Shown: one piece after another, positions 1 through 47,825 of the stretch
Layout: every line of letters starts with the position of its first letter
Position numbering within the stretch: position 1 is the first letter of the stretch
Source of the DNA: Candidatus Limnocylindrales bacterium
GTDB taxonomy: Bacteria > Chloroflexota > Limnocylindria > Limnocylindrales > CSP1-4
Reading direction: 5' to 3'
DNA length: 47,825 bases
Assembly: GCA_038252055.1 (NCBI GenBank)
Contig: JBBSAS010000001.1
Span: forward strand, 1 to 47,825
Program-made: the position numbers and the translations under genes
Notes under the pieces: model-generated
Database searches by the model: none
What the model saw: the letters and a program-made list of their open reading frames with translations, nothing else
What the model was told of the DNA's origin: nothing

Positions 1-2154
1 CGTCCGCCGCAGCGCGGCGAGCCCGAGATCGCGGGCCGCGGCGGCGACCGCGGGGGCCAGGTCGTAGTAGCGGTTCGAGACGTGAACGGCCAGGAGCCCG
101 TCGGGTGCCACGGTCCGCATCGCGTCGCGGAGCGCCTCGATCGTCAGGAGGTGGACGGGGATCGCGTCCGAGCTGAAGGCGTCAAGGACGAGGAGGTCGT
201 GGGCGTCGTCACGCACCCGCGCCAGCTCCAATCGACCGTCGCCGAGCACGATCTCCGGCGGAGCCGACGCGTCGCGCAGGTACGTGAAGAACGCGGGGTC
301 CTGGGCCACGCGCGCGACGACCGGGTCGATCTCGACGTAGGTCCAGGCGTCGCCGGGCTTCGCGTAGGCCGCCAGGCTGCCGGCTCCCAGCCCGACGATC
401 CCGACGGTCCGGCCCTGGCCCGCGGTGGCCGACCGGGCCCGGAGCAGGCGGAAGACGTCGCCGATCGGCCCGTCCTCGACGTAGTACGTCGCCGGACGGA
501 GGCGACGGGCCTCGTCGCGGTACTGGACGCCGTGGAGGGTGGTCCCGTTGAGGAGCTCCAGGCGCTCGCCGTCGGGCGAGGGAAGGACGACCGTCACGCC
601 GAAGAAGCTGCGATCGCGGAAGAGCGGTGTCGGGGGCAGGACGAGGACGGCCAGGACGAGCACGACGGCGGTGGCGCTCGCGAAGAAGCGCGGCACCCCG
701 CCGACGAGGAGGACGAGGCCGCCGACGAGCAGCCAGCGGCCGCCCGCCTCGAGCGCCAGCGATCCCTGTCCGACCAGCAGCGCCAGCAGGAGGGTCGCGA
801 CCGCAAGGTAGGGAAGAATGCGGCCGCGTGCCCCGGCGAGGAACGGGCCGAAGTCGACGCCCCGGCGCGTTGATCGGCCTCCGAAGGTCGCCGGGCGAGC
901 CGTCTGCGCCGATCCCGGGAGGGTGAGGGCGAGCGCCGCGACGGCCATGCCGACGAGCAGCGGGTATTCCCAGACGTCGGGGAAGACGAGCGGAGCGACG
1001 AGGGCCACGAATCCGCCGGCCACGACGCCGGCCGCGGCGAGGACGAGGTAGAACTCCGTCAGGTGGCGGGCCGAGGGCCGATCAGCGGCGAGGCGTCCGT
1101 GCAGGGCCGTCGCCACGACGAGGTATCCGCCGAGCTCGACCCCGACGAGGGCGGCCAGCGGCCAGATCCCGCCCGATCCCAGGGGGACCCAGAGGAGCGT
1201 GGCCGCCGCGGGCGCCGCGATCGTCGCCCAGCGGACCAGCCTGCTGCCACGGCCGGAGAAGGCGATCACGAAGGAGCCGAGGTAGATCGCGAGGGGCCCG
1301 ATCCACAGGAGTGGCGCGCTCACGAGGTCGGTCGCGATGAACGTCGTCACGGCGGTCAGGAGGCCCGTGGGGATCGCCGCGAGGGTGAACCAGCGCAGGC
1401 GTCGGCGGGCGTCGATCCGCTCGACCGGCGCGGTGTCGAGCGTCTCGTCCCGCTCTGCGCCGTCGCCCGCACCCGTCACGTCCATGCGTACGGGGACGAC
1501 CGCCCACACGCGCCAGGCCCCGAGCGTCACGACCGCGACGAAGAGGCCGACTCCCGCGGTCCAGGTGGCCCGCTGGGCGGCGAGGCCGAGCGCCGGCTCG
1601 ATGAGGAGCGGGTAGGCGAGCAGTGCAGCCAGCGACGCCCCGTTGCTGAGGGCGTAGAGCCAGTACGGATCGACCGCACCCGGCGTCTCCGCGTCGCGGA
1701 CCGTCGCGTACCACGCCGAGAGGAGGGGAGTCGTGGCGGTGAGGAGGAACGCCGCCGGGCCCACGGCGATCGCGAGGATCAGGAGGAGATTGAGAGCCGG
1801 GTCGATCGCGGGATCGCGGAGGTTCGACCAGTCGGCTGGCGCGGCGAGGAGGAGCGTGAACGCGGCGACGGCGACGCCGACGTGGAAGATCGATCCCCGT
1901 CGCAGGCCCAGTCGGGTCACCGAGAGGTGGCCGTATAGGTAGCCGAGGAGGAGGACCGCCTGGAAGAACGCCAGGACGGTCGCCCATGCGGCCGGGACGC
2001 CGCCGAAGACGGGCAGGGCGAGGCGTCCCACCAGCGGCTCGACGGAGAAGAGGAGGAACGCGGACAGGCCGATGCCGGTCCCGTAGATCGCGAGCGTGGC
2101 GAGACGTGGGCGCTCGGCATCCCGGGCAGGTGCGGCCGTCACGGCGAGGTCCAT
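1..2154 (-). CDS. fused polytopic membrane / spermidine-synthase-like protein (C-terminus beyond left edge)
   Basis: Absent from the ORF track because it runs off the window. The reverse frame is open from ATG at 2154 to position 1. N-terminal half is hydrophobic (MDLAVTAAPARDAERPRLATLAIYGTGIGLSAFLLFSVEPLVGRLALPVFGG...). The distal part reads ...DDAHDLLVLDAFSSDAIPVHLLTIEALRDAMRTVAPDGLLAVHVSNRYYDL, typical of spermidine-synthase-like methyltransferase folds fused to membrane domains. Confidence 0.7.
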   Translation of the reverse strand, partial: MDLAVTAAPARDAERPRLATLAIYGTGIGLSAFLLFSVEPLVGRLALPVFGGVPAAWATVLAFFQAVLLLGYLYGHLSVTRLGLRRGSIFHVGVAVAAFTLLLAAPADWSNLRDPAIDPALNLLLILAIAVGPAAFLLTATTPLLSAWYATVRDAETPGAVDPYWLYALSNGASLAALLAYPLLIEPALGLAAQRATWTAGVGLFVAVVTLGAWRVWAVVPVRMDVTGAGDGAERDETLDTAPVERIDARRRLRWFTLAAIPTGLLTAVTTFIATDLVSAPLLWIGPLAIYLGSFVIAFSGRGSRLVRWATIAAPAAATLLWVPLGSGGIWPLAALVGVELGGYLVVATALHGRLAADRPSARHLTEFYLVLAAAGVVAGGFVALVAPLVFPDVWEYPLLVGMAVAALALTLPGSAQTARPATFGGRSTRRGVDFGPFLAGARGRILPYLAVATLLLALLVGQGSLALEAGGRWLLVGGLVLLVGGVPRFFASATAVVLVLAVLVLPPTPLFRDRSFFGVTVVLPSPDGERLELLNGTTLHGVQYRDEARRLRPATYYVEDGPIGDVFRLLRARSATAGQGRTVGIVGLGAGSLAAYAKPGDAWTYVEIDPVVARVAQDPAFFTYLRDASAPPEIVLGDGRLELARVRDDAHDLLVLDAFSSDAIPVHLLTIEALRDAMRTVAPDGLLAVHVSNRYYDLAPAVAAAARDLGLAALRRT

Positions 2155-2184
2155 CCGCACATGGTCCGGCCGCACGGACGCCCG

Positions 2185-3111
2185 TCAAGCGGGACGATCG
2201 GCCCCTCTCGGCTCAGCTGTTCCCGCCGCCATCGGCGTGTCGGCTGGCCTGTCCCCCGGCGTGTCGGCTGGCCTGTCCCCCGGCGCGTCGCCGGTGACGA
2301 TCGGCATCCCCGCCCGGCTCCAGTCGGAGTACGAGCCCGGGTAGAGGAGGGGATCGGGGAGCCCGGCGGCCCGCATCGCGAGGGCGAGCTGGCAGGCGTT
2401 GACGCCGCTCCCGCAGGCGACCACGGTCGGGCGACCCGCGGCGACGCCCAGCGTTCGTAACCGTGTCGCCAGGGCGTCGGACGGCAGGAAGCGCCCGCCG
2501 GGCTCGAGGAACGTGCCGGTCGAGGCGCTGATCGCGGTCGGGATGTGGCCGGGGACGCGGTCGATCGGCTCGACCTCGCCGCGATAGCGCTCCGGCGCCC
2601 GGGCGTCGAGGAGGGTCACGGTCCCGAGGCGCGGCGCCAGCTCCTCGCGCGCGATGGTGCGGGGCCACGCCGCCGGGAGGCCGGGCCAGGACGCCGCGGG
2701 CGGGTACGCCGGCACCGCGGCGGTGACCGGCAGGGCGGCATCCTGCCAGGCACCGATCCCCCCGTCGAGAACGGCAGCCCGCGAATGACCGAGGACGTCG
2801 AGCATCCACCAGAGGCGGGCGGCGACCGTTCCCCCGGCGTCGTCGTAGGCGACGACCAGGTGGTCGCGGCCGATGCCGAGCGCGCCGAGCGCGGCCGCGA
2901 ATCGGCCGGGATCGGGGAGGGGATGCCGTCCCGGCCCGATGGGTGTCGTCAGGACGGTCTCGAGATCGACGAAGACGGCACCCGGGAGGTGGGCCTCGGA
3001 GTAGGCGGCCCGCCCGGCCGCCGGCGCCGCAAGCGACCAGCGCACGTCGGCGACCCGAAGGTCGGGGTCGTGCAGGTGGGCAGCCAGGTCGGCCGCGGAG
3101 ATCAGGCTCAT
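2185..3111 (-). CDS. sseA: 3-mercaptopyruvate/thiosulfate sulfurtransferase (tandem rhodanese domains)
   Basis: ORF 2185..3153. The internal ATG at 3111 (MSLISAADLAAHL...) fits family N-termini. Active-site loop is VVACGSGVNAC (CG[ST]GV type). The C-terminal tail carries a duplicated PGDRPADT. Confidence 0.85.
   Translation of the reverse strand: MSLISAADLAAHLHDPDLRVADVRWSLAAPAAGRAAYSEAHLPGAVFVDLETVLTTPIGPGRHPLPDPGRFAAALGALGIGRDHLVVAYDDAGGTVAARLWWMLDVLGHSRAAVLDGGIGAWQDAALPVTAAVPAYPPAASWPGLPAAWPRTIAREELAPRLGTVTLLDARAPERYRGEVEPIDRVPGHIPTAISASTGTFLEPGGRFLPSDALATRLRTLGVAAGRPTVVACGSGVNACQLALAMRAAGLPDPLLYPGSYSDWSRAGMPIVTGDAPGDRPADTPGDRPADTPMAAGTAEPRGADRPA
2236..2283 (-). repeat. perfect tandem duplication, 2 x 24 bp (GTGTCGGCTGGCCTGTCCCCCGGC), inside the sseA 3' tail
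   Basis: Read directly. It encodes PGDRPADT twice in the low-complexity C-terminal extension. Confidence 0.9.
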
Positions 3112-3259
3112 CGGCCGAGTATCGCATCGTCCGTTGACGAGGTTCCGGGGCACCTGGTCGGCCCCGGGCGGCGCCGCGTCCGGAACGCATGCTATTCTTC
3201 GGCCCGACGCGGCCCCGGCCGCGCGACGCGCTCCGCCCCGTGGCGGAGGGCGCCCTCGC

Positions 3260-3334
3260 TCCGGCGTAGCTCAGTGGTAGAGCGGGCGACTGTTAATCGC
3301 TTGGTCGTAGGTTCGAATCCTACCGCCGGAGCCA
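3260..3334 (+). tRNA. tRNA-Asn (anticodon GTT), CCA encoded
   Basis: Manual cloverleaf: acceptor TCCGGCG/CGCCGGA, D arm GCTC-AGTGGTA-GAGC, anticodon arm GGCGA-CTGTTAA-TCGCT, variable TGGTC, T arm GTAGG-TTCGAAT-CCTAC, discriminator G, CCA. Confidence 0.93.
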
Positions 3335-3347
3335 CAATCTTGCCCGA

Positions 3348-3368
3348 ATGTTACGGATTACGTAACAT
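3348..3368 (+). promoter_or_regulatory. inverted repeat ATGTTACG-N5-CGTAACAT abutting the start of the short AbiEi-like gene (candidate operator)
   Basis: 8-bp perfect arms ending 1 nt before GTG 3369 and 6 nt before ATG 3375. AbiEi-type antitoxins are known to autoregulate through inverted repeats. Confidence 0.5.
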
Positions 3369-3374
3369 GTGCGC

Positions 3375-3881
3375 ATGTCATGGGAAGACCTTCTCGCCAC
3401 TGCTGTCGCTCAACGTGGCTACTTCACGAGTGCCCAGGCCGCCGAACAAGGCATCAGTCGCCGGGCGCTGACGTGGCGTGCCACGCACGGATCGGCCGAG
3501 CGGGCAGGGTACGGACTATATCGCCTCCCGCACTGGCCGATCGACCCGAACGACGACCTCTACGCACTCCAGGCGCGGGCGCCGTTTGGGACGTTCAGCC
3601 ACGACACGGCGCTGAGTCTCCTCGGGCTGTCCGACCTCATCCCCGCCGTCATCCACTTCACCATCCCAGAGGCGTCGCGCCTCCGCTCCCGACCTGGCAT
3701 CCGGCTCCATCGCTCGCGCCACCACGCCGGGACCGACCGGATCCTGCGTGACGGGCTGTGGGTCAGCACCGCTCGCCGGGCGCTGCTCGAGTCGGCCCGC
3801 AGCGGAGCTGATCCGGATCAGCTGCTCGCCGCCGCCCGGGAGGCCAAGGAGCGGGCGATGCTGACGTGCACACAAGACTGA
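3375..3881 (+). CDS. AbiEi_4-like antitoxin-domain protein (short, no adjacent toxin of its own)
   Basis: ORF 3369..3881. N-terminal wHTH-like MSWEDLLATAVAQRGYFTSAQAAEQGISRRALTWRATHGSAERAGYGLYRL, then FSHDTALSLLGL, as in AbiEi N-terminal domain proteins. Confidence 0.65.
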   Translation: MSWEDLLATAVAQRGYFTSAQAAEQGISRRALTWRATHGSAERAGYGLYRLPHWPIDPNDDLYALQARAPFGTFSHDTALSLLGLSDLIPAVIHFTIPEASRLRSRPGIRLHRSRHHAGTDRILRDGLWVSTARRALLESARSGADPDQLLAAAREAKERAMLTCTQD

Positions 3882-3901
3882 AGTCGGGTGAAACTAGCTT
3901 G

Positions 3902-3930
3902 CCTATCGTATCTCGTGGCGATACGATAGG
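3902..3930 (+). promoter_or_regulatory. inverted repeat CCTATCGTATC-N7-GATACGATAGG overlapping the RBS of abiEi (candidate operator)
   Basis: 11-bp perfect arms. The right arm overlaps AGGAG just upstream of ATG 3934. Confidence 0.55.
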
Positions 3931-3933
3931 AGC

Positions 3934-4719
3934 ATGAGTTTCACGCCGGACTGGGTCGACGCGCTCGCTTTCCGCGGTCGGTTCGTGTTCACGCTGGATG
4001 ATGCCGCGAAGGTTGCGGGCACGACGCCGGCCGCGGCCAAGCTCTCGATCCACCGGGCAGCGAGCGACGGGGCGCTGTTCTCGCCCGCCCGCGGGCTGTG
4101 GGTCATCGTGCCCGTCGAGTACCGCGCCGAAGGAGTCCCGCCCTGGCGCAGCTTCCTCGATCCCATGCTCCGGCGCGAGCGGCGGGCCTACTACGTCGGG
4201 CTCCTGACGGCCGCAGCCGAGCACGGCGCGTCCGGTCAGGCGGCGCAGGAAGTCCAGGTCGTCGTGGACCGGCCCCGCGCCACGATCGAGGCCGGCCGGA
4301 TGCGGATTGCGTTCATCACACGCCGCGACGCGGCACGTGCCCCGGTCCGGGAGACGGTCGCCACCACGGGGCGGATCCCCATATCCACACCCGCGATGAC
4401 AGCACTCGACCTCGTGGCGTACCCCCGCCGCGCCGGCGGGTGGGGGAATGTCGTCTCGGTGCTCGCCGACTTGCGCGACGAGATCACGCCCAACGACATG
4501 GGCGCCGTGGTCGCGATGCCGTCGGCCACATCGGGCGCGCAGCGTCTCGGGTTTCTGCTCGAGCGCCTCGGCACATCACCCGACGTCACGGCGCCGCTCA
4601 CCGCTTGCCTCGAAGCGAGGTCCACGACGTTCGTTCCCCTCGACCCCGCGGCGGAGCGGACCGGCACGCGGGACTCCCGCTGGCGCGTGATCGAGAACGT
4701 CGAGGTCGAACCCGACTGA
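3934..4719 (+). CDS. abiEi: type IV toxin-antitoxin system antitoxin, AbiEi family
   Basis: 261 aa, the size and architecture of full-length AbiEi. Its stop overlaps the next start (TGATG at 4717-4721). Confidence 0.75.
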   Translation: MSFTPDWVDALAFRGRFVFTLDDAAKVAGTTPAAAKLSIHRAASDGALFSPARGLWVIVPVEYRAEGVPPWRSFLDPMLRRERRAYYVGLLTAAAEHGASGQAAQEVQVVVDRPRATIEAGRMRIAFITRRDAARAPVRETVATTGRIPISTPAMTALDLVAYPRRAGGWGNVVSVLADLRDEITPNDMGAVVAMPSATSGAQRLGFLLERLGTSPDVTAPLTACLEARSTTFVPLDPAAERTGTRDSRWRVIENVEVEPD

Positions 4720-5504
4720 TGATCCCTCGCAGCGATGTGCTGGCGTGGCGCTCGGTCGCGCCCTGGGCCGATGAGAACGACGTTGAGCAGGACCTGATCA
4801 TCACGCGGGCCGTGTTCGACATCTTCGAGGATCCGTGGCTCGCGGAGCGGCTCGCGTTCCGGGGCGGGACGGCGCTTCACCGTCTCTATCTCGCGCCGCC
4901 AGCCCGGTACTCGGAAGACATCGACCTCGTGCAGCGGATCCCGGAGGGTATCGGACCGACATTCGACCGGCTGCGCGAGCGGCTTGGCTGGATCGGCAGG
5001 ACGCGCCCGGACATCGGGCGCCAGCCGAAGATGAACTTCCACTTCGAGGCCGGCACGGGGAGCTCATCGCCAGCAAAGCGCAAGCTCAAGGTCGAGATCA
5101 ACAGCACCGAACACTTCGGCACGGTCGAGCCGGTCGAGTACCGCATCGAGCACGAGGTCCTCACCCGAACCTGCGCGATCCCGACGTACAGCCTCGAAGA
5201 GCTCCTGGGCACCAAGGTCCGCGCGCTGTACCAGCGCAAGAAGGGACGCGACCTGTTCGACCTGTGGTGGGCGAACACGCATCGCGAGCTCGACCTTGAC
5301 CGGGTGGCCGCCTACTTCCGGCGGTACATGGACCGGGAGGGGAGCAACATGCCCTCGGCGACGCAGATGCGCGCGAACCTCGATGCGAAGGCCGCGGCTG
5401 GCGTGTTCGAGGAGGTCCGCCCGCTCCTGTGGACCGACGTCGCCTACGACGCGGCCGAAGCACTGGCGTGGTTCGAGGAGTTCTTCCTCCCCTTCCTTGA
5501 GTAG
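4719..5504 (+). CDS. abiEii: nucleotidyltransferase toxin, AbiEii/AbiGii family
   Basis: MIPRSDVLAWR... with the NTase signature FRGGTALHRLYLAPPARYSEDIDLV. Translationally coupled to abiEi. Confidence 0.8.
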   Translation: MIPRSDVLAWRSVAPWADENDVEQDLIITRAVFDIFEDPWLAERLAFRGGTALHRLYLAPPARYSEDIDLVQRIPEGIGPTFDRLRERLGWIGRTRPDIGRQPKMNFHFEAGTGSSSPAKRKLKVEINSTEHFGTVEPVEYRIEHEVLTRTCAIPTYSLEELLGTKVRALYQRKKGRDLFDLWWANTHRELDLDRVAAYFRRYMDREGSNMPSATQMRANLDAKAAAGVFEEVRPLLWTDVAYDAAEALAWFEEFFLPFLE

Positions 5505-5527
5505 CGGGGCCGCGTTTTCGGGAGCGC

Positions 5528-8026
5528 GTGTCGACTCGCCCTGTGGTGCTCGTGCATCACGCCGTGAACCAACGAGGTCACGCAGGCGAGCGCTGGGCAG
5601 ACGAAGATGCGCGCGTGGACGACGACGCACGCAACCTCACCGAGCTCCGGCGCGACCTCGAGTGCCTGCGTGCCGAGAACGAGAGGCTCCGGGGGCTGCT
5701 CGGCATGGAGTCGACCGACATGCTGCGGTCTGGGTCGGAATTGCGTCCCACGGGGGCACCTGCCGTCGCCTGGGAACCTCGGCTCTTTCACGACACGCCG
5801 CCAGTCGCGTCGCAACAGCTCATCGATGCACGTTCGTCATCCGAAGCGAAGATCACGCTCTTCCGGTCGCTGTTCGCCGGACGCGAGGACGTCTATGCCG
5901 TCAGGTGGGAGAACCGACGCACCGGGAAGACCGGCTGGAGCCCGGCCGTCGTCGGCGGGTGGGCTAACGCCCGGAATCCCGACCGCGAGCATCTGCCGCT
6001 CGGCGACGGAGTCCTCGAGGCGCACCTGACCGGCCAGGTGCACGTCGGCCTGTACCCGCTCCTCCGCGGCGACACCTGCCGGCTGCTCGCGTGCGATTTC
6101 GACGGCCCGACCTGGCCCCTCGATGCCGTCGCGTACGTCGATGCCGCGCGCGCCACGGGAATTCCGGTTGCCCTGGAGCGCTCGCGATCGGGCGATGGTG
6201 CGCACGCCTGGATGTTCTTCGGCGCTCCTGTTCAGGCATCTGCCGCCCGGCGAATCGGCGCGTACCTTCTCCGGGAGGCGATGACGGTCAGGGCCGAGCT
6301 CGACCTTGCCAGCTACGATCGGATCTTCCCGGCCCAGGACTTCATGCCCAACGGATCGTTCGGCAACTTGATCGCGCTGCCGCTGCAGGGTGCTTGCCGA
6401 AAGCGCGGCACGACGGTCTTCCTCGACCCGGCCACCCTCGGCCCCTACGAGGACCAGTGGGCGTTCCTCGCCTCGCTGGGCCGAAGCTCACCCGAGGCGA
6501 TCACCTCCTTCGCCGAGTCCGTCCGCCTCGTTCCGGCTGGCCCCGACGAGCGGACGTACCGGGCACCACGCGGCCGAACCGCGCCCAACCCGCCCGCGAC
6601 CATCGAGGCCGAAGCCGGCCCGATGCTCTCGATCGACCGGATCGGAATGCCGCCTGCGCTGCTGGCGGCGCTGAAGCACCTGGCCTCGCTCCATAACCCT
6701 GCCTACTACGAGAAGGAGCGGCTGCGTCTCTCGACCTGGAAGACGCCGCGCTTCATCCGCTGCTACGGCGAGACCATCGATCGCCTGCTCCTGCCGCGAG
6801 GACTGCGCGAGGCCGCCGACGCTGTCATCGCGGAGGCGGGAAGCCGGCTCGTGGTCCGGGACGAGCGTTCTCCCCTGTCGCCCATCGATGTCCGCCTGCA
6901 GGCGACCCTGCTCTCCGGCCAGCGTGCGGCGCTCGAAGCGCTCTGCCGTCACGAGCTCGGCGTCCTCGTGGCGCCGCCCGGCGCCGGGAAGACCGTGCTC
7001 GCCTGCGGCGTGATCGCGAGGCGCGCCGTGCCGACACTCGTGATCGTCGATCGCCAACCGCTTGTGGAGCAGTGGCGGGACCGCCTTTCGGCCCACCTGG
7101 GAATCGATCGCAAGCACGTCGGCGTCATCGGTGCGGGACGCCGTCGGCCGGGCGGAGTCATCGACATCGCCATGGTCCAGTCGCTGGCCCGGCGTGAGGA
7201 TCTCGCCGAGATGACCGCGGGGTACGGGTTCGTCGTCGTCGACGAGTGCCACCATGTGCCGGCGACGACATTCGAGCGGGTGGTCCGCCAGCTCGCGGCA
7301 CCCGCGTGGCTCGGCCTGACGGCGACTCCCTACCGGCGCGACGGCCTCGAAGGGCTCATCACGATGTACTGCGGCCCCATTCGGCATCGCATGGGGCCAT
7401 CCGCGCTGGAGTCGGAGGACTTCGAGCGAGCCCTCATGGTGCACCCGACCGCCCACGCCGGACTCGTGCCGCTGGACGACGACGTTCAGGCGGCCGGATC
7501 GGCCATCCAGTCGGTGTTCCGGGGCGTCGTCGAGGACGACGAGCGCACACGCCAGATCTGCACCGACATCGCCGCCGAGGTGCGCGCTGGGCGCAACTGC
7601 CTCGCCCTCTCGCAATGGACCGGGCACGTCGCGCGGCTCGTGGAGGGCCTGCAGGCGCTTGGTATGGAGCCGCTCGTGCTGCAGGGCGGAATGGGCAAGA
7701 AGGTCCGAAGTCATGTCATGGACGAGCTGGCGACGGTGCAGCCCGGGGGAGGCGTGATCCTTGTCGCGACCGGCAGCTTCCTCGGTGAGGGCTTCGACTG
7801 CCCGCCGCTCGACACGCTCTTCCTGGCGTTCCCGATCGCCTTCAAGGGTCGGCTCGTCCAGTACGTCGGCCGCATCCTCCGCCCGGTCGACGGCAAGACG
7901 CGCGTCGAGGTTCACGACTACGTCGACGCCCGCGTGCCCGTTCTCGCCCGGATGCACGCCCGGCGTCTCCCCGCATACGCGAGCCTCGGGTTCGACGTCC
8001 GTCCGAACCAGGTGGGTCGGCACTGA
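5528..8026 (+). CDS. archaeo-eukaryotic primase (PrimPol)-like domain fused to an SF2 DEAD/DEAH-type helicase
   Basis: AEP motifs: LLACDFDGP (DxD), RSRSGDGAHAWMFF (sGxGxH), ASYDRIFPAQD (hD). Helicase motifs: PPGAGKTVLA (I), VVVDECHHV (II), LGLTATPYR (III), VQYVGRILR (VI). Starts 23 nt after the abiEii stop on the same strand. Confidence 0.8.
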   Translation: MSTRPVVLVHHAVNQRGHAGERWADEDARVDDDARNLTELRRDLECLRAENERLRGLLGMESTDMLRSGSELRPTGAPAVAWEPRLFHDTPPVASQQLIDARSSSEAKITLFRSLFAGREDVYAVRWENRRTGKTGWSPAVVGGWANARNPDREHLPLGDGVLEAHLTGQVHVGLYPLLRGDTCRLLACDFDGPTWPLDAVAYVDAARATGIPVALERSRSGDGAHAWMFFGAPVQASAARRIGAYLLREAMTVRAELDLASYDRIFPAQDFMPNGSFGNLIALPLQGACRKRGTTVFLDPATLGPYEDQWAFLASLGRSSPEAITSFAESVRLVPAGPDERTYRAPRGRTAPNPPATIEAEAGPMLSIDRIGMPPALLAALKHLASLHNPAYYEKERLRLSTWKTPRFIRCYGETIDRLLLPRGLREAADAVIAEAGSRLVVRDERSPLSPIDVRLQATLLSGQRAALEALCRHELGVLVAPPGAGKTVLACGVIARRAVPTLVIVDRQPLVEQWRDRLSAHLGIDRKHVGVIGAGRRRPGGVIDIAMVQSLARREDLAEMTAGYGFVVVDECHHVPATTFERVVRQLAAPAWLGLTATPYRRDGLEGLITMYCGPIRHRMGPSALESEDFERALMVHPTAHAGLVPLDDDVQAAGSAIQSVFRGVVEDDERTRQICTDIAAEVRAGRNCLALSQWTGHVARLVEGLQALGMEPLVLQGGMGKKVRSHVMDELATVQPGGGVILVATGSFLGEGFDCPPLDTLFLAFPIAFKGRLVQYVGRILRPVDGKTRVEVHDYVDARVPVLARMHARRLPAYASLGFDVRPNQVGRH

Positions 8027-8352
8027 TGAACCCGCGCTGGTCGGTGGGGAATGCCGCGCGCTGACCGACGGACATGATCTTGAGCGGGTGGCATCGCGGC
8101 CTCGCAGGCTTGGCTGTCCCGGCGTCGTCTCATGCTCTCCCGGCTACGAGCGCGGCCGAGGGCCTCGGCGCAGTCTCGGCATAGACGCTGAGACGGCGAG
8201 CGCCGCTGGACAACCAGCCTGCAGCTCTGGCACGCAAGCGGCGCGAGCTTCAGCCACGAGCGGGAACGGCGAGGGCGAACGAGCGTCAGCTCGCTCGTGG
8301 TCTCGCCTCGCGCAATCAGTAACCGGCCGGCACCCGCCCGCCGGAGCCACAT
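7918..8352 (-). CDS. small Arg-rich zinc-ribbon-like protein, paralogue copy 1 (CxxC...CxDC)
   Basis: ATG at 8352 gives MWLRRAGAGRLLIARGETTSEL...ACQSCRLVVQRRSPSQRLCRDCAEALGRARSRE. It aligns without gaps to the copy at 14879-15130, with mostly synonymous differences in the RSPxQRxCxDCA block. The 3' extent is doubtful because it runs 109 nt into the convergent helicase gene. Confidence 0.35.
   Translation of the reverse strand: MWLRRAGAGRLLIARGETTSELTLVRPRRSRSWLKLAPLACQSCRLVVQRRSPSQRLCRDCAEALGRARSRESMRRRRDSQACEAAMPPAQDHVRRSARGIPHRPARVHQCRPTWFGRTSNPRLAYAGRRRACIRARTGTRAST
8305..8350. repeat. 46-bp perfect direct repeat, copy 1 (GCCTCGCGCAATCAGTAACCGGCCGGCACCCGCCCGCCGGAGCCAC)
   Basis: Identical to 15083-15128, and the flanks diverge immediately. 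Its last 13 nt equal 3323-3335 (tRNA-Asn 3' end plus 1). Confidence 0.9.
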
Positions 8353-8867
8353 CCTGTCGTTGACTTCCAAAGGCTTGTAGCCCAGGCCGGGGTCACGATC
8401 CACACGACGACGCGCCCGCTCCGCGATGCGGATGTCGTTTCCCGTCGCGGCGTCCAGCTCACCGCGCCGGCCCGCACGATCGTCGGGTCCGGGACCTGAT
8501 CGAGGCCGCGGTCGCCGGGGAGCCGGCATGAGGTATACGTCGGCGCCGGCCTTCCGCCGGGCCCCGAGCGGCGCCTGGTCGCGATCAGCGGGGCCACGGG
8601 GCGGTCGCTGGTCCGTCTGCGCGAGGAGGTCGCCTTCGATCGGCTGCTCGGCCGCCTTGTGGCAACTGCCCCAGACCGCTGGCTGCTGAATCGAGCGCAC
8701 CGGCGCTCTCGACCGCGTCGGCGACGGCGCGGCAGTTCCTTCTCCAACGTGGGCTGGGGCGGCGCATCCACCGCGGGCCAATCCGCGCGCGACCGATCGG
8801 CGAATCGTCGTCCTCTCGACGTCGTCGTCGTTGGGATCCAGCGCTCGCCCTGGCCGCAGCCCGTGAC

Positions 8868-8909
8868 ATGACCGAACGTCATGACGCGGCACGGGTGGGC
8901 CGGCACACT
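8868..8909 (+). promoter_or_regulatory. palindromic box module A (degenerate box ATGACCGAACGTCATGAC + N18 + CACACT)
   Basis: Member of the 8-copy family. Points at the hypothetical gene starting at 9020. Confidence 0.5.
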
Positions 8910-9019
8910 CGCGTCCACGCCCCGATCCGGGGATGCGATACGTGCGTCGTCTCGCGAGGCATTCGACCGATGGCCAGGCAGAAGCAGGGTAGAACCAGTT
9001 TCATGAGGATCCCCATCTG

Positions 9020-9436
9020 ATGCCGAGATTGCCCCGCCTCAACCGACTGGCAGCCCTCGCCGCGTTGCCGGCTGTGGGCGGGGTCCTCTCATCGACCGCG
9101 CGATCCGAGACCGCTCGAGACCTCGTGCGCAGAGGGGTGCGCGATCCGCGTGGTCTCGCCCGGTATCTGGCCCACCCTGCGACATCCATCGACCTGGTGC
9201 GACGAGCGAGCCAAGATCCCTCCGTGCGCGAACTGGTTAAGGCCGGTCTCCTGTTCACGCCCATTCGCTACTGGGCGATCGGTCAGGCCGCCATCTGGAG
9301 CGCCCGGAAGGTCGTCCGCCGCCCGCCCCGGGGCAGCCCCGCGGGACCACAGGTCCGGCCCGCTGTCCGGAATGTCACGCCGCCAGAGCGAACCGCAACG
9401 TTGAACCGTACTGACATCGGTGGGGGCTCTGAATGA
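9020..9436 (+). CDS. hypothetical protein
   Basis: ORF track. GAGGA lies 9 nt upstream of the ATG, codon usage is plausible, and I recognise no family. Confidence 0.45.
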   Translation: MPRLPRLNRLAALAALPAVGGVLSSTARSETARDLVRRGVRDPRGLARYLAHPATSIDLVRRASQDPSVRELVKAGLLFTPIRYWAIGQAAIWSARKVVRRPPRGSPAGPQVRPAVRNVTPPERTATLNRTDIGGGSE

Positions 9437-9695
9437 TCGGACTTCATCCGGCCTCGGTGGTCGCCCGTAACTGATGGTGGGCCCGCTCGGATGACGGACG
9501 AGGCTGTGAACGAATCCTGATCTGAAACGGTGAGGCCCTGACAGGTGACGGCCCCGGACACCTCGGCATGGTCACCGCGATCTTGAGATCAACCCGATCA
9601 CCCGCGCACCACGAGCGTCGGCGACACCCCACGCCGCGCCAACCCGCTGATCGCAGGCAAGCCCCGAAGGCGGCGCGTGCGGTGGCTCCGAGGCG

Positions 9696-9737
9696 ATGAC
9701 GAACCGTCATGACGCGGCGGTGTCGGGCCAACACACT
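9696..9737 (+). promoter_or_regulatory. palindromic box module B (ATGACGAACCGTCATGAC + N18 + CACACT)
   Basis: One mismatch to the consensus box. Points at the DUF5661-like gene. Confidence 0.55.
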
Positions 9738-9838
9738 GGCATCATGGTCCGTCCCTCGGGGACCCGGGAGGTCGCGTTTGAATGCGACCCGCACGTCGAT
9801 GCGCCACCGCCGGTCCCACGCAGCCGAAGGAGAATGTA

Positions 9839-10135
9839 GTGGGCACTGTCGATCTGGCCGCCAAGAAGGATTTCACGACCGATGAGGCGCGCGTCATCGC
9901 GGAGGAGCTCAAGATCGATTTCGAGGCCCTCGGGTGCGACCTCGACCAGTTCCGGATGGGGCTCGGCGTCGAGCTCGAACACGGGTCCCGCGACCCGGAG
10001 ACCGACGTCAGCCGCGACGATCCGATCGTCACCGGCAAGATCGCGCTCGCCCACCTGACGGAGTACCCGGACTACTACACGCGCCTGGCCGTCCTGGAAC
10101 GCGAGGCGGCTGCCCACAGGAAGGCGCAGAAGTAG
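9839..10135 (+). CDS. DUF5661-like small protein
   Basis: GTG 9839 preceded by GAAGGAGA. The sequence ...VELEHGSRDPETDVSRDDPIVTGKIALAHLTEYPDYYTRLAVLE resembles the family I recall as DUF5661 (from memory). Confidence 0.6.
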   Translation: MGTVDLAAKKDFTTDEARVIAEELKIDFEALGCDLDQFRMGLGVELEHGSRDPETDVSRDDPIVTGKIALAHLTEYPDYYTRLAVLEREAAAHRKAQK

Positions 10136-10136
10136 C

Positions 10137-10346
10137 GTGCGCGAAGATTCGCGACCGGCATGTATTGGTGGGCTGACGGCACGCTCGGGTTCGCGAGACG
10201 GCACGGACTTCAAGGACCAGGTCGGGAACGCCGGAGATGAGGCGCGCAAGGACCTCGGGAACCTGGGCGATGACGTCCGCACCGCGGGCCGTGAGCCGGA
10301 AGGTCCTCGGGACGACCCGGCCACGACGCCCGAGCGGCCGGCGTGA
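10137..10346 (+). CDS. small hydrophilic protein (start uncertain)
   Basis: The distal two thirds have about 88% third-position GC (DGTDFKDQVGNAGDEARKDLGNLGDDVRTAGRE...). It loosely resembles small general-stress proteins. The proximal part and the start codon are weak. Confidence 0.3.
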   Translation: MREDSRPACIGGLTARSGSRDGTDFKDQVGNAGDEARKDLGNLGDDVRTAGREPEGPRDDPATTPERPA

Positions 10347-10378
10347 AGCCGTCAACACGGACCCAAGTCGGAGATAGC

Positions 10379-10579
10379 ATGCCGTCAGAACCGCCTCAGG
10401 TCATCGTCATCAAGAAGGGCGACGACCACGGCTGCATCATTACCTTGCTCCTGGCGATCATCGCCTGGCCGCTCGCGGTCTTGTACCTCGTCATTCGAGC
10501 GGTGAAGTGGGTGATCGGGACAGGGATCGACTGGCTGACCCTGGGACCGCTTCGTCGTCGGCGCCGTCCGCGGTACTGA
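10379..10579 (+). CDS. small membrane protein (66 aa)
   Basis: ATG 10379 with GGAGA 4 nt upstream (short spacing). MPSEPPQVIVIKKGDDHGCIITLLLAIIAWPLAVLYLVIRAVKWVIG... has one or two TM helices and an RRRRRPRY tail. Confidence 0.55.
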   Translation: MPSEPPQVIVIKKGDDHGCIITLLLAIIAWPLAVLYLVIRAVKWVIGTGIDWLTLGPLRRRRRPRY

Positions 10580-10605
10580 TGGCACCGGGCTGAGCCGATG
10601 CCGGT

Positions 10606-11715
10606 TCACCCAGCAGCTGATCCCTGCCGGCCCGACGATGCCCGGGATGACCGCGCTGGGACCGGCGCCGTCTCGAGGAGATGGATGAGCTCGAGCTCCT
10701 CGCGCCTGTCGGCTGCGACCCCGAGCCCATGTCCGCCCTTCGTCGCTCGTCGGCGGGAGAGTGCCCCCGCGACGAATGCATCCATGACCCTCGGTGCGAT
10801 GTAGCTCTCGCGGCTGACTGCCGGCGTGTTGCCGAGCGCCTCGGCGACGAGCTTGGTCGAGCGCTTCATCGATCGGCGGATGGCGGGCTCCGATGACTCG
10901 ACAGGCGACCGGAGCGCTCGAAACGCGAGCAGCGTCCCCGCCCACGTCCGGTAGTCCTTCGCGCTGATGTCTGCTCCAGCCGTGGCGCGCAGGTACGCGT
11001 TCACGTCGGCCGAGTCGATCGGATGTGGCTCGCCAAGCTCGTCGACATACTCGAACAGCTCCTGGCCGGGCAGGTCCTGGCACCTGGCGACGATGCTCGC
11101 GAGACGCCGGTCACGGATCCCCACCTCGTGCAGTCGACCTCCCTTGCCCCGAAAGCGGAACTGGAGGCTCGTACCGCTCACCACGACGTGCCGGTTGCGA
11201 AGTGTCGTCAACCCGAACGAGCGATTGGTCCGAGCGTACTCCTCGTTCCCGACCCGGAGATAGGTGGTGTCGAGGAGTCGAACGACCGTGGCGACGACCT
11301 TGTCCTTCGTCAGGCCGGGCCGGCCCAGGTCGCGCGCGACACGGCGCCGGATCGCCGGCAGCGACCGGCCGAACGTCGACAGCCGGGCGAACTTCGAGCT
11401 GTCGCGGGCCGCCCGGAATCGCTCGTGGTAGCGGTACTGCTTGCGTCCTCGAGCGTCGCGCCCCACGGCCTGCAGGTGACCGGATGCGTCGCGGCACACC
11501 CAGACGTCAATCCAGGCGGGCGGGATGGCGAGCGCTCGGATCCGGGCGAGCACCTCGGGATCGTGGATGGGCTCACCGTCGGGCGCGAGGTACCGAAACC
11601 CTCGCCCTGCACGGACGCGCCGGAGACCCGGCTGTCGGTCGCTGGAGAATCGCAGGTCATCTGGAGGGCGGACCAGCTCGGGGGATGCGTTGCTCACTCG
11701 CGCCCGCCACCCCAA
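10606..11715 (-). CDS. DNA topoisomerase IB (poxvirus-like bacterial TopIB)
   Basis: Family-typical blocks: PPAWIDVWVC, GRDARGRKQYRYH, FGLTTLRNRHV, FRFRGKGG, DYRTWAGT, and the catalytic-Tyr region SRESYIAP. Confidence 0.8.
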   Translation of the reverse strand: MGWRARVSNASPELVRPPDDLRFSSDRQPGLRRVRAGRGFRYLAPDGEPIHDPEVLARIRALAIPPAWIDVWVCRDASGHLQAVGRDARGRKQYRYHERFRAARDSSKFARLSTFGRSLPAIRRRVARDLGRPGLTKDKVVATVVRLLDTTYLRVGNEEYARTNRSFGLTTLRNRHVVVSGTSLQFRFRGKGGRLHEVGIRDRRLASIVARCQDLPGQELFEYVDELGEPHPIDSADVNAYLRATAGADISAKDYRTWAGTLLAFRALRSPVESSEPAIRRSMKRSTKLVAEALGNTPAVSRESYIAPRVMDAFVAGALSRRRATKGGHGLGVAADRREELELIHLLETAPVPARSSRASSGRQGSAAG

Positions 11716-11817
11716 GCCTGCCTCAGGCGCGCGGCCAGCCCAGGCTTCGCCGGCCGGCCGACCGCGACGAGGCGGCCGGGTCTATCGCGGCCCAGGCCAA
11801 CGCCCATGCGAAGGCAG

Positions 11818-12294
11818 TCAGGTCGCTGGCGAAGCTGCCGTGTCCGGTGCGGCATGAGCTGATGGTCCTCGGTCACGACGTGCTCGCAGCGCACGAGGTG
11901 CAACGGGTCGCGCCTGGCTGATGACGATGGCGCGGGCGAGAAGCTCCTCGGGCGAGAAGGGCATCGTCAGGATGTCGTCGACGCCGAGATCGAAGGCCCG
12001 CAACTTCGTCTTGAGGCTACTCCATCGGGTGAGCCCGAGGACCGGCGTCCCGCTCCGCTTGAGGCTGTTCGAGGCTCCCAGCAACTTGAGCAGCGCCCTG
12101 CTGTCGTCGTGGTCCATGTCGACCACGGACATGTTGGGCGACCACTGGGCCACGATCGCCTTCGCCTCGGCGAGGTTGCTCGCAGCCCGGACGACAAAGG
12201 GGCCGAGAGTGAGCGTCAGCGTGATGAGGCCTACGGCGAGAGGGCGATCGTGGAGCACGAGCACCCGGCGTGCTTCGACTGACGGTGCGCTCAC
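11818..12294 (-). CDS. receiver-domain-only, 3'-truncated paralogue of the atypical OmpR-family regulator at 26939-27721 (possibly a pseudogene)
   Basis: GTG 12294 gives VSAPSVEARRVLVLHDRPLAVGLITLTL...DDILTMPFSPEELLARAIV. It matches the other copy at roughly 85% by eye at nucleotide level. Homology stops near 11900-11925, and the wHTH output domain is missing. Confidence 0.5.
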   Translation of the reverse strand: MSAPSVEARRVLVLHDRPLAVGLITLTLTLGPFVVRAASNLAEAKAIVAQWSPNMSVVDMDHDDSRALLKLLGASNSLKRSGTPVLGLTRWSSLKTKLRAFDLGVDDILTMPFSPEELLARAIVISQARPVAPRALRARRDRGPSAHAAPDTAASPAT

Positions 12295-12472
12295 CTGATG
12301 TGTCCCATCCTCACACGAGGTGGGCTGCCGCCGTGAGTCCGAGCGCCGCGCCGGCCACCGCGACGATGGGGACGAGAAGTGCCAGCAGCGGTGACGTCGC
12401 CGAGACCGCGAGCATGGATGGCATCGTCGGTCGTGACCTCGATATCGACCTGGTGAGCGATCAACCGGCGCC

Positions 12473-12514
12473 AGTGTTTCGTCTCGAGGCTGCTGTGTCA
12501 TGACGGTCCGTCAT
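12473..12514 (-). promoter_or_regulatory. palindromic box module C (perfect box + N18 + AACACT)
   Basis: Points at the truncated regulator gene (start 12294). Confidence 0.6.
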
Positions 12515-12671
12515 CGGAGGGCTGCGAGTGGTTGTTTGGGGACGGGACCTCGCGGCGCCTCAGCGTGATCTCTTTGTGACGGAAGCGGCACGATCCACCT
12601 CCATGAAGAAGGCTTCGACGTCAAGGGCCGCGATCAAGCCGCGACGTCCTCGGGTCGCGATGCCGGGCGTC

Positions 12672-12713
12672 ATGACGGACCGTCATGACGGACCGACGGT
12701 GGGCCGAGATACT
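12672..12713 (+). promoter_or_regulatory. palindromic box module D (perfect box + N18 + GATACT)
   Basis: Points at the 29-aa peptide gene and the Zn peptidase. Confidence 0.6.
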
Positions 12714-12819
12714 GGCATTCGCCAAGGCATCCTCGCGGGGAGGCAGCACGCGCACCAGCGCGATCCGCGCCCCGACGCGACGGCTCAACGGCCTTGCCAG
12801 TCCCGAATAGGAGATCGTG

Positions 12820-12909
12820 ATGAACGCAAGAAGCGGTGGCATTGGGATCATCGGCGTGATCGTCATCGTCGTGGTGATCCTCTTCCTGGTCGGCGTCATC
12901 AAGGTGTGA
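12820..12909 (+). CDS. 29-aa hydrophobic mini-protein
   Basis: MNARSGGIGIIGVIVIVVVILFLVGVIKV. AGGAGA lies 5 nt upstream of the ATG, and third positions are GC-rich. Below the ORF-track size cut-off. Confidence 0.5.
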   Translation: MNARSGGIGIIGVIVIVVVILFLVGVIKV

Positions 12910-13029
12910 GTCCCAGGGTTGAGTGCGTCCTCGCTCACCCTGAGATCACCCGATTCCGGTCCGCGCCTCGATCGCGCCGATTGATCGTTGGATCGAGGCA
13001 TCGTGTGGCGCCCGCGGGAGGCTCGCGAG

Positions 13030-13923
13030 ATGTCGTTCAACCCGGGCGCGAAGCTCGATCCATCGCAGGTCGAGGACGTCCGCGGGTCGCGGGTCGGGGG
13101 GCGCGGCCTGGCCGCCGGCGGCGGTGGGATCGCGATCATCGTGACCCTCGTGTGGGTCCTCCTGGGTGGCAGCCCGACGACCGGCGGGACACTGGGCAGC
13201 CTGGTCGACCAGACGATCGGTGGCGGCGCTGGCGAGCCCGGGCCCGCCAGCAGCGCCCTGGCCAACGAGTGCAAGACCGGGGCCGACGCCAACGCCGGAG
13301 AGGACTGCCGGATCGTCGGCTACGTCAACAGCATCCAGGCCTACTGGACTGACGAGTTCGCCGCCAGGGATCAGCGCTACGTCGGGGCCAGGACCCGCTT
13401 CTTCACCGAGCAGATCAGCACCGGCTGCGGCGTCGCGTCGTCGGCCAGCGGTCCGTTCTACTGCCCGAGCGACACCTACGTCTACATCGATCTTGGGTTC
13501 TTCGACGAGCTGCGCTCGACGTTCGGCGCCCAGGGAGGCCCGTTCGCGCAGGCCTACATCCTCGCCCACGAGTACGGGCACCACGTCCAGGATCTTGGCG
13601 GAACGCTGTCAGGCGGGACCAGCCAGGAAGGGCAGGCCGGGCAGTCGGTCCGGACCGAGCTCCAGGCCGACTGCTACGCCGGCGTCTGGGCGAGCCACGC
13701 GGCCGCGACGGGCTACCTCGTGAAGCTCACGGACGCGGAGATCGCCGATGCCCTTGATGCGGCGGCCGCCGTTGGCGACGACCGGATCCAGCAGGAGATG
13801 CAGGGCCAGGTCAACCCAGAGACTTGGACGCATGGCTCGTCCGCCCAGCGCCAGAAATGGTTCACGGTCGGCTACCAGACGGGGTCGCCGGACCATTGCG
13901 ACACGTTCAGCGGCAACCCCTGA
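13030..13923 (+). CDS. neutral zinc metallopeptidase (YpfJ family)
   Basis: [19 protein letters not shown] start, one TM segment, and the HExxH motif [10 protein letters not shown]. The C-terminal part is family-like. Confidence 0.8.
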
Positions 13924-14024
13924 GTCCAGGACGGACGCAGCCCTGGATGCTCTTTGGTGCGCCACGTTGTTCGTGGCCGGATCCCGCTGCACTGGGGGAG
14001 CGGACGATCGGGCGGCCGCTGAAC

Positions 14025-14099
14025 ATGGTCGGATGGATCACGACCGGCGTGATGTGCCTGGCCGCGATCGGCCTCATCGTGACGACGATCCCAGGGTAG
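14025..14099 (+). CDS. 24-aa hydrophobic mini-ORF (tentative)
   Basis: MVGWITTGVMCLAAIGLIVTTIPG has about 90% third-position GC, but no convincing RBS. Confidence 0.25.
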   Translation: MVGWITTGVMCLAAIGLIVTTIPG

Positions 14100-14363
14100 A
14101 CCTTCTCCACCTCGCGCCGGGACGGCGAGCGGACGACAAGCAGACCCGCGGTGGGCACCAAAGAGAACGCCCGAAGGAACCGCGATCACTAGTTGCTTCA
14201 GCCAATGTAAACACCGGCCGAATCACTAGATGTTCGAAGCCCCTTCGAGCGACTGTATAGTAGCGCCGGCCTGCGCGGAGCGTCAAGTGCCAATCGGCAC
14301 AGCGCGGAGTTGTAACGCTGGCCCTGGGAACTGTCCCTGATCGCGCCCAGCGTCGAGGCGACG

Positions 14364-14549
14364 ATGTCGGTCCTCGGGAGCGTGGCGGCCGGATGCGTGC
14401 TCGACTTCGGGGCGGCCTTGGGGGTCGGGGGTGGGGTGGGCGCTGATCGAGGTCAGGGCCGCGACGAGCAAGAGGTGATCCGCCCTGGGCCCGAGACGAT
14501 GGCGATCCCACGGCGGCGAGGCGCTCGGACTTCCGAGGACCCACGTTGA
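14364..14549 (+). CDS. 61-aa small protein (tentative)
   Basis: ORF track. GAGG lies 5 nt upstream of the ATG. The N-terminal half is hydrophobic (MSVLGSVAAGCVLDFGAALGVGGGVGA) with GC-rich third positions, and the C-terminal half is weaker. Confidence 0.25.
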   Translation: MSVLGSVAAGCVLDFGAALGVGGGVGADRGQGRDEQEVIRPGPETMAIPRRRGARTSEDPR

Positions 14550-14609
14550 GAAAGCTCCTGGATCGGACGCCAGAAGCGGATGCGTCAGGGCCGCACCCCC
14601 GAGGCGCTC

Positions 14610-14702
14610 CTACCCGCGGAGACGACCGCGCCCGAAGTAGCCCAGAATGAAGAGCACGATCAGGACGATGACGACGACGATGACGATGGTTTCGAAACTC
14701 AT
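14610..14702 (-). CDS. 30-aa hydrophobic mini-protein
   Basis: MSFETIVIVVVIVLIVLFILGYFGRGRLRG. AGAGGCGG lies upstream, and the gene sits directly downstream of module E. Below the ORF-track cut-off. Confidence 0.5.
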   Translation of the reverse strand: MSFETIVIVVVIVLIVLFILGYFGRGRLRG

Positions 14703-14797
14703 GGTTGGGTGCCGCCTCTTGATCGAAGCTCGGGAAACCACGCCTATTCAGACCGGGCGCAGCACGCCGCCTTGGGGCGGCGACTCGAGCGGACCTC

Positions 14798-14839
14798 AAT
14801 GTGCGGCCTGAGGGCGATTGCGTCATGACGGTCCGTCAT
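14798..14839 (-). promoter_or_regulatory. palindromic box module E (perfect box + N18 + CACATT)
   Basis: Points at the 30-aa peptide gene (start 14702). Confidence 0.6.
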
Positions 14840-14878
14840 CCATGGACTGCTGCGTGCCCACTCGGCCCGCAGTTGCCG

Positions 14879-15130
14879 CTACCCGGCCTTCCGTGCCCGC
14901 GCGCGCTGGACGCAGACGCGACTCCGTTCGCGATTGAGCGTGCAGGCACAATCAGGGCAGTACCGCTGGGCCGGCGACCGGGGATGGGCGGACTCTCCAA
15001 GGCGCCGGCAGCGGATCTGGGACCGGCTGCGCCATTCCCGCGGTCGAGGAGGGCGGGGGAGTCGGAGTTCGGCCGCTGGGGTGCCTCGCGCAATCAGTAA
15101 CCGGCCGGCACCCGCCCGCCGGAGCCACCT
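14879..15130 (-). pseudogene. zinc-ribbon mini-gene paralogue copy 2, start codon replaced (AGG instead of ATG)
   Basis: RWLRRAGAGRLLIARGTPAAELRLPRPPRPREWRSRSQIRCRRLGESAHPRSPAQRYCPDCACTLNRERSRVCVQRARARKAG*. There is no in-frame ATG/GTG/TTG upstream, and the first CxxC is degraded. Confidence 0.4.
15083..15128. repeat. 46-bp perfect direct repeat, copy 2
   Basis: Identical to 8305-8350. Confidence 0.9.
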
Positions 15131-15216
15131 GCTGGGCGGGGCTGATCCACGAGTACGAAATCGCCGCGTGACGACTCGGCTATTGGCACCCCACGCGGTA
15201 TCGGGACAGCTCTCCC

Positions 15217-15483
15217 TCAGCGGCGGAGAAGACCACGCGAACCGGTCGCGAGATGCACCACGAAGACGACCGCGATCGCGCCGAGCGTGGCGATCACGAT
15301 GCTCTCGATGTTGATCCCATCGACGGTGCCCATCTTGAGCACGGTCGCGGCGACGTACCCGCCCACGAGGCCGCCGACGATGCCGAGAACGACCATCATC
15401 AGCAGGCCCTCACGTGCGCGCATGACCTTGCTGGCCAGGAAGCCGGCGATGGCGCCGACGACGATCCAGGAGATGAAGCCCAT
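15217..15483 (-). CDS. GlsB/YeaQ/YmgE-family stress-response membrane protein
   Basis: MGFISWIVVGAIAGFLASKVM...GIVGGLVGG, the typical transglycosylase-associated family pattern. GGAAGGAA is the RBS. Confidence 0.8.
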   Translation of the reverse strand: MGFISWIVVGAIAGFLASKVMRAREGLLMMVVLGIVGGLVGGYVAATVLKMGTVDGINIESIVIATLGAIAVVFVVHLATGSRGLLRR

Positions 15484-15587
15484 TGCAGGCGTTCCTTCCG
15501 TGACGCGCGGCCCACCCTGGGCCGACGCGGTCCGCGGACGAGGCCCCGTCCGCCGAGGGACCGCGACCACGCGGTCAGGTGCTGGGG

Positions 15588-16022
15588 TCAGGCCGGCTCG
15601 CGCCGGAAGATCCCGACGGCCCAGATCACGATCAGCTCGAGGACCGTCCAGCCGATGAATGCCAGGATGGCGGCGAGATCGAGCACCGAACCGCCCTTCG
15701 CGAGGTAGTCCTGGTTCAGGATGCCGTTGAACGGCGCGATGAAGACCTGGCTGACATCCAGGATGCCCCTGACGAGCGCGTTGCCCGTGCGGGCATCGAG
15801 GAGGAGCAGGACGATCCGCAGCCCGATGACGATCTGGATGAGCCCGAACACCAAGACGATGATCCGGCGGGTCAGTTCCGAGCCGCCGGGGCCTGGCCGC
15901 GTGATCTGCCGGCTGTCCGTCCGGGCCGACTCCTGGACCGGGGCCGCTGGCTGCGTCGCCTGGACCGGGGCCGCCGGGGACCCTTGGGTGTCGACCGTAC
16001 GGTCGACGTGGTCGATGGGCAT
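15588..16022 (-). CDS. YggT-family membrane protein with a disordered N-terminus
   Basis: ATG 16022 preceded by AAGGAGA. The C-terminal half RIIVLVFGLIQIVIGLRIVLLLLDA...VFIAPFNGIL...LAAILAFIGWTVLELI is YggT-like. Confidence 0.7.
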   Translation of the reverse strand: MPIDHVDRTVDTQGSPAAPVQATQPAAPVQESARTDSRQITRPGPGGSELTRRIIVLVFGLIQIVIGLRIVLLLLDARTGNALVRGILDVSQVFIAPFNGILNQDYLAKGGSVLDLAAILAFIGWTVLELIVIWAVGIFRREPA

Positions 16023-16177
16023 GACGTCTCCTTGTCCGCTGCGGCAGCCGTCAGCGGCGAACTCCGCCTGGAGCGGGCTCACGGGTCACAGGCCGCCGCC
16101 GCCGTTCGTCGGCTGACCCCGATGCGTGCTATCTGATCTAGTTACGCCGCGCGCGATGACTTCGCAGGCGTGACAGC

Positions 16178-16219
16178 ACTGTGTGCCAAGCAACCCTGTG
16201 CGTCATGACGGTCCGTCAT
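16178..16219 (-). promoter_or_regulatory. palindromic box module F (perfect box + N18 + CACAGT)
   Basis: Points at the yggT-like/glsB-like pair. Confidence 0.6.
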
Positions 16220-16382
16220 CTGCCCGGCCACCACGACCTGATGGCGGGATCGGACCGCGGCGACGTACCGCGCATTGAACGAGCCGCGGTCAGGCTCGCC
16301 GGGCGTCATGCCGGGCCCCTGCGCGCGCGGCTCCGCGACGGGCCCGCCAACCGAACGTCAGTCCTTGACCGACCTCTCAATA

Positions 16383-19300
16383 TCAGATGTAGATCTCGAC
16401 GAGGTTCTCGCCCCCGGTCAGCTCGTCCGTGAAGCGGTCCCTGGAGATCAGCATGCCGCCCCTTCGATAGGGGTTCTCCGAGTGCCGGCCGCCCGGCATC
16501 GGATGCCCGTTGACCCGAACCTCGTCCGGCGAGAATCCCTTCCCCGCCACGTGGTAGAGGTAGCGGACCCGCCTGGACTCGTACTCGAAATCGAACGTCA
16601 GCCCATCGAGGGCGGTCGGCAGCACCGGGTCCAGCAGCACGTCGTCGAAGTGCTCGCGCAGCCCGAGGACGTTCGAGATCAGTTGGTTCACGTAGATCCC
16701 GGGGCCGCTCGAGTAGATCCGCCAGCCGCCCTTCACGCCCACCGCGCCCGTCCGGATGCGGCCGAACTGCCGGCTCGCTTCGTAGCGGTCCGCGAACGCC
16801 GCGTCGGACGAGCTGAAGTAGCAGTTCGCCTGCCTGGGCAGGGCCGACGGCACGCTCCGTTCCAGGGCGACCGGACACACGACGAGAAGGCCCGCGACAG
16901 CCTCCTCGGGCCGGCCGACCCTCGCCATCGCCTCCACGTACCGGATGTGCGCGTGAACGTACTGCAGCCCGACCTCTCGCCCGAAGGACGCTGCCGTCTC
17001 GGCCCGCTTGAAGTAGCGCTCCGTTCCGCCCCGGTACTCCATCGGACGGTTCATCAGCCGCACGCCGTCGGGAAACGAGAGGTGACGCCCGATGACTGCC
17101 AGGTGCCGCCGAGCCTGGTCCGGCGTGAGGAGGCCACTGATCATGCCCCTGGTCATCGGGAGCAGCCGGTACGAGACGCCGGTCTTCCGATCGCGCGGGT
17201 GGAGGAAGTACTCGATGCCCTCGGCGGCGAAGTGCGCCAGCCCTGCGACGACGCCTTCCTTCACGAGATGGCGGTCGAAGTCGGCACGAATGCGCTCGCA
17301 CCAGCCGGCGAGACGCCCGGCGAGCGCGTCCTCCCCGGCGCGCTCGCAGACCTGCCGGAAACGGCTCAGGGTCTGGAACGCGAGCTCTACCGTCCACGAG
17401 CTCACCAGGCGCTGAGCCATCGCCGGATCCGCCGGCTGCAGGGTGTCCTCCCAGTCGCCGTGGCCGTAGGCGACCAGTGCCGTACCCGGGATGCAGCTCG
17501 CCTCGATTCGGGCGAGCTGCCGCTCCACGTGGGCGAGGAGGCTCTCGGTGTCCGCGGTCGCGGTCATCGTCCGCTCGTCCGTGTAGGCGACCTCCTCGGC
17601 CAGGACCGCAACGTCGCCCGTGGCCTCGACGTAGTCGCACAGCGCTTTCAGCGGCCAGTGGACGATGTCGCCATGGCTCTCGGGCGACTGGACCGCGCGG
17701 TACCGGTCGAACATGAACCACTGGGGCCAGTCGCCGGTCTGCCGGTACTGGTGCGCGTAGACGATCTTGAGGACCTCCCGGAGCTCCGCGTGGTGGCGGG
17801 TAGCGAGAAGGAGCTCGACGGGACCCTGGCAGGCGTCGCGGAGTCCCCACGCCGCCCCGCTGTACTGCTCCAGCCCGTGCGGCGCGAGGTAGTGGACCAT
17901 CGCGTTCTGCAGGTACCAGGGCAGGAGGTCGTTCAGCCGGGCCACGTCCTTGGCCCGCAGTCCGCTCACCCCGCCGAGCGCGGCACCTCGGGCGACGCCC
18001 GCCCAGAAGTCCGCCGCGTCGCGCTGCGCCATCGCCTGCGGGTACTCCTCGCGGCCGTACCGGTCGGCCAGCTGCCTCGCCCGCTGCGCGCTGACCACGC
18101 TGCCGGTGAGGGCCAGGGAGAACCTCGTCACCGGCTTCGTCCTGACGACGACCTGCGCCTGGCCCCGGCCGGCTCCGTCGGCGTAGAGCAGGCCGTCGCC
18201 GCCGATGGTGTCGATCTCGTCCGCATCGCGTGACACGAGGAAGAACGTCGCCTCCGGGTACTCCCGGGACATCGGCCCGCCGGCGGCGGGGGTCAGCTCC
18301 ACGCGCCGGCTGACCTCATCGATCGACACGCGCGCGGTGGACTCGTATTCGTTGGTGCCGAGGACGACGTCGTGGGTGATCAGCAGCGCGAGCGGGCCGC
18401 CCGCCTCCACGCCGACCTCGAGGAAGAACGCCGGATCGTCCAGGGCCGTCCAGGCGCGGACGACGATCGTGTGCTCGCCGTCCTGGTAGACCCAGCGCGC
18501 GCTGCTCGCGTCCATCTCGAAGGCCGAGGGGACGCCCAGGAGTTCGAGGCCTCGGTCGGTCCTGGCGAAGATCCGCTGACCGCTCGCCTTGAGGACGTTC
18601 AGCGGGTTGCGGCACACGCTGAGGATCTTGTTGAACGACGTGTTGCCGACCGCAAGCTGAGAGGCGAAGACGCCGAACATCCAGGCGGTGGTGGACAGGA
18701 TGTCGTCGTTCGGGAGCATGTCCCGCCCGGAACGAAGGATGTGGCCGGTGGGGCGCTCCACGAGGAGCTCCTTCGCCCGCAGGACGACGTGGGCCTGGCG
18801 CCCGTGGAAGAAGGACAGGAGCCGCCCGTCGCGCTCCTCGACGTGCCGCCACTCCGAGCCGAAATGGCGCTCCAGCTCGGCCCCGGAGAGGTCCCGGCTG
18901 GCGAACAGGGTGGGCGCGTCGAAGACGCCGGCGGCGCAGGGGATGGGCGCCGTTGCCGTGGCCTCCGGCGGGAGCCGCCGGAACGTCCGAGCCGCGGCTC
19001 GGGCTTCCCTGGCGTCCCCCGGACCCGACGCGCCGGCGTGGTCGGCCAGGTAGGCGCCGAAGAACGTGATCTCCGCGGCCTCGCCGGGGCGGACGCGAAT
19101 CCTCCGGCTCTGCAGCGTCGGCAACGCGAGCTCGTACTGGTACCGCCGGTTCGGGAGCATCCGGCGGGCAAGCGCCGCGGGCATGTTCGTCGCTTTGTAG
19201 TCGAGGCCGTAGAGCTGGAAGCCGTCGGTGAGGAACCCGACAGAGCCGCCGAGGCAGCCGTGCATCAGCCAGGGATGGGTGCCGCCCTGGGACAGGTTCT

Positions 19301-19826
19301 GGCGGGAGCAGACGAGGTACCCGAAGTGGGCGTCCTCGAGGATCGTGTGGTCGATGTACTGGCTCGTGTACAGCTCGCTGCTTCGAACGGCGGCCTCCTG
19401 GGCGAGGCCGAGATCCTGGGCGAGGACGGCATCGACGGACCGGGGCCTCGACGCGTTGTTGACGATCCGGATCGTCCAGAACCAGTCGGATCGTCTCGCG
19501 GCCAGGCGGAGCGTGCACGAGTAGCGCAGCCCGTCGTGGGTCCCCTCCCAGCACGCCGCGTCGGCAGTCGTCCGAAGGCGGCCACCTGCCGGTCCGAGCA
19601 ACGGCGCCCACGCGACCCGCCCGGCGCGGTGGGTTCGCAGGTAGATGTTGCCCAGCCCGCCCTCGACCGGGCTGCCGAGGACCTGGTTGACCAGGATCTC
19701 GCCGTGACGGATGGCGTGGACGGCGCCGTTGTCCAGCAGCTGGAACACGAGCCCGCGCTCGTTCTTCAGCTCCACTCCGACGGGGCCGTGGCCAGCCCGA
19801 ATGCGGCGCCTCGCGCGTGCAGTCAC
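16383..19826 (-). CDS. GH94-like glycan phosphorylase (cellobiose/1,2-beta-oligoglucan phosphorylase superfamily), 1147 aa
   Basis: Only this frame gives non-shadow protein sequence. Size and sequence style match about 1100-aa GH94/COG3459 enzymes. Catalytic residues not verified. Confidence 0.65.
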   Translation of the reverse strand: MTARARRRIRAGHGPVGVELKNERGLVFQLLDNGAVHAIRHGEILVNQVLGSPVEGGLGNIYLRTHRAGRVAWAPLLGPAGGRLRTTADAACWEGTHDGLRYSCTLRLAARRSDWFWTIRIVNNASRPRSVDAVLAQDLGLAQEAAVRSSELYTSQYIDHTILEDAHFGYLVCSRQNLSQGGTHPWLMHGCLGGSVGFLTDGFQLYGLDYKATNMPAALARRMLPNRRYQYELALPTLQSRRIRVRPGEAAEITFFGAYLADHAGASGPGDAREARAAARTFRRLPPEATATAPIPCAAGVFDAPTLFASRDLSGAELERHFGSEWRHVEERDGRLLSFFHGRQAHVVLRAKELLVERPTGHILRSGRDMLPNDDILSTTAWMFGVFASQLAVGNTSFNKILSVCRNPLNVLKASGQRIFARTDRGLELLGVPSAFEMDASSARWVYQDGEHTIVVRAWTALDDPAFFLEVGVEAGGPLALLITHDVVLGTNEYESTARVSIDEVSRRVELTPAAGGPMSREYPEATFFLVSRDADEIDTIGGDGLLYADGAGRGQAQVVVRTKPVTRFSLALTGSVVSAQRARQLADRYGREEYPQAMAQRDAADFWAGVARGAALGGVSGLRAKDVARLNDLLPWYLQNAMVHYLAPHGLEQYSGAAWGLRDACQGPVELLLATRHHAELREVLKIVYAHQYRQTGDWPQWFMFDRYRAVQSPESHGDIVHWPLKALCDYVEATGDVAVLAEEVAYTDERTMTATADTESLLAHVERQLARIEASCIPGTALVAYGHGDWEDTLQPADPAMAQRLVSSWTVELAFQTLSRFRQVCERAGEDALAGRLAGWCERIRADFDRHLVKEGVVAGLAHFAAEGIEYFLHPRDRKTGVSYRLLPMTRGMISGLLTPDQARRHLAVIGRHLSFPDGVRLMNRPMEYRGGTERYFKRAETAASFGREVGLQYVHAHIRYVEAMARVGRPEEAVAGLLVVCPVALERSVPSALPRQANCYFSSSDAAFADRYEASRQFGRIRTGAVGVKGGWRIYSSGPGIYVNQLISNVLGLREHFDDVLLDPVLPTALDGLTFDFEYESRRVRYLYHVAGKGFSPDEVRVNGHPMPGGRHSENPYRRGGMLISRDRFTDELTGGENLVEIYI

Positions 19827-21712
19827 GCGATCGGCACCAGCTCGATGAGCGAGATCGCGGGCATCGGCAGGTCGAACACGATCTCGAGACGGCCGTCCTC
19901 GACGGGCCCGGGAGCGGGTGGCTCCAGCAGCTCGAGCCGATCGGCAGCGTGGAGCTCGGCCCAGCCCGCCTCGTCCGGCCAGGCCGGGCAGCCGAGGTGC
20001 TCCCAGGCGCGGGCAATGTTCGAGTGATCGTGGTCCACACGATGATGGCGCAGCTCGTAGCGCACCCCGGCGCCCAGGCCCTGGACCATCAGGGACACTG
20101 ATCGGTCAAGCTGCGGATCTCCGTTGGCCTTCGACGGGTCGAGCGTCCCGTTCCAGACAGCGATCGCGACCCGCCCGTCGGGAGCGCGGGAGGCCCAGGC
20201 CTCGACGAGCGATCCGCCGCCGTCCCCGTCGACGGCGCAGTCGACCTCGTGGGCGCCGAGCCGCTCGAGCATCGCGATCGCCCAGAAGCGCGGCTTTCGA
20301 AGGTTGCCGATCGTGAGGAGGCCGAACCCGCCGTGGAACAGGGACGCTGCATCGCCGAGCTCGACGAACTGGTCCGACGCGACCCAGTACGACAGCGCCT
20401 CGATGCGACCCGCCGCCGAGCGCATGCCCCGCGCGACGAGCGGCGCGCCCCAGACGCTGTCGTTGATCGGCGCCGAGTGGGTCGGGCTCACGCCCCACTC
20501 CGTCCACCAGAGGGGCAGGTCCGGCCGCCCGAACCGTGCCGTGATCGGTCGCAGGTCGAGCGGTGGCAGCCCGTAGGCATGGCTCGAGACGAAGTCGATC
20601 GGCACGTCGCGGGACGTGCAGAAGTCGAGCAGATCGTCGACCCAGGCGGCCGCCGCGGTGGCCGGCCCGCCCACGCGGAACCGCTCGTCGACCCCCTTCA
20701 CCGCCCGGACGGTGACCTCGTACAGCCGCAGGTAGTCCGACTCGGCTGCCGTCCAGAAGGCCCGCAGGTTCGCTTCGTTCCAGACCTCGAATGCCCACTG
20801 GCCAACGGCGTCGTGGCCGTACCGCTCGGCAAGGTGGCGGACGAGATCGCGAACGAGGCTCGCCCACTGCTCGTGGTCGCGCGGGGGCGAGATGATGCCC
20901 CTGTAGTCGAACACGGTCTCGCCGGGATCGATCGCGAGGGCGGCCGGCATGAACGACAGCTCGACGATGGGACGGAGGCCGGCCGCGAGGACCCGATCCA
21001 CCACGAGATCGACCTTCGTGAAGTCGTGGACCACCTGGCCGTCCTCGAGGCGGCATACGCCGAGCGAGTCGAGGAAGATCCCGTGCGCCCGGACCGCCTC
21101 CACGCCGAGCTCGATCCGGGCGATGCGAAGCGCCTCGGCCAGCTCGCTGCCGACGTCGCGTCCGCCCGGTCCGGCGCCTCGAAGGAGGAGGGCGAGATGC
21201 TCCGAGCCGATCATCGGCCGCCACGGGCGCGCGAGCGGACCGCGGACCTCCGCCGCGTCCACCCGGACGGAGACCCGGCCGTTGTCGTTGCCCGGCTTCG
21301 CCTCGACCGGCGGCGAGAGGGCCAGCGACTCCGCCTCGATGTTCGCGAGGCTCGCCACGGCGTACCAGGCAGCGTCCGGGCCGGCAGCGGTCGTGTCGAG
21401 ATACGGTCCGTGGGGGACGGCCAGGACGTCTCCGCCGTGCTGGTCGACGGGCTCGAATGGCCCGTCCCTGGTCGAAGCGCGGTGAACGAGGTAGCCGGCC
21501 GCCCCCTCGACCGGCGACCACGTGATCGTGACGTGCCCACGTCCGCGTTCCGCGCGCACGTCGGCGGGGGCCGGAAGCCGCAGGTCGGCAGCAGCTGCGT
21601 CGCGCTCGTTCTGGGTGCCGACGGCGGCGAACCAGGCGATGCGCGCCGAGCCGCTGACCGGCTCGAGCTGTTCCTCGGCGGGCGGTTCAGTCACCCGCGC
21701 TCCGGCCTTCAC
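19823..21712 (-). CDS. GH39-like glycoside hydrolase with an N-terminal Fn3-like module
   Basis: FEVWNEANL (acid/base NE motif) and LWWTEWG (nucleophile Glu) in a TIM-barrel context. A 4-nt overlap with the downstream phosphorylase gene. Confidence 0.7.
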   Translation of the reverse strand: MKAGARVTEPPAEEQLEPVSGSARIAWFAAVGTQNERDAAAADLRLPAPADVRAERGRGHVTITWSPVEGAAGYLVHRASTRDGPFEPVDQHGGDVLAVPHGPYLDTTAAGPDAAWYAVASLANIEAESLALSPPVEAKPGNDNGRVSVRVDAAEVRGPLARPWRPMIGSEHLALLLRGAGPGGRDVGSELAEALRIARIELGVEAVRAHGIFLDSLGVCRLEDGQVVHDFTKVDLVVDRVLAAGLRPIVELSFMPAALAIDPGETVFDYRGIISPPRDHEQWASLVRDLVRHLAERYGHDAVGQWAFEVWNEANLRAFWTAAESDYLRLYEVTVRAVKGVDERFRVGGPATAAAAWVDDLLDFCTSRDVPIDFVSSHAYGLPPLDLRPITARFGRPDLPLWWTEWGVSPTHSAPINDSVWGAPLVARGMRSAAGRIEALSYWVASDQFVELGDAASLFHGGFGLLTIGNLRKPRFWAIAMLERLGAHEVDCAVDGDGGGSLVEAWASRAPDGRVAIAVWNGTLDPSKANGDPQLDRSVSLMVQGLGAGVRYELRHHRVDHDHSNIARAWEHLGCPAWPDEAGWAELHAADRLELLEPPAPGPVEDGRLEIVFDLPMPAISLIELVPIA

Positions 21713-21719
21713 GCCCGCC

Positions 21720-23258
21720 CTACGGCTTATCGACCCGCGCGGCGCGGTCCCGCGGTCCGGCGTTGAACTCCTCCATCGAGATGATGGGTTGGAGCGCCCG
21801 CTTGACCCCCTTCGTCGCGAACGCCCGCCGGAGCACGTCGTGGTCGAGCTCGTTCCCGATCGCGGCCATGACGATTCCCTGGTCCAGCGACAGGTAGGAA
21901 TCCGAGACGACGCCCGTCTGGACGTTCACCGAGTCCCGGAAGCCCCACTTGCCGTAGATCGCGAAGTCATTCTCGAGATTGGCCAGGTTCGCGAGGACCG
22001 CCTTGGGCGCCCAGCGGAGGGCGAGGAAGGACGCGTGAGGCGTCACGACGCCGTTCGTGTAGGCCGACGGGGCCGGGTCGGGCTTCGGGTCGCGGCAGCC
22101 CGAGAACCCGGGGTCCACGAACGTCAGGTCCTCGTTCGACGGATAGCCGTCCGGGTTCATGCCGAGGGCATCGACCCCGTACTCGTGGTAGCCGCCTTCC
22201 GGGATGTTGGCCGGGGAGAAGCCCCAGTAGCCGTAGCCGGCGTCCACGAGCCCGTGGTGGATCTGGGCCTCAACCGTCAGGGGATGGTTGATCGCCCAGC
22301 TCTGCGGCCCCCACTTCTCCTCGGGGACGAACAGCGCCGGCATGAGTGCCTCGAACATGCTGCCGCCCCATCCCGGGACGATGCGCATCCCGTCGTACGG
22401 GTAGGCGCCCTCGAAGACGGTCACGCCGAGGTAGGTCCGGTCGAAGCCGACGGGCCTGATCTCCTGCCAGTCCCAGTCACAGCTGCCGGGGAAGGCCGGG
22501 AAGGTCCGCCAGGCACCGAAGTACTCCCTGGCGGGGATCTCCCCGGTGGCGATGCCGATGTAGCTCGCGATCCGGCTCTCGCTCACGATCGTGTCGTAGC
22601 AGCAGGGTGACTCGCCGGTATCCGGCGCGACGTGGAAGGCGATCCGGTTAACCTCCGGCCGGTAGTAGAACCCGAAGTGCATGCTGTCGAAGAGCGCCCC
22701 GGCGCGTGCGGCGACCTCCGGCACGCTGTTCTCGACGACCTGCAGGGCAGCCGCGAGCCAGCCGTTGTCCACCGACGAGAGGATCGGGGTCATCGCGTCG
22801 CCGGTCGAGGGCCAGACCGTCAGCTTGGCCCCCGTCCGGTGGTCGTACCAGTTGTAGAACTGGCCGCCGGGGTAGTAGCGCTCCATCTTCTCGAGCGAGT
22901 GGAGGGTGAGGCGAAGCCGCGTGACCGCCTCTTTGTGGCCGATGATCCGGAGCCCCTCCGCGACGACGGTGCTCCACATGTAGGCGCCGATGTTCGTCGT
23001 GGACGTCTGGACGCTCGTCGTGCCGTCGGAGGCGAGACTGTCGGCGGGCAGCCCGCTCTTCGGATCTGTCATCGCGACGAGCGACGCCCACGTGTCCCTG
23101 GCGTAACGGCGCAGGGTCTGCCGCTGCTCGCTCGAGCGAGGCGATACCCCGGCGCCGGCCGGCTCTGCGGCCGTCGCGAACGGCGGCAGGAGGAGGGCCG
23201 CGACGACGAGCCCGGCGAGGAGGGTGAGGGGCCGCTGCGCGCGGCCGTGCCTGAGCAT
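21720..23258 (-). CDS. secreted DUF3131/glucoamylase-like glycoside hydrolase (putative beta-1,2-glucanase-type)
   Basis: Signal peptide MLRHGRAQRPLTLLAGLVVAALLLPPFATAAEP. Blocks GGSMFEALMPALF, GYWGFSPA, WGFRDSVN, LSLDQGIVMAAIGN are typical of that family (from memory). Confidence 0.65.
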   Translation of the reverse strand: MLRHGRAQRPLTLLAGLVVAALLLPPFATAAEPAGAGVSPRSSEQRQTLRRYARDTWASLVAMTDPKSGLPADSLASDGTTSVQTSTTNIGAYMWSTVVAEGLRIIGHKEAVTRLRLTLHSLEKMERYYPGGQFYNWYDHRTGAKLTVWPSTGDAMTPILSSVDNGWLAAALQVVENSVPEVAARAGALFDSMHFGFYYRPEVNRIAFHVAPDTGESPCCYDTIVSESRIASYIGIATGEIPAREYFGAWRTFPAFPGSCDWDWQEIRPVGFDRTYLGVTVFEGAYPYDGMRIVPGWGGSMFEALMPALFVPEEKWGPQSWAINHPLTVEAQIHHGLVDAGYGYWGFSPANIPEGGYHEYGVDALGMNPDGYPSNEDLTFVDPGFSGCRDPKPDPAPSAYTNGVVTPHASFLALRWAPKAVLANLANLENDFAIYGKWGFRDSVNVQTGVVSDSYLSLDQGIVMAAIGNELDHDVLRRAFATKGVKRALQPIISMEEFNAGPRDRAARVDKP

Positions 23259-23310
23259 GGCGAACCTCCATGTGGCGGAGCGCCCAGGCGCCCCTCGATC
23301 GGATGACGGA

Positions 23311-24186
23311 TCAGCCCTTGAGGCCGGTGGAGGCGATGCCCTCGGTGATGAAGCGCTGGAAGATGATGAAGACGATCAACACGGGCACCACGAGGATGAC
23401 CGAGCCTGCCATCAGCATCCCGTGGTCTGCCTGGTACTGGCCCGTCGCGAACGTCGCGAGGGCGACCGGCAGCGTGTACATGCCCGGCTCCTGGGCCATG
23501 ACCAGCGGGTAGATGAAGCTGTTCCAGTTGCCGAGGAACGTGAGAATCGCGAGCGTGGCCAGGACCGGCATGGCGATCGGCACGACGATCGCCCAGTAGA
23601 GGTGGAACTCGTTCGCTCCGTCGATGCGCGCCGCCTCGAGCAACTCGTCCGGCACGCCGAACATGAACTGGCGCATGAGGAAGACGCCGAACGCTCCGGC
23701 GAGGAACGGCAAGATCAGGCCCGGGTAGGTGTTCACGAACCCGAGGGAGCTCAACAGGATGAAGTTCGGGATGAGCGTGATCCCGGCCGGCACCATGAGC
23801 GTGGCCAGGACGAGGCCCATGACCGCCCGCTTGCCGCGCCACCGGAGCTTGGCGAGCGCGTAGCCGAGCATCGGGCAGAAGACGAGGTTCCCGACCGTCA
23901 CCGCCAGGGCGACGACCGACGAGTTGAAGAAGAAGCGCGGGAAGTCGAGCTGATCGAAGAGCCTCCCGTAGTTGTCCATCGTCGGGGTCGAGGGCAGGAA
24001 CGTCGGCGGGATGCGGAGGAAGTCGGCCTGGGGCTTGAGCGAGCCGAGGACCATCCACAGGAACGGCCCGACCATGAGCACGAGCCCACCGATGAGCAGG
24101 GCGTAGATCCACAGGTGCGACCGCGTCCGGCCGCCCGCCGCAGCGGGGCTGACCTGGGCCGGAGTGCCGGCAGGTACAGCAGTCAT
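23311..24186 (-). CDS. carbohydrate ABC transporter permease (MalG-like)
   Basis: Six-TM permease with an EAA-like loop (ELLEAARIDGANEF). Confidence 0.85.
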   Translation of the reverse strand: MTAVPAGTPAQVSPAAAGGRTRSHLWIYALLIGGLVLMVGPFLWMVLGSLKPQADFLRIPPTFLPSTPTMDNYGRLFDQLDFPRFFFNSSVVALAVTVGNLVFCPMLGYALAKLRWRGKRAVMGLVLATLMVPAGITLIPNFILLSSLGFVNTYPGLILPFLAGAFGVFLMRQFMFGVPDELLEAARIDGANEFHLYWAIVVPIAMPVLATLAILTFLGNWNSFIYPLVMAQEPGMYTLPVALATFATGQYQADHGMLMAGSVILVVPVLIVFIIFQRFITEGIASTGLKG

Positions 24187-24199
24187 CGAGCCACCTCCC

Positions 24200-25138
24200 T
24201 CACGTGTCCGAGCGGAGGAACTTGAACTGGAGGAAGGCGATGAAGGCGACGATGACGAAGAGGACGTAGGCGATCGCCGAGGCGTAGCCCTGGTGGAAGA
24301 AGGTGAAACCCTGCTGGTACATGTACATCGTGACCGAGAGTGTCGAGTCCAGCGGCCCGCCGCCGGTCATGACGAACGGCTCCTCGAACAACTGCAGGTA
24401 GCCGATCGTGGTGATCACCGTCATGAAGAGGATCGTGGGCCGGAGCATCGGGATGGTGATGTACCGGAAGGACTGCCGGGAGCTGGCCCCGTCGATCGCG
24501 GCCGCTTCGTACAGGGATGACGGGATGGCCTGCAGGCCGGCCAGGAAGACGATCATCGCGAACCCGAGGTTGCGCCAGACGGCCATGGCGATGATCGAGG
24601 GCATCGCGAAGACCGGGTCGGCCAGCCAGGCCGGTCCGGTGATGCCCAGGCCGCCGAGCAGCATGTTGATCAGCCCGACGTCCGGGTTCAGGAGGAATCG
24701 CCAGACGACCGCGATGGCGACGATGCTGGTGATGACCGGCAGGTAGTACCCGACCCGGAAGGCCGTGCGGAAGCGAGAGATCCCGCGGTTCAGCGCCGTC
24801 GCGATCACCAGGCCGATGGCGAGCGTCACCGGCACGCCGATGACGACGAAGTAGAAGGTGTTGAACAGCGACTTCCAGAACGTCTCGTCACTGAGCAGGG
24901 CGAGGTAGTTATCGACGCCGACGAAGGCCGCCCCGATCGGGTTGGCTAGGTCCCTCAGGCCGAAGCTCGTGAAGCTCAGGACGAACGAGGCGAGGATCGG
25001 GAAAGCAAGGAAGACGACGTACAGGATCATGAACGGGGCGGCGAACGCCCAGCCGGTGAGGTCGTCCCGCCAGCCCCGGCCGGGGGCGGCCGGGGCCGCC
25101 CCCGCGACATTGCGCCGGGCAAGCGCAGGAACAGTCAT
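24200..25138 (-). CDS. carbohydrate ABC transporter permease (MalF-like)
   Basis: Polytopic permease with an EAA loop (LYEAAAIDGASSRQSF). Confidence 0.85.
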   Translation of the reverse strand: MTVPALARRNVAGAAPAAPGRGWRDDLTGWAFAAPFMILYVVFLAFPILASFVLSFTSFGLRDLANPIGAAFVGVDNYLALLSDETFWKSLFNTFYFVVIGVPVTLAIGLVIATALNRGISRFRTAFRVGYYLPVITSIVAIAVVWRFLLNPDVGLINMLLGGLGITGPAWLADPVFAMPSIIAMAVWRNLGFAMIVFLAGLQAIPSSLYEAAAIDGASSRQSFRYITIPMLRPTILFMTVITTIGYLQLFEEPFVMTGGGPLDSTLSVTMYMYQQGFTFFHQGYASAIAYVLFVIVAFIAFLQFKFLRSDT

Positions 25139-25139
25139 G

Positions 25140-26474
25140 TCAGCTGCCCGCCCCGATCCTCTCGGCCTCCTGCTGCATCAAGTCCGCAGTGGCCTGCGGG
25201 TCCAGGCCGCCGGTCGTCATCTTCTCGAGCGCGCTGTTGAGCGCGGTGCCCAACTCGCTCCACGTCGAGATCGCCGGCTGTGCCTTGGTGTCCTTGAGCT
25301 GCTCGCCGAACAAGGCGACGTTCTTGTCGCCCGCGAGCGCCGGGTCGTCCCAGGCGGACTGGACGGCCGGGAGGTCGCCGACCTCGCCGTACCAGGCGAC
25401 CTGCGTCGCCGGATCGGATAGGTATTGGACGAACGCCCAGGCGGCGTCCTTGTTCTTGCTCTCCTTGAACACGACGAGGTTGCTGCCACCGACGAACGAG
25501 GTCGCGCTGACCTTCTTCGGCATCGGTGCGATCGCCCACTTGTCTTCGAAGCCGGCGCCGCCGGCCTCCTTGATGAGGGCCAGGTGCCACGGCCCCGAGA
25601 AGAACATCGGGTGCGTGCCGGCCACGAAGGCGGGCGTGATGTCGAAGCCTTCCTGAACCGACTTCGGGGACAGGCCCTCGGTGAAGAACGAGTTGTAGTA
25701 GGTCAGGGCCTCTACGGCCTGCGGGCTGTTCAGCTGGAACGCGCCCTGCGCGTCCATGACGTCCCCGCCGGCCGACCACAGGAACGGCAGGTACTCCTGC
25801 CAGTTCTTCGTGCCCAGCGAGAGGCCCCAGTCCGCGCCGCCCTTGGACTGCATCGCCTTGGCCATCGCCGTGAGGTCGTCCCACGTCGCGGGTGGCGTGG
25901 TGATGCCGGCCTTCTCGGCGACGTCGGTGCGGTAGTAGAGGACCCTGGTCTCCACGTACCAGGGCACGCCGGACACCGTCCCGTTGACGACGTTCGTGTT
26001 CCAGGCGCTCTCGAAGAAGGTAGCCGGCGCGAAGTTGGCGGGGACGGCTTCCAGAGTTCCGGTGGCCGCGAACTGGCCCATCATGTCGGTGCCCATCTGG
26101 CTGATGTCGGGCGTCTGATTGCCGGCGATCGCGGTCTGGAGCTTCGCGACGGCCTGGCCCCAGTCGACTGGCGTCACGTTAACGGTGACGTCCGGGTTGT
26201 CCTTCATGAAGGCGTCGGCAAGGCCCTTGAGCTTCACGCCCTCGTTGCCCATCGCCCACACCGTCAGCGTACCGCTGATCGAGCCCGCCGGGCTCACGGC
26301 CGGCGCCTGACTGGCGGCCGGCGCCTGGCCGGCCGATCCGCCGGGCGCGGCGCTGCCCGAGTTCGTACCGCAACTCGCGACCATGAGGGCGATGCCGGCG
26401 AGCATGGCGCCGATCCAGAGTGGACTTCCCCGCGCCCGGTTGCTCCCGCGGGAAGTCGGTAGAGATTGCGACAT
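25140..26474 (-). CDS. ABC transporter extracellular sugar-binding lipoprotein
   Basis: Lipobox-like LMVASCGT and a family-1 solute-binding pattern. First gene of the minus-strand operon. Confidence 0.85.
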   Translation of the reverse strand: MSQSLPTSRGSNRARGSPLWIGAMLAGIALMVASCGTNSGSAAPGGSAGQAPAASQAPAVSPAGSISGTLTVWAMGNEGVKLKGLADAFMKDNPDVTVNVTPVDWGQAVAKLQTAIAGNQTPDISQMGTDMMGQFAATGTLEAVPANFAPATFFESAWNTNVVNGTVSGVPWYVETRVLYYRTDVAEKAGITTPPATWDDLTAMAKAMQSKGGADWGLSLGTKNWQEYLPFLWSAGGDVMDAQGAFQLNSPQAVEALTYYNSFFTEGLSPKSVQEGFDITPAFVAGTHPMFFSGPWHLALIKEAGGAGFEDKWAIAPMPKKVSATSFVGGSNLVVFKESKNKDAAWAFVQYLSDPATQVAWYGEVGDLPAVQSAWDDPALAGDKNVALFGEQLKDTKAQPAISTWSELGTALNSALEKMTTGGLDPQATADLMQQEAERIGAGS

Positions 26475-26628
26475 CTCCGTTCTCCTCTGCAGCTGGCCGC
26501 AACTCGCCCATCTGGCGAACGCGACTGGGGAAAGGCTGTGACGGCCCTAGCTAGCTAGCCTCGGTCCGTGGACCTCCTCGTTCACTCCGCCTGCCACATC
26601 CGGATGCGCTTCGAGAGGGGCACGGGCG

Positions 26629-26670
26629 AGTCTCTCGCCTCGACACGACCACGTCATGACGGTCCGTCAT
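26629..26670 (-). promoter_or_regulatory. palindromic box module G (perfect box + N18 + GAGACT)
   Basis: Points at the sugar ABC/glycoside hydrolase operon (start 26474). Confidence 0.6.
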
Positions 26671-26938
26671 GAGGCACGCCTCGGCGATGCGCGAAGGCGC
26701 CCGGCCAATCCAGCCCCGGACGCGATCTACCGCCATGTCGGGCGGTCGCACGCGGCGCGAGCGCGCTCCCCGGGGCGCACCTGCCCGGCATGGCCGCGCG
26801 TCTCGCGGTCAGCCCCGCGGGGACACCGCGTGTTGCCGCTCGCGAGCCCGCCGGCGACGGGCGATGTCCCGGCGTCGCTCGGTGGCGCGGGTGTTCGCCC
26901 GGTCCTCCCCGTCAACCCGCCCGGCCGCAGGCACCGGG

Positions 26939-27721
26939 TTAGTGACGCCGACCCTCGCCCGCACCCTCGTCGCCGGCCCAGCCCGTGTTCGAGAACGTCG
27001 GGATGAACCGGTAGCCCCGCCCCGGGACCGTGGCGATGAAGCGCGGATGGCGGTAATCGTCCTGGAGCTTGACGCGCAGGCCGCGGATGTGGCGATCCAC
27101 GACGTTGCTCTCGGACACGAAGTCGGTGCCCCAGATGGCGTCCAGGATCTCGTCGCGCGTGACCACCTGGCCGGCGCGGCTCGCCAGCAGGTACAGGAGG
27201 CTCTGCTCGATGCCGCTCAGGTGGATGACCGAGGTGCCGGCCCGTACCTCGCGATTGAGAATGTCGATCTCCATCTCGCCCAGCCTGATCGTGGGGATGA
27301 TCGGGTGTTCGCGTCCGGTCGCGCGGCGAGTGAGGACGATGGCCCGGGCGAGCAGCTCCTCGGGCGAGAAGGGCACCGTCAGGATGTCGTCCACGCCCAG
27401 GTCGAATGCTTTGAGCTTGGTCTTGAGGTCGCCCCGACGAGTCAGACCGAGCACTGGCGTGGGGACCCGAGTCAGCTGGTTCGCGGCGCCGAGCCGCCCG
27501 AGCAGCGTCGTGCTGTCGTCGTGATCCATGTCGACCACGGCCATGTCTGGGTGCCAGTCGGCCAGGATCGTCTCCGCGTCGGCCAGGCTGCTGGCGGCCC
27601 GAACGACGAACACGCCGTGGTTGAGGGTCAGGGTGACGAGGTCCACCACGAGCGCGTGATCGTGCAACACGAGCGCGTGGCGCGCCGCGACTTCCGGGGC
27701 TGTCATCTGACTGTCGGTCAT
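26939..27721 (-). CDS. orphan OmpR-family response regulator with an atypical receiver
   Basis: The wHTH C-terminus (VVDRHIRGLRVKL...IATVPGRGYRF) is intact. In the receiver, the acidic pair is HD instead of (D/E)D, and the conserved Lys of KPF is Val (TVPF). The acceptor Asp (VVDMD) and Thr (GLT) are retained. No kinase gene is adjacent. Confidence 0.8.
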   Translation of the reverse strand: MTDSQMTAPEVAARHALVLHDHALVVDLVTLTLNHGVFVVRAASSLADAETILADWHPDMAVVDMDHDDSTTLLGRLGAANQLTRVPTPVLGLTRRGDLKTKLKAFDLGVDDILTVPFSPEELLARAIVLTRRATGREHPIIPTIRLGEMEIDILNREVRAGTSVIHLSGIEQSLLYLLASRAGQVVTRDEILDAIWGTDFVSESNVVDRHIRGLRVKLQDDYRHPRFIATVPGRGYRFIPTFSNTGWAGDEGAGEGRRH

Positions 27722-28007
27722 GACTCGTCCTCACTAGGGCAGCGCCCCGGCGGCGTGCCCGGGGTGATGTTACGACGGGGCGCCTCACTCGCGTTCGTTC
27801 GTGGCGTGCCCCGGAGCTCGTCGACCCCGACCGGCGGCGGGCTCGGGGCGGGCGAATGGCCGACCCTTTCTGCCGGAGTCGGGTGAGACCGTCTCGAGCT
27901 CCGACAAGGACATCCCGGGGGCGCATGGTCAACGGGCTCAGGTTGCGCGACGGCACCCCGCTACGCGGTGGCGGAAGCTCGGCGCTGACTGACATGGAGC
28001 GCTCCGA

Positions 28008-28025
28008 GTCATGACGGTCCGTCAT
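28008..28025 (-). promoter_or_regulatory. palindromic box H (perfect 18-mer, no -10-like hexamer at the family spacing)
   Basis: Lies 287 nt upstream of the regulator start at 27721 and 286 nt upstream of osmC. Box only. Confidence 0.45.
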
Positions 28026-28149
28026 CCGGTGACATCCGTCCAGGCAGGGGAGCTGCCACGTCGATCATCGTCCATTGCCCGCGCGATCGTCATCTCGGTG
28101 GACGCCGTCCCCCGCAGCGTTTCTCCCGCCCAGCGCGCCGCGCTGGCAC

Positions 28150-28181
28150 ACTTGCGCAACTACGCAAGTAGTCGCTATGCT
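28150..28181 (+). promoter_or_regulatory. candidate osmC promoter TTGCGC-N18-TATGCT with embedded inverted repeat ACTTGCG-N6-CGCAAGT
   Basis: Read directly. The inverted repeat spans 28150-28169 and the -10-like hexamer 28176-28181, about 130 nt upstream of ATG 28311. Confidence 0.35.
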
Positions 28182-28310
28182 GGCGTTGTTCACTGCTGCA
28201 GCCAGCCGGGAACAGGCCCGGCGCACAGCCCCGGCGCCGCTGATGTCAGAACGCGCGGCTCCGTGCCGGCTCGGACGCCGGGTCGCGCTCCGAAAGATGA
28301 GGTTCAGCCC

Positions 28311-28709
28311 ATGGAGATGATCATCGACTTCCCGGGGGGCGCGCGCGTCGACGCCCATTTCGGGCCCTTCGTCGTGCCCACCGACCAGCCCCCGACGGGC
28401 GGGGGAACGAGCTCGGCGCCGACGCCGTTCGCCACGTTCCTCTCGACGATCGGGACCTGTGCGGGCATCTACGTGCTCGGCTTCTGCCGGCAGAGGGGAA
28501 TCCCGACGGACGGCATCCGGCTCGTCCAGCGGATGCGGTCGGACCCGGCGACGGGGTTGGTGAGCGACGTCGAAGTCACGATCGAGCTTCCGGCGGGCTT
28601 CCCCGAGAAGTACGCTGACGCGGTGGTTCGCGCAGCCGAGCAGTGCGCCGTGAAGAAGCACTTCGAGCACCCGCCGGTGATCCGGGTGGAGAGCGTCCTC
28701 GCCGGCTGA
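28311..28709 (+). CDS. osmC: OsmC-family protein
   Basis: The internal ATG (MEMIIDFPGGARVDAHFG...) gives 132 aa. Contains APTPFATFLSTIGTCAGIYV and AAEQCAVKKHFE, typical of OsmC/YhfA-like proteins. Confidence 0.75.
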   Translation: MEMIIDFPGGARVDAHFGPFVVPTDQPPTGGGTSSAPTPFATFLSTIGTCAGIYVLGFCRQRGIPTDGIRLVQRMRSDPATGLVSDVEVTIELPAGFPEKYADAVVRAAEQCAVKKHFEHPPVIRVESVLAG

Positions 28710-28821
28710 GCGGCTCGCGGCGCGATCGGCGCTGAGCGTTGCGGCCCGCCAGGTCCGGCGCTGCGGCCCGCCAGGGCCCACGCTCGCGCCCCGGATCCGG
28801 CGATTCGGCGCCATCCGGCCC

Positions 28822-28850
28822 TTGCTCCTGCCGGGAGACGAGCAGATACT
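28822..28850 (+). promoter_or_regulatory. sigma70-type promoter TTGCTC-N17-GATACT for the anchor/PRC-barrel genes
   Basis: Read directly. It shares GATACTGGC with module D and serves as an internal control that nAnAnT hexamers act as -10 elements here. Confidence 0.45.
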
Positions 28851-28900
28851 GGCGAGGACAGCGCGGCACCTCGCGAATGGCCCCAGGTGAGGAGAAGCCG

Positions 28901-29152
28901 ATGGACATCGTCCCCGCGATCGTCATCATCGTGATCGTGGCGGCCGTCATTGCCGGCGGCGCGATCTGGTATCGGCGGCGCGCCCGGGCCGGCCGGATCC
29001 TCGCCTCCGGCGCGCGGACCGGAACGGCCGGCGTGGCGTCCCCAAGCACCGCCGCAGGAAGCTCCCCGTTGGGCGCCGGCAGCTCCCCGCCGGGAGGCGG
29101 GAGCGGCCCGCCGGGCGTCGGGAGTGGCCCGAACGACGGAGATGAGCCATGA
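28901..29152 (+). CDS. small single-pass membrane protein with a Gly/Ser/Pro-rich tail
   Basis: GAGGAGAA RBS. MDIVPAIVIIVIVAAVIAGGAIWYRRRARAG... Its stop overlaps the next start (ATGA). Confidence 0.6.
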   Translation: MDIVPAIVIIVIVAAVIAGGAIWYRRRARAGRILASGARTGTAGVASPSTAAGSSPLGAGSSPPGGGSGPPGVGSGPNDGDEP

Positions 29153-29772
29153 GCCTCGTCAGCCGCGCCACCGATCTCATCGGCCGGCCCGTCGTGACCC
29201 TCGACGAGGCCGTGGACATCGCCGAGGTGAAGGACGTCATCTTCGACCAGGCCCGCTCCGACGTGCGCGGCTTCACCCTGCGCGGCCGTGGGATGTTGGG
29301 TTCGCCCCACGCGGGGCTCCTCCCGATCGGCAACGTCGCGGCGATCGGGCCCGACTCGGTGATGATCGACACCGCGGAGGCGATTCTCGAGAGGGACGAG
29401 AGTCTCGAGCGCTCGAGCGAGGACGCTCGCGACGTCATCCACGATGAAGTGCTCACCGACGCCGGCCGGGTCATCGGCCGCGTCGTGGACCTCGTCATCG
29501 ACCTGGACGGGTCCGCCGCCGACGTGGTCGGCTACGAGATCGAGACGTCCGACGGCAGGCGAGCCCTCGTGCCCATCCCGGCCACGTTCTCCGCGTCCGG
29601 CGAGCGGATCGTCGTGCCGGCTGCGGTCGAACGCTTCGTGACCGACGACCTCACGGGGTTCGGGGCCGCGGTCGAGCGATTCCGGGCCGAGATCGCCGCG
29701 GTGCCCGACGACGTCGCGGCCGACGACGGGGCGCCTGCCGCGGAACCGCAGGACCACGAGGTGCCGAGGTGA
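29149..29772 (+). CDS. PRC-barrel domain protein (two barrels)
   Basis: LIGRPVVTLDEAVDIAEVKDVIFD... and VLTDAGRVIGRVVDLVIDLDG..VVGYEI are PRC-barrel-like repeats. Confidence 0.7.
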   Translation: MSLVSRATDLIGRPVVTLDEAVDIAEVKDVIFDQARSDVRGFTLRGRGMLGSPHAGLLPIGNVAAIGPDSVMIDTAEAILERDESLERSSEDARDVIHDEVLTDAGRVIGRVVDLVIDLDGSAADVVGYEIETSDGRRALVPIPATFSASGERIVVPAAVERFVTDDLTGFGAAVERFRAEIAAVPDDVAADDGAPAAEPQDHEVPR

Positions 29773-30275
29773 CCACGTTCGGGGAAGCGATCGGTCGCGC
29801 GGTGATCTCCCGCGAGACGGCCGAGCAGGTGGGCGTCGTTCGGCGGCTGCTCGTGGACCCGGCGAGCGGCCGGATCCCGCTCCTGGCCGTGGCGGACCTG
29901 CCCCGGCCGATCGTGACGCCGATGGCCGCCGGGCCGGCGGGGGCGGGCCTCATGGTGGACGTCGACGATGGCGAGGTGCCGGTTCTCCTGGACTGGGCCG
30001 ACGTCGTGGGCTTCGGGCCGGACGCGGTGCTCATTCCCTCGGCGGCGGCGATCCGGCCCGTCCGGACCGACGGCGAGCGCCAATTCGCGGCAGGCTTCGC
30101 CGACCTCACGGGGCGGCGGCTCCTCACCGCGGATGGCACGCTTCTCGGCCAAGTCTCCGACGTCGAGTTCGACGAGACGGCGGGAACGTTGATCGGCCTG
30201 CTGGCGGGCGACGTCCGGATCCCGGTCGATCGACTGGTGGCGGTCGGCCCGTACGCGGTGATCATCGCGGCGTGA
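29769..30275 (+). CDS. PRC-barrel domain protein
   Basis: GTGA overlap with the upstream gene. GRRLLTADGTLLGQVSDVEFDETAGTLIGLL is PRC-barrel-like. Confidence 0.6.
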   Translation: MTTFGEAIGRAVISRETAEQVGVVRRLLVDPASGRIPLLAVADLPRPIVTPMAAGPAGAGLMVDVDDGEVPVLLDWADVVGFGPDAVLIPSAAAIRPVRTDGERQFAAGFADLTGRRLLTADGTLLGQVSDVEFDETAGTLIGLLAGDVRIPVDRLVAVGPYAVIIAA

Positions 30276-30377
30276 CCCGGCGGCCACGGTGCTTCGCCGG
30301 CGCGCTGGCCCGAGCGGTGTCCGCAGTGGGCCGCGGAACAGCGCACCGGCCGCGCTGAGGCGTGGAACCGGGCGGTC

Positions 30378-30403
30378 GGAACCTGTACGCTGATCGAGGT
30401 GTT
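30378..30403 (+). promoter_or_regulatory. ECF SigR/SigH-type promoter candidate GGAAC-N18-GTT upstream of the SQR-like gene
   Basis: GGAACCTGTACGCTGATCGAGGTGTT, counted by hand. A second GGAAC lies 14 nt upstream. About 40 nt from ATG 30447. Confidence 0.3.
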
Positions 30404-30446
30404 TGGCCTGCCAAGAGCGGACCGGGAGATGGAATCGGAGCGTCGT

Positions 30447-31904
30447 ATGAGTCGAACGGTGATCCTCGGGGCCGGGATATCCGGCCACACGGCAGCCACC
30501 CGGCTGCGCCGGATGCTCGGGCGCGGGCACGAGGTGATCGTCGTCTCGCCGAACAGCCGCTGGAACTGGATCCCCTCGAACATCTGGGTCGGCGTCGGCC
30601 GGATGAAGGTCGGGGACGTCGTCTTTCCCCTGGCGCCGGTCTACCGGAAGCTCGGGATCACCTTCATCCAGGCGACAGCGACCGAGATCCATCCCGACGG
30701 GGATGGGGCCGACGCGACGCCGTTCGTCGTCGTCGAGCACACCGATGTGGAGCGTGCAGGCGAGATCGAGCGGGTCCCCTTCGACTATCTCGTGAACGCG
30801 ACCGGCCCGAAGCTTCGCTTCGAGGCCGTGCCGGGACTCGGGCCGGAAGCAAACTCCGTCTCGGTCTGCACGGCCGACCACGCCGCGGCCGCCGCGCGCT
30901 CGCTGGCCGAGGTCATCGCCCGGATGCGCGCGGGAGCCCGCCAGACCCTCGTCGTGGGGACGAGCCACGGCACCTGCACGTGCGAGGGCGCGGCCTTCGA
31001 GTACGTCTTCAACGTCGAGCACGAGCTGCGTCAGGCCCGGGTCCGCGACCGGGCCGACCTCTACTACCTCTCGAACGAGCACGAGCTCGGCGACTTCGGG
31101 GTCGGCGGCCTCCAGATGCAGATGGGCGGCTGGGTCACGCACAGCCGAATGTGGGCCGAATCGCTCTACGTCGAGCGCGGGATCAAGTGGATCATCGGGG
31201 CCCACGTCGAGCGGGTCGAACCGGGCGAGATCCTCTTCGAGACGCTCGACGGCGAGCACCATGCGCTCGCGTTCGACTTCGCGATGCTGCTCCCGCCCTT
31301 CGGGGGAGCCGGCCTTCGCTCGTTCGACCGTGCCGGAGCCGACACGACGGCCGAGCTCTTCGCCCCGTCTGGCTTCATGCTCGTGGACGGCGACTACGCG
31401 AAGAAGCCGTTCGAGGAGTGGCGGGCCGCGGACTGGCCGACCACGTACCAGTCTCCCCGGTACCCGAACATCTTCGCGGTGGGCATCGCGTTCGCCCCGC
31501 CGCACCAGATCTCGCGGCCGCACACGAGCCCGAACGGGACCCTGATCGCCCCCGCGCCGCCGCGGACTGGGATGCCGTCCGGGATCATGGGCCGCACCGT
31601 GGCCCGCACGATCGCGGACATGGCCAGGAAGGGCGGGTCGGCCCCGCCGCATCACGCGTCGATGGCCCGGATGGGCGCCGCGTGCGTCGCGTCGGCGGGC
31701 AGCGGCTTCTTCCGGGGATCGGCGGCCGCGATGACGATGTACCCGGTGGTCCCCGACTTCGAGCGCTACCCGGAGACCGGCCGCGACCTTGCGCTGACCT
31801 CGGGCGAAGTCGGGCTTGCCGCGCACTGGATCAAGCGGCTCCTGCACACCGGGTTCATCTACAAGGCGAAGGCCCGCTTCGGATGGCAGGTGATCCCCGA
31901 ATGA
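30447..31904 (+). CDS. sulfide:quinone oxidoreductase-like FAD-dependent oxidoreductase
   Basis: MSRTVILGAGISGH (GxGxxG), WNWIPSNIWV, GTSHGTCTCEGAAFEY. Length and pattern match SQR-type flavoproteins. Confidence 0.7.
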   Translation: MSRTVILGAGISGHTAATRLRRMLGRGHEVIVVSPNSRWNWIPSNIWVGVGRMKVGDVVFPLAPVYRKLGITFIQATATEIHPDGDGADATPFVVVEHTDVERAGEIERVPFDYLVNATGPKLRFEAVPGLGPEANSVSVCTADHAAAAARSLAEVIARMRAGARQTLVVGTSHGTCTCEGAAFEYVFNVEHELRQARVRDRADLYYLSNEHELGDFGVGGLQMQMGGWVTHSRMWAESLYVERGIKWIIGAHVERVEPGEILFETLDGEHHALAFDFAMLLPPFGGAGLRSFDRAGADTTAELFAPSGFMLVDGDYAKKPFEEWRAADWPTTYQSPRYPNIFAVGIAFAPPHQISRPHTSPNGTLIAPAPPRTGMPSGIMGRTVARTIADMARKGGSAPPHHASMARMGAACVASAGSGFFRGSAAAMTMYPVVPDFERYPETGRDLALTSGEVGLAAHWIKRLLHTGFIYKAKARFGWQVIPE

Positions 31905-32158
31905 GCACGCCGAGTGAACGCCCGGCCCGCCCCGCCACGGGGGCCGCGGAACAGGCCCAGGAGCCAGCGATGAGCATCCAGCCCGAGCCGGAGTCTGCCC
32001 CCGCACCGCGCAGCCCGGCCATCGCGTCCTCGACGAGCGACGCGCCGCGGCCGTCCCGGCGGACGCTCGCGATGCGGTCGTTCCTGCCGGTCCAGGCCTG
32101 GCGGTTCCTGGTCATCAACCTCCGCATGGCCCGGATCATCTTCAAGCCGCACGACTGA
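31901..32158 (+). CDS. small protein translationally coupled to the SQR-like gene (tentative)
   Basis: ATGA overlap at 31901-31904. A disordered Pro/Ala-rich N-terminus, then RSFLPVQAWRFLVINLRMARIIFKPHD. I recognise no family. Confidence 0.3.
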   Translation: MSTPSERPARPATGAAEQAQEPAMSIQPEPESAPAPRSPAIASSTSDAPRPSRRTLAMRSFLPVQAWRFLVINLRMARIIFKPHD

Positions 32159-32252
32159 CCCGGACGCCGGGGCGCGGGGGCCGCGAACGGCCCGGAGGCC
32201 GGCCCAGACCGGTCCGGACGACCTGCCCGCGACCCGTCCGGCGGGCGCAGCC

Positions 32253-33596
32253 TTACCCGGCGAGGAGTGGAATCCGCACCTCGAAGCGGGCTCCACGATC
32301 GGCGCGATTGGCGGCGCTGATCCGGCCGCCATGCTGCTCGACGATCCACGCGGCGATCGCGAGGCCGAGCCCGGTCCCGCCCGAAGGGGCGTCGTCGGCC
32401 CGCCAGAAGCGCTCGAAGACGCGGGGCAGGTCCTCGTCGCGGATCCCAGGCCCTTCGTCATCGACCCGGAGGACGGCCGTGTCGCCGTCCGGCTGCACGG
32501 AGACAATGACGGCCCCCCCGGACGGCGTGTGGGCAACGGCATTGTCGACGAGGATCGCGACGAGCTGGCGGAGGCGAAGGGCGTCGCCCCGAACCTCGGC
32601 GGGGAGCGGGTCCACCGTCAGCGCGACGCCTCGCCCCATAGCCACGGCGGTCAGGCCGCCGGCGGCCTCCACGGCGACGTCGGCGAGGTCGACCAGGGCG
32701 CTCTCGACCTCGATCGTGCCCGCATCGGTCCGGGCCAGGATCAGGAGGTCGTCGACAAGCGCCGTGAGGTGGGTGGTTTCGGCGTCGATGTCCTCGAGGG
32801 CGGTCCCGACCGACCCGACCGCCTCGTCGCGATTGCGCGCGAGGTCGGTGACGCTGGCGCGGATGACCGTGAGTGGCGTGCGCAGCTCGTGGCTCGCGTT
32901 GGCGGCGAACTCGCGCTGGCGCTGCAGGGCTGCCTCGCGGCGGTCGATCGCCGAGCGGATCGGGACGAGGGCCCGGCCGGCGTAGAGCCAGCCGGCGGCG
33001 ATCGCGAGGACGCCCGCCGCGAGGCTCCCGAGGACGAGGACCCCGAGGAGAACGGCGAGGAGACGCTGCTCGGAGAGCCGTTCTCCGATCACCTGGACCA
33101 CCCAGGTTCCGCCCCGGCGAGCGACGGCGATCGAGTAGACCCGGATCGGCGTCTCGTCGAGCGTCGCCGTTCGCGTGTCTGTCCCGCTCGAGGCCGCCCG
33201 GGCGGCCCGGACGGACTCGTCGATCGGCAGCTCCGTGGCCTCGTCGAGGCCGCCGAGGACCGATCCGTCGGGTTGCACGGCGAGGGTGATCGTCCCGGAC
33301 TGCTCGCCGCCGAAGGCGAGACCGAAGGGCGGCCGGTTCGGAAGGGGACCGGGGCGACTGACGACCTTGGCGACGTCCTCTGCCCGCTGACGGAGGATCG
33401 CCGTGCCGCTGGTTGCGAGCTGGCCCGCGACCGCCCCGTACACGAGGGCACCGAGCGCCAGCAGGATGACGAGCGTCAACCCACCGCTCCAGGCCATGAG
33501 GCGGACACGGGTCCGGCGCAGGAGGATGCGGTCGCCGGACCCGCTTCCCGCCGTCGGCTCGGCCCCGACTGGCGCGGCACCCGGCCGGCCCGTCAT
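32253..33596 (-). CDS. sensor histidine kinase (two TM segments, HAMP, HisKA, HATPase)
   Basis: ATG 33596 lies 1 nt after the RR stop. H box FAANASHELRTPLT, N box VDNAVAHTP, G boxes DDEGPGI and GGTGLGLAIA. Confidence 0.85.
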   Translation of the reverse strand: MTGRPGAAPVGAEPTAGSGSGDRILLRRTRVRLMAWSGGLTLVILLALGALVYGAVAGQLATSGTAILRQRAEDVAKVVSRPGPLPNRPPFGLAFGGEQSGTITLAVQPDGSVLGGLDEATELPIDESVRAARAASSGTDTRTATLDETPIRVYSIAVARRGGTWVVQVIGERLSEQRLLAVLLGVLVLGSLAAGVLAIAAGWLYAGRALVPIRSAIDRREAALQRQREFAANASHELRTPLTVIRASVTDLARNRDEAVGSVGTALEDIDAETTHLTALVDDLLILARTDAGTIEVESALVDLADVAVEAAGGLTAVAMGRGVALTVDPLPAEVRGDALRLRQLVAILVDNAVAHTPSGGAVIVSVQPDGDTAVLRVDDEGPGIRDEDLPRVFERFWRADDAPSGGTGLGLAIAAWIVEQHGGRISAANRADRGARFEVRIPLLAG

Positions 33597-33597
33597 C

Positions 33598-34266
33598 TCA
33601 GCGCTCCCGGACGCGGTAGCCGACGCCGCGGACCGTCTCGATCCACGCGGCCCCGTCGGGACCGAGCTTCGTCCGCAGCAGGTGGATGTAGGCCTCGACG
33701 GTGTTCGGGGTGAGGGCCGCACCGTACGGCCAGGCCTGGTCGAGCAGCTGGTCGCGCGAGAGGATCTGGCCCGGGCGGCGGAGGAGGCACTCCAGGATCG
33801 CGTACTCGCGCTGGCTCAGGTCCACGGGCCTCCCGGCGACGGAGACCCGGCGCTCGCTCTCGTCGAGGACGATCGGCCCGGCCCGCAGGGTGAGACCACG
33901 GCGCGGCGCCGGGCGGCGCCCGAGCGCCCGGAGGCGGGCGAGCAGCTCCTCGTAGGCGAAGGGCTTGACGAGGTAGTCGTCTGCCCCGGCGTCGAGGCCC
34001 TCGACCCGGGCCGTCACGGCGTCGCGCGCGGTGAGCATGAGGATCGGCACGGCCGAGCCGCGCTCGCGGAGCCGCCGGGCGATGTCGAAGCCGGAGCCGT
34101 CCGGGAGGCCGACGTCGAGGATGATCGCGTCCGGATCGGCTACGGCGGCGAGCTCCAGCCCGTCTGCCATCGTGAGGGCGCTGTCCACGACGTGGCGGTC
34201 CTGGGTCAGGAGGCGGGTGAGAAGGCGGACGAGCCGCGGGTCGTCCTCGACGAGGAGAAGGTGCAC
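33598..34266 (-). CDS. OmpR-family response regulator (canonical receiver)
   Basis: GTG 34266 gives VHLLLVEDDPRLV... with AIILDVGLPDGSG, LMLTARD, DDYLVKPF, and the wHTH TVRGVGYRV. Confidence 0.85.
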   Translation of the reverse strand: MHLLLVEDDPRLVRLLTRLLTQDRHVVDSALTMADGLELAAVADPDAIILDVGLPDGSGFDIARRLRERGSAVPILMLTARDAVTARVEGLDAGADDYLVKPFAYEELLARLRALGRRPAPRRGLTLRAGPIVLDESERRVSVAGRPVDLSQREYAILECLLRRPGQILSRDQLLDQAWPYGAALTPNTVEAYIHLLRTKLGPDGAAWIETVRGVGYRVRER

Positions 34267-34288
34267 GGAAGCTCCCGGGGGGTCGGGG

Positions 34289-35167
34289 CTACGAGCCGGC
34301 GCGGGCGACGAGGTCGGCCGCGGCGCCGATCGGGATGGCGAAGCCGATCCCCTGGCCGTCACCGGCCGAGGTGGCGATGATCCCGACGACGATCCCCGAG
34401 AGGTCGAGGAGTGGTCCGCCACTGCTGCCGGCGTTGATCGCGGCGTCGGTCTGGATGAGCTCGTCGAGGGCCACCCGTGTTCCCGTGGACGGGTCCGTCA
34501 TGTCGATCGAGCGCCCGAGGCTCGAGACGATCCCCGAGGTCACGGTGTCGGTGAACTCCCCGAGGGGGCTGCCGACCGCGACGACGCGTTGACCCACGAC
34601 CAGGGTGCTGCCGCTGGCGGCGAGGCGCGCCGGTGCCAGGCCGGTCGTGGCGGTTCGGAGCAGGACGAGGCCACGGGCAGGATCGCTGGCGACGACCTCG
34701 GCCGTGGTCTCGCGCTGGTCGGAAAGGAGGACCGCGTACGTCGTGTCGAGGGGGGCGGCGATCGCCGTGGTGAGGATGAGTCCGTCGGCGGAAACGATGA
34801 CGCCCGAGCCGCCCAGGATGGCCCGTCGGCGGGTCGCGACGTCGGAGATCGTGACGACCGACGCCTCGGCCGCGCCGGCGACCGCGACGACGGCGTCCTC
34901 CCCGACGACGGCCACCGTCGTGACGGCGGACGGTGGTTCGGTGGCCGTGACCACGGCGGCGGTTGGCAGCGGTCCGGCCGTGGGCGCCGTGACAAGGAGG
35001 AGGCCGGCAGTCCCGCCGCTCGCGAGGGCGGCGGAGAGGACCGCCGAGGCGAGGACCATCCCCGGGGAGACCCCGCTGGTGGAGCGCGTCCGCCGGCCCG
35101 GCGAAGGGGTTGCCGGGGTGGGGCCGGGCACGGGCGAGCCGGCCTGCGCCTGGGGATCAACGGTCAT
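34289..35167 (-). CDS. HtrA/S1C-like protein lacking the catalytic His and Asp and lacking a PDZ domain (pseudoprotease)
   Basis: ATG 35167 with GGAGAGAGG RBS and an N-terminal TM anchor. The fold blocks GSGVIVSADGLILT and TDAAINAGSSGGPLL are present. TNxHVV is TTAIAA and DxAxL is GLVLL. The whole 292-aa product contains no histidine. Confidence 0.75.
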   Translation of the reverse strand: MTVDPQAQAGSPVPGPTPATPSPGRRTRSTSGVSPGMVLASAVLSAALASGGTAGLLLVTAPTAGPLPTAAVVTATEPPSAVTTVAVVGEDAVVAVAGAAEASVVTISDVATRRRAILGGSGVIVSADGLILTTAIAAPLDTTYAVLLSDQRETTAEVVASDPARGLVLLRTATTGLAPARLAASGSTLVVGQRVVAVGSPLGEFTDTVTSGIVSSLGRSIDMTDPSTGTRVALDELIQTDAAINAGSSGGPLLDLSGIVVGIIATSAGDGQGIGFAIPIGAAADLVARAGS

Positions 35168-35210
35168 GCGGCCTCTCTCCGAGCGGATGTCGAGAACGTT
35201 CCCGCGAGCC

Positions 35211-36035
35211 TCACCATACGGTCGTATTCTGAAGTGCATCTGAAAACGGCGCGCCAGCGCGCCGCTCGGAGACCGTCGTGGCTCCGGCGAGCACCCCGCC
35301 GACCAGGTCCGACCAGGTGACGAGGCCCGCCTCGTCGATCGCGAGGACGCCGAACCCCTCTTGGCGCGCCACCCAGCCAGGGCCCTGGCCACCCATCGCG
35401 AAGGCCGCCGTGGCGTACGCGTCGGCGGTGCCGAGGTGGGGGCCGAGCACGGTGACGCTCACGAGGCCCGAGGCCCCGGCGCCGGTCCGTGGGTCGCGGA
35501 TGTGGCTCCCGCGCTCGTAGTGGCCGGACGTCGCGACGGCGTTATCGCGGATCTCGAGGACTGCGGCGAGGGCTCCGCGATCCCCGGGGTGGCGGATCCC
35601 GACCCGCCAGGGCATTCCCGGCTCGGGCTCGCCGCGGACGACCGCGTCCCCGCCCGCGTTGATCGAGAAGGCGGTCGCTCCCGCCGCCGCGAGCAGGTCG
35701 GCGGCCTCGTCCACGGCCCAGCCCTTCACGAAGCCCGATGGATCGAGCCCGCCGTCGGGGCGGTGCCGGCGGACGTCGAAGACGCCGTTGCTCGCCTGCC
35801 GGAGATCCTCGCAGGTCCGGAGGACGTGCCGCACGTCCGGGTGGCAGTCATCGAGGGGCAGCTCACCGCGATCGAGGCGGCGGATCTCGCTGTCGTCGCG
35901 GAAGGTGCTGAAGCGGGCGTCGACCGCGTGGAACCAGGCGACGGCGCGCTCGACGGCCGCGTCGATTGGACCATCGGCAGAGCGGACGTCGATCGAGACG
36001 ACCGTGCCCATCACCCGTTCCACGCGGGCTGCCAC
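35211..36035 (-). CDS. apbE: FAD:protein FMN transferase (ApbE)
   Basis: MGTVVSIDV..., DPSGFVKGWAVDEAA, AVATSGHYERG, TADAYATAAF are ApbE-typical blocks. Confidence 0.8.
   Translation of the reverse strand: MAARVERVMGTVVSIDVRSADGPIDAAVERAVAWFHAVDARFSTFRDDSEIRRLDRGELPLDDCHPDVRHVLRTCEDLRQASNGVFDVRRHRPDGGLDPSGFVKGWAVDEAADLLAAAGATAFSINAGGDAVVRGEPEPGMPWRVGIRHPGDRGALAAVLEIRDNAVATSGHYERGSHIRDPRTGAGASGLVSVTVLGPHLGTADAYATAAFAMGGQGPGWVARQEGFGVLAIDEAGLVTWSDLVGGVLAGATTVSERRAGAPFSDALQNTTVW
35227..35244 (-). promoter_or_regulatory. direct repeat TTCAGAT-N4-TTCAGAA (gene orientation) upstream of the pseudoprotease-RR-HK operon
   Basis: 11-bp periodicity, 60-77 nt upstream of ATG 35167. Overlaps the last codons of apbE. 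Confidence 0.5.
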
Positions 36036-36038
36036 CGG

Positions 36039-36584
36039 TCAGGAGCGGGCGGCGTCGAGGGCCGCCTGCAGGGACTCCTCGTACGCCAGGCTCGTGTACG
36101 TCGCCCCGGACAGGACGCCGACGTCGGCATGCTGGGCCTTGAGCGCGGCGCTCCGAAGGATCGGTTCCGCGCGACTGCTGATGTCCGCGGAGTGCCGGTC
36201 CCCGGTCGGCAGCTGGAGAGCGGCGATGTCCGTGATCGTCCCGCCCGAGATCGTGACCTGGACCTGCACCGGGCCGTACGGCGTCTGCGCCGCCGAGCCC
36301 GCGACCGTCCCGTCCCGGTAGCCGGCGGCGGGTGCCGCGGTGGCGGGAGCGGATGTGGCCGGGTCGGGCACCGCCGTCGCGGCGGGCGCGTCCACCGGCG
36401 GGTCGGAGGCAGCCGGGGCAACGCTCGGGCCGGGCGTCGCGGCCGCGACCGGCGCGGGACTCGCGATCGCTACCGGCCCCGCGGCGCTGGTGGCGACGGG
36501 CAGGTCGGTCGGCGTCTTGAAGGAGAGGAGAAGGGCGAGGGCACCGATCGTGAGGAGGATGGCGAAGGCGCCGCGTCTGGGCAT
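36039..36584 (-). CDS. exported FMN-binding domain protein (flavinylation motif SGAT present)
   Basis: N-terminal anchor MPRRGAFAILLTIGALALLL and a Pro/Ala linker. The FMN_bind-like C-terminus has VLSGATYTS (36099-36110), the [ST]GA[ST] site used by ApbE. Confidence 0.75.
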   Translation of the reverse strand: MPRRGAFAILLTIGALALLLSFKTPTDLPVATSAAGPVAIASPAPVAAATPGPSVAPAASDPPVDAPAATAVPDPATSAPATAAPAAGYRDGTVAGSAAQTPYGPVQVQVTISGGTITDIAALQLPTGDRHSADISSRAEPILRSAALKAQHADVGVLSGATYTSLAYEESLQAALDAARS

Positions 36585-36598
36585 GGTCAGCTCCGGGT

Positions 36599-38026
36599 TC
36601 AGTGGTTGAAGCGTTCGAGATGGATCTGGGCGCGTGGAACCCCGAGCGAGCGGAGGGACCGCTCGGCGGCGGCCATCATCGGGTGCGGGCCACAGAGGTA
36701 GACATCGCGTTCACGGAGGTCGGGGACGAGCCCCACCAGCGCGTCGGGGCCGAGGGGCTCCGCACCCACGCCGGGGTCGCCACGGTGGCCGACCAGGTAG
36801 TGGATCGTCGCGCCGCGGGCGCGGGCGATCGCGTCGAGCTCGTCGCGGAATACGACCTCGGCGGCATCACCCGCCCGGTAGACGAGGTCGAGCTCGCCCG
36901 GACCCGCGGGGAGGGACTCGAGGAGCGCACGGAGGGGAGTGATCCCAACGCCACCGGCCACGAGGAGGACGCGGCGTTGGGTCCGCCGCGCGCCCGTCAG
37001 GACGCCGTACGGCCCCTCGAGGAGGACGCGCGTGCCGAGGGGGACCTCCTGGAGCCGTCCGCTCGTCCAGTCGCCGAGGCCCTTCACGGTGAACCGGAGG
37101 AACCGGCCGTTCGGCGACGCCGAGAGAGAGAACGGGTGGGCCCGCCACCAGCCGTCGGCCGTGAGGAGGCGGACGTTGAAGAACTGCCCGGATCGGACGG
37201 CGAGCCGGTCGAGGTCGCGCCCGGTCACGTAGAGCGAGACGACGCGGGGCGCTTCCACGACCCGGTTGGCGATCACGAAGCGGTGCCGGATCACGAGCGC
37301 GGCCGGCTGGCCGAACCGGAAGGCAAGGACGAGGGCCGCCGTGATCGCGTAGAGGCTGATCCAGAAGGCCACCGCCACCGGATCCGCGATGAAGTCCGCG
37401 CCGCCGGAGAGCTGGTGGGCGAAGGCGAGGGCGATCCCGAGGTACGCGTAGAGATGGAGGCCGTACCAGGTCTCGTACGAGAGACGCCGCCGCGCGGCGC
37501 GGATCGAGCTGACCGTGACCAGGACGAAGAGGGCGAACCCGGCGCCGGCGAGGAGGACGAACGGATACGTCCCGAGGAAGGTGATCGTCTGGTCGACGAG
37601 GCCGCGACCGCTGCCGAGCGCGTACCCCGCGGTCGTCGCGACGACGTGGCCGCCGATGAGCCACGCGGTGGCGAACCCGAGCCAGCGGTGCAGCCAGGCG
37701 AGGCGGTCGGGTCCGATCACCTGGTCGAGGAAGGGGCTGCGGGACATCAGGACGAGCTGCAGCAGCGCGGCGTAGGTTCCGAGGAGGGCGGCGAGCTGGC
37801 CGGCCGCGGTGAGGATCCCCGCGGGAGAGCCGAGCTCGGCCGCGTTGCCGTGCCGGATCCACATGAGGACGATGAGCACCGCGATCCCGCTGGCGATCGC
37901 GCCGAGGTCGGCAGCGCGGATGGCCCACCGGCGGGGGAGCGGCAGCGGCCTGGCATCGGGAGCGGTGCCCGGCGCGGAGCGGACGGTGGCGCGCGGAGGA
38001 GCGGCGGGTCGGATCGCGTCGAGCAT
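36599..38026 (-). CDS. NOX-like ferric reductase: 6-TM di-haem domain fused to an FAD/NAD(P)H-binding domain
   Basis: ATG 38026 (MLDAIRP...). His pairs HRWLGFATAWLIGGH (13 apart) and HLYAYLGIALAFAH (12 apart). HPFS FAD motif, GGVGITP and CGP nucleotide motifs. Confidence 0.8.
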   Translation of the reverse strand: MLDAIRPAAPPRATVRSAPGTAPDARPLPLPRRWAIRAADLGAIASGIAVLIVLMWIRHGNAAELGSPAGILTAAGQLAALLGTYAALLQLVLMSRSPFLDQVIGPDRLAWLHRWLGFATAWLIGGHVVATTAGYALGSGRGLVDQTITFLGTYPFVLLAGAGFALFVLVTVSSIRAARRRLSYETWYGLHLYAYLGIALAFAHQLSGGADFIADPVAVAFWISLYAITAALVLAFRFGQPAALVIRHRFVIANRVVEAPRVVSLYVTGRDLDRLAVRSGQFFNVRLLTADGWWRAHPFSLSASPNGRFLRFTVKGLGDWTSGRLQEVPLGTRVLLEGPYGVLTGARRTQRRVLLVAGGVGITPLRALLESLPAGPGELDLVYRAGDAAEVVFRDELDAIARARGATIHYLVGHRGDPGVGAEPLGPDALVGLVPDLRERDVYLCGPHPMMAAAERSLRSLGVPRAQIHLERFNH

Positions 38027-38094
38027 CGGTCGTCCCTGCTGGCGGATGACGGAGGCACCCGGTGAGGCCCGGGACCCGGTGATCGTCGGGGGCG

Positions 38095-38113
38095 ATCCTG
38101 AAACCATCCTGAA
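38095..38113 (-). promoter_or_regulatory. direct repeat TTCAGGA-N4-TTCAGGA (gene orientation) upstream of the NOX-like operon
   Basis: The plus strand reads ATCCTGAAACCATCCTGAA. 11-bp period, about 70-87 nt upstream of ATG 38026. Confidence 0.55.
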
Positions 38114-38171
38114 CCCCGGCGACGACCCGCCCGTCTGTCCGGGCAGTTCCGACGACTTGTCCGCCGCGCGA

Positions 38172-38189
38172 TTCAGGACCCCTTCAGGG
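38172..38189 (+). promoter_or_regulatory. direct repeat TTCAGGA-N4-TTCAGGG upstream of the DUF5666 gene
   Basis: Same box family on the opposite strand of the divergent intergenic region, 86-103 nt upstream of ATG 38275. Confidence 0.55.
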
Positions 38190-38274
38190 TGGGAGGGCCA
38201 TCCTCGTCGCGTCGGGGTCCCTCCTTCCACGCCGACTCGCGTTCCATTCCGGGGAGGATCCAGGAGAAACCCAC

Positions 38275-39423
38275 ATGGACCAGGAACTGACGACGGGGGC
38301 CGACGAGCCGACCACCGGGGGCGGCCAGCCGACCACCGGGTCCGGCGAGCCAGCCTCGGGAGGTCCGGGCCGCCGGACCGTCGGTGTTGCGCTCCTCGCC
38401 GGGGCGATCGGCCTCGCGGCCTTCGCCGTCGCCTTCGCGGCCGGAAGTGGCACGCCGGCCCAACCTGCGGCACAGGAGGCACCGGCAGTCGGCGCGCCGG
38501 TCATCTCGACGACCGCCGGCTGGACCGCGCCCAGCAGCCGGCAGACCGGCGCCTTCGATGGCCGCGGCGGACCGGGCGAGGGCTGGGGGCGCCAGGGCAA
38601 CGCCACGATCTCGATCACCGCGATCGACGGCTCCAAGCTCTCGCTCCAGACCGACAACAGCTGGACCCGCACGATCGACGCGACGGGCGCGACCGTGACG
38701 AAGGACGGGAAGACCGTCACCACCTCCGCGCTGGTGGTCGGAGACCGGATCGCCTTCAGCGAGACCCGTAACGCCGACGGGACCTACAAGATCACGGCCA
38801 TCCAGGTGGTCCAGCCGACCGTCAGCGGCACGGTCGCCTCCGTCTCAGGGTCCACGGTCACGGTGACCACTCGCGACGGCGGGACCCAGAAGGTCGTCCT
38901 CACCGGCAGCACGACGTACCAGGTCGGCGGCCAGGCCGGGACGAAGGACGCGGTCGTGGCCGGCGCCGTCATCATGGCGAGGGGCACCCTCGCGTCCGAC
39001 GGCACGCTGACGGCGACCGCGATCACGGTGGCTCCGGCAACCGCTGCCGGGACGGTCAAGGAGAAGGGCGCCAGCTCGATCACCCTCACCCTCCGCGATG
39101 GCTCGACGCTCGTCGTGAAGGTCACGTCCGCCACCACCTACCACGTGGCGGGGATCACCTCGCCGACGCTCGCCGACGTCGCCATCGGGGCAACGGTCAC
39201 GGCCTCGGGCACGAAGAACGCCGACGGCTCCTTGACCGCGACGATCGTTCGCTCGCGGGCGGCCGGCCAGGACGGCGGCCCGGGCATGGGCGGCTGGGGC
39301 CGCGGCGGCCACGGGCGCGGCATGGGCGGGTGGGACGACGATGGGATGCCGGGCTGGCCCGGCGGGCCGGACGCGTCGCCGGCGCCCTCGATCGCTCCGT
39401 CGAGTGGGAGCACGAACGGCTAG
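38275..39423 (+). CDS. membrane-anchored DUF5666-like repeat protein with a Gly/Trp/His/Met-rich tail
   Basis: A TM segment (VGVALLAGAIGLAAFAVAFAA). Then three roughly 65-aa beta-rich repeats (e.g. VSGTVASVSGSTVTVTTRDGGTQKVVLTGSTTYQV... and AAGTVKEKGASSITLTLRDGSTLVVKVTSATTYHV...). The tail is GGPGMGGWGRGGHGRGMGGWDDDGMPGW. Confidence 0.7.
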   Translation: MDQELTTGADEPTTGGGQPTTGSGEPASGGPGRRTVGVALLAGAIGLAAFAVAFAAGSGTPAQPAAQEAPAVGAPVISTTAGWTAPSSRQTGAFDGRGGPGEGWGRQGNATISITAIDGSKLSLQTDNSWTRTIDATGATVTKDGKTVTTSALVVGDRIAFSETRNADGTYKITAIQVVQPTVSGTVASVSGSTVTVTTRDGGTQKVVLTGSTTYQVGGQAGTKDAVVAGAVIMARGTLASDGTLTATAITVAPATAAGTVKEKGASSITLTLRDGSTLVVKVTSATTYHVAGITSPTLADVAIGATVTASGTKNADGSLTATIVRSRAAGQDGGPGMGGWGRGGHGRGMGGWDDDGMPGWPGGPDASPAPSIAPSSGSTNG

Positions 39424-40346
39424 GACCGGGCCCCGCGCGGCCGATCGACGCCCGGGCGGGACCCGCTCCCACCCGGGCGTTCCTGTATCTCGCGCCCGAA
39501 TCGGCGGATCGTCGTGTTGAAGTCCGCGGGTCGATCCTCGTTGACGAGGTGGCCCGTGCCGGCGATCAGGTCCCTCCGCCCATCGGCGGCGACCGCGAGA
39601 AAGCTGTCCTCGTCGAGCCGGAAGATCGGGTCGTCCGCTCCGTTGAGGATGAGCGTGGGCCCCGGGTAGGCGGCCAGCCGCGGGGCAAACGACTGGCGCA
39701 GGGCCCACGCCGTCGCCCGCCCTCCGCCCTTGAAGAGCCAGCCCCGCGTCGCGGGCAGAGTGTTCGACGGTGCTCCGTGCCGGCGACGGCGGATCGGCAG
39801 CCTCGATCGGGTGAGGCGCTCGCGTCCGGCGCCGAGCAGGTACGACCCGACCGTTCCGGGTGCGTGGCGCAGGATCGTGCGGGGCTCGGCCGTCGCGTTG
39901 ACGAGGACGAGCCCCGTGACGAGCTCCGGGCGGCGCGCAGCCACGTCCATCGCCACGTAGCCGCCGAGCGACTGACCGACGACGGTCGCCCGGCCCCCCG
40001 TGGCCTCGATGACGGCCGCAACGAGGCCGGTTGCCCGCGTCATTCCGAACGGGACGTCGGCTAGGATGCCGTGCCCAGGGAGGTCGACGGCCACCGTGCG
40101 GAATTCGTCCGAGAGCCCGTCCACCTGGTGGCGCCACATCGCCCGTGTCCGGCGGGTGCCGTGGAGCAGAACGACGACCGGGGCGTGCTCCGGGCCCGCC
40201 ACCTCGGCGATCTGCTCGAGGGACCAGGTCGTCAGGCCGGACCCGTCGCGCAGCCCGCGACCGGCACGGTCCGGGCTAGTCGTGGCGGTCTCCTTGGGTC
40301 GACGCGAGCGAGACCCCCGGGCGCGCGGCATCGTCCTCGCCGGCAT
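39420..40346 (-). CDS. alpha/beta-fold hydrolase (start uncertain)
   Basis: VVVLLHG, nucleophile elbow GQSLGG, and a C-terminal GHLVNEDRP. The annotated start overlaps the upstream LemA fragment, so the true start is probably further downstream. Confidence 0.7.
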   Translation of the reverse strand: MPARTMPRARGSRSRRPKETATTSPDRAGRGLRDGSGLTTWSLEQIAEVAGPEHAPVVVLLHGTRRTRAMWRHQVDGLSDEFRTVAVDLPGHGILADVPFGMTRATGLVAAVIEATGGRATVVGQSLGGYVAMDVAARRPELVTGLVLVNATAEPRTILRHAPGTVGSYLLGAGRERLTRSRLPIRRRRHGAPSNTLPATRGWLFKGGGRATAWALRQSFAPRLAAYPGPTLILNGADDPIFRLDEDSFLAVAADGRRDLIAGTGHLVNEDRPADFNTTIRRFGREIQERPGGSGSRPGVDRPRGARS

Positions 40347-40701
40347 CGAAGAGCGGACGCGGGCGCCACCCGAACAGGGGAGCGAGGGCGACCGCCGGGA
40401 CCTGGGCGATCGAGGTGTTGTAGCGGAAGACTTGGTCGTTGTAGAGCTCGCGCCGATCGGCGATCTGGTTCTCGAGGCGCTCGATCTCGGCCTGGAGGCG
40501 GAGCACGTTCTCCGGGGAGCGAAGCTGCGGGTATCGTTCCGCGACCGCGAGGAGCGAGCGAACGGCTGCGGTCGTGGCCGCCGACACGGCTCCCTGCTCG
40601 GTCACGGGCGCCTCGGGCACGTAGGGCGCGCGCTGCCGGGCGACCTCCTCGAGGAAGCCCTGCTCGAAGGCCATCACATCTTGGACCGCGTCGACGTGCA
40701 C
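40276..40701 (-). CDS. LemA-family protein fragment (C-terminal two thirds only, no TM anchor)
   Basis: AVAERYPQLRSPENVLRLQAEIERLENQIADRRELYNDQVFRYNTSIAQVPAVALAPLFGW matches the LemA C-terminal region. The usual N-terminal TM helix and the RRxDLIPNLV block are absent. Confidence 0.55.
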   Translation of the reverse strand: MHVDAVQDVMAFEQGFLEEVARQRAPYVPEAPVTEQGAVSAATTAAVRSLLAVAERYPQLRSPENVLRLQAEIERLENQIADRRELYNDQVFRYNTSIAQVPAVALAPLFGWRPRPLFDAGEDDAARPGVSLASTQGDRHD

Positions 40702-40707
40702 GTCCCG

Positions 40708-41304
40708 TCAGCGACGAGGCCGGACAAACGCGGAGACGATCACCACCACTCCGAGGGCGACGAGCGCTGCCGCCGAGACGACGCTCCAGTCGACGTCGAA
40801 GCGATCGCCCACGAGGAGGTAGACCCCGAGGGCCACGAGGACGAGGCCTCCGATCACGCCGAGCCAGGGGTCGCGGGGCCGGCGCTCGTGCCGGTCGCGG
40901 GTCGTCCAGGCCGGGTCCGACCAGGACGCGGACGGTGGGCCGGGTGTTCCGGCGTCGTCTGGTCCCGTGCCGCTGGGGGGCGCCCACGTCGGCGACGTAC
41001 CCTCCCGCGGCGACGTGGAGGCGTTCGGGTCGCCCGACCAGCTGGACGGCGGCATCCAGCCCGGCACCGCGCCGGGTCCCGGAGCAGTCGACGGACGCGG
41101 ACCCGCGGACAGCCATGGCTCGTCCGGGACGATCGCCGCGAGGATGACGTAGAGGACGACGAGCGGGACGATGCCCGTCAGGAGGGCGACGACCACGTAC
41201 CCGGTCCGGACCAGGCTCGGATCGACCGCGAACCGGCGGGCGAGGCCCCCGCAGACTCCCGCGATCACGCGATCGTCGACGCTCCGGTAGGGCCGCTCGT
41301 TCAC
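40708..41304 (-). CDS. PspC-domain membrane protein
   Basis: RSVDDRVIAGVCGGLARRFAVDPSLVRTGYVVVALLTG is a canonical PspC domain. GTGA overlap with the upstream mini-gene. Confidence 0.8.
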   Translation of the reverse strand: MNERPYRSVDDRVIAGVCGGLARRFAVDPSLVRTGYVVVALLTGIVPLVVLYVILAAIVPDEPWLSAGPRPSTAPGPGAVPGWMPPSSWSGDPNASTSPREGTSPTWAPPSGTGPDDAGTPGPPSASWSDPAWTTRDRHERRPRDPWLGVIGGLVLVALGVYLLVGDRFDVDWSVVSAAALVALGVVVIVSAFVRPRR

Positions 41305-41429
41305 TGGCAGGCCTTGGTGGGCGCGTCGCGCGGGATCCAGCCCTGCGTCGCGGCGAGCGGGGCCCCGCCGAGGAGGACGAGGAAGACGCCCCAGTCGAAG
41401 AGCCGGCGATCGACCCAGGAGTTCTCCAT
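41301..41429 (-). CDS. 42-aa small membrane protein coupled to pspC-like gene
   Basis: MENSWVDRRLFDWGVFLVLLGGAPLAATQGWIPRDAPTKACQ. Its stop overlaps the PspC-domain start. Confidence 0.45.
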   Translation of the reverse strand: MENSWVDRRLFDWGVFLVLLGGAPLAATQGWIPRDAPTKACQ

Positions 41430-41586
41430 GGCGGGGTCAGGATACGCGGCTGTCGCGGTCATCGACGGCGCCGGCGCCGCGCCGCCCAAACGGCCGTCTC
41501 GACCGGGCAGCGCCCCGGCCGCGTGGTAGCCTCGCCCGGGTTGGGGCCAGGCGAGACGCGGGAGGATCCACTGTGGGGTTCGGGAG

Positions 41587-42300
41587 ATGGTGACCGGTCG
41601 AGTGGGGGAGGAGGCCGCCGACGACCTCCGATCGCTCGCCCGGGAGGCGCGCGCAGTGATCTTCGATCTCGACGGCGTGCTCGTGGACACGGAACCCTGG
41701 TGGCACGAGGTCCGGACCGCATGGGCGGCGGCACGTGGCCGGAGATGGACCGAGGCCGACAGCGCGGCCTGCATGGGTGGAAACTCGCGCGAGTGGGCCG
41801 AGGTGACGCGCGAGCGGATGGGAGTGCCCGATTCGCCCGAGGAGATCGAACGCGCGGTCGTTGCCGGCCTCGTCGAGCGGTACGGGGCGGAAGCGGCCCC
41901 GGTCGTGCCGGGGGCTCCTGCGGCCGCGGCCGCCATCGCCGCGCGGGTGCCCGTCGCAATCGCCTCGTCTGCCCATCGAGCGGTGATCCGGGCGGCGGTG
42001 GACGCGATCGGCCTCTCTGCGACCCTCGAGGTGCTCGTCTCCTCGGACGACGTCGCGACCGGCAAGCCCGCCCCCGACGTCTACCTCGAGGCCGCCCGCC
42101 GGCTGGGCGTCGAGCCGGGACGATGTCTCGTCGTCGAGGATTCGGCGAAGGGGGTGTTGGCCGGAAAGGCCGCCGGAATGCGGGTGATCCTCGTGCCGGC
42201 CGCGAGCGTCCCGCCCGGACCGGGAGCCGTGGAGGCGGCGGACGTGATCCTCGGGCGCCTCGCGGACTTCCCGGTGGACGCGCTCGCCGCGGGTTCGTGA
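41587..42300 (+). CDS. HAD-superfamily hydrolase (beta-phosphoglucomutase-like subfamily IA)
   Basis: VIFDLDGVLVDTE (motif I), IASSA (II), GKPAPDVY and VVEDSAKGVLAGKAAGM (III/IV). Confidence 0.8.
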   Translation: MVTGRVGEEAADDLRSLAREARAVIFDLDGVLVDTEPWWHEVRTAWAAARGRRWTEADSAACMGGNSREWAEVTRERMGVPDSPEEIERAVVAGLVERYGAEAAPVVPGAPAAAAAIAARVPVAIASSAHRAVIRAAVDAIGLSATLEVLVSSDDVATGKPAPDVYLEAARRLGVEPGRCLVVEDSAKGVLAGKAAGMRVILVPAASVPPGPGAVEAADVILGRLADFPVDALAAGS

Positions 42301-43067
42301 GCGCGGGACCCCGCAGCCGCGGCGGCGGGTCCGGCGCCGGCAGCCCGACGCCCAGCCCCGATCCCTGTCCGCCCGGCCGGTTCCGGTACTGGCTGACCGC
42401 GGTGGGACTGTGGTTTCTGGTCCGGGTCTGGGTCCGCCTTCGAGTCGTGGGCCTCGAGCACGTTCCGTCCGGGCCTGCCGTGGTCTGCTTCACCCACCAG
42501 AGCTGGGCCGATCCGTTCGTCGTCGTGGCCGCGCTGCCGGCGCGCCCCGACCTCGTCTTCCTCGGCCCCCGCGAGGCCGACATGCGCGTCGGGACGCGGA
42601 ACCGGCTCGTCCGCTGGTCCGGGCGCGACGTCCCCTTCCGGCCCGACGGTCGCGCCCTACGGACCGTCACCCGCCGGGTCGACGAGATCCTTCGCCGCGG
42701 AGACCGCCTCGTCATCGCCCCGGAGGGCCGCATCCACGCGGGGGAGCGCGTCGTCCTGCCCCTCGACCCGGGCGCCGCCTACTTCGCGCTTCGAGCGGGC
42801 GTCCCCGTGGTCCCGGTCGGGATCACGGGCATGAGCTGGATCCGATTCGGTGGGACGGTCCGGGTGCGGGTCGGCCACGCGATCGAGACCGCCGGGCGGC
42901 CGACCGGGGCCGGTGTTCTCGCGCTGACAGAAGAGATCCGGGAGGCGCTCCTCGGCCTCGTGGCGGACGGTCGTGACCGGGAGCCTCCCGGTCGCTTCGG
43001 CAGTTGGCTCACCGAGATCTTCCAGGACTGGCCGGAGGGGCGCCGGCCCCCGACTCGGGTGAGCTAA
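42297..43067 (+). CDS. lysophospholipid (1-acyl-sn-glycerol-3-phosphate) acyltransferase family protein
   Basis: GTG 42297 overlaps the HAD stop (GTGA). HX4D motif FTHQSWADP and the IAPEGRI block. Confidence 0.75.
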   Translation: MSAGPRSRGGGSGAGSPTPSPDPCPPGRFRYWLTAVGLWFLVRVWVRLRVVGLEHVPSGPAVVCFTHQSWADPFVVVAALPARPDLVFLGPREADMRVGTRNRLVRWSGRDVPFRPDGRALRTVTRRVDEILRRGDRLVIAPEGRIHAGERVVLPLDPGAAYFALRAGVPVVPVGITGMSWIRFGGTVRVRVGHAIETAGRPTGAGVLALTEEIREALLGLVADGRDREPPGRFGSWLTEIFQDWPEGRRPPTRVS

Positions 43068-43087
43068 TCGAACATCTGTTCTATCCT
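43068..43087 (+). promoter_or_regulatory. LexA (SOS) box candidate TCGAACATCTGTTCTA overlapping a TATCCT -10-like hexamer
   Basis: Matches the Gram-positive/actinobacterial consensus TCGAAC-N4-GTTCGA in 11 of 12 specified positions. Begins 1 nt after the acyltransferase stop, 135 nt upstream of ATG 43218. Confidence 0.45.
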
Positions 43088-43217
43088 GCGACGGTGGTTC
43101 GTCCTCGGCAGTGGCGCACCCCGGGGATCGGGGTCCCGGCGGACCGGGCCCCGGACCGGGCCGGTCTGCGATACTCACCCAGAGCACCCAGGGTGAAGCA
43201 GGAGGCACGCCACGGGC

Positions 43218-43583
43218 ATGGGATCGACAGGGCTCGCCACCACGACCGATGAATACCGGCGTCGCTTGCTCGACCAGCCCGACGAGCAGCTCGATGCATG
43301 GGCCGCCGAGGCGATGCGGGACATCTCGATCCGGCGCGGCGTTCTGGCCGTCCTCCACGATCTCCGGAATGCCTCCGGTCTCGGCGACCGCGACCTCGAG
43401 CGGGTCTTCGCCGCGGGAGGGGGACCGCCGGCCGTGGTGGGGCGCGACGCCGAGGACCGGATGCTCATCCCGGCCACGACGCTCCATTGCCTCGTCCCCG
43501 GCCTGCGGGCGACCGCCCCATTGGCCCGCACCGTGATCGTCGACTACCTCGTGGAGAACTTCGAGGAGCTCGTCTACGTCTGA
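43218..43583 (+). CDS. hypothetical protein (121 aa)
   Basis: ORF track. Good third-position GC, no family recognised. GATACT -10-like hexamer at 43170-43175. Confidence 0.5.
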   Translation: MGSTGLATTTDEYRRRLLDQPDEQLDAWAAEAMRDISIRRGVLAVLHDLRNASGLGDRDLERVFAAGGGPPAVVGRDAEDRMLIPATTLHCLVPGLRATAPLARTVIVDYLVENFEELVYV

Positions 43584-43758
43584 CGGGGGGACCGGCGCGC
43601 CGGGCGGCAGCTCCCGCCCGGCAACGAGGATCAACCGTCTCCTTGCCCTGGCGCGTGTCTGGCACCCGTTCCCCTCGCTGCTCGACGCCGCGCTCGCCGC
43701 CGGGGTCGCCGCGCTTGCGGGCGCCGGCGCTGGACGCATCCTCCTGCTGGGCGCCTCG

Positions 43759-44457
43759 ATGCTCCTGCTCCAGGGATCGATCGGCGCCCTGAACGACTGG
43801 GCCGATGCGCAGGCCGATGCCGTCTCCCGGCCGGCGAAGCCGATCCCCACGGGCCTCGTGCCTCGTCAAACGGCTGGCGCGATCGCGGCCGTCGCGGCGG
43901 TCCTGGGCCTGTCGCTTGCGGCCTTCGCAGGCCCTGCCGCGCTCGCGATCGCCGCGATCGGGCTGGGCGCCGGCGTCGCGTACGACCTGCGACTGAAGCG
44001 GACGCCCTGGTCGTGGGCACCGTACGCGATCGGGATCCCGCTCCTTCCGGTGTTCGGCTGGGTCGGGGCGACGGGATCCCTGCCTGCTGCCCTCGGGGCA
44101 CTCATTCCGGCAGCTGCCGTAGCGGGAGCTGCCCTCGCCATCGCGAACGCGCTCGCCGACCTGGAACAGGATCGAGAGGCTGGAGTCGAGACCGTGGCGA
44201 CCAGCCTGGGACTCTACCGAGCGCGTCGCGCAGGGGCGCTGCTCCAGGGGATCGTCGCGATCATCGCCTTCGCCGCGATGCTGGCGCTCGGGAGTCGCGC
44301 CGGGATCGTCGCCGTCGCGGCAGGCATCATCGTCGTGGGATGCGGTGTGGCCCTCGGGTGGGGGAGTCCCGGCTGGTCGCGCCAGCGCGCGTGGGAACTC
44401 CAGGGCTCCGGGCTCGCGATCATGGCGCTCGGCTGGATGGGCGCCCTCGCCGACTGA
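43759..44457 (+). CDS. UbiA-family prenyltransferase (5' end unresolved; the frame is open back to 43537)
   Basis: NDWADAQAD Asp-rich motif only 13 aa after the first ATG. The upstream in-frame sequence (RINRLLALARVWHPFPSLLDAALAAGVAALAGAG...) looks like the missing first TM helices but contains no ATG/GTG/TTG. Confidence 0.65.
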   Translation: MLLLQGSIGALNDWADAQADAVSRPAKPIPTGLVPRQTAGAIAAVAAVLGLSLAAFAGPAALAIAAIGLGAGVAYDLRLKRTPWSWAPYAIGIPLLPVFGWVGATGSLPAALGALIPAAAVAGAALAIANALADLEQDREAGVETVATSLGLYRARRAGALLQGIVAIIAFAAMLALGSRAGIVAVAAGIIVVGCGVALGWGSPGWSRQRAWELQGSGLAIMALGWMGALAD

Positions 44458-44472
44458 GCGGGCGGGCGCTGG

Positions 44473-45453
44473 TCAGTCGCCGCGACCGCGGACGACGGTG
44501 ATCGCGTTTTCGAGGGTCAGTTTGGAGATCGTCAGGTACTTCGCGAGGTTGTGCCGGTCCGTGCTCGATGCGACCTCGTCGAACTCGCGGCTGCGGAGGA
44601 CGGCAATCAGCTCGGCAAGCGCCTCCTGGAACTGGGCCTTGGCGCTCAGGAGCGCGTCATCCCCGGAGGGAGTCACCGCGGGCTGCGGCAGCTCCTCCGC
44701 CGTTTCTGCGGCCGGCCATGCTGCAACCTGCCCGCCGTCGGCGTCGACGTCGCGGCGCGGCCGGCCCTCGATTCGCTCCCGGAGCTTGACGAGCGAGAGC
44801 TGCCCGCTCGCGACCTGGGCCGCCAGCCGCTTGCGCTTCTTCGGGTCCTGGACCTTCATGAGCTCGTAGGCGTGCGAGAGGGTGTCTTTGCGCACGGACA
44901 CGAGGGCCCGGACCTCCTCCGGAGCGTCGGCCAGTCGGAGACGGTTCTCGAGGTAGCCCTTGTCCTTGCCGAGCTTCTGGGCGAGCTTCCGGATGCTGTA
45001 GCCATGGTCCCGGACCATCTTCTCGTAGATCGAGGCTTCTTCGAGCGGAGAGAGGTCTTCGCGCTGGAGGTTCTCGATGACCGCGATCTCGAGCGCCGCC
45101 TCGTCGTCGAGATCTTCGACGAGGGCCGGGATCGTGTCGAGACCGGCGAGCTTTGTCGCTCGCCAGCGACGCTCGCCGGCGACGAGCTGGTACTGGTCGC
45201 GCACCCGCGGACGGACGAGGACCGGCTGCAGGACGCCGTGCTCCTTGATCGACGCGGCGAGCTCGGCGAGTGCCTCTTCCTCGAAGAGCAGCCGGGGATT
45301 CTCCGGGTTCGGCTCGATGTGATCGACCGGGATGTGGCGGATCCCGAATGTCTTGGCGCCCTCGGCGGACAGGAGGCTGACGATGGATGGCGAGAGCTCG
45401 CGCTCCTCGGAGAGTCGCTGCGCAGCGTACGCGCGGAAGTCAGGCCTGGCCAA
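44473..45453 (-). CDS. parB: chromosome partitioning protein ParB/Spo0J
   Basis: IEPNPENPR, LQPVLVRP, LVAGERRWRA, AVIENLQREDLSPLEEA boxes. A TTG start at 45453 overlapping the parA stop is preferred over the longer ORF start at 45549. Confidence 0.8.
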   Translation of the reverse strand: MARPDFRAYAAQRLSEERELSPSIVSLLSAEGAKTFGIRHIPVDHIEPNPENPRLLFEEEALAELAASIKEHGVLQPVLVRPRVRDQYQLVAGERRWRATKLAGLDTIPALVEDLDDEAALEIAVIENLQREDLSPLEEASIYEKMVRDHGYSIRKLAQKLGKDKGYLENRLRLADAPEEVRALVSVRKDTLSHAYELMKVQDPKKRKRLAAQVASGQLSLVKLRERIEGRPRRDVDADGGQVAAWPAAETAEELPQPAVTPSGDDALLSAKAQFQEALAELIAVLRSREFDEVASSTDRHNLAKYLTISKLTLENAITVVRGRGD

Positions 45454-46216
45454 GTTCGATGACCTCCTTCGCGAGCTCGCGGAATGCGCGGGCTGCCTCG
45501 GTGTGCCCGGCATAGGCGGTGATCGGCCGGCCGGTGAGGGGCGCTTCACCCAACTTCACGGTCGTGCGGATGATGCTTCGGAAGACATGATTGTCGCCCA
45601 GCTCGCGCAGCTCCTCGAGCATCTCGCGCGCGAGAATCGTCCGGCCATCGTAGAACGTCGGGAGGAGCCCGAGGACGCGCAGGTCGCGGTTCAACTTCAC
45701 GCGGATCGTCGTGATGACCTTGACGAGGGCCGTGAGTCCCTTCAGCGCGTAATACTGCGTCTGGACGGGAATGATGACCCCGTTTGCGGCCACGAGGCTG
45801 TTGATCGTCAGGAGCCCGAGCGTCGGGGGACTGTCGATAAGGATGTAGTCGTAGGCGTCGCGAACACCGTCGGCATCGATCGCCTCGCGGAGCGTGTACT
45901 CGCGACCGATCGCGCTGAAGAGCTCGACCTCTGTGGACGCGAGCTCCAGCGTGGCGGGAGCGACGTCGATGCGCTCGGTGGAGGACGGAAGAATGATCGA
46001 CGCGAGCTGCGTTCCCGAGTCGCCGAGGACCTGGGCGATCGACTCCTCGACTTTCCCGAGGTTGATCCCGAGCCCGACCGTGAGGTTCGCCTGCGGGTCC
46101 ATGTCCACGGCGAGGACGCGGTTGCCCAGCTCGGCGAGCGCGCCAGCCAGGTTGATCGCGGTCGTCGTCTTGCCGACGCCGCCCTTCTGGTTCGCAATCG
46201 CGATGACCGTTGCCAC
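45440..46216 (-). CDS. parA: chromosome partitioning ATPase ParA/Soj
   Basis: Deviant Walker A NQKGGVGKTT. GTG 46216 with GAGGTGA RBS gives about 258 aa. An alternative ATG lies at 46291. Confidence 0.85.
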   Translation of the reverse strand: MATVIAIANQKGGVGKTTTAINLAGALAELGNRVLAVDMDPQANLTVGLGINLGKVEESIAQVLGDSGTQLASIILPSSTERIDVAPATLELASTEVELFSAIGREYTLREAIDADGVRDAYDYILIDSPPTLGLLTINSLVAANGVIIPVQTQYYALKGLTALVKVITTIRVKLNRDLRVLGLLPTFYDGRTILAREMLEELRELGDNHVFRSIIRTTVKLGEAPLTGRPITAYAGHTEAARAFRELAKEVIELGQA

Positions 46217-46306
46217 CCGGGAGTCACCTCGCTGGTCATTGTCTCGACTGGCCGCGTCTGCGCGGCGGCCTGATCCTACCCCACCCGTCATCGCTGCGAG
46301 CGACGC

Positions 46307-46348
46307 TTGTCCACAGGAAACGGAGGTTGTTCACCATTCTGTGGATAA
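46307..46348. promoter_or_regulatory. pair of DnaA boxes in inverted orientation (TTGTCCACA at 46307-46315; TGTGGATAA = TTATCCACA at 46340-46348)
   Basis: Both are perfect 9-mers of the two textbook consensus variants. They lie 90-130 nt upstream of parA in the divergent intergenic region. Confidence 0.5.
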
Positions 46349-46749
46349 CCGCGGCGTGGCTGGACGGCCCCGACAAAATCGGGTTGGCATCCATCATCGC
46401 GGGAGGGGGGGCATCGAACCAGCTCCTGCTCTGGATTACGTTGGCGGTCCTTGGCGCGGCCACCGTCCTGATCGCCTCTTTCGGACTGCTCCCGGCGATC
46501 CTCTTCGCGGCGCTGCTTCTTGTCCTTTTCGTCCGCGGTGATCATCCCGTGGGCCTCATTGGTCTCCTGACAGGCTTCGGCGCTCTCTGGACGTTCCTCA
46601 TCGTTCGCCAGCTCTCGTCGGAGGGGGTCGCCGATAACGTTCAGTTCTGGTTGGCAGTCGGCGTCGTGCCGCTCGTCATCGGCTGCGGCATCCTGGCCCT
46701 TGACGCGGTTCGCGGGCGACGACGTCCGAAGCCGACGGCGCGCACCTGA
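46327..46749 (+). CDS. polytopic small membrane protein (start uncertain)
   Basis: ORF 46210..46749. The hydrophobic part starts near TTG 46327 (LFTILWITAAW...). About four TM segments and an RGRRRPKPTART tail. Confidence 0.45.
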   Translation: MFTILWITAAWLDGPDKIGLASIIAGGGASNQLLLWITLAVLGAATVLIASFGLLPAILFAALLLVLFVRGDHPVGLIGLLTGFGALWTFLIVRQLSSEGVADNVQFWLAVGVVPLVIGCGILALDAVRGRRRPKPTART

Positions 46750-46980
46750 CACGGAGGAGCTGACGAAACGGTTCCGCGCGGGCCTGCCGCGCCTGCCCGT
46801 GCCGATCGAGCGGCGTGGCTCGTAGTACTGATCTCGGCCGTCGCACGCCCACGACTGGTGGCCTGTCCTTGCGCAAAGACACGCCGGCGGAGCGACCGGG
46901 TCAGCGCCGCCGGCGGAGGCGGGATAGGATCGTCCGAGCGGTACCTCGCCGCCGACCGCAACGACCGTCCGGGAGTCCGA

Positions 46981-47825
46981 ATGACAGACGACAGGCAGCC
47001 ATCCGAGGGTCCGGCGACCGATCCCGGTCGCGAGCGCTGGCGGGCCAGCACGCGGGCGAGATCGGTCGCGTCGAGTGCCGAGCGCAGGCCCAGCTTCAGG
47101 ACCTCGTCGGACATCGAGATCGCGGACCTCTACGTCCCCGCGGATGTCGCCGGCCTCGACGAGAACCGGGACCTTGGGCGGCCGGGGGAGTTCCCCTTCA
47201 CCCGCGGCGTGCAGCCGACGATGTACCGGGGCCGGCTCTGGACGATGCGGCAGTACGCGGGCTTCGCAACCGCAGCCGAGACGAACGAGCGATTCCGCTA
47301 TCTCCTCGAGCAGGGCCAGACGGGACTGTCGGTGGCCTTCGACCTGCCGACCCAGATGGGCTACGACAGCGATGCACCTGAGGCCGAGGGCGAGGTGGGG
47401 CGGGTGGGCGTGCCGGTCTGCTCGCTCGCCGACATGGAGACCCTCTTCGACCAGATCCCCCTGGGCAGCGTGAGCACGTCGATGACGATCAACGCGACCG
47501 CGGCGATCCTCCTCGCCCTCTACGTCGCTGCGGCCGAGAGGCAGGGGGTGGCGCGTGAGCGCATCTCGGGAACCACCCAGAACGACATCCTCAAGGAGTA
47601 CGTCGCGCGGGGGACCTACATCTACCCGCCGCGACCGTCGATGCGCCTCGTGACCGACATCTTCGAGTTCTGCGCACGCGAGCTCCCGCGCTGGAACACG
47701 ATCAGCATCAGCGGCTACCACATGCGCGAGGCGGGAGCGACGGCGGCCCAGGAGCTGGCCTTCACGATGGCCGACGCGATCGCGTACGTGGAGGCGGCCG
47801 TCGCCCGCGGGCTCGACGTCGATGC
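46981..47825 (+). CDS. methylmalonyl-CoA mutase, N-terminal catalytic domain (3' end beyond right edge)
   Basis: Absent from the ORF track (no stop in the window). ATG 46981 after [66 protein letters not shown]... is unmistakably MCM-like. Confidence 0.85.

Follow-up and report, generated by a model that had tools for sequence, protein, structure and literature searches.

The window analysed here, a 47,825-nt stretch of a Candidatus Limnocylindrales genome (NCBI accession no. JBBSAS010000001.1, assembly GCA_038252055.1), contains a tRNA-Asn gene followed by two sets of genes, each closed on the right by a copy of the same 46-mer. ARAGORN and Rfam both place the tRNA at the coordinates given in a preliminary description of this DNA, and our gene calls agree with the AbiEi/AbiEii and AEP-helicase genes it had listed downstream. 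The two sets, 3336-8350 and 8351-15128, are referred to as units 1 and 2.

3260-3334, plus strand: tRNA-Asn(GTT), the proposed integration target (ARAGORN, Rfam)
3336-3374, plus strand: left end of unit 1, a "class a" flank made up of CAATC, TTGCCCG and the inverted repeat TGTTACGGATTACGTAACA (3349-3367)
3375-3881, plus strand: AbiEi-type antitoxin/regulator with an AbiEi_4 wHTH (Pfam)
3934-4719, plus strand: second AbiEi antitoxin, with an AbiEi_1 C-terminal domain (Pfam)
4716-5504, plus strand: AbiEii nucleotidyltransferase toxin (Pfam)
5528-8026, plus strand: fusion of an AEP (PrimPol, TOTE-type) primase with an SF2 helicase, carried as unit 1 cargo (Pfam)
8113-8352, minus strand: znr1, first orphan C-terminal fragment of a large serine recombinase (LSR), MWLRRAGAGRLLIARG...CQSC...CRDC (family match, E 2e-18)
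8305-8350, plus strand: repeat copy 1, a probable attR-type junction (13-mer, 46-mer and symmetry comparison)
8500-8871, plus strand: AbiEii gene fragment that opens unit 2 and retains just the N-terminal part
9782-10135, plus strand: DUF5661 gene, cargo of unit 2
10606-11715, minus strand: TopIB, cargo of unit 2
11818-12501, minus strand: receiver-domain protein, cargo of unit 2
12988-13923, plus strand: YpfJ-type Zn peptidase, cargo of unit 2
14580-14828, plus strand: small conserved gene, cargo of unit 2
14885-15128, minus strand: znr2, second orphan C-terminal LSR fragment (family match, E 7e-15)
15083-15128, plus strand: repeat copy 2, a probable attR-type junction with the same sequence as copy 1
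15129-15171, plus strand: right flank of copy 2, a possible IS remnant
15172-32263: non-syntenic remainder, with small membrane genes, a GH94-like glycan operon and an OmpR-type regulator

An AbiE toxin-antitoxin module, or what remains of one, opens each unit, and an orphan integrase tail closes it. The inverted repeat at 3349-3367 is likely the AbiEi operator/promoter. The AEP/PrimPol-helicase gene is absent from the equivalent position in one relative (G045, contig C37), and the cargo genes of unit 2 (9782-14828) are grouped at other loci in relatives.

The tRNA and both repeats have in common the last 12 nt of the tRNA (3323-3334) plus C3335. This 13-mer, CCGCCGGAGCCAC, matches exactly at 3323, 8338 and 15116, on the plus strand every time, which bears out the earlier report of its recurrence at 8338-8350 and 15116-15128; with up to one mismatch allowed, 4 matches were observed against 0.52 expected from shuffles. 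Four further matches elsewhere in the genome fall within coding sequence or a tandem peptide repeat (contigs C198 and C391) and look like chance. Each 46-mer has the 13-mer as its right-hand end. The perfect repeat described earlier was also recovered: the copies at 8305-8350 and 15083-15128 do not differ, 50 of 52 nt match when they are extended, and leftward of the 46-mer the likeness fades within ~35 nt. A genome-wide count (assembly of 2.34 Mb, 527 contigs, 87% complete) found the 46-mer, and each of its 16-mers, at these two sites alone, so that it is not a dispersed repeat in this genome. Among the genus relatives, none was found to carry the 46-mer at up to three mismatches.

Conserved core synteny with the genus relatives, the best of which shares ~80% identity in the flank, returns from ~32264, and the entire 3336-32263 varies between relatives. 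The junction geometry proposed in the preliminary description is upheld, with the correction that the variable region reaches ~32264 and not 15128. Both units are atypical in composition, with GC at or below the 5th percentile and, for unit 2, a tetranucleotide fit that is likewise low; DNA past 15128 is nearer the genome norm. An operator box almost confined to 8868-28011 is common to unit 2 and the DNA beyond its right end, so unit 2 cannot be set apart cleanly as foreign against a native background.

On the minus strand, the repeat forms the opening codons (WLRRAGAGR..) of a conserved ~85-aa zinc-ribbon ORF without a start codon of its own. No member of this ORF family has one, and the first conserved codon is precisely the one complementary to CCA. 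In relatives, the ORF continues in frame from an LSR gene that adjoins tRNA-Asn and encodes Resolvase, Recombinase and Zn_ribbon_recom domains (Pfam); the 46-mer supplies the first 13-15 codons of this LSR tail. The LSR ORFs adjoining tRNA-Asn end in ..WLRR* inside the tRNA. Eleven of 16 database LSR sequences (513-524 aa) finish exactly in ..WLRR, one (P0014) reads through a tRNA variant lacking the TAG, and one (P0006) continues into WLRRAGAG... Since the LSR frame runs through the repeat core in relatives, attP lies inside the integrase gene. Across 28 tail ORFs, the first, second and third codon positions have diversities of 0.30, 0.27 and 0.50, and in codons 5-9, within the att site, nearly all variation falls at third positions; the LSR tail is under protein-coding constraint (purifying selection). 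Within the window, znr1 keeps both CxxC pairs intact and its frame is open past the stop usual in the family, with an ATG at 8350-8352 that occurs by chance. The second fragment, znr2, is decayed, with its first CxxC pair gone and no start codon. The small ORF family that had been noted as a complication is the detached C-terminal piece of the LSR.

In other genomes of the order, the repeat core is found 3′ of tRNA-Asn, on the same strand and frequently as tandem copies. A degenerate 25-nt core pattern matches 44 of 401 genomes in the order, representing 17 of 44 genera (the reversed pattern, used as a control, gives ~14 single matches), and many of the positive genomes hold two to three same-strand copies spaced 1-23 kb apart. 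tRNA-Asn lies upstream of the core, in the same orientation, in 12 of the ~19 genomes fetched. The 41-nt core recurs unchanged in an unrelated MAG (L076), where it sits 3.4 kb downstream of tRNA-Asn with AbiE genes between, and in a metagenome contig (L077). The flank ..CTTACTGAATCCGACCGGTTAACAC.., which is the 3′ part of the LSR gene whose frame crosses the core, directly follows tRNA-Asn in at least nine genomes (a tenth, G271, ends at a contig edge) and follows the repeat core in five others. AbiEi flanks swap likewise, and the class a flank at 3336-3374 sits elsewhere after tRNA-Asn or after a repeat copy, depending on the genome. A right-hand flank that follows the tRNA in one genome and the repeat in another is the flank-swap signature of site-specific integration, and such hybrid junctions, with a flank joined to the tRNA or to the element arm, were found for both LSR-body and AbiEi flanks. 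The right flank of copy 2 matches none of the flank classes seen after tRNA-Asn in relatives. Together with the position of the core and the composition, the flank swap supports the geometry first proposed, with the tRNA as left junction, the 13-mer copies as right junctions, and stacked islands.

Alternatively, the repeats could belong to a duplicated small zinc-ribbon gene family or a conserved 5′ leader, the 13-nt tRNA match being coincidental and no site-specific recombination being involved. Minus-strand zinc-ribbon ORFs do begin in both copies, and as the copies derive from one sequence, their agreement with the tRNA counts in effect as a single event, with a chance that we roughly estimate at a few per cent per 48-kb window. 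This explanation nevertheless appears highly unlikely given ORFs that lack their own start and are conserved from the CCA codon, their in-frame continuity with the LSR gene, the core downstream of tRNA-Asn in 12 genomes, and the exchange of flanks between tRNA and repeat.

Seven intact junctions in relatives have dyad symmetry about one centre, with 16-21 of 30 positions pairing and an asymmetric CC in the middle, while the window copies have the left (P) half only, with 10-12 of 30 positions pairing. A short, dyad-symmetric att site with an asymmetric central dinucleotide is a feature of LSR elements. In copy 1, the P half-site has an outer motif CGCAATCAGTAA at 8311-8322 and an inner motif reaching 8338, followed by the putative crossover CC (8338-8339) and the tRNA 3′ end GCCGGAGCCA (8340-8349); the corresponding dinucleotide in tRNA-Asn would be the CC at 3323-3324. 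About 30 nt of each 46-mer would be a recombinase P half-site, while the final 10 nt, beyond the crossover, would rebuild the tRNA 3′ end.

All copies are also predicted to form a conserved hairpin (CCGGC-C-GGC-ACCC-GCC-C-GCCGG, then AGCCA) that closes with the tRNA acceptor 3′ strand and CCA, and the core might on this basis act as RNA, a mimic of the tRNA-Asn acceptor stem, instead of as a DNA site. Rfam families were unmatched, compensatory changes were not seen, z-scores were unremarkable in two of four copies, the variation tracks opposite-strand codon positions, and the dyad symmetry matches what would be required of an LSR site. We consider it very unlikely that the core is an RNA instead of a DNA site, although an RNA role could coexist with an att role.

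We therefore interpret the 46-mers, with a probability of roughly 0.8, as attR-type junctions left by integration into the 3′ end of tRNA-Asn, mediated by an LSR family whose own gene contains attP in its 3′ part. Upon integration, the LSR body would stay beside the tRNA, closing in ..WLRR* at the TAG within the tRNA, and the zinc-ribbon tail would move to the far end of the element. Here the far ends alone would have survived, as two tails and their att cores with the LSR body gone, giving two stacked integrase-less units behind the tRNA. A point against this reading is that the 46-mers are 100% identical yet the remainder of the two tails has diverged, which would need strong site constraint or gene conversion.

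Domain searches of the contig found neither a match to PF00239 nor, in any of the frames, a tyrosine recombinase, resolvase or rve domain, and a tblastn search of the whole 87%-complete assembly with LSRs of the family found no match. The earlier statement that no tyrosine or serine recombinase was seen thus holds for the recombinase body in this contig; the family is nevertheless recognisable as LSR from relatives, whose elements carry the gene, and the window keeps its tails. Because no LSR body was found in the window or the assembly, no activity can be claimed here. The window also lacks a standard matching attL, as an AbiEi flank and not an LSR gene follows the tRNA. Having only attR-type halves and no integrase body, the units are integrase-less or decayed islands.

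Ordinary tyrosine-integrase tRNA islands of the P4-like kind, with their integrase genes deleted and the 13-mer as a shortened attR, would be another origin for such units. Elements of this kind do use tRNA-Asn in this order, namely a 7.4-kb island in G037 with a Phage_integrase gene and a 31-45-nt repeat, and a 10.4-kb island in G012 with a 48-nt repeat. P4-like islands typically have such a gene and a tRNA repeat of ~30-50 nt or more, and those in the order repeat 31-54 nt of the tRNA, as opposed to 12-13 nt here. PF00589 is unmatched both in the contig and in five arrays of relatives, two of whose genomes hold just two tyrosine recombinases overall, and the junction has LSR-type symmetry and is located in an LSR gene. 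A tyrosine-integrase origin is thus exceedingly improbable.

The right flank of copy 2 raises the question of whether the repeats derive from the terminal (3′) part of an IS481-family transposase gene, or from an IS end, with the intervening segment as a decayed composite transposon. With one frameshift, 15129-15171 reads LLGG(G)LIHEYEIAA* and resembles the C-terminal tail of an IS481-type transposase on contig C138; read from within copy 2, ..ARRSH LLGG(fs)LIHEYEIAA* resembles the tail ..RRRDLLGGLIHEYHGLAA* of that rve_3 protein, and an IS481 transposase N-terminus adjoins the core in L077. The likeness is limited, however, to 13 codons right of the 46-mer, which copy 1 lacks, and the rve/rve_3 (DDE) transposase domains that, along with terminal inverted repeats, mark the family were not found in the contig. 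The 46-mer is already accounted for, on the other strand and in another frame, by at least 28 conserved LSR-tail ORFs, and no full-length IS with the 41-nt core in the plus frame of its transposase was found in the genome and metagenome scans. We regard a transposon origin as extremely unlikely, with the IS pieces most plausibly inserted later, next to an att junction.

Like phiC31, Bxb1, A118 and SPbeta SprA, the recombinases of the relatives have Resolvase, Recombinase and Zn_ribbon_recom domains, and in both cases the sites measure ~50 bp and are dyad-symmetric around a central dinucleotide that is asymmetric. The phage and ICE enzymes usually insert into protein-coding genes, with attP lying outside the int ORF. 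Canonical LSRs also avoid recombining with a site that already bears a P′-type half, which stacking beside the tRNA would require.

The closest known system is that of the Dehalococcoides ssrA-specific islands, which the large serine recombinase DsiB integrates at ssrA with a 20-bp direct repeat (McMurdie et al., 2011; PMC3146451). Roughly half of those islands carry no integration module; the authors proposed that these are either cis-mobilizable elements assembled by accretion or remnants that have become fixed (PMC3146451). The arrays described here (two units in the window, and arrays in relatives) are likewise tandem islands that follow a tRNA-like gene and are each delimited by a short direct repeat matching the 3′ end of that gene; the units in the window contain no recombinase, and the host phylum may be the same (one relative is labelled Chloroflexi). 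The dsiB gene lies on the reverse strand beside attL and its ORF spans attL/attP, so that its stop codon varies with integration state (PMC3146451); the LSR gene of the relatives also adjoins attL on the reverse strand, with an ORF that crosses attL/attP. Unlike in the DsiB islands, the target is tRNA-Asn and not ssrA, 12-13 nt are common instead of 20, and the window itself has no LSR. The part of DsiB beyond the crossover is divergent and its functionality was doubted by the authors (PMC3146451), whereas here the piece past the crossover is a conserved ~85-aa zinc ribbon under purifying selection. The Dehalococcoides integration module comprises six genes (DsiB, DsiA, RecF-like, ParB, Mom and an embedded tRNA; PMC3146451), and Pfam scans of the submitted ORFs from the window's units found no DsiA/RecF/ParB/Mom module.

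Integrase genes that extend across attP are known from myxophage Mx8 IntP/IntX (PMC4383910) and from the archaeal SSV1-type "suicidal" integrases (PMC8371274). There, as here, integration alters or removes the C-terminal part and leaves the other piece at the far junction, but the enzymes concerned are tyrosine recombinases of a phage or of archaeal viruses, as opposed to a large serine recombinase that is bacterial and belongs to small cargo islands. In the integration-dependent immunity of the mycobacteriophage BPs group (Broussard et al., 2013, as described in PMC8092301), a gene contains attP as well: integration at a tRNA gene cuts the product short at a stop codon created at attL, and the free and integrated C-termini differ; according to that description, the gene that is split encodes the repressor, from which a degradation tag is lost, and a tyrosine recombinase serves as integrase. 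CIMEs, as cited in PMC3146451, are att-flanked units without their own recombinase that undergo accretion with ICEs/IMEs. The window units resemble them in being att-flanked, recombinase-less and tandem at one target, with a left junction in which the tRNA is joined to a non-P′ flank, and differ from CIMEs as cited there in carrying a recombinase-gene fragment within the right end.

The AbiEi gene at the head of unit 1 (3375-3881) shares 77-89% identity across genera, compared with 54-61% for a core neighbour gene, which may be an indirect hint at mobilisation in trans. For the recombinase family, production of the full-length enzyme (body and tail together) would be restricted to copies that are excised or in tandem. 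The two units in the window would be either islands mobilised in trans, in the manner of CIMEs, or remnants that have been left without their integrase.

The window has a single tRNA gene, and the 13-mer formed by its last 12 nt and the next base (CCGCCGGAGCCAC) recurs exactly, on the same strand, at 8338–8350 and 15116–15128. Each recurrence ends a perfect 46-mer (8305–8350 and 15083–15128; identity 50/52 nt), which upholds the geometry given in the preliminary description, and weaker similarity to the left of the copies dies out over ~35 nt. In the source assembly (2.34 Mb, 527 contigs, 87% complete, 72% GC), of which the window is one entire contig, the 46-mer and each of its internal 16-mers have two copies, both in the window, so the repeat is neither the dispersed repeat feared at the outset nor a chance pair. 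The assembly has four further 13-mer matches, all placed within coding sequence or within a peptide repeat in tandem. The window contains two attR-type junctions, and the original gene calls (two AbiEi, AbiEii, AEP/PrimPol-helicase, TopIB, a receiver-domain gene, a Zn peptidase and small genes) were correct. In the following list, tail denotes the ~85-aa zinc-ribbon C-terminal piece of a large serine recombinase (LSR).

3260–3334, plus strand: tRNA-Asn(GTT), called by ARAGORN and Rfam
3336–8350: unit 1, with two AbiEi genes, AbiEii, PrimPol-helicase and tail 1
8113–8352, minus strand: tail ORF copy 1, well preserved (family match E 2e-18)
8351–15128: unit 2, with an AbiEii fragment at its head, a TopIB cluster and tail 2 at its end
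14885–15128, minus strand: tail ORF copy 2, one CxxC pair lost, without a start (family match E 7e-15)

The rhodanese gene and tRNA-Asn are present in all genus relatives, and the sequence after the tRNA varies by genome over 0.2–15 kb before shared core blocks begin. Sixteen genus genomes carry unrelated DNA behind tRNA-Asn, and no empty site was found among them. The first block that the window shares with its relatives starts at ~32264; the variable stretch after the tRNA is 29 kb long rather than 12 kb. The window gene order is absent from every genus relative compared, so none shows these genes colinear without a junction at the 13-mer, the pattern that had been named as evidence against islands. 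The flanks of copy 2 were continuous in none of the genomes compared, and the unit 2 cargo genes are clustered at other loci in relatives. At up to 3 mismatches the 46-mer is absent from 41 other genus genomes, so this variant is rare.

Composition was compared with that of windows drawn at random from this genome, with r as the tetranucleotide correlation to the rest of the genome. Both units are low in GC: unit 1 (GC 0.693, r 0.968) lies at about the 5th percentile for GC and slightly over it for r, while unit 2 (GC 0.683, r 0.968) falls under the 5th percentile for both. Neither 15129–32263 (GC 0.701, r 0.988) nor the core beyond 32264 (GC 0.724, r 0.995) was marked as atypical. The AbiEi protein heading unit 1 shares 77–89% identity across genera, as against 54–61% for the adjoining core rhodanese, which hints that the AbiEi-headed unit moves horizontally.

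In a 765-nt fragment from a genus relative (G045:C37:1–765), compared with window 5148–12517, an AbiEii 3′ end 99% identical to that of the window is joined straight to a match to 7965–8129 (90%) and continues with a stretch like 12302–12517 (70%); these junctions indicate that the PrimPol-helicase gene and the copy 1 stretch are indels between recently related DNAs. The tRNA-Asn is also a target of other elements, which have long tRNA repeats: G012:C8 carries an insert of 10.4 kb whose tRNA repeat is 48 nt long and which gives no Phage_integrase match, and G037:C77 one of 7.4 kb that has a 31–45-nt repeat and a tyrosine integrase. Within unit 2, the receiver-domain gene is a partial copy, 76% identical (11919–12218 against 27331–27630), of an OmpR-type regulator gene at 26939–27730; relatives have more than one member of this family, several to each genome. 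The short stretch 12810–12910, which precedes the gene for the Zn peptidase, is 84–90% identical in many genus genomes, above its surroundings.

A scan of one genome per species recovered the repeat core in one other genome, a Chloroflexi-titled MAG. AbiEi and AbiEii genes there occupy the 3.4 kb that separate the core from an upstream tRNA-Asn of like orientation. With a fourth copy on a metagenome contig, 41 nt are identical in all four copies, and the flanks are unrelated. A looser 25-nt pattern, needed to find variants across the order, matches 44 of 401 genomes, from 17 of 44 genera; the window's family accounts for 43 (of 358 genomes), and the 42 genomes of the sister family for none; a reversed-pattern control gave ~14 single matches. 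Many genomes hold two or three same-strand copies 1–23 kb apart, and tRNA-Asn is found 0.9–16 kb upstream, in the same orientation, in 12 of ~19 fetched genomes. A compact array (G075:C3, reverse strand 7441–9954) starts with tRNA-Asn and a unit of 1.3 kb that contains a kinase-like gene; next come a core variant (..GCCGGGGCCA), an AbiEi-headed unit of 1.06 kb, and a second core followed by an AbiEi remnant without operator.

Immediately to the right of the core, the DNA belongs to one of a few classes that recur between genomes. One flank (..CTTACTGAATCCGACCGGTTAACAC..) comes straight after tRNA-Asn in at least nine genomes (in a tenth, G271, the contig breaks off) and straight after the repeat core in five others, with the same joining base. 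The AbiEi-headed flank follows the tRNA in the window, G004, G014 and G016, and the repeat core in four other genera. Such flank swaps are the signature of site-specific recombination at a shared core. The arrangement of tRNA plus the first flank might be taken for an empty site; this was rejected, since translation of the flank shows attL.

That flank is the 3′ part of an LSR gene, encoding a zinc ribbon (..RYYRC..C..), a coiled coil and ..RVDVDSRE.KAVAIW..GVNRSDSVS, and its frame passes through the core into a small ORF. The minus strand of every copy carries the start of this conserved ORF of ~85 codons (WLRRAGAGRVLN..EIxLPxPxRSREWL..ECxRCHQVVERRSPVQRHCPxC..RSR..), whose conservation begins exactly at the Trp codon complementary to CCA; the codons upstream vary with the flank class, and a conserved start codon is absent. 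The ORF is all the same constrained at the protein level: over 28 distinct copies the three codon positions have diversities of 0.30/0.27/0.50, and variation in codons 5–9, inside the site, is almost confined to third positions. Pfam gives the tail weak, sub-threshold zinc-finger matches at most. An IS481 transposase tail was considered as the source of the 46-mer and dropped, the opposite-strand LSR-tail frame being kept in at least 28 copies; 15129–15171, which with one extra G reads LLGGLIHEYEIAA*, a typical IS481-type transposase C-terminal tail (cf. contig C138), is probably a short leftover of an IS, directly beside the junction. A structured RNA or tRNA acceptor mimic was likewise rejected, as there was no Rfam match and no covariation, and z-scores were mixed.

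Where the LSR gene abuts the tRNA, it ends in ..WLRR* at a TAG within the tRNA, so attP lies inside the integrase gene. Pfam identifies Resolvase, Recombinase and Zn_ribbon_recom domains in the LSR ORFs. A search of a large protein collection returned 45 relatives, of which 16 sequences were read: 11 are full-length (513–524 aa) with the exact end ..WLRR, one (P0006) continues into WLRRAGAG.., three are truncated or divergent, and P0014 reads through a tRNA variant without the TAG. In P0014 the T-arm has CCTGCC where CCTACC is usual, which removes the antisense TAG, and the read-through is ..WLRRQDSNLRPSG, so the length of the integrated integrase depends on the host tRNA allele. Integration, as read from these junctions, leaves the LSR body on the tRNA side and the tail on the far side. 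On a 42-kb contig with an intact LSR adjoining tRNA-Asn (L181), no tail copy occurs in the 11.5 kb to the contig end, and the genomes and contigs examined yielded no complete reference element that has both its ends and an intact integrase.

The anatomy of the site was examined at seven tail–body junctions, which show dyad symmetry at 16–21 of 30 positions around one centre (next-best centres, 11–14), with inner and outer symmetric blocks (GGATTCAGTA...TACTGAATCC). At the centre is an asymmetric CC, with which the tRNA-shared block begins. The 41–46-mer thus comprises one half-site, the presumed crossover and 10 nt rebuilding the tRNA end, which explains both of its boundaries. The window copies have the left half alone (10–12 of 30 symmetric positions), as expected for attR.

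Tyrosine recombinase, resolvase and rve domains were considered for the window's enzyme and rejected, as none occurs in any of the six frames of the contig. The preliminary description was right that no recombinase is encoded here, but the LSR family was nevertheless recognisable through relatives. No integrase body was found in the window or elsewhere in the 87%-complete assembly, and no intact cognate LSR in this genome or in viral contigs. The units may have been captured in trans (CIME-like) or may be elements whose integrase was lost. The boundary at 15128 may not be a clean one: of nine copies genome-wide of a palindromic box GTCATGACGGTCCGTCATGAC (core ATGACnnnnnGTCAT), eight lie within 8868–28011 and hence on both sides of repeat copy 2, preceding genes left and right of it. 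The shared box, which looks like a local regulon at 8868–28025, counts against a clean island boundary. The practical message of the window itself is modest, since both islands are either fixed or trans-dependent and an active enzyme is lacking.

Beyond the junction structure, split reading frame and coding constraint that the alignments demonstrate, a mechanism can be proposed. The full-length enzyme would be encoded by an excised circle or by a unit placed behind the tail of another; it would pair the intact site with tRNA-Asn and exchange strands at the CC, the tRNA being rebuilt from element DNA. Junctions of tail, core and LSR body inside arrays (G249, G417 and G237) imply that a tRNA already holding the left end of an older element can still receive new ones. 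Such entry is non-canonical for serine integrases. A bolder reading, to which we assign a probability of roughly 0.3, is that the tail acts as a state switch of the integrase and that orphan tails with att cores serve as reusable parts, forming a serine-integrase cassette array. The full-length enzyme would be made only from an excised element or one downstream of an orphan tail, and the product of an integrated copy would lack the tail and end in the tRNA. Orphan tails with att cores, the window's two included, would on this view not be mere scars: they would allow the capture and stacking of incoming elements or integrase-less AbiE-headed units at tRNA-Asn, and perhaps their renewed mobilisation.

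Of the systems described so far, the nearest is formed by the tandem ssrA islands of Dehalococcoides, in which the LSR DsiB is encoded beside attL on the reverse strand, its ORF overlapping attL/attP with an unclear stop (PMC3146451). About half of those islands have no integration module, and it was suggested that these are cis-mobilizable or fixed (PMC3146451). Integrases extending across attP are known from Mx8 (PMC4383910) and SSV1 (PMC8371274), and truncation at a tRNA-borne stop from phage repressors (PMC8092301). No description of this LSR family was found in the literature searched; the target, the family and the conserved zinc-ribbon tail under purifying selection appear to be new.

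An integrase of this kind explains how an island can seem to have none. It leaves at the far junction only a small, unannotatable ORF, so finders that use recombinase genes or long tRNA repeats miss such islands. The LSR family is widespread in the order (44 of 401 genomes sampled) and piles up defence and toxin-antitoxin genes behind a single tRNA. Its tail is conserved as protein, and would be translatable only with the integrase, when excised or in tandem. The family therefore offers a concrete case, open to testing, in which a serine integrase changes form with its integration state, with a bearing on directionality control in enzymes much used for genome engineering.

Follow-up and report, generated by a model that had tools for sequence, protein, structure and literature searches.

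The DNA analysed, hereafter the window, is the whole stretch of 47,825 nucleotides (47.8 kb) at positions 1 to 47,825 of contig JBBSAS010000001.1 from a Candidatus Limnocylindrales bacterium (assembly GCA_038252055.1). A tRNA-Asn (GTT) was located with ARAGORN at 3260–3334 on the + strand. Its 3′ end, the integration site of the islet described here, contains the left copy of a direct repeat, CCGCCGGAGCCACA (attL-like core, 3323–3336); the right, attR-like copy was found by repeat search at 8338–8351, 312 nt past the helicase stop codon, at the 3′ end of a 46-nt perfect repeat (8305–8350) with a twin at 15083–15128. The tRNA-end repeat is only 14 nt long. It is exact; with up to 1 mismatch allowed, shuffled sequence yielded 0.09 matches. 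The islet (3337–8351, 5 kb) holds the AbiE pair, an orphan AbiEi gene and, in last position, a gene resembling that of the E. coli IS-excision enhancer (IEE), and no others. GC3 was 0.75–0.85 in the cassette vs 0.89–0.96 in the flanking genes. No integrase was detected in the islet, where the repeats leave no room for one, or in the whole window, and among the fetched loci no nucleotide-level relatives were found for the non-coding flanks 3335–3940 and 8027–8400 or for the region 8352–9800. The four genes, which the initial annotation had suggested may act as one unit, are one acquired unit, delimited by the tRNA-Asn 3′-end repeats and gained horizontally at this tRNA. It is the cassette that adjoins the tRNA, not the helicase gene itself, which had been described as lying next to it.

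Three AbiE-type genes precede the IEE-like gene on the + strand. The first (3369–3881) encodes a short AbiEi_4-type antitoxin or regulator of 170 aa (Pfam AbiEi_4, 1.6e-08; PADLOC AbiEi PDLC02249, 2.2e-57) and has no cognate AbiEii beside it; in the related loci L009, L093 and L078, proteins of this type are paired with AbiEii. A perfect inverted repeat with 11-bp arms, CCTATCGTATC-N7-GATACGATAGG (3901–3929), ends 5 nt before the abiEi ATG and is a candidate AbiEi operator; its geometry (11-bp arms, 7-nt spacer, about −37 to −9) recurs in L015 and L018. abiEi (3934–4719, 261 aa) was matched by Pfam AbiEi_1 (2.5e-34) and PADLOC AbiEi (2.9e-72), and abiEii (4719–5504, 261 aa), encoding the nucleotidyltransferase toxin, by Pfam AbiEii (6.8e-33) and PADLOC AbiEii (1.3e-84; the alignment begins at residue 208 of the long ORF), which bears out the AbiE identity first given to these genes. 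The AbiEii motifs GGTAL, DIDL and RDLFDL, read directly from the sequence, are intact. The abiEi stop overlaps the abiEii start (TGATG), and the abiEii stop codon (5502–5504) is followed after 23 nt by the GTG at 5528, the spacing reported before.

The pair has the order and domains of AbiE type IV toxin-antitoxin systems, namely AbiEi (wHTH plus AbiEi_1 C-terminal domain) followed by AbiEii (DUF1814 nucleotidyltransferase). It matches both families over the full length and shares with those systems the start/stop overlap and an upstream palindrome, as would be expected of an autoregulated AbiE operon, but differs in the additional orphan AbiEi ahead of the pair and in a third gene of 2.5 kb placed 23 nt after it. 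To our knowledge, the AbiE systems described are two-gene modules. Because of the 23-nt gap, the TGATG overlap, the palindrome before abiEi and the finding of no terminator-like site within the cassette, abiEi, abiEii and the IEE-like gene most likely form a single operon; operator and co-transcription are both inferred from the nucleotide sequence. Promoter and terminator scans gave no signal above shuffled controls.

The IEE-family gene (5528–8026, + strand, GTG start) encodes 832 aa in three regions: a leucine-zipper helix at the N-terminus, then an AEP polymerase domain, and an SF2 ATPase that resembles XPB. Every motif listed in the initial annotation was recovered at its position: LRAENERLRGLL at aa 47, DFD at 190, SGDGAHAW at 221 and YDRIFP at 263, then GAGKT (motif I) at 485, DECH (II) at 572, TAT (III) at 598 and QYVGRILR (VI) at 778. 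These residues were invariant or nearly so in an alignment of 38 homologues, and the fusion of a PrimPol-clade AEP with an SF2 helicase was corroborated by Pfam; the motif and domain matches are far above chance. What had been noted as a coiled N-terminal segment is a series of conserved leucine-zipper-like heptads (codons 37–58, 5636–5701, + strand; L37, L40, L44, L47, N51, L54 and L58 in alignment A1, also present in IEE) within a helix predicted by AlphaFold2 at residues 21–57, and is probably a dimerisation element. Because the confidence of the AlphaFold2 model is moderate (pLDDT 69, pTM 0.39), it was read at the domain level only. Most homologues start ~30 residues further in and the exact start codon is uncertain, yet the two closest homologues (P0002 and P0005) have an ADEDA segment in common with the 832-aa protein, which places the start codon within the first ~13 codons.

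The AEP catalytic domain (PrimPol-clade, Z1568-like; codons 108–327, 5849–6508, + strand) was matched by Pfam AEP-TOTE (PF22548; aa 108–327, E 1.4e-76), by the PADLOC model of Cas-associated PrimPol (PDLC01465, 9e-84) and, more weakly by sequence, by PDB 7nqd and 7nqf (E ~1e-08), which we take to be structures of CRISPR-associated PrimPols. Motifs A (DxD), B (sxH) and C (hD) are present, with D190, D192, H226 and D264 as key residues, and a Tyr (Y176, the steric gate) stands where a ribose-sensing His would be; all five are invariant in alignment A1. The SF2 ATPase core (codons 461–800, 6908–7927, + strand) was delimited by Pfam ResIII (aa 461–603, E 7e-22) and Helicase_C and by motifs I, II, III and VI, and retains the Walker lysine (K488) and the arginine finger (R782). 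Its best sequence match in the PDB was archaeal XPB (6p4f, 1.2e-22), and the top Foldseek matches were likewise XPB (E 1.5e-19, about 415 aligned columns). Archaeal XPB/Rad25 (PDB 6p4f, 5tnu, 2fwr) is thus the nearest solved relative of the C-terminal half in sequence and fold, at about 20% identity; unlike the 832-aa protein, XPB lacks an AEP domain, and it acts either together with the Bax1 nuclease or as part of TFIIH. Pfam searches of the family revealed neither a Zn-finger nor a PriCT-type helper domain, and PADLOC contained no defence-system model for the whole AEP-SF2 fusion beyond generic helicase and PrimPol matches.

The protein was compared with IEE of E. coli O157:H7 (ECs_1305/Z1568; PMC9943667; Kusumoto et al. 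2011 cited there). BLASTP aligned aa 43–824 collinearly with aa 9–777 of the E. coli protein (36% identity, E 3e-161), including the N-terminal LRAEN.RL motif, and Pfam AEP-TOTE also matched E. coli IEE itself (1.7e-98). Residues D142, D144, H178, D216 and Y128 of IEE correspond to D190, D192, H226, D264 and Y176, and K451 and R735 to K488 and R782. Both proteins belong to the same Pfam family and have the same architecture end to end (LRAEN.RL helix, Z1568-like AEP, middle region, SF2 ATPase); the catalytic residues are all retained, as is the steric-gate Tyr. By sequence, the 832-aa protein is a full-length member of the IEE family (Z1568-like AEP plus SF2 ATPase), and since it is homologous over its full length to a characterised protein, it is not an uncharacterised fusion. 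E. coli IEE is a DNA polymerase that depends on Mn and can join ends by microhomology (PMC9943667; bioRxiv 10.1101/2023.06.07.543989), and one in three E. coli genomes carries its gene (PMC9943667). The family amounts to about 2,500 clusters at 50% identity. Biochemical and in vivo functions of IEE, including transposase-dependent excision of IS elements, are known from the E. coli protein alone, which is 36% identical to the one described here.

The genetic settings of the two genes agree in part. In each case the gene is part of an integrative element inserted at a tRNA (SpLE1 in E. coli), but the E. coli element measures 86 kb, and the gene lies ~8 kb into it, with DUF3987 and YagK-like genes as neighbours and no toxin-antitoxin module upstream, whereas the gene in the window lies directly 3′ of AbiE in a 5-kb islet. 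The 832-aa protein further differs by ~35 additional N-terminal residues, and no IS or transposase lies close to its gene. As no transposase or IS was detected by Pfam in the 47.8-kb window, a local substrate for IS excision is not evident.

Genes upstream of family members were then compared across loci. AbiEii was the commonest upstream neighbour: it lay directly upstream on the same strand in 11/117 loci vs 4/1308 other flank genes (odds ratio 34, p 7.5e-10, counts taken without correction for shared ancestry). Family members often have a toxin-antitoxin operon immediately before them in the same orientation; AbiE is the most frequent of these modules, ~34-fold enriched, and some of the units are tiny islands bounded by tRNA-end repeats. 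Among close relatives AbiEii was adjacent in 9/15 (6/9 at >=70% identity and 3/6 at 60–70%), with gaps of 13–91 nt to the IEE-like gene. At least three AbiE subtypes (A, B and C) and a fourth, divergent one were found next to IEE-like genes, and in L001 the helicase gene is 83% nucleotide-identical to that of the window, yet accompanied by another AbiE type. As the window-type AbiE query detects only its own subtype by tblastn, three iterated AbiEii HMMs were built; these missed the fourth, divergent AbiEii in L010, and the AbiE counts are therefore lower bounds. Genes in the related loci were called with a crude GC3-based caller.

AbiE is missing from about 90% of the family. In other loci the upstream slot is occupied by HTH_17+PIN_3, HipA, TacA+GNAT (TacAT), Gp49/HigB-like, HTH+DUF6036 nucleotidyltransferase, MNT-type or Fic modules, and in 50/117 loci the upstream gene is divergent, so that the IEE-like enzyme stands alone there. 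Neighbourhoods were rich in defence- and toxin-antitoxin-type genes. BLAST-level clustering of all flank ORFs revealed no universally conserved neighbour (largest cluster 9/82 loci). The pairing of AbiE with the IEE-like gene is real and recurrent in related bacteria, but neither obligatory nor AbiE-specific; the part of the initial proposal that saw in the four genes an AbiE-specific composite was not supported, given the unrelated modules in the same slot and the ~90% without AbiE, which argue for a generic toxin-antitoxin partnership.

Taken together, we favour, at a probability of roughly 0.6, the reading that the islet carries an IEE-type repair polymerase/ATPase with a generic toxin-antitoxin module that stabilises the islet and possibly co-regulates the enzyme. 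By homology to IEE, the AEP domain would be a Mn2+-dependent, dNTP-preferring, error-prone DNA polymerase that realigns primer and template and extends 3′ single-stranded ends joined by a microhomology of few bases. The SF2 domain would not be a classical unwinding helicase but a DNA-dependent ATPase that grips duplex DNA and helps two ends to meet, and the N-terminal leucine zipper probably dimerises the enzyme, allowing two ends to be bridged. In cells, such an enzyme may resolve or abort recombination and transposition intermediates, leading to IS excision and deletions. An AbiEi-repressed promoter just upstream of abiEi would control the abiEi-abiEii-IEE-like operon, the AbiE pair would stabilise the islet, and release of antitoxin repression may gate expression of a potentially mutagenic polymerase. 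Direct functional coupling would also explain the strong AbiEii adjacency (odds ratio 34; 9/15 close relatives). The neighbourhood data provide testable ideas on how the IEE-family enzyme is regulated and why bacteria and mobile elements retain it.

Such coupling is the core of the first alternative, in which AbiEi, AbiEii and the PrimPol-ATPase act jointly in defence with a phenotype beyond that of AbiE alone, e.g. with infection freeing AbiEii and de-repressing the polymerase/ATPase, which then attacks invading DNA. The enrichment and its persistence in 6/9 and 3/6 of the relatives at the two identity levels, across an AbiE subtype swap (L001) and with gaps of 13–91 nt, agree with it, as do the defence- and toxin-antitoxin-rich neighbourhoods, the Pfam family named for a conflict system and the match to the PADLOC Cas-associated PrimPol model. 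Against these stand the absence of AbiE in about 90% of the family, the 50/117 divergent upstream genes, the mechanistically unrelated toxin-antitoxin modules in the same slot, counts uncorrected for shared ancestry and the generic nature of the fusion's helicase/PrimPol matches in PADLOC; moreover, E. coli IEE functions without AbiE. The composite-cassette interpretation offered initially is partly supported; an integrated AbiE-PrimPol defence system is regarded as rather unlikely.

Genomic islands that are small, integrate at tRNAs and owe their stability to toxin-antitoxin modules are a known concept, as with the pair on SXT-type elements. The present islets resemble them in their tRNA 3′-end direct repeats, the toxin-antitoxin module and the tyrosine integrase of some relatives, but are very small (3.8–7.5 kb), contain an IEE-family enzyme as the sole large gene and in several cases, including that of the window, have no integrase. 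The same architecture was found at other tRNAs (L002, L093/94/96, L078/83, L077 and L149). At least 10 independent islets of 3.8–7.5 kb were identified, bounded by 13–37-nt repeats of seven tRNA species and each with the IEE-like gene as its largest; in the larger islets of L068, L111 and L033 a tyrosine integrase lies next to the tRNA. Since ordinary tyrosine integrases are carried by these larger sister islets, the idea that the AEP enzyme itself makes the tRNA-end repeats of integrase-less islets was set aside. Overall, 13/163 loci were tRNA-bounded islets (about 10 without near-duplicates), and a tRNA was present within 4 kb in 28/163, close to the rough chance estimate of about 12%.

These islets bear on a second alternative, in which the PrimPol-ATPase is a replication or excision-repair protein of minimal tRNA-integrating elements, copying the excised circle or healing junctions, and the window holds an integrase-less derivative. 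The recurrence of at least 10 independent tRNA-bounded islets with this gene as the largest and the tyrosine integrase beside the tRNA in three of them point in this direction, and AEP-helicase fusions are replicases in other integrated elements (PMC5862659). Conversely, E. coli IEE showed no unwinding, the IEE biochemistry paper reports no primase assay, Pfam detected no helper domain of the Zn-finger or PriCT type, and Y176 together with the polymerase profile of IEE resembles repair enzymes; the islets make up only 13/163 loci, tRNA proximity (28/163) is near chance, and no phage record and few plasmids contain a full-length copy. A role in element maintenance is accordingly considered quite improbable. 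Among phage records no full-length copy was found, with 116/72,556 plasmids and about 22 IMG/VR contigs carrying one; a phage or plasmid replication origin of the family was rejected on these numbers, and most homologues are not replication genes of phages or plasmids. A replicative primase-helicase like pRN1 ORF904, P4 alpha or PICI Pri-Rep was likewise discarded, the helicase being SF2 XPB-like and no helper domain being found by Pfam. That class is defined by an AEP or DnaG primase with an SF3/DnaB-type hexameric helicase and a Zn-finger/PriCT helper, within a replicon.

Beyond the favoured reading of a repair enzyme carried with a generic toxin-antitoxin module, a bolder generalisation can be offered only tentatively: IEE-family PrimPol-ATPases could be the signature gene of widespread, undescribed minimal tRNA-integrating elements (3.8–7.5 kb; tyrosine integrase, swappable toxin-antitoxin module and IEE-like enzyme, often integrase-less), with the upstream antitoxin as the transcriptional switch of the enzyme. 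If so, enzyme and toxin-antitoxin module would make up a coupled two-part system serving either excision, replication or repair of the element or a stress- or infection-triggered action on invading DNA, and IEE would have a natural role beyond IS excision.

The name TOTE conflict system, mentioned in the initial annotation for similar N-termini, proved correct: PF22548 matches, and 'TOTE conflict system AEP domain-containing protein' is the NCBI name of close homologues. TOTE denotes TPR, OB, TBP and Effector conflict systems (Aravind, Iyer & Burroughs 2022, as summarised in PMC12458937). Although the Pfam family that includes the AEP domain takes its name from these systems, their defining TPR-OB/CSD and TBP-domain partners are absent from the window and from the common neighbours of about 160 homologues. 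CRISPR-associated primase-polymerases have a related AEP catalytic domain; in contrast to these, the 832-aa protein joins its AEP domain to an XPB-like SF2 ATPase, has a tRNA and AbiE instead of cas genes nearby and matches the solved structures only at E ~1e-08. A canonical TOTE effector or a CRISPR-associated PrimPol active in spacer acquisition, to which the AEP-TOTE name and domain match, the PADLOC PrimPol score (9e-84) and 7nqd/7nqf would lend themselves, is highly improbable, as the repeat-bounded islet consists of AbiE genes and the IEE-like gene only, TPR, cold-shock/OB and TBP families are missing from the window and from the top neighbour families (about 160 loci), and no cas gene was found among the neighbours (Pfam and PADLOC scans of window genes). 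In annotation, such genes without TOTE partners can be named IEE-family instead of 'TOTE' or the generic 'DEAD/DEAH helicase'.

The gene at 5528–8026 (+), an 832-codon frame with a GTG start codon, was assigned by sequence comparison to the family of the E. coli O157:H7 insertion-sequence excision enhancer (IEE), of which its product is a new member. This assignment rests on a match to ECs_1305 of the Sakai genome (36% identity, E 3e-161), in which aa 43–824 of the window protein are collinear with IEE 9–777, including the N-terminal ELxxLRAENxRL motif, and on the residues shown or modelled to be catalytic in IEE, every one of which has an invariant equivalent: D142 and D144 (D190 and D192 in the window protein), H178 (H226), D216 (D264), K451 (K488) and R735 (R782). 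IEE Y128, in place of the ribose-sensing His, corresponds to Y176. The motifs listed in the initial annotation were all recovered, namely LRAENERLRGLL (aa 47), DFD (aa 190), SGDGAHAW (aa 221), YDRIFP (aa 263), GAGKT (aa 485), DECH (aa 572), TAT (aa 598) and QYVGRILR (aa 778), as was the 23-nt gap to the preceding gene (abiEii stop at 5502–5504, GTG at 5528). Codon-position GC (GC1/2/3 = 0.74/0.50/0.85; host genome 70% GC) follows the pattern of a real gene. Which of the first ~13 codons serves as the start is uncertain: most homologues start ~30 residues further in, but the two closest have the ADEDA segment of the window protein as well.

Pfam placed AEP-TOTE (PF22548) at aa 108–327 (1.4e-76), followed by ResIII and Helicase_C; IEE itself matched AEP-TOTE at 1.7e-98. 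The sole strong PADLOC match was the Cas-associated PrimPol model (9e-84), and neither the window nor the common neighbours of IEE-like genes yielded cas genes. The nearest solved structures by sequence were PDB 7nqd/7nqf (~1e-08) for the AEP domain and archaeal XPB (1.2e-22) for the C-terminal half; Foldseek with an AlphaFold2 model, in which residues 21–57 form a long N-terminal helix (pLDDT 69), also returned XPB as best matches. At least 5,418 proteins matched in a word-indexed protein search (E ≤ 1e-10), nearly all of the matches listed being ~800 aa long with identical domains, and an exhaustive search (E ≤ 1e-30) gave 2,530 clusters at 50% identity. NCBI labels the listed homologues either 'DEAD/DEAH box helicase' or, in line with the name given in the initial annotation, 'TOTE conflict system archaeo-eukaryotic primase domain-containing protein'. 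TPR, OB/cold-shock and TBP partners, the defining parts of TOTE (TPR, OB, TBP, Effector) systems according to PMC12458937, were absent from the window and from the common neighbours of IEE-like genes. Many family representatives (matches P0154–P0267) are 930–1130 aa long with the IEE-like part displaced by 50–370 residues, which implies additional domains at the N- or C-terminus; they may be variants tied to true TOTE systems.

E. coli IEE (786 aa; 'Z1568-like' AEP plus SF2 helicase-like domain) is an error-prone, Mn2+-dependent DNA polymerase, which joins ends with 3' overhangs of ≥4 bp microhomology in a reaction requiring both domains, and is a DNA-dependent ATPase with no detectable unwinding (PMC9943667, which contains no primase assay). 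IEE also boosts the transposase-dependent excision of ISs of the copy-out-paste-in type (bioRxiv 10.1101/2023.06.07.543989). By analogy, the window protein would be a DNA-dependent ATPase and a polymerase of the repair type that joins ends by microhomology, and probably a dimer: its leucine-zipper-like N-terminal motif (L37, L40, L44, L47, N51, L54, L58, with Asn at a core position) would mediate dimerisation, which would suit the bridging of two DNA ends. Unlike the window gene with its AbiE neighbours, E. coli IEE is flanked by DUF3987 and YagK-like genes.

What is known here is the enzyme family; what is new is its setting, a three- or four-gene islet bounded by a tRNA. Downstream of tRNA-Asn (3260–3334), Pfam and PADLOC identified a short AbiEi_4-type protein (3369–3881), AbiEi (3934–4719) and AbiEii (4719–5504). 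The 14-nt repeat CCGCCGGAGCCACA, spanning the tRNA 3' end at 3323–3336, has an exact second copy at 8338–8351, 312 nt past the stop of the IEE-like gene (chance expectation in shuffled sequence 0.09 matches with ≤1 mismatch), and only the three Abi genes and the IEE-like gene lie between the copies. Their GC3 (0.75–0.85) is below that of flanking genes (0.89–0.96), and neither integrase nor transposase was found in the islet or the whole 47.8-kb window. These features mark the four genes as one acquired unit. The 3369–3881 gene is an orphan between tRNA-Asn and the complete AbiE pair; at L009, L093 and L078, loci fetched around homologues, proteins of its type partner another AbiEii subtype in the same tRNA-proximal position, so that the window may keep the antitoxin of a replaced AbiE module.

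The stop codon of abiEi overlaps the start of abiEii (TGATG), and no terminator-like site was found inside the cassette. The abiEi ATG is preceded, 5 nt upstream, by a perfect inverted repeat whose arms measure 11 bp; L015 and L018 have a repeat of the same position and geometry, but unrelated to that of the window. From this we infer that the cassette forms one AbiEi-regulated operon.

Comparable units of 3.8–7.5 kb, carrying an IEE-like gene and a toxin-antitoxin module between 13–37-nt repeats from tRNA 3' ends (tRNA-Pro, -Glu, -Leu, -Arg, -Met, -Thr), were found at L002, L093/94/96, L078/83, L077, L149, L111, L068, L050 and L033. This structure is a subset rather than the rule (13 of 163 loci, ~10 without near-duplicates). 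A tyrosine integrase adjoins the tRNA in all three larger islets tested (L068, L111, L033), which points to ordinary integrases as the source of the repeats; integration by the AEP enzyme itself was dropped on this ground. Small islets, that of the window included, have too little room for an integrase, and the window islet would be a reduced derivative or mobilised in trans.

The association with AbiE was assessed in 163 deduplicated loci (species-representative genomes and metagenomes supplied 80 each and exact protein look-up another 4, to which the window was added). At the first two upstream gene positions, AbiEii was the top Pfam family in both sets (8/148 and 8/112 proteins). Our own iterated HMMs placed a same-strand AbiEii gene directly upstream in 11 of 117 usable loci, versus 4/1308 among other called flank genes (odds ratio 34, p 7.5e-10; raw counts from loci that may share ancestry). 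Adjacency was found in 6/9 loci at ≥70% identity to the window protein, 3/6 at 60–70%, 1/25 at 50–60%, 1/36 at 43–50% and 0/25 below 43%. At least three AbiE subtypes, mutually undetected by BLAST, adjoin IEE-like genes, with a fourth at L010, and L001 has a different AbiE type beside an IEE-like gene of 83% nucleotide identity to that of the window. Given the enrichment, the several subtypes and this swap, the pairing recurs and has probably been selected for. At L018, an ISL3-family transposase gene (8515–9783, −) is inserted in abiEii just ahead of the IEE-like gene, so that a 101-aa piece of AbiEii remains 28 nt before the latter: an IS within a cassette that encodes a putative IS-excision enzyme.

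The link to AbiE is neither specific nor obligatory; ~90% of family members lack AbiE. The upstream gene is divergent in 50/117 loci. Where a co-oriented gene lies just upstream, it usually belongs to another toxin-antitoxin-type module: HTH_17+PIN_3 (L102), HipA (L098, L111), TacA+GNAT (L077), Gp49/HigB-like (L068), HTH+DUF6036 nucleotidyltransferase (L149), and elsewhere PIN_3/DUF433, MNT-type nucleotidyltransferases and Fic. The same kinds of gene, plus integrases, are found downstream. The novel point is a toxin-antitoxin operon that runs straight into an IEE-like gene and recurs with swappable modules, an arrangement of which no description was found in the accessible IEE literature. We favour modular co-carriage, in which transcription is likely coupled via the antitoxin. 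An integrated AbiE-PrimPol defence system is a live alternative, with the enrichment beside AbiEii on its side and the AbiE-free majority of the family against it; so is an element-maintenance role of the IEE-like gene.

Homologues were not overwhelmingly located in plasmid or ICE replication modules: full-length copies were present in 116 of 72,556 plasmids, mostly large ones, in ~22 IMG/VR contigs and in no phage record, where matches span the helicase half only.

In Pseudonocardiales-type loci (L031, L032, L044, L045, L048, L082) the upstream slot is filled by a conserved ~124-aa/~388-aa protein pair (at L045, 8440–8814 and 8811–9977) with zero Pfam matches. This pair, the biggest neighbour cluster (9 loci), may represent a hitherto undescribed module of two genes that replaces a toxin-antitoxin pair. 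Schlafen AlbA_2 + HATPase_c_4 + wHTH proteins also recur beside IEE-like genes (L089 1866–3314, L090 155–1987 and four or five metagenome loci; 5/112 proteins upstream in metagenomes and 2 downstream in genomes).

A perfect direct repeat of 46 nt (8305–8350 and 15083–15128), whose final 13 nt are the tRNA-Asn 3'-end core, encloses a second unit 3' of the islet (8351–15128) with DUF5661 (9782–10135), a bacterial topoisomerase IB (10606–11715, −), a response-regulator-like gene (11818–12501, −) and a Zn peptidase (12988–13923). Islet and second unit, both without an integrase, look like two elements accreted in tandem at tRNA-Asn. By codon-position GC, the stretch 8027–9781 (~1.75 kb) shows no confident sign of coding, and its ORFs gave zero Pfam matches; it may be decayed sequence where the two units join. 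Around ORF 9020–9436 lies a 48-nt imperfect direct repeat (8868–8915 and 9696–9743, 75% identity, spaced 828 nt), both copies of which open with the palindrome ATGAC(N4)GTCAT.

Follow-up and report, generated by a model that had tools for sequence, protein, structure and literature searches.

A predicted promoter module, formed by a palindromic box and a -10-like hexamer at a fixed distance, is shared by uncultured soil Chloroflexota of at least 67 species, and the putative regulon that it defines is conserved across Limnocylindria-type Chloroflexota. Sequence and synteny suggest, with a probability of roughly 0.58, that an OmpR-type regulator binds the dyad of this module as a symmetric dimer and activates transcription.

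The window (the whole 47.8-kb stretch of DNA analysed, from a Chloroflexota MAG) contains six perfect copies of ATGACGGACCGTCATGAC and two further, degenerate ones. A scan with the 15-mer allowing up to two mismatches retrieved positions 8868, 9696, 12500, 12672, 14825, 16205, 26656 and 28011, i.e., eight sites or 15 strand-readings, against a chance expectation of 0.17 on average and 2 at most in 100 dinucleotide-preserving shuffles. Every one of these boxes lies outside the genes backed by third-position G+C content and Pfam. An earlier note on this DNA had described eight oriented copies, six of them perfect, with a hexamer exactly 18 nt after the GAC in seven; the same places, orientations and hexamers (CACACT twice, AACACT, GATACT, CACATT, CACAGT and GAGACT) were recovered. 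Its statement that the rest of the window holds no copy agrees with relaxed scans (up to three core mismatches, hexamer at offset 17-19), which detected no further module in the 47.8 kb and 0.3 sites in shuffled sequence. The sites are as follows.

8868..8909, plus strand: promoter module 1, degenerate box ATGACCGAACGTCATGAC, 18 nt, CACACT; 5' of the hypothetical gene 9020-9436.
9696..9737, plus strand: promoter module 2, box ATGACGAACCGTCATGAC, 18 nt, CACACT; 5' of the DUF5661 gene 9782-10135.
12473..12514, minus strand: promoter module 3, perfect box, 18 nt, AACACT; 5' of a receiver-only regulator paralogue.
12672..12713, plus strand: promoter module 4, perfect double-ended box (GTC on the left), 18 nt, GATACT; 5' of a 29-aa peptide and a Zn peptidase.
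14798..14839, minus strand: promoter module 5, perfect box, 18 nt, CACATT; 5' of a 30-aa peptide.
16178..16219, minus strand: promoter module 6, perfect box, 18 nt, CACAGT; 5' of the YggT-like and GlsB-like pair.
26629..26670, minus strand: promoter module 7, perfect box, 18 nt, GAGACT; 5' of a beta-1,2-glucan uptake/degradation operon.
28008..28025, minus strand: box-only site with a -10 hexamer in neither orientation; beside an OsmC-domain gene, 287 nt 5' of the regulator gene.

Each module comprises a 15-bp dyad (ATGAC-N5-GTCAT), a -35-like aTGACr at box positions 14-19 that shares 2 bp with the dyad, a 17-nt spacer and a weak -10 of the form nAnAcT, and each copy is thus best described as a putative composite promoter. 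A transcription start at the predicted place, about 7 nt past the hexamer, would put the dyad centre at about -41. The -35 agrees with the consensus at only four of six positions, and no module passed a sigma-70 consensus scan of the window, whose tRNA promoter reads TGcTATTCT, unlike the sub-optimal -10 of the modules.

An exact-match search for the box using one genome per species returned at least 119 loci; among the matches listed (119 loci), 90 loci from 67 assemblies are Chloroflexota MAGs, many of them labelled Limnocylindrales. At 58 of the 102 unique Chloroflexota exact-box sites among these matches the hexamer nAnAnT occurs at offset 18, while offsets 17, 19 and 16 account for 4, 3 and 2 sites and the remainder for at most one each; in exact boxes of other phyla it is present in only 2 of the 31 listed. 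Comparison upholds the proposal that the hexamer is a -10 at a fixed distance: across at least 67 species, almost no offset other than 18 is in use. Among the listed Chloroflexota sites, the hexamer has A at position 2 in 81/102 and T at position 6 in 84/102, and these are the two most important positions for recognition of a sigma-70-type -10. Phylogenetic footprinting, suggested in the earlier note, was applied to 14 orthologous YggT-like promoters and revealed conservation of the box, A.ACT, a GGA ribosome-binding site and the ATG only, with no conservation in the flanks of the box. Confinement of the copies to 8.8-28 kb holds for this contig and fails as a property of the element, and the "local" regulon is instead clade-wide.

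These data also bear on a REP- or MITE-like dispersed repeat lacking any regulatory role, for which a short perfect palindrome with many intergenic copies would be typical. The earlier note had held that mostly intragenic or unoriented copies would speak for such a repeat; a clear coding frame covers the box at 0 of the 102 listed Chloroflexota sites, orientation relative to the downstream genes is fixed, the -10 lies at one exact offset, and the same orthologous genes bear the box in at least 67 species. Together with the unconserved flanks, these comparative data refute a dispersed repeat, the chance of which is negligible.

The genes of the window that concern the module are the following; the list of downstream genes drawn up in the earlier note matches this annotation.

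9020-9436: hypothetical gene; orthologues in 8 box-selected loci among the matches listed.
9782-10135: DUF5661 gene, downstream of promoter module 2.
11818..12294, minus strand: truncated receiver-only regulator paralogue, 61% identical to the full-length copy; LVLHDR, DMDHDD, GLTR and TMPF are kept and the DNA-binding domain is gone.
12820..12909, plus strand: conserved 29-aa hydrophobic peptide MNARSGGIGIIGVIVIVVVILFLVGVIKV; tblastn homologues in at least 16 loci.
12988..13923, plus strand: Zn metallopeptidase (PF04228, E = 3.9e-70); orthologues in L007, L035, L040 and L051.
14610..14702, minus strand: conserved 30-aa hydrophobic peptide MSFETIVIVVVIVLIVLFILGYFGRGRLRG; homologues in at least 8 loci, in L122 as a called 29-aa gene.
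15217-15570, minus strand: Transgly_assoc/GlsB-like protein, 3' of the YggT-like gene.
15588-16022, minus strand: YggT-like membrane protein, start at 16022 by footprint.
16383..26474, minus strand: beta-1,2-glucan operon (solute-binding protein, two permeases, Glycoamylase/DUF3131-domain protein (GH144-like), GH39 and SOGP, the latter being beta-1,2-oligoglucan phosphorylase).
26939..27721, minus strand: orphan atypical OmpR/PhoB-family response regulator (pseudo-receiver and winged helix), candidate binder of the box.

The box-linked set includes YggT-like, GlsB, CsbD, DUF1269, PRC-barrel and Ni-SOD proteins, the two peptides (both conserved small membrane proteins by prediction) and the beta-1,2-glucan operon. 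Outside the window, boxes are most often linked to YggT-like and GlsB-like genes (31, 29 and 27 loci among the matches listed), and the box likewise precedes the glucan operon in L011, L068 and L125. These recurrent families fit the idea, advanced in the earlier note, that one dimeric regulator may control a stress, membrane and glycan regulon. As a group, the genes that follow the boxes resemble a general-stress set. General stress regulons are governed by alternative sigma factors in Firmicutes and Actinobacteria (SigB) and in Alphaproteobacteria (EcfG/PhyR), and their content overlaps with the box-linked genes in CsbD, GlsB/YmgE-type Transgly_assoc, PRC-barrel, OsmC, DUF1269, superoxide dismutase and small membrane proteins; the signature described here, in contrast, is a transcription-factor dyad with a housekeeping-like -10 and not a sigma-specific -35/-10 pair.

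The receiver of the regulator at 26939-27721 carries E9 -> His and K105 -> Val or Met and retains D53 and T83, which places it within the pseudo-receiver definition of PMC12632262. No adjacent histidine kinase was found in the window or in L120-L126. Being built on a pseudo-receiver, the regulator probably works without canonical phosphorylation. Its closest solved relative is RpaA, and it aligns with PhoB over the full length at 31% identity. Like PhoB, it would be a winged-helix response regulator placed next to or over a poor -35 to recruit RNA polymerase, with a half-site that contains GTCA. However, PhoB recognizes head-to-tail CTGTCAT direct repeats with 11-bp spacing that replace the -35, and needs phosphorylation and a partner kinase, whereas the present regulator has a receiver in which both the conserved Lys and the first acidic residue are missing. 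The four PhoB base-contact positions all differ (T194 -> Val, V197 -> Arg, R201 -> Gly/Ser, R219 -> Pro), so that no weight can be given to the likeness between GTCAT and the pho-box TGTCA.

Orthologues of the regulator (66-85% identity) occur within 36 of the 119 box-selected 8-kb loci listed, none of them among the 29 listed loci deposited under a non-Chloroflexota phylum. Conversely, all seven loci anchored on the regulator alone have, on the same strand as the regulator, a core box with its hexamer (shuffles, 0), in five of them 17-253 nt after the stop codon; the nearest box is about 1.4 kb away in L126 and about 2.5 kb in L122. Sixteen metagenome contigs were chosen by protein pattern alone (orthologues 72-79%), and a box with up to two core mismatches lies within 450 nt downstream of the gene in 13 of them and 137 nt upstream in L167, giving a nearby box in 14/16; in L153 neither flank of the gene has a box within 450 nt, and the sequence of L162 ends with the gene. 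In the loci examined, the candidate nominated in the earlier note is the sole DNA-binding protein consistently linked to the boxes. Its further claim, that the regulator paralogues carry the box upstream of themselves, is true of the window, where the 28008 copy has no -10, and not in general: of 38 regulator copies examined, counting the two in the window, only 15 have a box within 350 nt upstream, and in 11 of these 15 the GAC end of the module faces away from the regulator. L102 encodes a full-length, box-driven paralogue. Adjacency might only mean placement beside a core member of the regulon.

There is also a hint that protein and box vary together. Opposite PhoB Arg201 in the alignment, the orthologues carry Ser or Gly and a clade of regulators with 47-53% identity carries Asn; in PhoB this residue makes a base-specific contact (PMC3973317). 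The boxes of the clade read TTCAT in place of GTCAT, and three of its loci show the symmetric change ATGAAGAAACTTCAT. This covariation, essentially one evolutionary change, is a hint that the regulator may read the box.

Another dimeric factor, either a Crp/Fnr-like neighbour or a protein encoded elsewhere, could occupy the dyad instead, the OmpR-type gene being a syntenic neighbour or regulon member. A dyad near -41 over a weak -35 is the classic class II CRP/FNR position, a single dimer site of that kind can serve divergent promoters, an HTH_Crp_2 protein adjoins the regulator in L061, L104, L113, L121, L122 and L123, and the view of this genome spans 47.8 kb only. We consider this improbable, since the Crp-like gene is found in these six loci (four among the 119 box-selected loci listed) versus 36 for the regulator, is absent from the whole window despite its eight boxes, and the box variant follows the OmpR-type clade. 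Known CRP/FNR sites have even spacing (5-N4-5 or 5-N6-5), which the N5 spacing here does not fit.

An alternative sigma factor could read the conserved GTCATGAC-N18-nAnAcT as its -35/-10 pair, leaving the left half of the palindrome incidental. Unlike a textbook housekeeping -10, the hexamer avoids T at position 1 (4/102) and favours C at position 5 (72/102 of the listed Chloroflexota exact-box sites), and a sigma-70-family gene is box-driven in one locus (L098). Nevertheless, loci picked without reference to the box retain the distal half-site as ATGAC or ATTAC, 9-13 bp upstream of the -35. In one clade this half-site changes symmetrically with the proximal half, and the box-rich loci listed have no recurrent sigma-factor gene. 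Double-ended sites with hexamers at both sides are found in L070 and L055; in the window, the double-ended site 12669-12689 (GTCATGACGGACCGTCATGAC) has a hexamer on the plus side only. The retained distal half-site and the two-hexamer sites argue for a dyad and not a plain -35, and make recognition by a dedicated sigma factor very improbable.

In the preferred reading, the regulator, whose own gene lies among the putative targets, would occupy the dyad as a head-to-head dimer with two-fold symmetry and touch RNA polymerase at the adjoining sub-optimal -35 and -10, so activating transcription from about 7 nt past the hexamer; one dyad may serve two divergent promoters. Activation is hinted at by a -10 conserved as sub-optimal, the 4/6 match of the -35, the failure of all modules in the sigma-70 scan and the strictly fixed geometry. 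Against the proposal, direct repeats are the usual targets of the OmpR/PhoB family, for which a perfect inverted repeat is unusual, and a module pointing at the regulator gene is rare 5' of that gene.

The same regulator could also act on the same module as a repressor that covers the overlapping -35 and is released by stress. The 2 bp shared by the dyad and the -35-like hexamer suit such a role, fixed spacing is equally expected because the -35-like TGAC belongs to the repeat, and the 28008 box-only site and the boxes beside the regulator gene could be pure operators. Repression is nonetheless unlikely: conserved weak core elements are atypical for repressed promoters, operators usually vary in position while a single register is used here, and both well-studied orphan atypical OmpR-type regulators found in a literature search, HP1043 and actinobacterial GlnR, are described as activators.

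The earlier note had also likened the box to that of BldD, since TGAC-N5-GTCA falls within the loose TNAC-N5-GTNA pattern. For this Chloroflexota host the match is trivial, the pattern being too degenerate, and none of the approximately 35 window proteins scanned is BldD-like.

A close parallel is HP1043 (HsrA) from Helicobacter pylori. This orphan activator of the OmpR family works independently of phosphorylation and contacts two hexamers 5 bp apart, overlapping the promoter from -26 to -42, as a modelled head-to-head dimer (PMC8345958). The system predicted here would share with it an orphan regulator of the OmpR/PhoB family whose receiver is degenerate, and half-sites 5 bp apart that overlap the promoter. 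The two differ in sequence, phylum and regulon, HP1043 serving essential housekeeping genes, and orthology is unlikely. HP1043 sites (TTTAAG-N5-CTTAAA) have unequal halves readable as a direct or an inverted repeat, whereas the dyad described here is perfect and unambiguous and would extend from about -48 to -34, one turn further upstream.

The box, a 15-bp palindrome followed by GAC, is matched by the pattern ATGACGGACCGTCAT with up to two mismatches at precisely the eight places recorded in the earlier note (mean in shuffled sequence, 0.17). Six of these copies are the perfect 18-mer ATGACGGACCGTCATGAC and, in the copies at 8868 and 9696, variation is restricted to the central five bases. 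The fixed-distance hexamer nAnAnT was likewise recovered exactly 18 nt past the GAC in seven of the eight copies; at 28008 it is missing in both orientations. Relaxed scans of the 47.8 kb (G+C ~70%) yielded no extra module, that is, box plus hexamer (shuffles, 0.3), in agreement with the claim that no copy occurs elsewhere, and every copy lies between genes, as had been stated, when genes are called from third-position G+C content and Pfam matches. The site at 12669–12689 is double-ended (GTCATGACGGnCCGTCATGAC), with a hexamer on the + side only. An Rfam scan of the whole window detected a tRNA only and no known RNA family in the 90–170-nt leaders, and terminator-like sites in the window occur at chance level.

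The regulon had been described as local. A species-level scan (one genome per species, query ATGACGGNCCGTCATGAC) returned at least 119 loci and shows instead that the element is clade-wide: Chloroflexota metagenome-assembled genomes (MAGs) account for 90 of the 119 loci listed and for at least 67 assemblies, and many Chloroflexota loci among the matches listed carry the label Candidatus Limnocylindrales or Limnocylindria. Among these matches, 58 of the 102 unique Chloroflexota sites have the hexamer at offset 18, four at 17, three at 19 and two at 16, and no other offset accounts for more than one. Exact boxes in Streptomyces, proteobacteria and other taxa are chance occurrences; only 2 of the 31 listed outside Chloroflexota have the hexamer. 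A clear coding frame covers none of the Chloroflexota copies listed. Phylogenetic footprinting, proposed earlier as a check, was performed on 14 orthologous YggT-like promoters; conservation is limited to the box, A.ACT, the start codon and a GGA ribosome-binding site, the spacer and leader having drifted. The alignment is a textbook footprint and places the start of the YggT-like gene at 16022. A REP/MITE-like repeat, with copies bearing no fixed relation to genes and often having conserved flanks or an intragenic position, is ruled out by the fixed offset and orientation, the lack of clear intragenic copies and the unconserved flanks.

The hexamer occupies box-relative positions 37–42, and its best-conserved positions are the A and T recognised by sigma-70-type factors (A 81 at position 2, A 64 at position 4, C 72 at position 5 and T 84 at position 6 in the 102 Chloroflexota sites listed). 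With the hexamer read as a -10 element, positions 14–19 (aTGACr) lie 17 nt upstream and agree with the -35 consensus in four of six bases, and the dyad (positions 1–15) runs from about -48 to -34, centred near -41, relative to a start predicted from the hexamer. The centres of the half-sites in ATGAC-N5-GTCAT are 10 bp apart, approximately one helical turn, and overlap the -35 region. Measured against a sigma-70-type promoter (-35 and -10 hexamers 16–18 nt apart, A at -10 position 2 and T at position 6), the picture is mixed: the module has A and T at the right -10 positions and a 17-nt spacer, but T is avoided at hexamer position 1 (4 of the 102 sites listed) and no module qualifies in a consensus scan at a 9-of-12 threshold; for comparison, TGcTATTCT precedes the tRNA gene of the window.

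The distal half-site is kept even in loci picked without reference to the box. In addition, double-ended sites (GTCATGACGGnCCGTCATGAC) with a hexamer at +18 on both sides occur in two loci from other genomes (L070, 736–756; L055, 6324–6344), which therefore have two divergent promoters on one dyad. On these two grounds the element is regarded as a weak promoter joined to a dyad operator and not simply as a -35/-10 pair. Read in the direction of the promoter, the central base of the dyad (position 8) shows asymmetry: A in 48 of the Chloroflexota sites listed, G in 23, C in 17 and T in 14.

The product of 26939–27721 (-) is an OmpR/PhoB-family response regulator, with an N-terminal receiver (PF00072, E = 1.8e-10) and a C-terminal winged-helix domain (Trans_reg_C, PF00486, E = 8.5e-24); it was aligned over its full length with RpaA, Mycobacterium tuberculosis PhoP and Escherichia coli PhoB, and its matches in NCBIfam, all to generic models of the OmpR family, fall below threshold. 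No identical protein was on record. The receiver active site (DD, D, T, K) is incomplete: the phospho-Asp and Thr are retained, His takes the place of the first acidic residue and Val or Met that of the conserved Lys (Val against RpaA, PhoP and PhoB), and the beta3-alpha3 loop is shorter by two residues than in RpaA and by one than in PhoB. His20 and the loss of Lys are found in all 34 sequences of a family alignment, in which the Asp beside His20 is nearly invariant, and Lys is also missing in relatives down to 37% identity. The atypical-regulator family numbers 209 clusters at E ≤ 1e-30. The domain fits the published definition of a pseudo-receiver (PMC12632262) and the protein is therefore an atypical response regulator. 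No histidine kinase is adjacent to it in the window or in the loci picked by the regulator protein alone (L120–L126), the closest being 6–9 kb off (L121 and L123). At 32253–34422 (-) the window also has a conventional histidine kinase paired with an OmpR-type regulator, 33% identical to the atypical one; this pair has no box.

Linkage between regulator and box is strong. Of the 119 8-kb loci listed, all selected by the box only, 36 contain orthologues (66–85% identity), and none of these 36 is among the 29 listed loci deposited under a non-Chloroflexota phylum. In the reverse direction, loci anchored on the regulator protein alone have the core box and hexamer on the regulator's strand in seven of seven cases (zero in shuffles), 17–253 nt past the stop codon in five and at the nearest ~1.4 kb (L126) and ~2.5 kb (L122) away in the others. 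Among 16 metagenome contigs selected by protein pattern only (orthologues 72–79% identical), a box follows the regulator gene within 450 nt in 13, one (L167) has it 137 nt upstream, and L153 alone lacks a box inside 450 nt on either side. Of 38 regulator copies checked, including both from the window, only 15 have a box in the 350 nt upstream, and in 11 of these the GAC end of the module faces away from the gene; positive autoregulation of the full-length regulator as a general feature is rejected on these counts.

Duplication of the regulator is recurrent. The paralogue at 11818–12294 (-) is truncated to the receiver domain and retains a full box promoter, L102 encodes a full-length, box-driven paralogue (~1395–2175, 66% identical) and L122 contains two copies (10001–10783 and 16638–17423, 95% identical). 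The presence of the box in front of a second paralogue, full-length in L102 and receiver-only in the window, suggests feedback.

Other candidate binders were considered. A Crp/Fnr-like protein (HTH_Crp_2) adjoins the regulator in six loci:
L113, 1929–2627, divergent from the regulator
L121, 9125–9827, divergent and frameshifted
L122, 17626–18327
L123, 9125–9826, divergent
L061 and L104, partial
This gene is, however, too sporadic and does not occur in the window, and a Crp-like neighbour is rejected as the box binder; known class II CRP/FNR promoters combine a binder of that family with an even-spaced dyad, whereas the spacing here is N5. The resemblance to the pho box (GTCAT vs. TGTCA) was downgraded, as all four PhoB base-contact residues are replaced in the regulator. 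The scanned window proteins showed no BldD-type regulator, and the host belongs to Chloroflexota, the loci closest to the window being those of Limnocylindrales MAGs (L087 and L034).

A distant regulator clade (47–53% identity) carries Asn in place of the Ser or Gly of the orthologues at residue 214, a position aligned with PhoB Arg201, which makes a base-specific contact (PMC3973317), and in the boxes of this clade TTCAT replaces GTCAT. The change is symmetric in three loci (ATGAAGAAACTTCAT), with GAC and hexamer still present. Variant boxes ATGA(A/C)-N5-TTCATGAC with hexamers are located as follows:
L131, 1919 and 3044
L134, 2367 and 3488
L137, 3534 and 4655
L136, 104
L138, 4334 and 4867
L140, 4934
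L146, 1946
This covariation may support the regulator as the box binder; it is suggestive only, as it represents one evolutionary event.

From these comparisons of sequence, the box module is probably the operator-promoter of a regulon controlled by the atypical OmpR-type protein bound to the inverted repeat. A symmetric regulator dimer on the dyad would activate transcription, a mode favoured because the core promoter is kept weak, the register is invariant and two divergent promoters can share a single dyad. The main rival is repression through occlusion of the -35 region; fixed spacing does not discriminate between the two, since TGAC is embedded in the dyad. By analogy, the closest precedent for symmetric-dimer activation would be HP1043, an orphan, phosphorylation-independent OmpR-family activator that recognises two hexamers 5 bp apart over the promoter and has been modelled head-to-head (PMC8345958). 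The box matches this arrangement in having two hemi-sites about one turn apart over the -35 region, as placed from the hexamer, and the data bearing on comparable binding and activation by the regulator described here, both putative, are genomic linkage and one clade-level covariation. If the pseudo-receiver protein does bind, it would provide a much clearer case of symmetric recognition of an inverted repeat for this family than HP1043.

The genes most common in box-rich loci encode a YggT-like membrane protein (~30 loci) and Transgly_assoc/GlsB (27 loci, both among the matches listed), along with CsbD-like, DUF1269-like, PRC-barrel and Nramp proteins. Pfam searches of first-downstream genes add Ice_binding-like, DUF4177, Ni-superoxide dismutase, FMN reductase, Cupin, DUF1775, IclR, PAS, sigma-70-family, DUF5661 and Zn peptidase proteins; calling of these ORFs was crude and noisy and served for family counts only. 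Two tiny ORFs reported earlier proved genuine:
12820–12909 (+), 29-aa peptide, homologues in 16 loci, consensus MNxRxGGVGIIGVIVIVVVILFLVGVI
14610–14702 (-), 30-aa peptide, homologues in 8 loci, consensus xSFExIVIVVVIVLIVLFVLGYFGRGR
Both families are hydrophobic, single-helix peptides usually positioned just past a box. In L098 a box whose hexamer is CATTCT lies immediately before the gene of a sigma-70-family protein (Sigma70_r1_2, ~4444 onward); this box-driven gene may represent a regulatory cascade.

The sugar operon, box-driven also in L011, L068 and L125, encodes a solute-binding protein, two permeases, a Glycoamylase/DUF3131-domain protein (GH144-like), GH39 and SOGP (beta-1,2-oligoglucan phosphorylase). 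Giant Glycoamylase-GH94 proteins (1823–2887 aa, cyclic beta-1,2-glucan synthase-like) adjoin the regulator in three loci:
L121, 265–5826
L123, 271–8934
L125, 1082–6553
Together with the box-driven operon for beta-1,2-glucan uptake they hint at an osmoprotectant theme. The box-linked gene set is akin to general and osmotic stress regulons in other phyla. A broader reading, tentative and on balance unlikely to hold in all its parts, is that the general (osmotic/desiccation) stress response of Limnocylindria-type Chloroflexota relies on an orphan pseudo-receiver OmpR-family regulator and not on an alternative sigma factor. The protein would bind head-to-head at a class II position, on the perfect inverted repeat; the signal, for instance a metal, pH or a small ligand, would be sensed directly by the acidic pocket with its His substitution (H20 and H67 invariant, Lys lost) or, alternatively, the regulator would answer to a partner protein; and the box-driven paralogue, complete or reduced to a bare receiver, would exert feedback. 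If true, a general-stress programme would be built on a transcription-factor operator and not on a dedicated sigma factor.

Soil and freshwater harbour Limnocylindria and their relatives in abundance; these Chloroflexota are uncultured and, to our knowledge, virtually nothing is known about gene regulation in them; a literature search found no description of the box motif or of regulation in Limnocylindria. The motif defines a clade-wide regulon with high confidence, over 100 of its promoters being in hand, and points to a specific candidate master regulator that can be tested in vitro without cultivation. The module is also useful for annotating promoters and small membrane-protein genes in such MAGs and for reading soil metatranscriptomes of drying/rewetting experiments.

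Directly upstream of the first box, next to a tRNA gene, the region 3260–8026 of the window looks like a defence island:
3260–3331 (+), tRNA gene, from the Rfam scan
3934–4719, AbiEi antitoxin-like gene, after the tRNA gene
5528–8026, TOTE-type AEP primase-helicase, after the AbiEi antitoxin-like gene

Follow-up and report, generated by a model that had tools for sequence, protein, structure and literature searches.

Tandem TTCAGR boxes very probably mark a small cell-envelope regulon of an OmpR-type two-component system in uncultured soil Chloroflexota

In E. coli the pho box takes the place of the −35 hexamer, some 10 bp upstream of the −10 element. MprAB–PepD in Mycobacterium and CpxRA–DegP in E. 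coli are HtrA-linked two-component systems of the envelope-stress type. CutRS/CssRS–HtrA of Streptomyces is another (PMC12802291). Among regulators that act at direct repeats, CiaR of streptococci has the box TTTAAG-N5-TTTAAG (PMC3091779, PMC10197876), BqsR of the autoregulated BqsRS (CarRS) operon of Pseudomonas aeruginosa has the box TTAAG-N6-TTAAG (PMC4358008), and M. tuberculosis PhoP binds the direct repeat TCACAGC-N4-TCACAGC as a tandem head-to-tail dimer (PDB 5ED4; PMC4832192).

Here we describe a locus of a Candidatus Limnocylindrales bacterium in which three copies of a direct repeat, TTCAGR-N5-TTCAGR, precede the genes of an OmpR-type two-component system and its neighbours. Limnocylindria are abundant, uncultured Chloroflexota of soil and peat, and we know of no experimentally defined regulon in the class. 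The stretch of DNA analysed, hereafter the window, is 47,825 nucleotides long and includes the following genes and boxes:

32253–33596, minus strand: sensor histidine kinase (Pfam HisKA, HATPase_c)
33598–34266, minus strand: OmpR/PhoB-family response regulator (Pfam Response_reg, E 4e-27; Trans_reg_C, E 4e-24)
34289–35167, minus strand: membrane-anchored trypsin/HtrA-like protein (Pfam Trypsin_2), first gene behind Box 1
35211–36011, minus strand: ApbE-family flavin transferase (Pfam ApbE, E 6e-48), whose 3′ end carries Box 1
35228–35244, minus strand: Box 1, TTCAGATGCACTTCAGA, half-site pair in the putative promoter of the trypsin-like, regulator and kinase genes
36039–36584, minus strand: membrane-anchored protein with an FMN-binding domain (Pfam FMN_bind)
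36599–38026, minus strand: NOX-like flavocytochrome with a ferric-reductase domain (Pfam Ferric_reduct, FAD_binding_8, NAD_binding_1), first gene behind Box 2
38097–38113, minus strand: Box 2, TTCAGGATGGTTTCAGG, in the putative promoter of the NOX-like, FMN-binding and ApbE genes
38172–38188, plus strand: Box 3, TTCAGGACCCCTTCAGG, in the putative promoter of the DUF5666 gene
38275–39423, plus strand: signal-anchored DUF5666 repeat protein (Pfam DUF5666), behind Box 3

The canonical DD, D(ILDV), T and K residues of the receiver domain are visible in an alignment of the regulator, and its recognition helix, NTVEAYIHLLRTKL, does not vary among the orthologues that were aligned or read. Among solved structures the regulator's nearest relative is PhoP of M. 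tuberculosis (E 2e-41). Of the NCBIfam models RppA scores highest, with 199.7 bits where the cut-off is 250, and no MprA-specific NCBIfam model was among the top matches. As read from its translation, the kinase has an extracytoplasmic domain of about 135 amino acids between two predicted membrane helices; it reached no NCBIfam equivalog. Directly upstream of the regulator lies the Trypsin_2-domain gene, an HtrA-like neighbour as in MprAB–PepD. Its product is without a PDZ domain and is hit by NCBIfam HtrA models below their cut-offs, and the translation reads TTAIAA and GLVLL where the catalytic His and Asp are substituted; the protein appears to be catalytically dead.

The boxes had been reported in a first-pass annotation, and a pattern search of the window together with a sequence check located all three at the coordinates and in the orientation given there. 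Each keeps an exact 11-bp period. Box 1 lies 60–77 nt upstream of the ATG of the trypsin-like gene (35167), Box 2 70–87 nt upstream of the NOX-like ATG (38026) and Box 3 86–103 nt upstream of the DUF5666 ATG (38275), with a 58-bp gap separating the divergent Boxes 2 and 3. Exact matches to the pattern number three in the window and averaged 0.00 over 100 shuffles; with one mismatch allowed, the same three are returned, against a shuffle mean of 0.19. Of the window's 16 TTCAGR hexamers, six sit within box pairs. The genome-wide search that the annotation had proposed found six tandem boxes in 2.3 Mb, where about 0.07 are expected from the hexamer frequency. A chance origin of the boxes in the window is excluded.

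The annotation placed Box 1 in front of the pseudoprotease, regulator and kinase genes at the correct distance, but the site does not lie between genes. It overlaps the ApbE open reading frame at its final 11 codons (stop codon 35211–35213) and, lying within the 3′ end of that gene, would therefore form part of an internal promoter. It is also the only box in which both half-sites have A, and not the otherwise conserved G, at position 6, and may for that reason be a weaker site. The proposal of three operons holds as three promoters and not necessarily as three separate transcription units, since the six minus-strand genes of the locus are contiguous and Box 1 is internal to them. No terminator was detected at the junction of the ApbE and trypsin-like genes, and the sole terminator match within 32000–39700 falls inside the NOX-like gene.

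Across 71 distinct related sites the 11-bp period is exact, and the only conserved block outside the half-sites is yAnAmT at positions 27–32, together with a purine at position 40. This −10-like block begins 9 nt past the box in the 71 sites, and the corresponding elements of the locus are:

35213–35218, minus strand: predicted −10 TATGGT, 9 nt after Box 1, overlapping the ApbE stop codon
38082–38087, minus strand: predicted −10 GACGAT, 9 nt after Box 2
38198–38204, plus strand: predicted −10 region CCATCCT, 9–10 nt after Box 3

At the Box 2 offset the sequence in relatives is GATGAT, GACGAT or GGATGG, and at that of Box 3 it is GATACA(T). These −10 elements were assigned by consensus, and that of Box 3 (CCATCC) is the poorest and weakest of the three. 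Transcription is predicted to start near 35205 (Box 1), 38074 (Box 2) and 38211 (Box 3). No sigma-70 consensus promoter was found within 32000–39700, and the box promoters are devoid of a −35-like hexamer.

We consider it likely that the boxes are operator sites of the regulator encoded at 33598–34266 and that their most likely role is activation. The kinase would sense an extracytoplasmic or envelope cue and phosphorylate the regulator, which would then bind as a head-to-tail dimer, with one winged-helix domain on each TTCAG(G) half-site, 11 bp apart. The box would sit 9 nt upstream of the −10-like hexamer in place of the absent −35, and the bound dimer may recruit RNA polymerase by class II activation, like PhoB, BqsR and CiaR; recruitment is the most likely mode of action because the box precedes the −10 element by 9 nt where the −35 is missing. 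The trypsin-like, regulator and kinase genes would be driven from the internal promoter where the ApbE gene ends, giving positive autoregulation, and the same regulator would drive the NOX-like, FMN-binding and ApbE electron-export genes as well as the divergent DUF5666 gene.

The same regulator could instead be a repressor that blocks RNA polymerase, with negative autoregulation and derepression when the kinase is inactive, but we regard this as unlikely. A box that covers approximately −39 to −23, counted from the predicted start and calculated from the coordinates with the 9-nt offset, is compatible with occlusion, and a site over the −35/spacer region could equally repress. However, PhoB activates from the same box geometry, promoters with neither a −35-like hexamer nor a sigma-70 consensus are typically activator-dependent, and the constant distance of 9 nt to the −10 element points to a stereospecific contact with RNA polymerase rather than to plain occlusion. 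Repression of htrB by CutR occurs from −17 (PMC12802291), but a geometry like the present one activates in CiaR, where the repeat lies 10 nt from the −10 (PMC3091779), and in BqsR, where it overlaps the −35 (PMC4358008).

The assignment of the boxes to this regulator, proposed by the first-pass annotation as autoregulator and co-regulator of the NOX module and of DUF5666, is supported by comparative tests. In ten relatives whose regulator is 86–90% identical (group A), an orthologue of Box 1 is always found at the same place, and Box 3 is always kept as TTCAGGACnnnTTCAGG, including in those relatives that lack the NOX operon here; in the latter the trypsin-like and DUF5666 boxes persist, facing away from each other. 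The expected conservation in relatives with the same neighbourhood was borne out for Box 2, which is kept in the four that retain NOX synteny (L031, L032, L037 and L038), and a box also stands ahead of NOX homologues located elsewhere (L081, L100). The half-sites are invariant throughout group A and the 5-nt spacers vary. In group B, where the regulator is approximately 77% identical, the box heads an operon of HlyD, ABC, FtsX, small-protein, regulator and kinase genes. A box lies upstream of the regulator-containing operon in group A, in group B and with a 62% homologue, and this regulator is the only DNA-binding protein that constantly accompanies the box.

A survey of 80 named Limnocylindria loci from metagenome-assembled genomes (830 kb), for which the reversed-pattern control gave no match, found 93 of 94 boxes to be co-directional with, and no more than 420 nt from, a member of one of five gene families: the trypsin-like protein, the HlyD-like ABC-exporter adaptor, DUF5666 (which follows 15 boxes), the NOX-like reductase and the regulator itself. 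Boxes upstream of the regulator share its direction, and the opposite-strand boxes in these loci are those of divergent DUF5666 genes only. Five near-complete relatives carry three to five boxes each against none in the control, and in a genus sample 23 of 24 relatives have boxes, about 70 in all against about five reversed-pattern matches. In a sample of the family, boxes occur in 19 of 20 genomes with an orthologue of at least 73% identity (3.05 per genome) and at 0.16 per genome, near the control rate and never two together, where there is no regulator homologue, a co-occurrence whose statistics overstate the significance because related genomes are non-independent samples. One genome (G044) has the orthologue and no exact box, and a few genomes without a close orthologue carry one or two boxes (two in G022). 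In a small-genome sister family a few single matches were seen inside conserved coding sequence; these look like chance.

It is very unlikely that the boxes are read by another transcription factor, such as a different OmpR-family regulator, with the adjacent system a mere target. Each genome has dozens of OmpR-family paralogues, with up to six strong ones per genome among the matches listed, and a site cannot be assigned to a protein by sequence alone. Against this, the box heads the regulator-containing operon in every gene arrangement seen, the number of boxes tracks the presence of the regulator orthologue, and a paralogue has a variant box of its own. This paralogue, 64–65% identical to the regulator and encoded in G004 and G012, has immediately in front of it TTCATG-N5-TTCATG, a variant restricted, among the five genomes searched, to those two. 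Its helix reads NSVDAYVAFLR against NTVEAYIHLLR in the regulator, and the T/S and L/F changes align with Val213 and Tyr220 of PhoP, both of which contact bases (PMC4832192). The pairing of regulator and box is supported by what would be a natural specificity variant, and the two pairs (TTCAGG versus TTCATG, helix HL versus AF) may offer a case of specificity divergence in the OmpR family after duplication.

That the repeats bind no protein at all, being due to chance, remnants of small repeat elements or part of an alternative-sigma promoter, is scarcely credible: beyond the chance-like single matches in sister-family coding sequence it is a general possibility only, and it is opposed by the very large enrichment over shuffles and reversed control, by conservation limited to the half-sites and −10 block with spacers and flanks that drift unlike those of a mobile repeat, and by the 11-bp phasing of a duplicated element, which is no feature of a sigma-factor promoter.

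Operators of the adjacent regulator, as we read the boxes, extend beyond the annotated regulon: its three units stand, but the limit of three does not. Elsewhere in the genome and genus, boxes also lead genes for the HlyD-like adaptor and ABC exporter, a Cys-containing membrane-anchored exoprotein and secreted dioxygenase-like lipoproteins. The boxes very probably mark a small conserved cell-envelope regulon in these uncultured soil Chloroflexota. The mechanism itself is ordinary, indeed textbook; we found no published description of the gene set.

The closest described analogues are CiaRH, BqsRS and the boxes of PhoP and PhoB. CiaRH shares with this locus an OmpR-family regulator (here the proposed reader), a direct repeat of hexamers that are 5 nt apart and lie approximately 10 nt upstream of the −10 element, a small envelope-oriented regulon including an HtrA-type gene, and small RNAs with unpaired regions complementary to Shine-Dalgarno sequences (here a candidate). 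It differs in half-site (TTTAAG in CiaR, TTCAGG here), in recognition helix (VVEVYVSKVRKKL in CiaR as against NTVEAYIHLLRTKL), in phylum (Firmicutes rather than Chloroflexota) and in having five small RNAs where one candidate per genome is found here. The HtrA-like protein of the present locus is without the catalytic His and Asp, and its putative regulon, known from sequence alone, also takes in a flavin-based electron-export module, DUF5666 and the HlyD/ABC exporter. BqsRS resembles the locus in its two pentamer half-sites 6 nt apart (an 11-bp period), in a box that overlaps the −35 of activated promoters and in the autoregulation of its operon, which is predicted here. The half-sites are one base apart, with C at the third position here (TTCAG) and A in BqsR (TTAAG), and the target genes are different; the RExxE Fe(II)-sensing motif of BqsS is absent from the extracytoplasmic segment of this kinase, as read from its translation.

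As with PhoP, the site is built of 7 bp plus 4 bp, and the regulator keeps the wing arginine (Arg237 in PhoP) as well as Asn212, Glu215 and Tyr217 of the helix. Val213, Ser216 and Tyr220 of PhoP are replaced by Thr, Ala and Leu, and the half-site sequence is not the same. The physiology also differs from that of PhoP and PhoB, the regulon here being without phosphate genes. The HtrA-linked systems have in common with this one an OmpR-family two-component system linked to, and controlling (here putatively), an HtrA-family gene, with envelope functions; the difference is that here the protease-like gene precedes the regulator and appears catalytically dead. The motifs of Streptomyces CutR (TAWATAAA; PMC12802291) and C. 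glutamicum MprA (TKTTAAGAAM; PMC12113857) are both unlike TTCAGG.

What emerges is a precise and testable wiring diagram, drawn from sequence data, in which a single sensor and a single regulator would act through a 17-bp site on some five to eight promoters. It would connect extracytoplasmic parts that are little understood, namely the NOX-like reductase and its flavinylated partner, DUF5666, the apparently dead HtrA-like protein, the MacAB-like exporter and the candidate small RNA. Such common control suggests a single physiological response, and provides a handle for assigning functions to DUF5666 and the pseudoprotease. Rather tentatively, soil Limnocylindria could have in this two-component system the master switch for a response to envelope and extracytoplasmic-redox stress, a response that includes a dedicated trans-acting small RNA. 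If so, the flavinylated NOX-like electron-export chain would be under the sensor control of a two-component system, the catalytically dead HtrA-like protein would possibly be a co-sensor for the kinase, and the candidate small RNA would parallel the CiaR-dependent csRNAs by convergence. We know of no described small RNA of Chloroflexota that is under the control of a regulator. The candidate, which reached no Rfam family at gathering score (the only match was a weak one to ar14, 32.7 bits against 58.8), is about 120 nt long in the genus, ends in a terminator and has two hairpins with loops CCUCCUCC(C), an anti-Shine-Dalgarno sequence. A single copy turned up in each of the ten genus genomes sampled, and all 11 copies found in these ten genomes are preceded by the box.

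Three tandem direct repeats of the form TTCAGR-N5-TTCAGR, with a period of 11 bp, had been proposed in the first-pass annotation as sites for the OmpR/PhoB-family response regulator encoded at 33598-34266 on the minus strand. All three were re-found in the window sequence, at the positions and in the orientations reported:

35228-35244, minus strand, box 1, TTCAGATGCACTTCAGA, 60-77 nt upstream of the ATG at 35167
38097-38113, minus strand, box 2, TTCAGGATGGTTTCAGG, 70-87 nt upstream of the ATG at 38026
38172-38188, plus strand, box 3, TTCAGGACCCCTTCAGG, 86-103 nt upstream of the ATG at 38275

The observation of the boxes is real. Within the window, exact matches to the pattern number 3, against a mean of 0.00 in 100 dinucleotide-preserving shuffles; TTCAGR as a single hexamer occurs there 16 times, 6 of them in the three pairs. 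Allowing one mismatch yielded no window site beyond these 3 (shuffle mean 0.19). A genome-wide search, one of the checks suggested at the outset, found six exact boxes in the organism's own assembly (2.34 Mb in 527 contigs, 72.5% G+C, 86.65% complete), compared to about 0.07 expected from the hexamer frequency. Three of the six lie outside the window, on other contigs (C469:534-550, C130:139-155 and C480:1347-1363). Three extra one-mismatch matches in this genome were rejected as chance occurrences, because they lack a -10-like hexamer and appear at the control rate.

The boxes of the window lie among the following genes:

36599-38026, minus strand, NOX-like flavocytochrome (Ferric_reduct, FAD_binding_8, NAD_binding_1)
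36039-36584, minus strand, FMN_bind protein
35211-36011, minus strand, ApbE
34289-35167, minus strand, trypsin/HtrA-like protein without a PDZ domain
33598-34266, minus strand, OmpR-family response regulator
32253-33596, minus strand, histidine kinase
38275-39423, plus strand, DUF5666 gene, divergent from the minus-strand genes

The six minus-strand genes are contiguous, in the transcription order NOX-like, FMN_bind, ApbE, trypsin-like, regulator, kinase. Box 1 is not intergenic: it falls within the last 11 ApbE codons, and the -10 predicted for it (TATGGT, 35213-35218) overlaps the stop codon of that gene. When 32000-39700 was scanned for terminators, the sole terminator-like match fell inside the NOX-like gene (37135-37149), with none at the ApbE/trypsin-like junction. 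The original description of boxes in front of three operons therefore survives as three promoters that each carry a box, the one at box 1 being internal, but not as three separate operons. Neither the regulator nor the kinase reaches an equivalog in NCBIfam; the best model for the regulator there is RppA, with a score below its cut-off. The trypsin/HtrA-like protein carries TTAIAA in place of TNxHV and GLVLL in place of D(L/I)A(L/V)L, whilst GSSGGP is kept; with these motifs replaced and no PDZ domain the protein looks catalytically inactive, as the first-pass annotation noted separately.

Promoter geometry was derived from 71 distinct sites aligned on the box. The flanks were without information except at positions 27-32, which read C/T, A (51/71), any nucleotide, A, A/C, T, a -10-like hexamer 9 nt downstream of the box. 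A purine occupies position 40 in 51 of the 71 aligned sites and is the likely transcription start. Relative to that start, one half-site would span about -39 to -34 and the other about -28 to -23. The box promoters lack a -35-like hexamer, a scan of the 7.7 kb from 32000 to 39700 revealed no promoter of sigma-70 consensus, and the 71 sites show no sequence conservation at ±11 or ±22 bp relative to the box that would point to additional half-sites. The pho box of PhoB, which activates transcription, has the same geometry. The same box-to-promoter arrangement is found for BqsR (PMC4358008) and CiaR (PMC3091779), both of which also activate transcription. The proposed mechanism is the standard one for regulators of the OmpR/PhoB family.

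Orthologues of the regulator are present in the same genus. Conservation of the boxes in relatives, another check put forward with the original proposal, was evident in the 10 genomes of group A (regulator 86-90% identical), where they occupy the same places; the TTCAGG half-sites are invariant and the 5-nt spacers vary. Six of these 10 genomes have no NOX/FMN-bind/ApbE genes at the locus, and the trypsin-like and DUF5666 boxes are kept, facing apart. In box 1 of the window both half-sites end in A (TTCAGA), whereas the sixth base is G in every group-A relative; this autoregulatory site may be weaker in the present strain. In group B (regulator about 77% identical) the box lies after ApbE and heads an operon encoding an HlyD-like adaptor, an ABC ATPase, an FtsX permease, a small membrane protein, the regulator and the kinase. 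A 62% regulator homologue shows the group-B layout, with TTCAGGACTCCTTCAGT as its box. No HlyD-like homologue was found in the organism's own assembly (86.65% complete). In more distant relatives with a regulator about 62-80% identical (loci L040, L043-L045, L047 and most of L121-L188), a box-headed HlyD-like/ABC/FtsX operon ends with the regulator and kinase genes, and a box-bearing HtrA-like gene is often found just upstream of it.

Eighty further related loci (830 kb) were examined, from uncultured Chloroflexota, mostly Candidatus Limnocylindria or Limnocylindrales, of soil, fen and peat. A reversed-pattern control gave 0 matches in them. Boxes upstream of the regulator are co-directional with it, and opposite-strand boxes occur only at the divergent DUF5666 gene. 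For boxes with an A at position 28, 93 of 94 have a homologue of one of five families within 420 nt downstream on the same strand: trypsin-like (36), HlyD-like adaptor (28), DUF5666 (15), NOX-like (7) and the regulator (7). Where a locus lacks an exact box, the homologous place is in most cases occupied by a box with one mismatch, the usual change being C or T as the sixth base of the second half-site, from which we take the core motif to be TTCAG-N6-TTCAG, with G preferred after each pentamer. Boxes in a small-genome sister family were set aside as chance, being single matches, three of them inside one conserved coding sequence.

The regulator is the only DNA-binding protein present with the box in every gene arrangement. 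Co-occurrence was assessed in 121 genomes of the family, sorted by best regulator match:

Boxes in genomes of the family, by best regulator match
Regulator orthologue, 73% identity or more: 20 genomes, 19 with at least one box, 3.05 boxes per genome
Regulator homologue, 62-72% identity: 69 genomes, 28 with at least one box, 0.64 boxes per genome
No regulator homologue at E 1e-75 or better: 32 genomes, 5 with at least one box, 0.16 boxes per genome

Box number follows the presence of a regulator orthologue; since related genomes are not independent, this is taken to show a trend, and no P-value is attached to it. None of the 32 genomes without a homologue has two boxes, and their average of 0.16 is close to what the control gives.

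A further line of evidence comes from a paralogue, 64-65% identical to the regulator, in the relatives G004 and G012. Directly upstream of its gene lies the variant TTCATG-N5-TTCATG, whose period is again 11 bp and which has a -10-like hexamer 9 nt on; among five genomes searched, only these two carry it:

G004:C1:152370-152386, paralogue box (L076), and G012:C8:191111-191127, paralogue box (L077), with hexamer CCTGAT/CCCGAT 9 nt after the box

At both loci the box ends only some 25 nt upstream of the ATG, so a very short or absent mRNA leader is predicted. A third TTCATG site in G004, without a -10-like hexamer, is probably due to chance. The recognition helix reads NTVEAYIHLLR in the box-associated orthologues that were aligned or read, and NSVDAYVAFLR in the paralogues. 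The closest solved relative of the regulator is M. tuberculosis PhoP, and in a HMMER alignment the T/S and L/F differences correspond to PhoP Val213 and Tyr220, two of the six base-contacting side chains in the PhoP-DNA crystal structure, where the protein is a tandem dimer on 7-bp direct repeats with a 4-bp spacer (PMC4832192). Taken together, the variant box and the altered helix would amount to a natural specificity swap, the strongest argument short of experiment. As far as sequence comparison reaches, the assignment of the boxes to the regulator is supported; we infer regulator binding, the sense of regulation, the start points of transcription and the signal.

Amongst known systems, the HtrA-linked motifs of actinobacterial CutR (TAWATAAA; PMC12802291) and of C. 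glutamicum MprA (TKTTAAGAAM; PMC12113857) are both unlike TTCAGG. The motif closest to it is TTAAG-N6-TTAAG, the BqsR box (PMC4358008); the RExxE motif of BqsS is absent from the kinase here. In function the best analogue is streptococcal CiaRH, with a hexamer-N5-hexamer TTTAAG repeat about 10 nt from the -10 and a regulon that includes htrA and anti-Shine-Dalgarno small RNAs (PMC3091779).

Outside the window, the own genome has these further features:

C469:534-550, minus strand, box upstream of a Pro/Ala-rich, Cys-containing membrane-anchored exoprotein
C480:1210-1326 (locus L070) and C130:2-120, both minus strand, copies of a small-RNA candidate

The C469 box is followed by a -10-like TAGGAT with the exoprotein ATG only 7 nt on, which suggests a leaderless mRNA; orthologues of the exoprotein in L082 and L093 likewise lie behind a box. 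C130 and C480 hold near-identical copies of one locus, consisting of the small-RNA candidate with its box and the beginning of an NmrA-like gene; the MAG probably contains it twice through redundant assembly or strain variation. Here, and at the corresponding loci elsewhere in the genus, the box and -10 are immediately followed by a conserved element, about 120 nt in length, that ends in an intrinsic terminator, whilst the genes downstream vary between genomes. Every copy folds alike into three hairpins, of which the first carries a C/U-rich loop on a co-varying stem (CUCGG/CCGAG, CGCGG/CCGCG, CCCGG/CCGGG), the second has an invariant loop CCUCCUCCC, and the third is the terminator. Two of the loops have the sequence CCUCCUCC(C), which is anti-Shine-Dalgarno. 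A covariance-model search returned one copy per genome in all 10 members of the genus that were sampled, and a box lies ahead of every one of the 11 strong copies there; elsewhere in the order it gave only one weak, partial match, without a box. Rfam has no family for the element, the sole match (ar14) being sub-threshold. We read it as a candidate small RNA, dependent on the regulator, with loops of anti-Shine-Dalgarno type. As far as could be found, the half-site, the target set and the possible small RNA have no earlier description for this lineage. Further recurrent targets of the box in the genus are an HlyD-like adaptor with an ABC exporter, secreted intradiol-dioxygenase-like lipoproteins and another lipoprotein.
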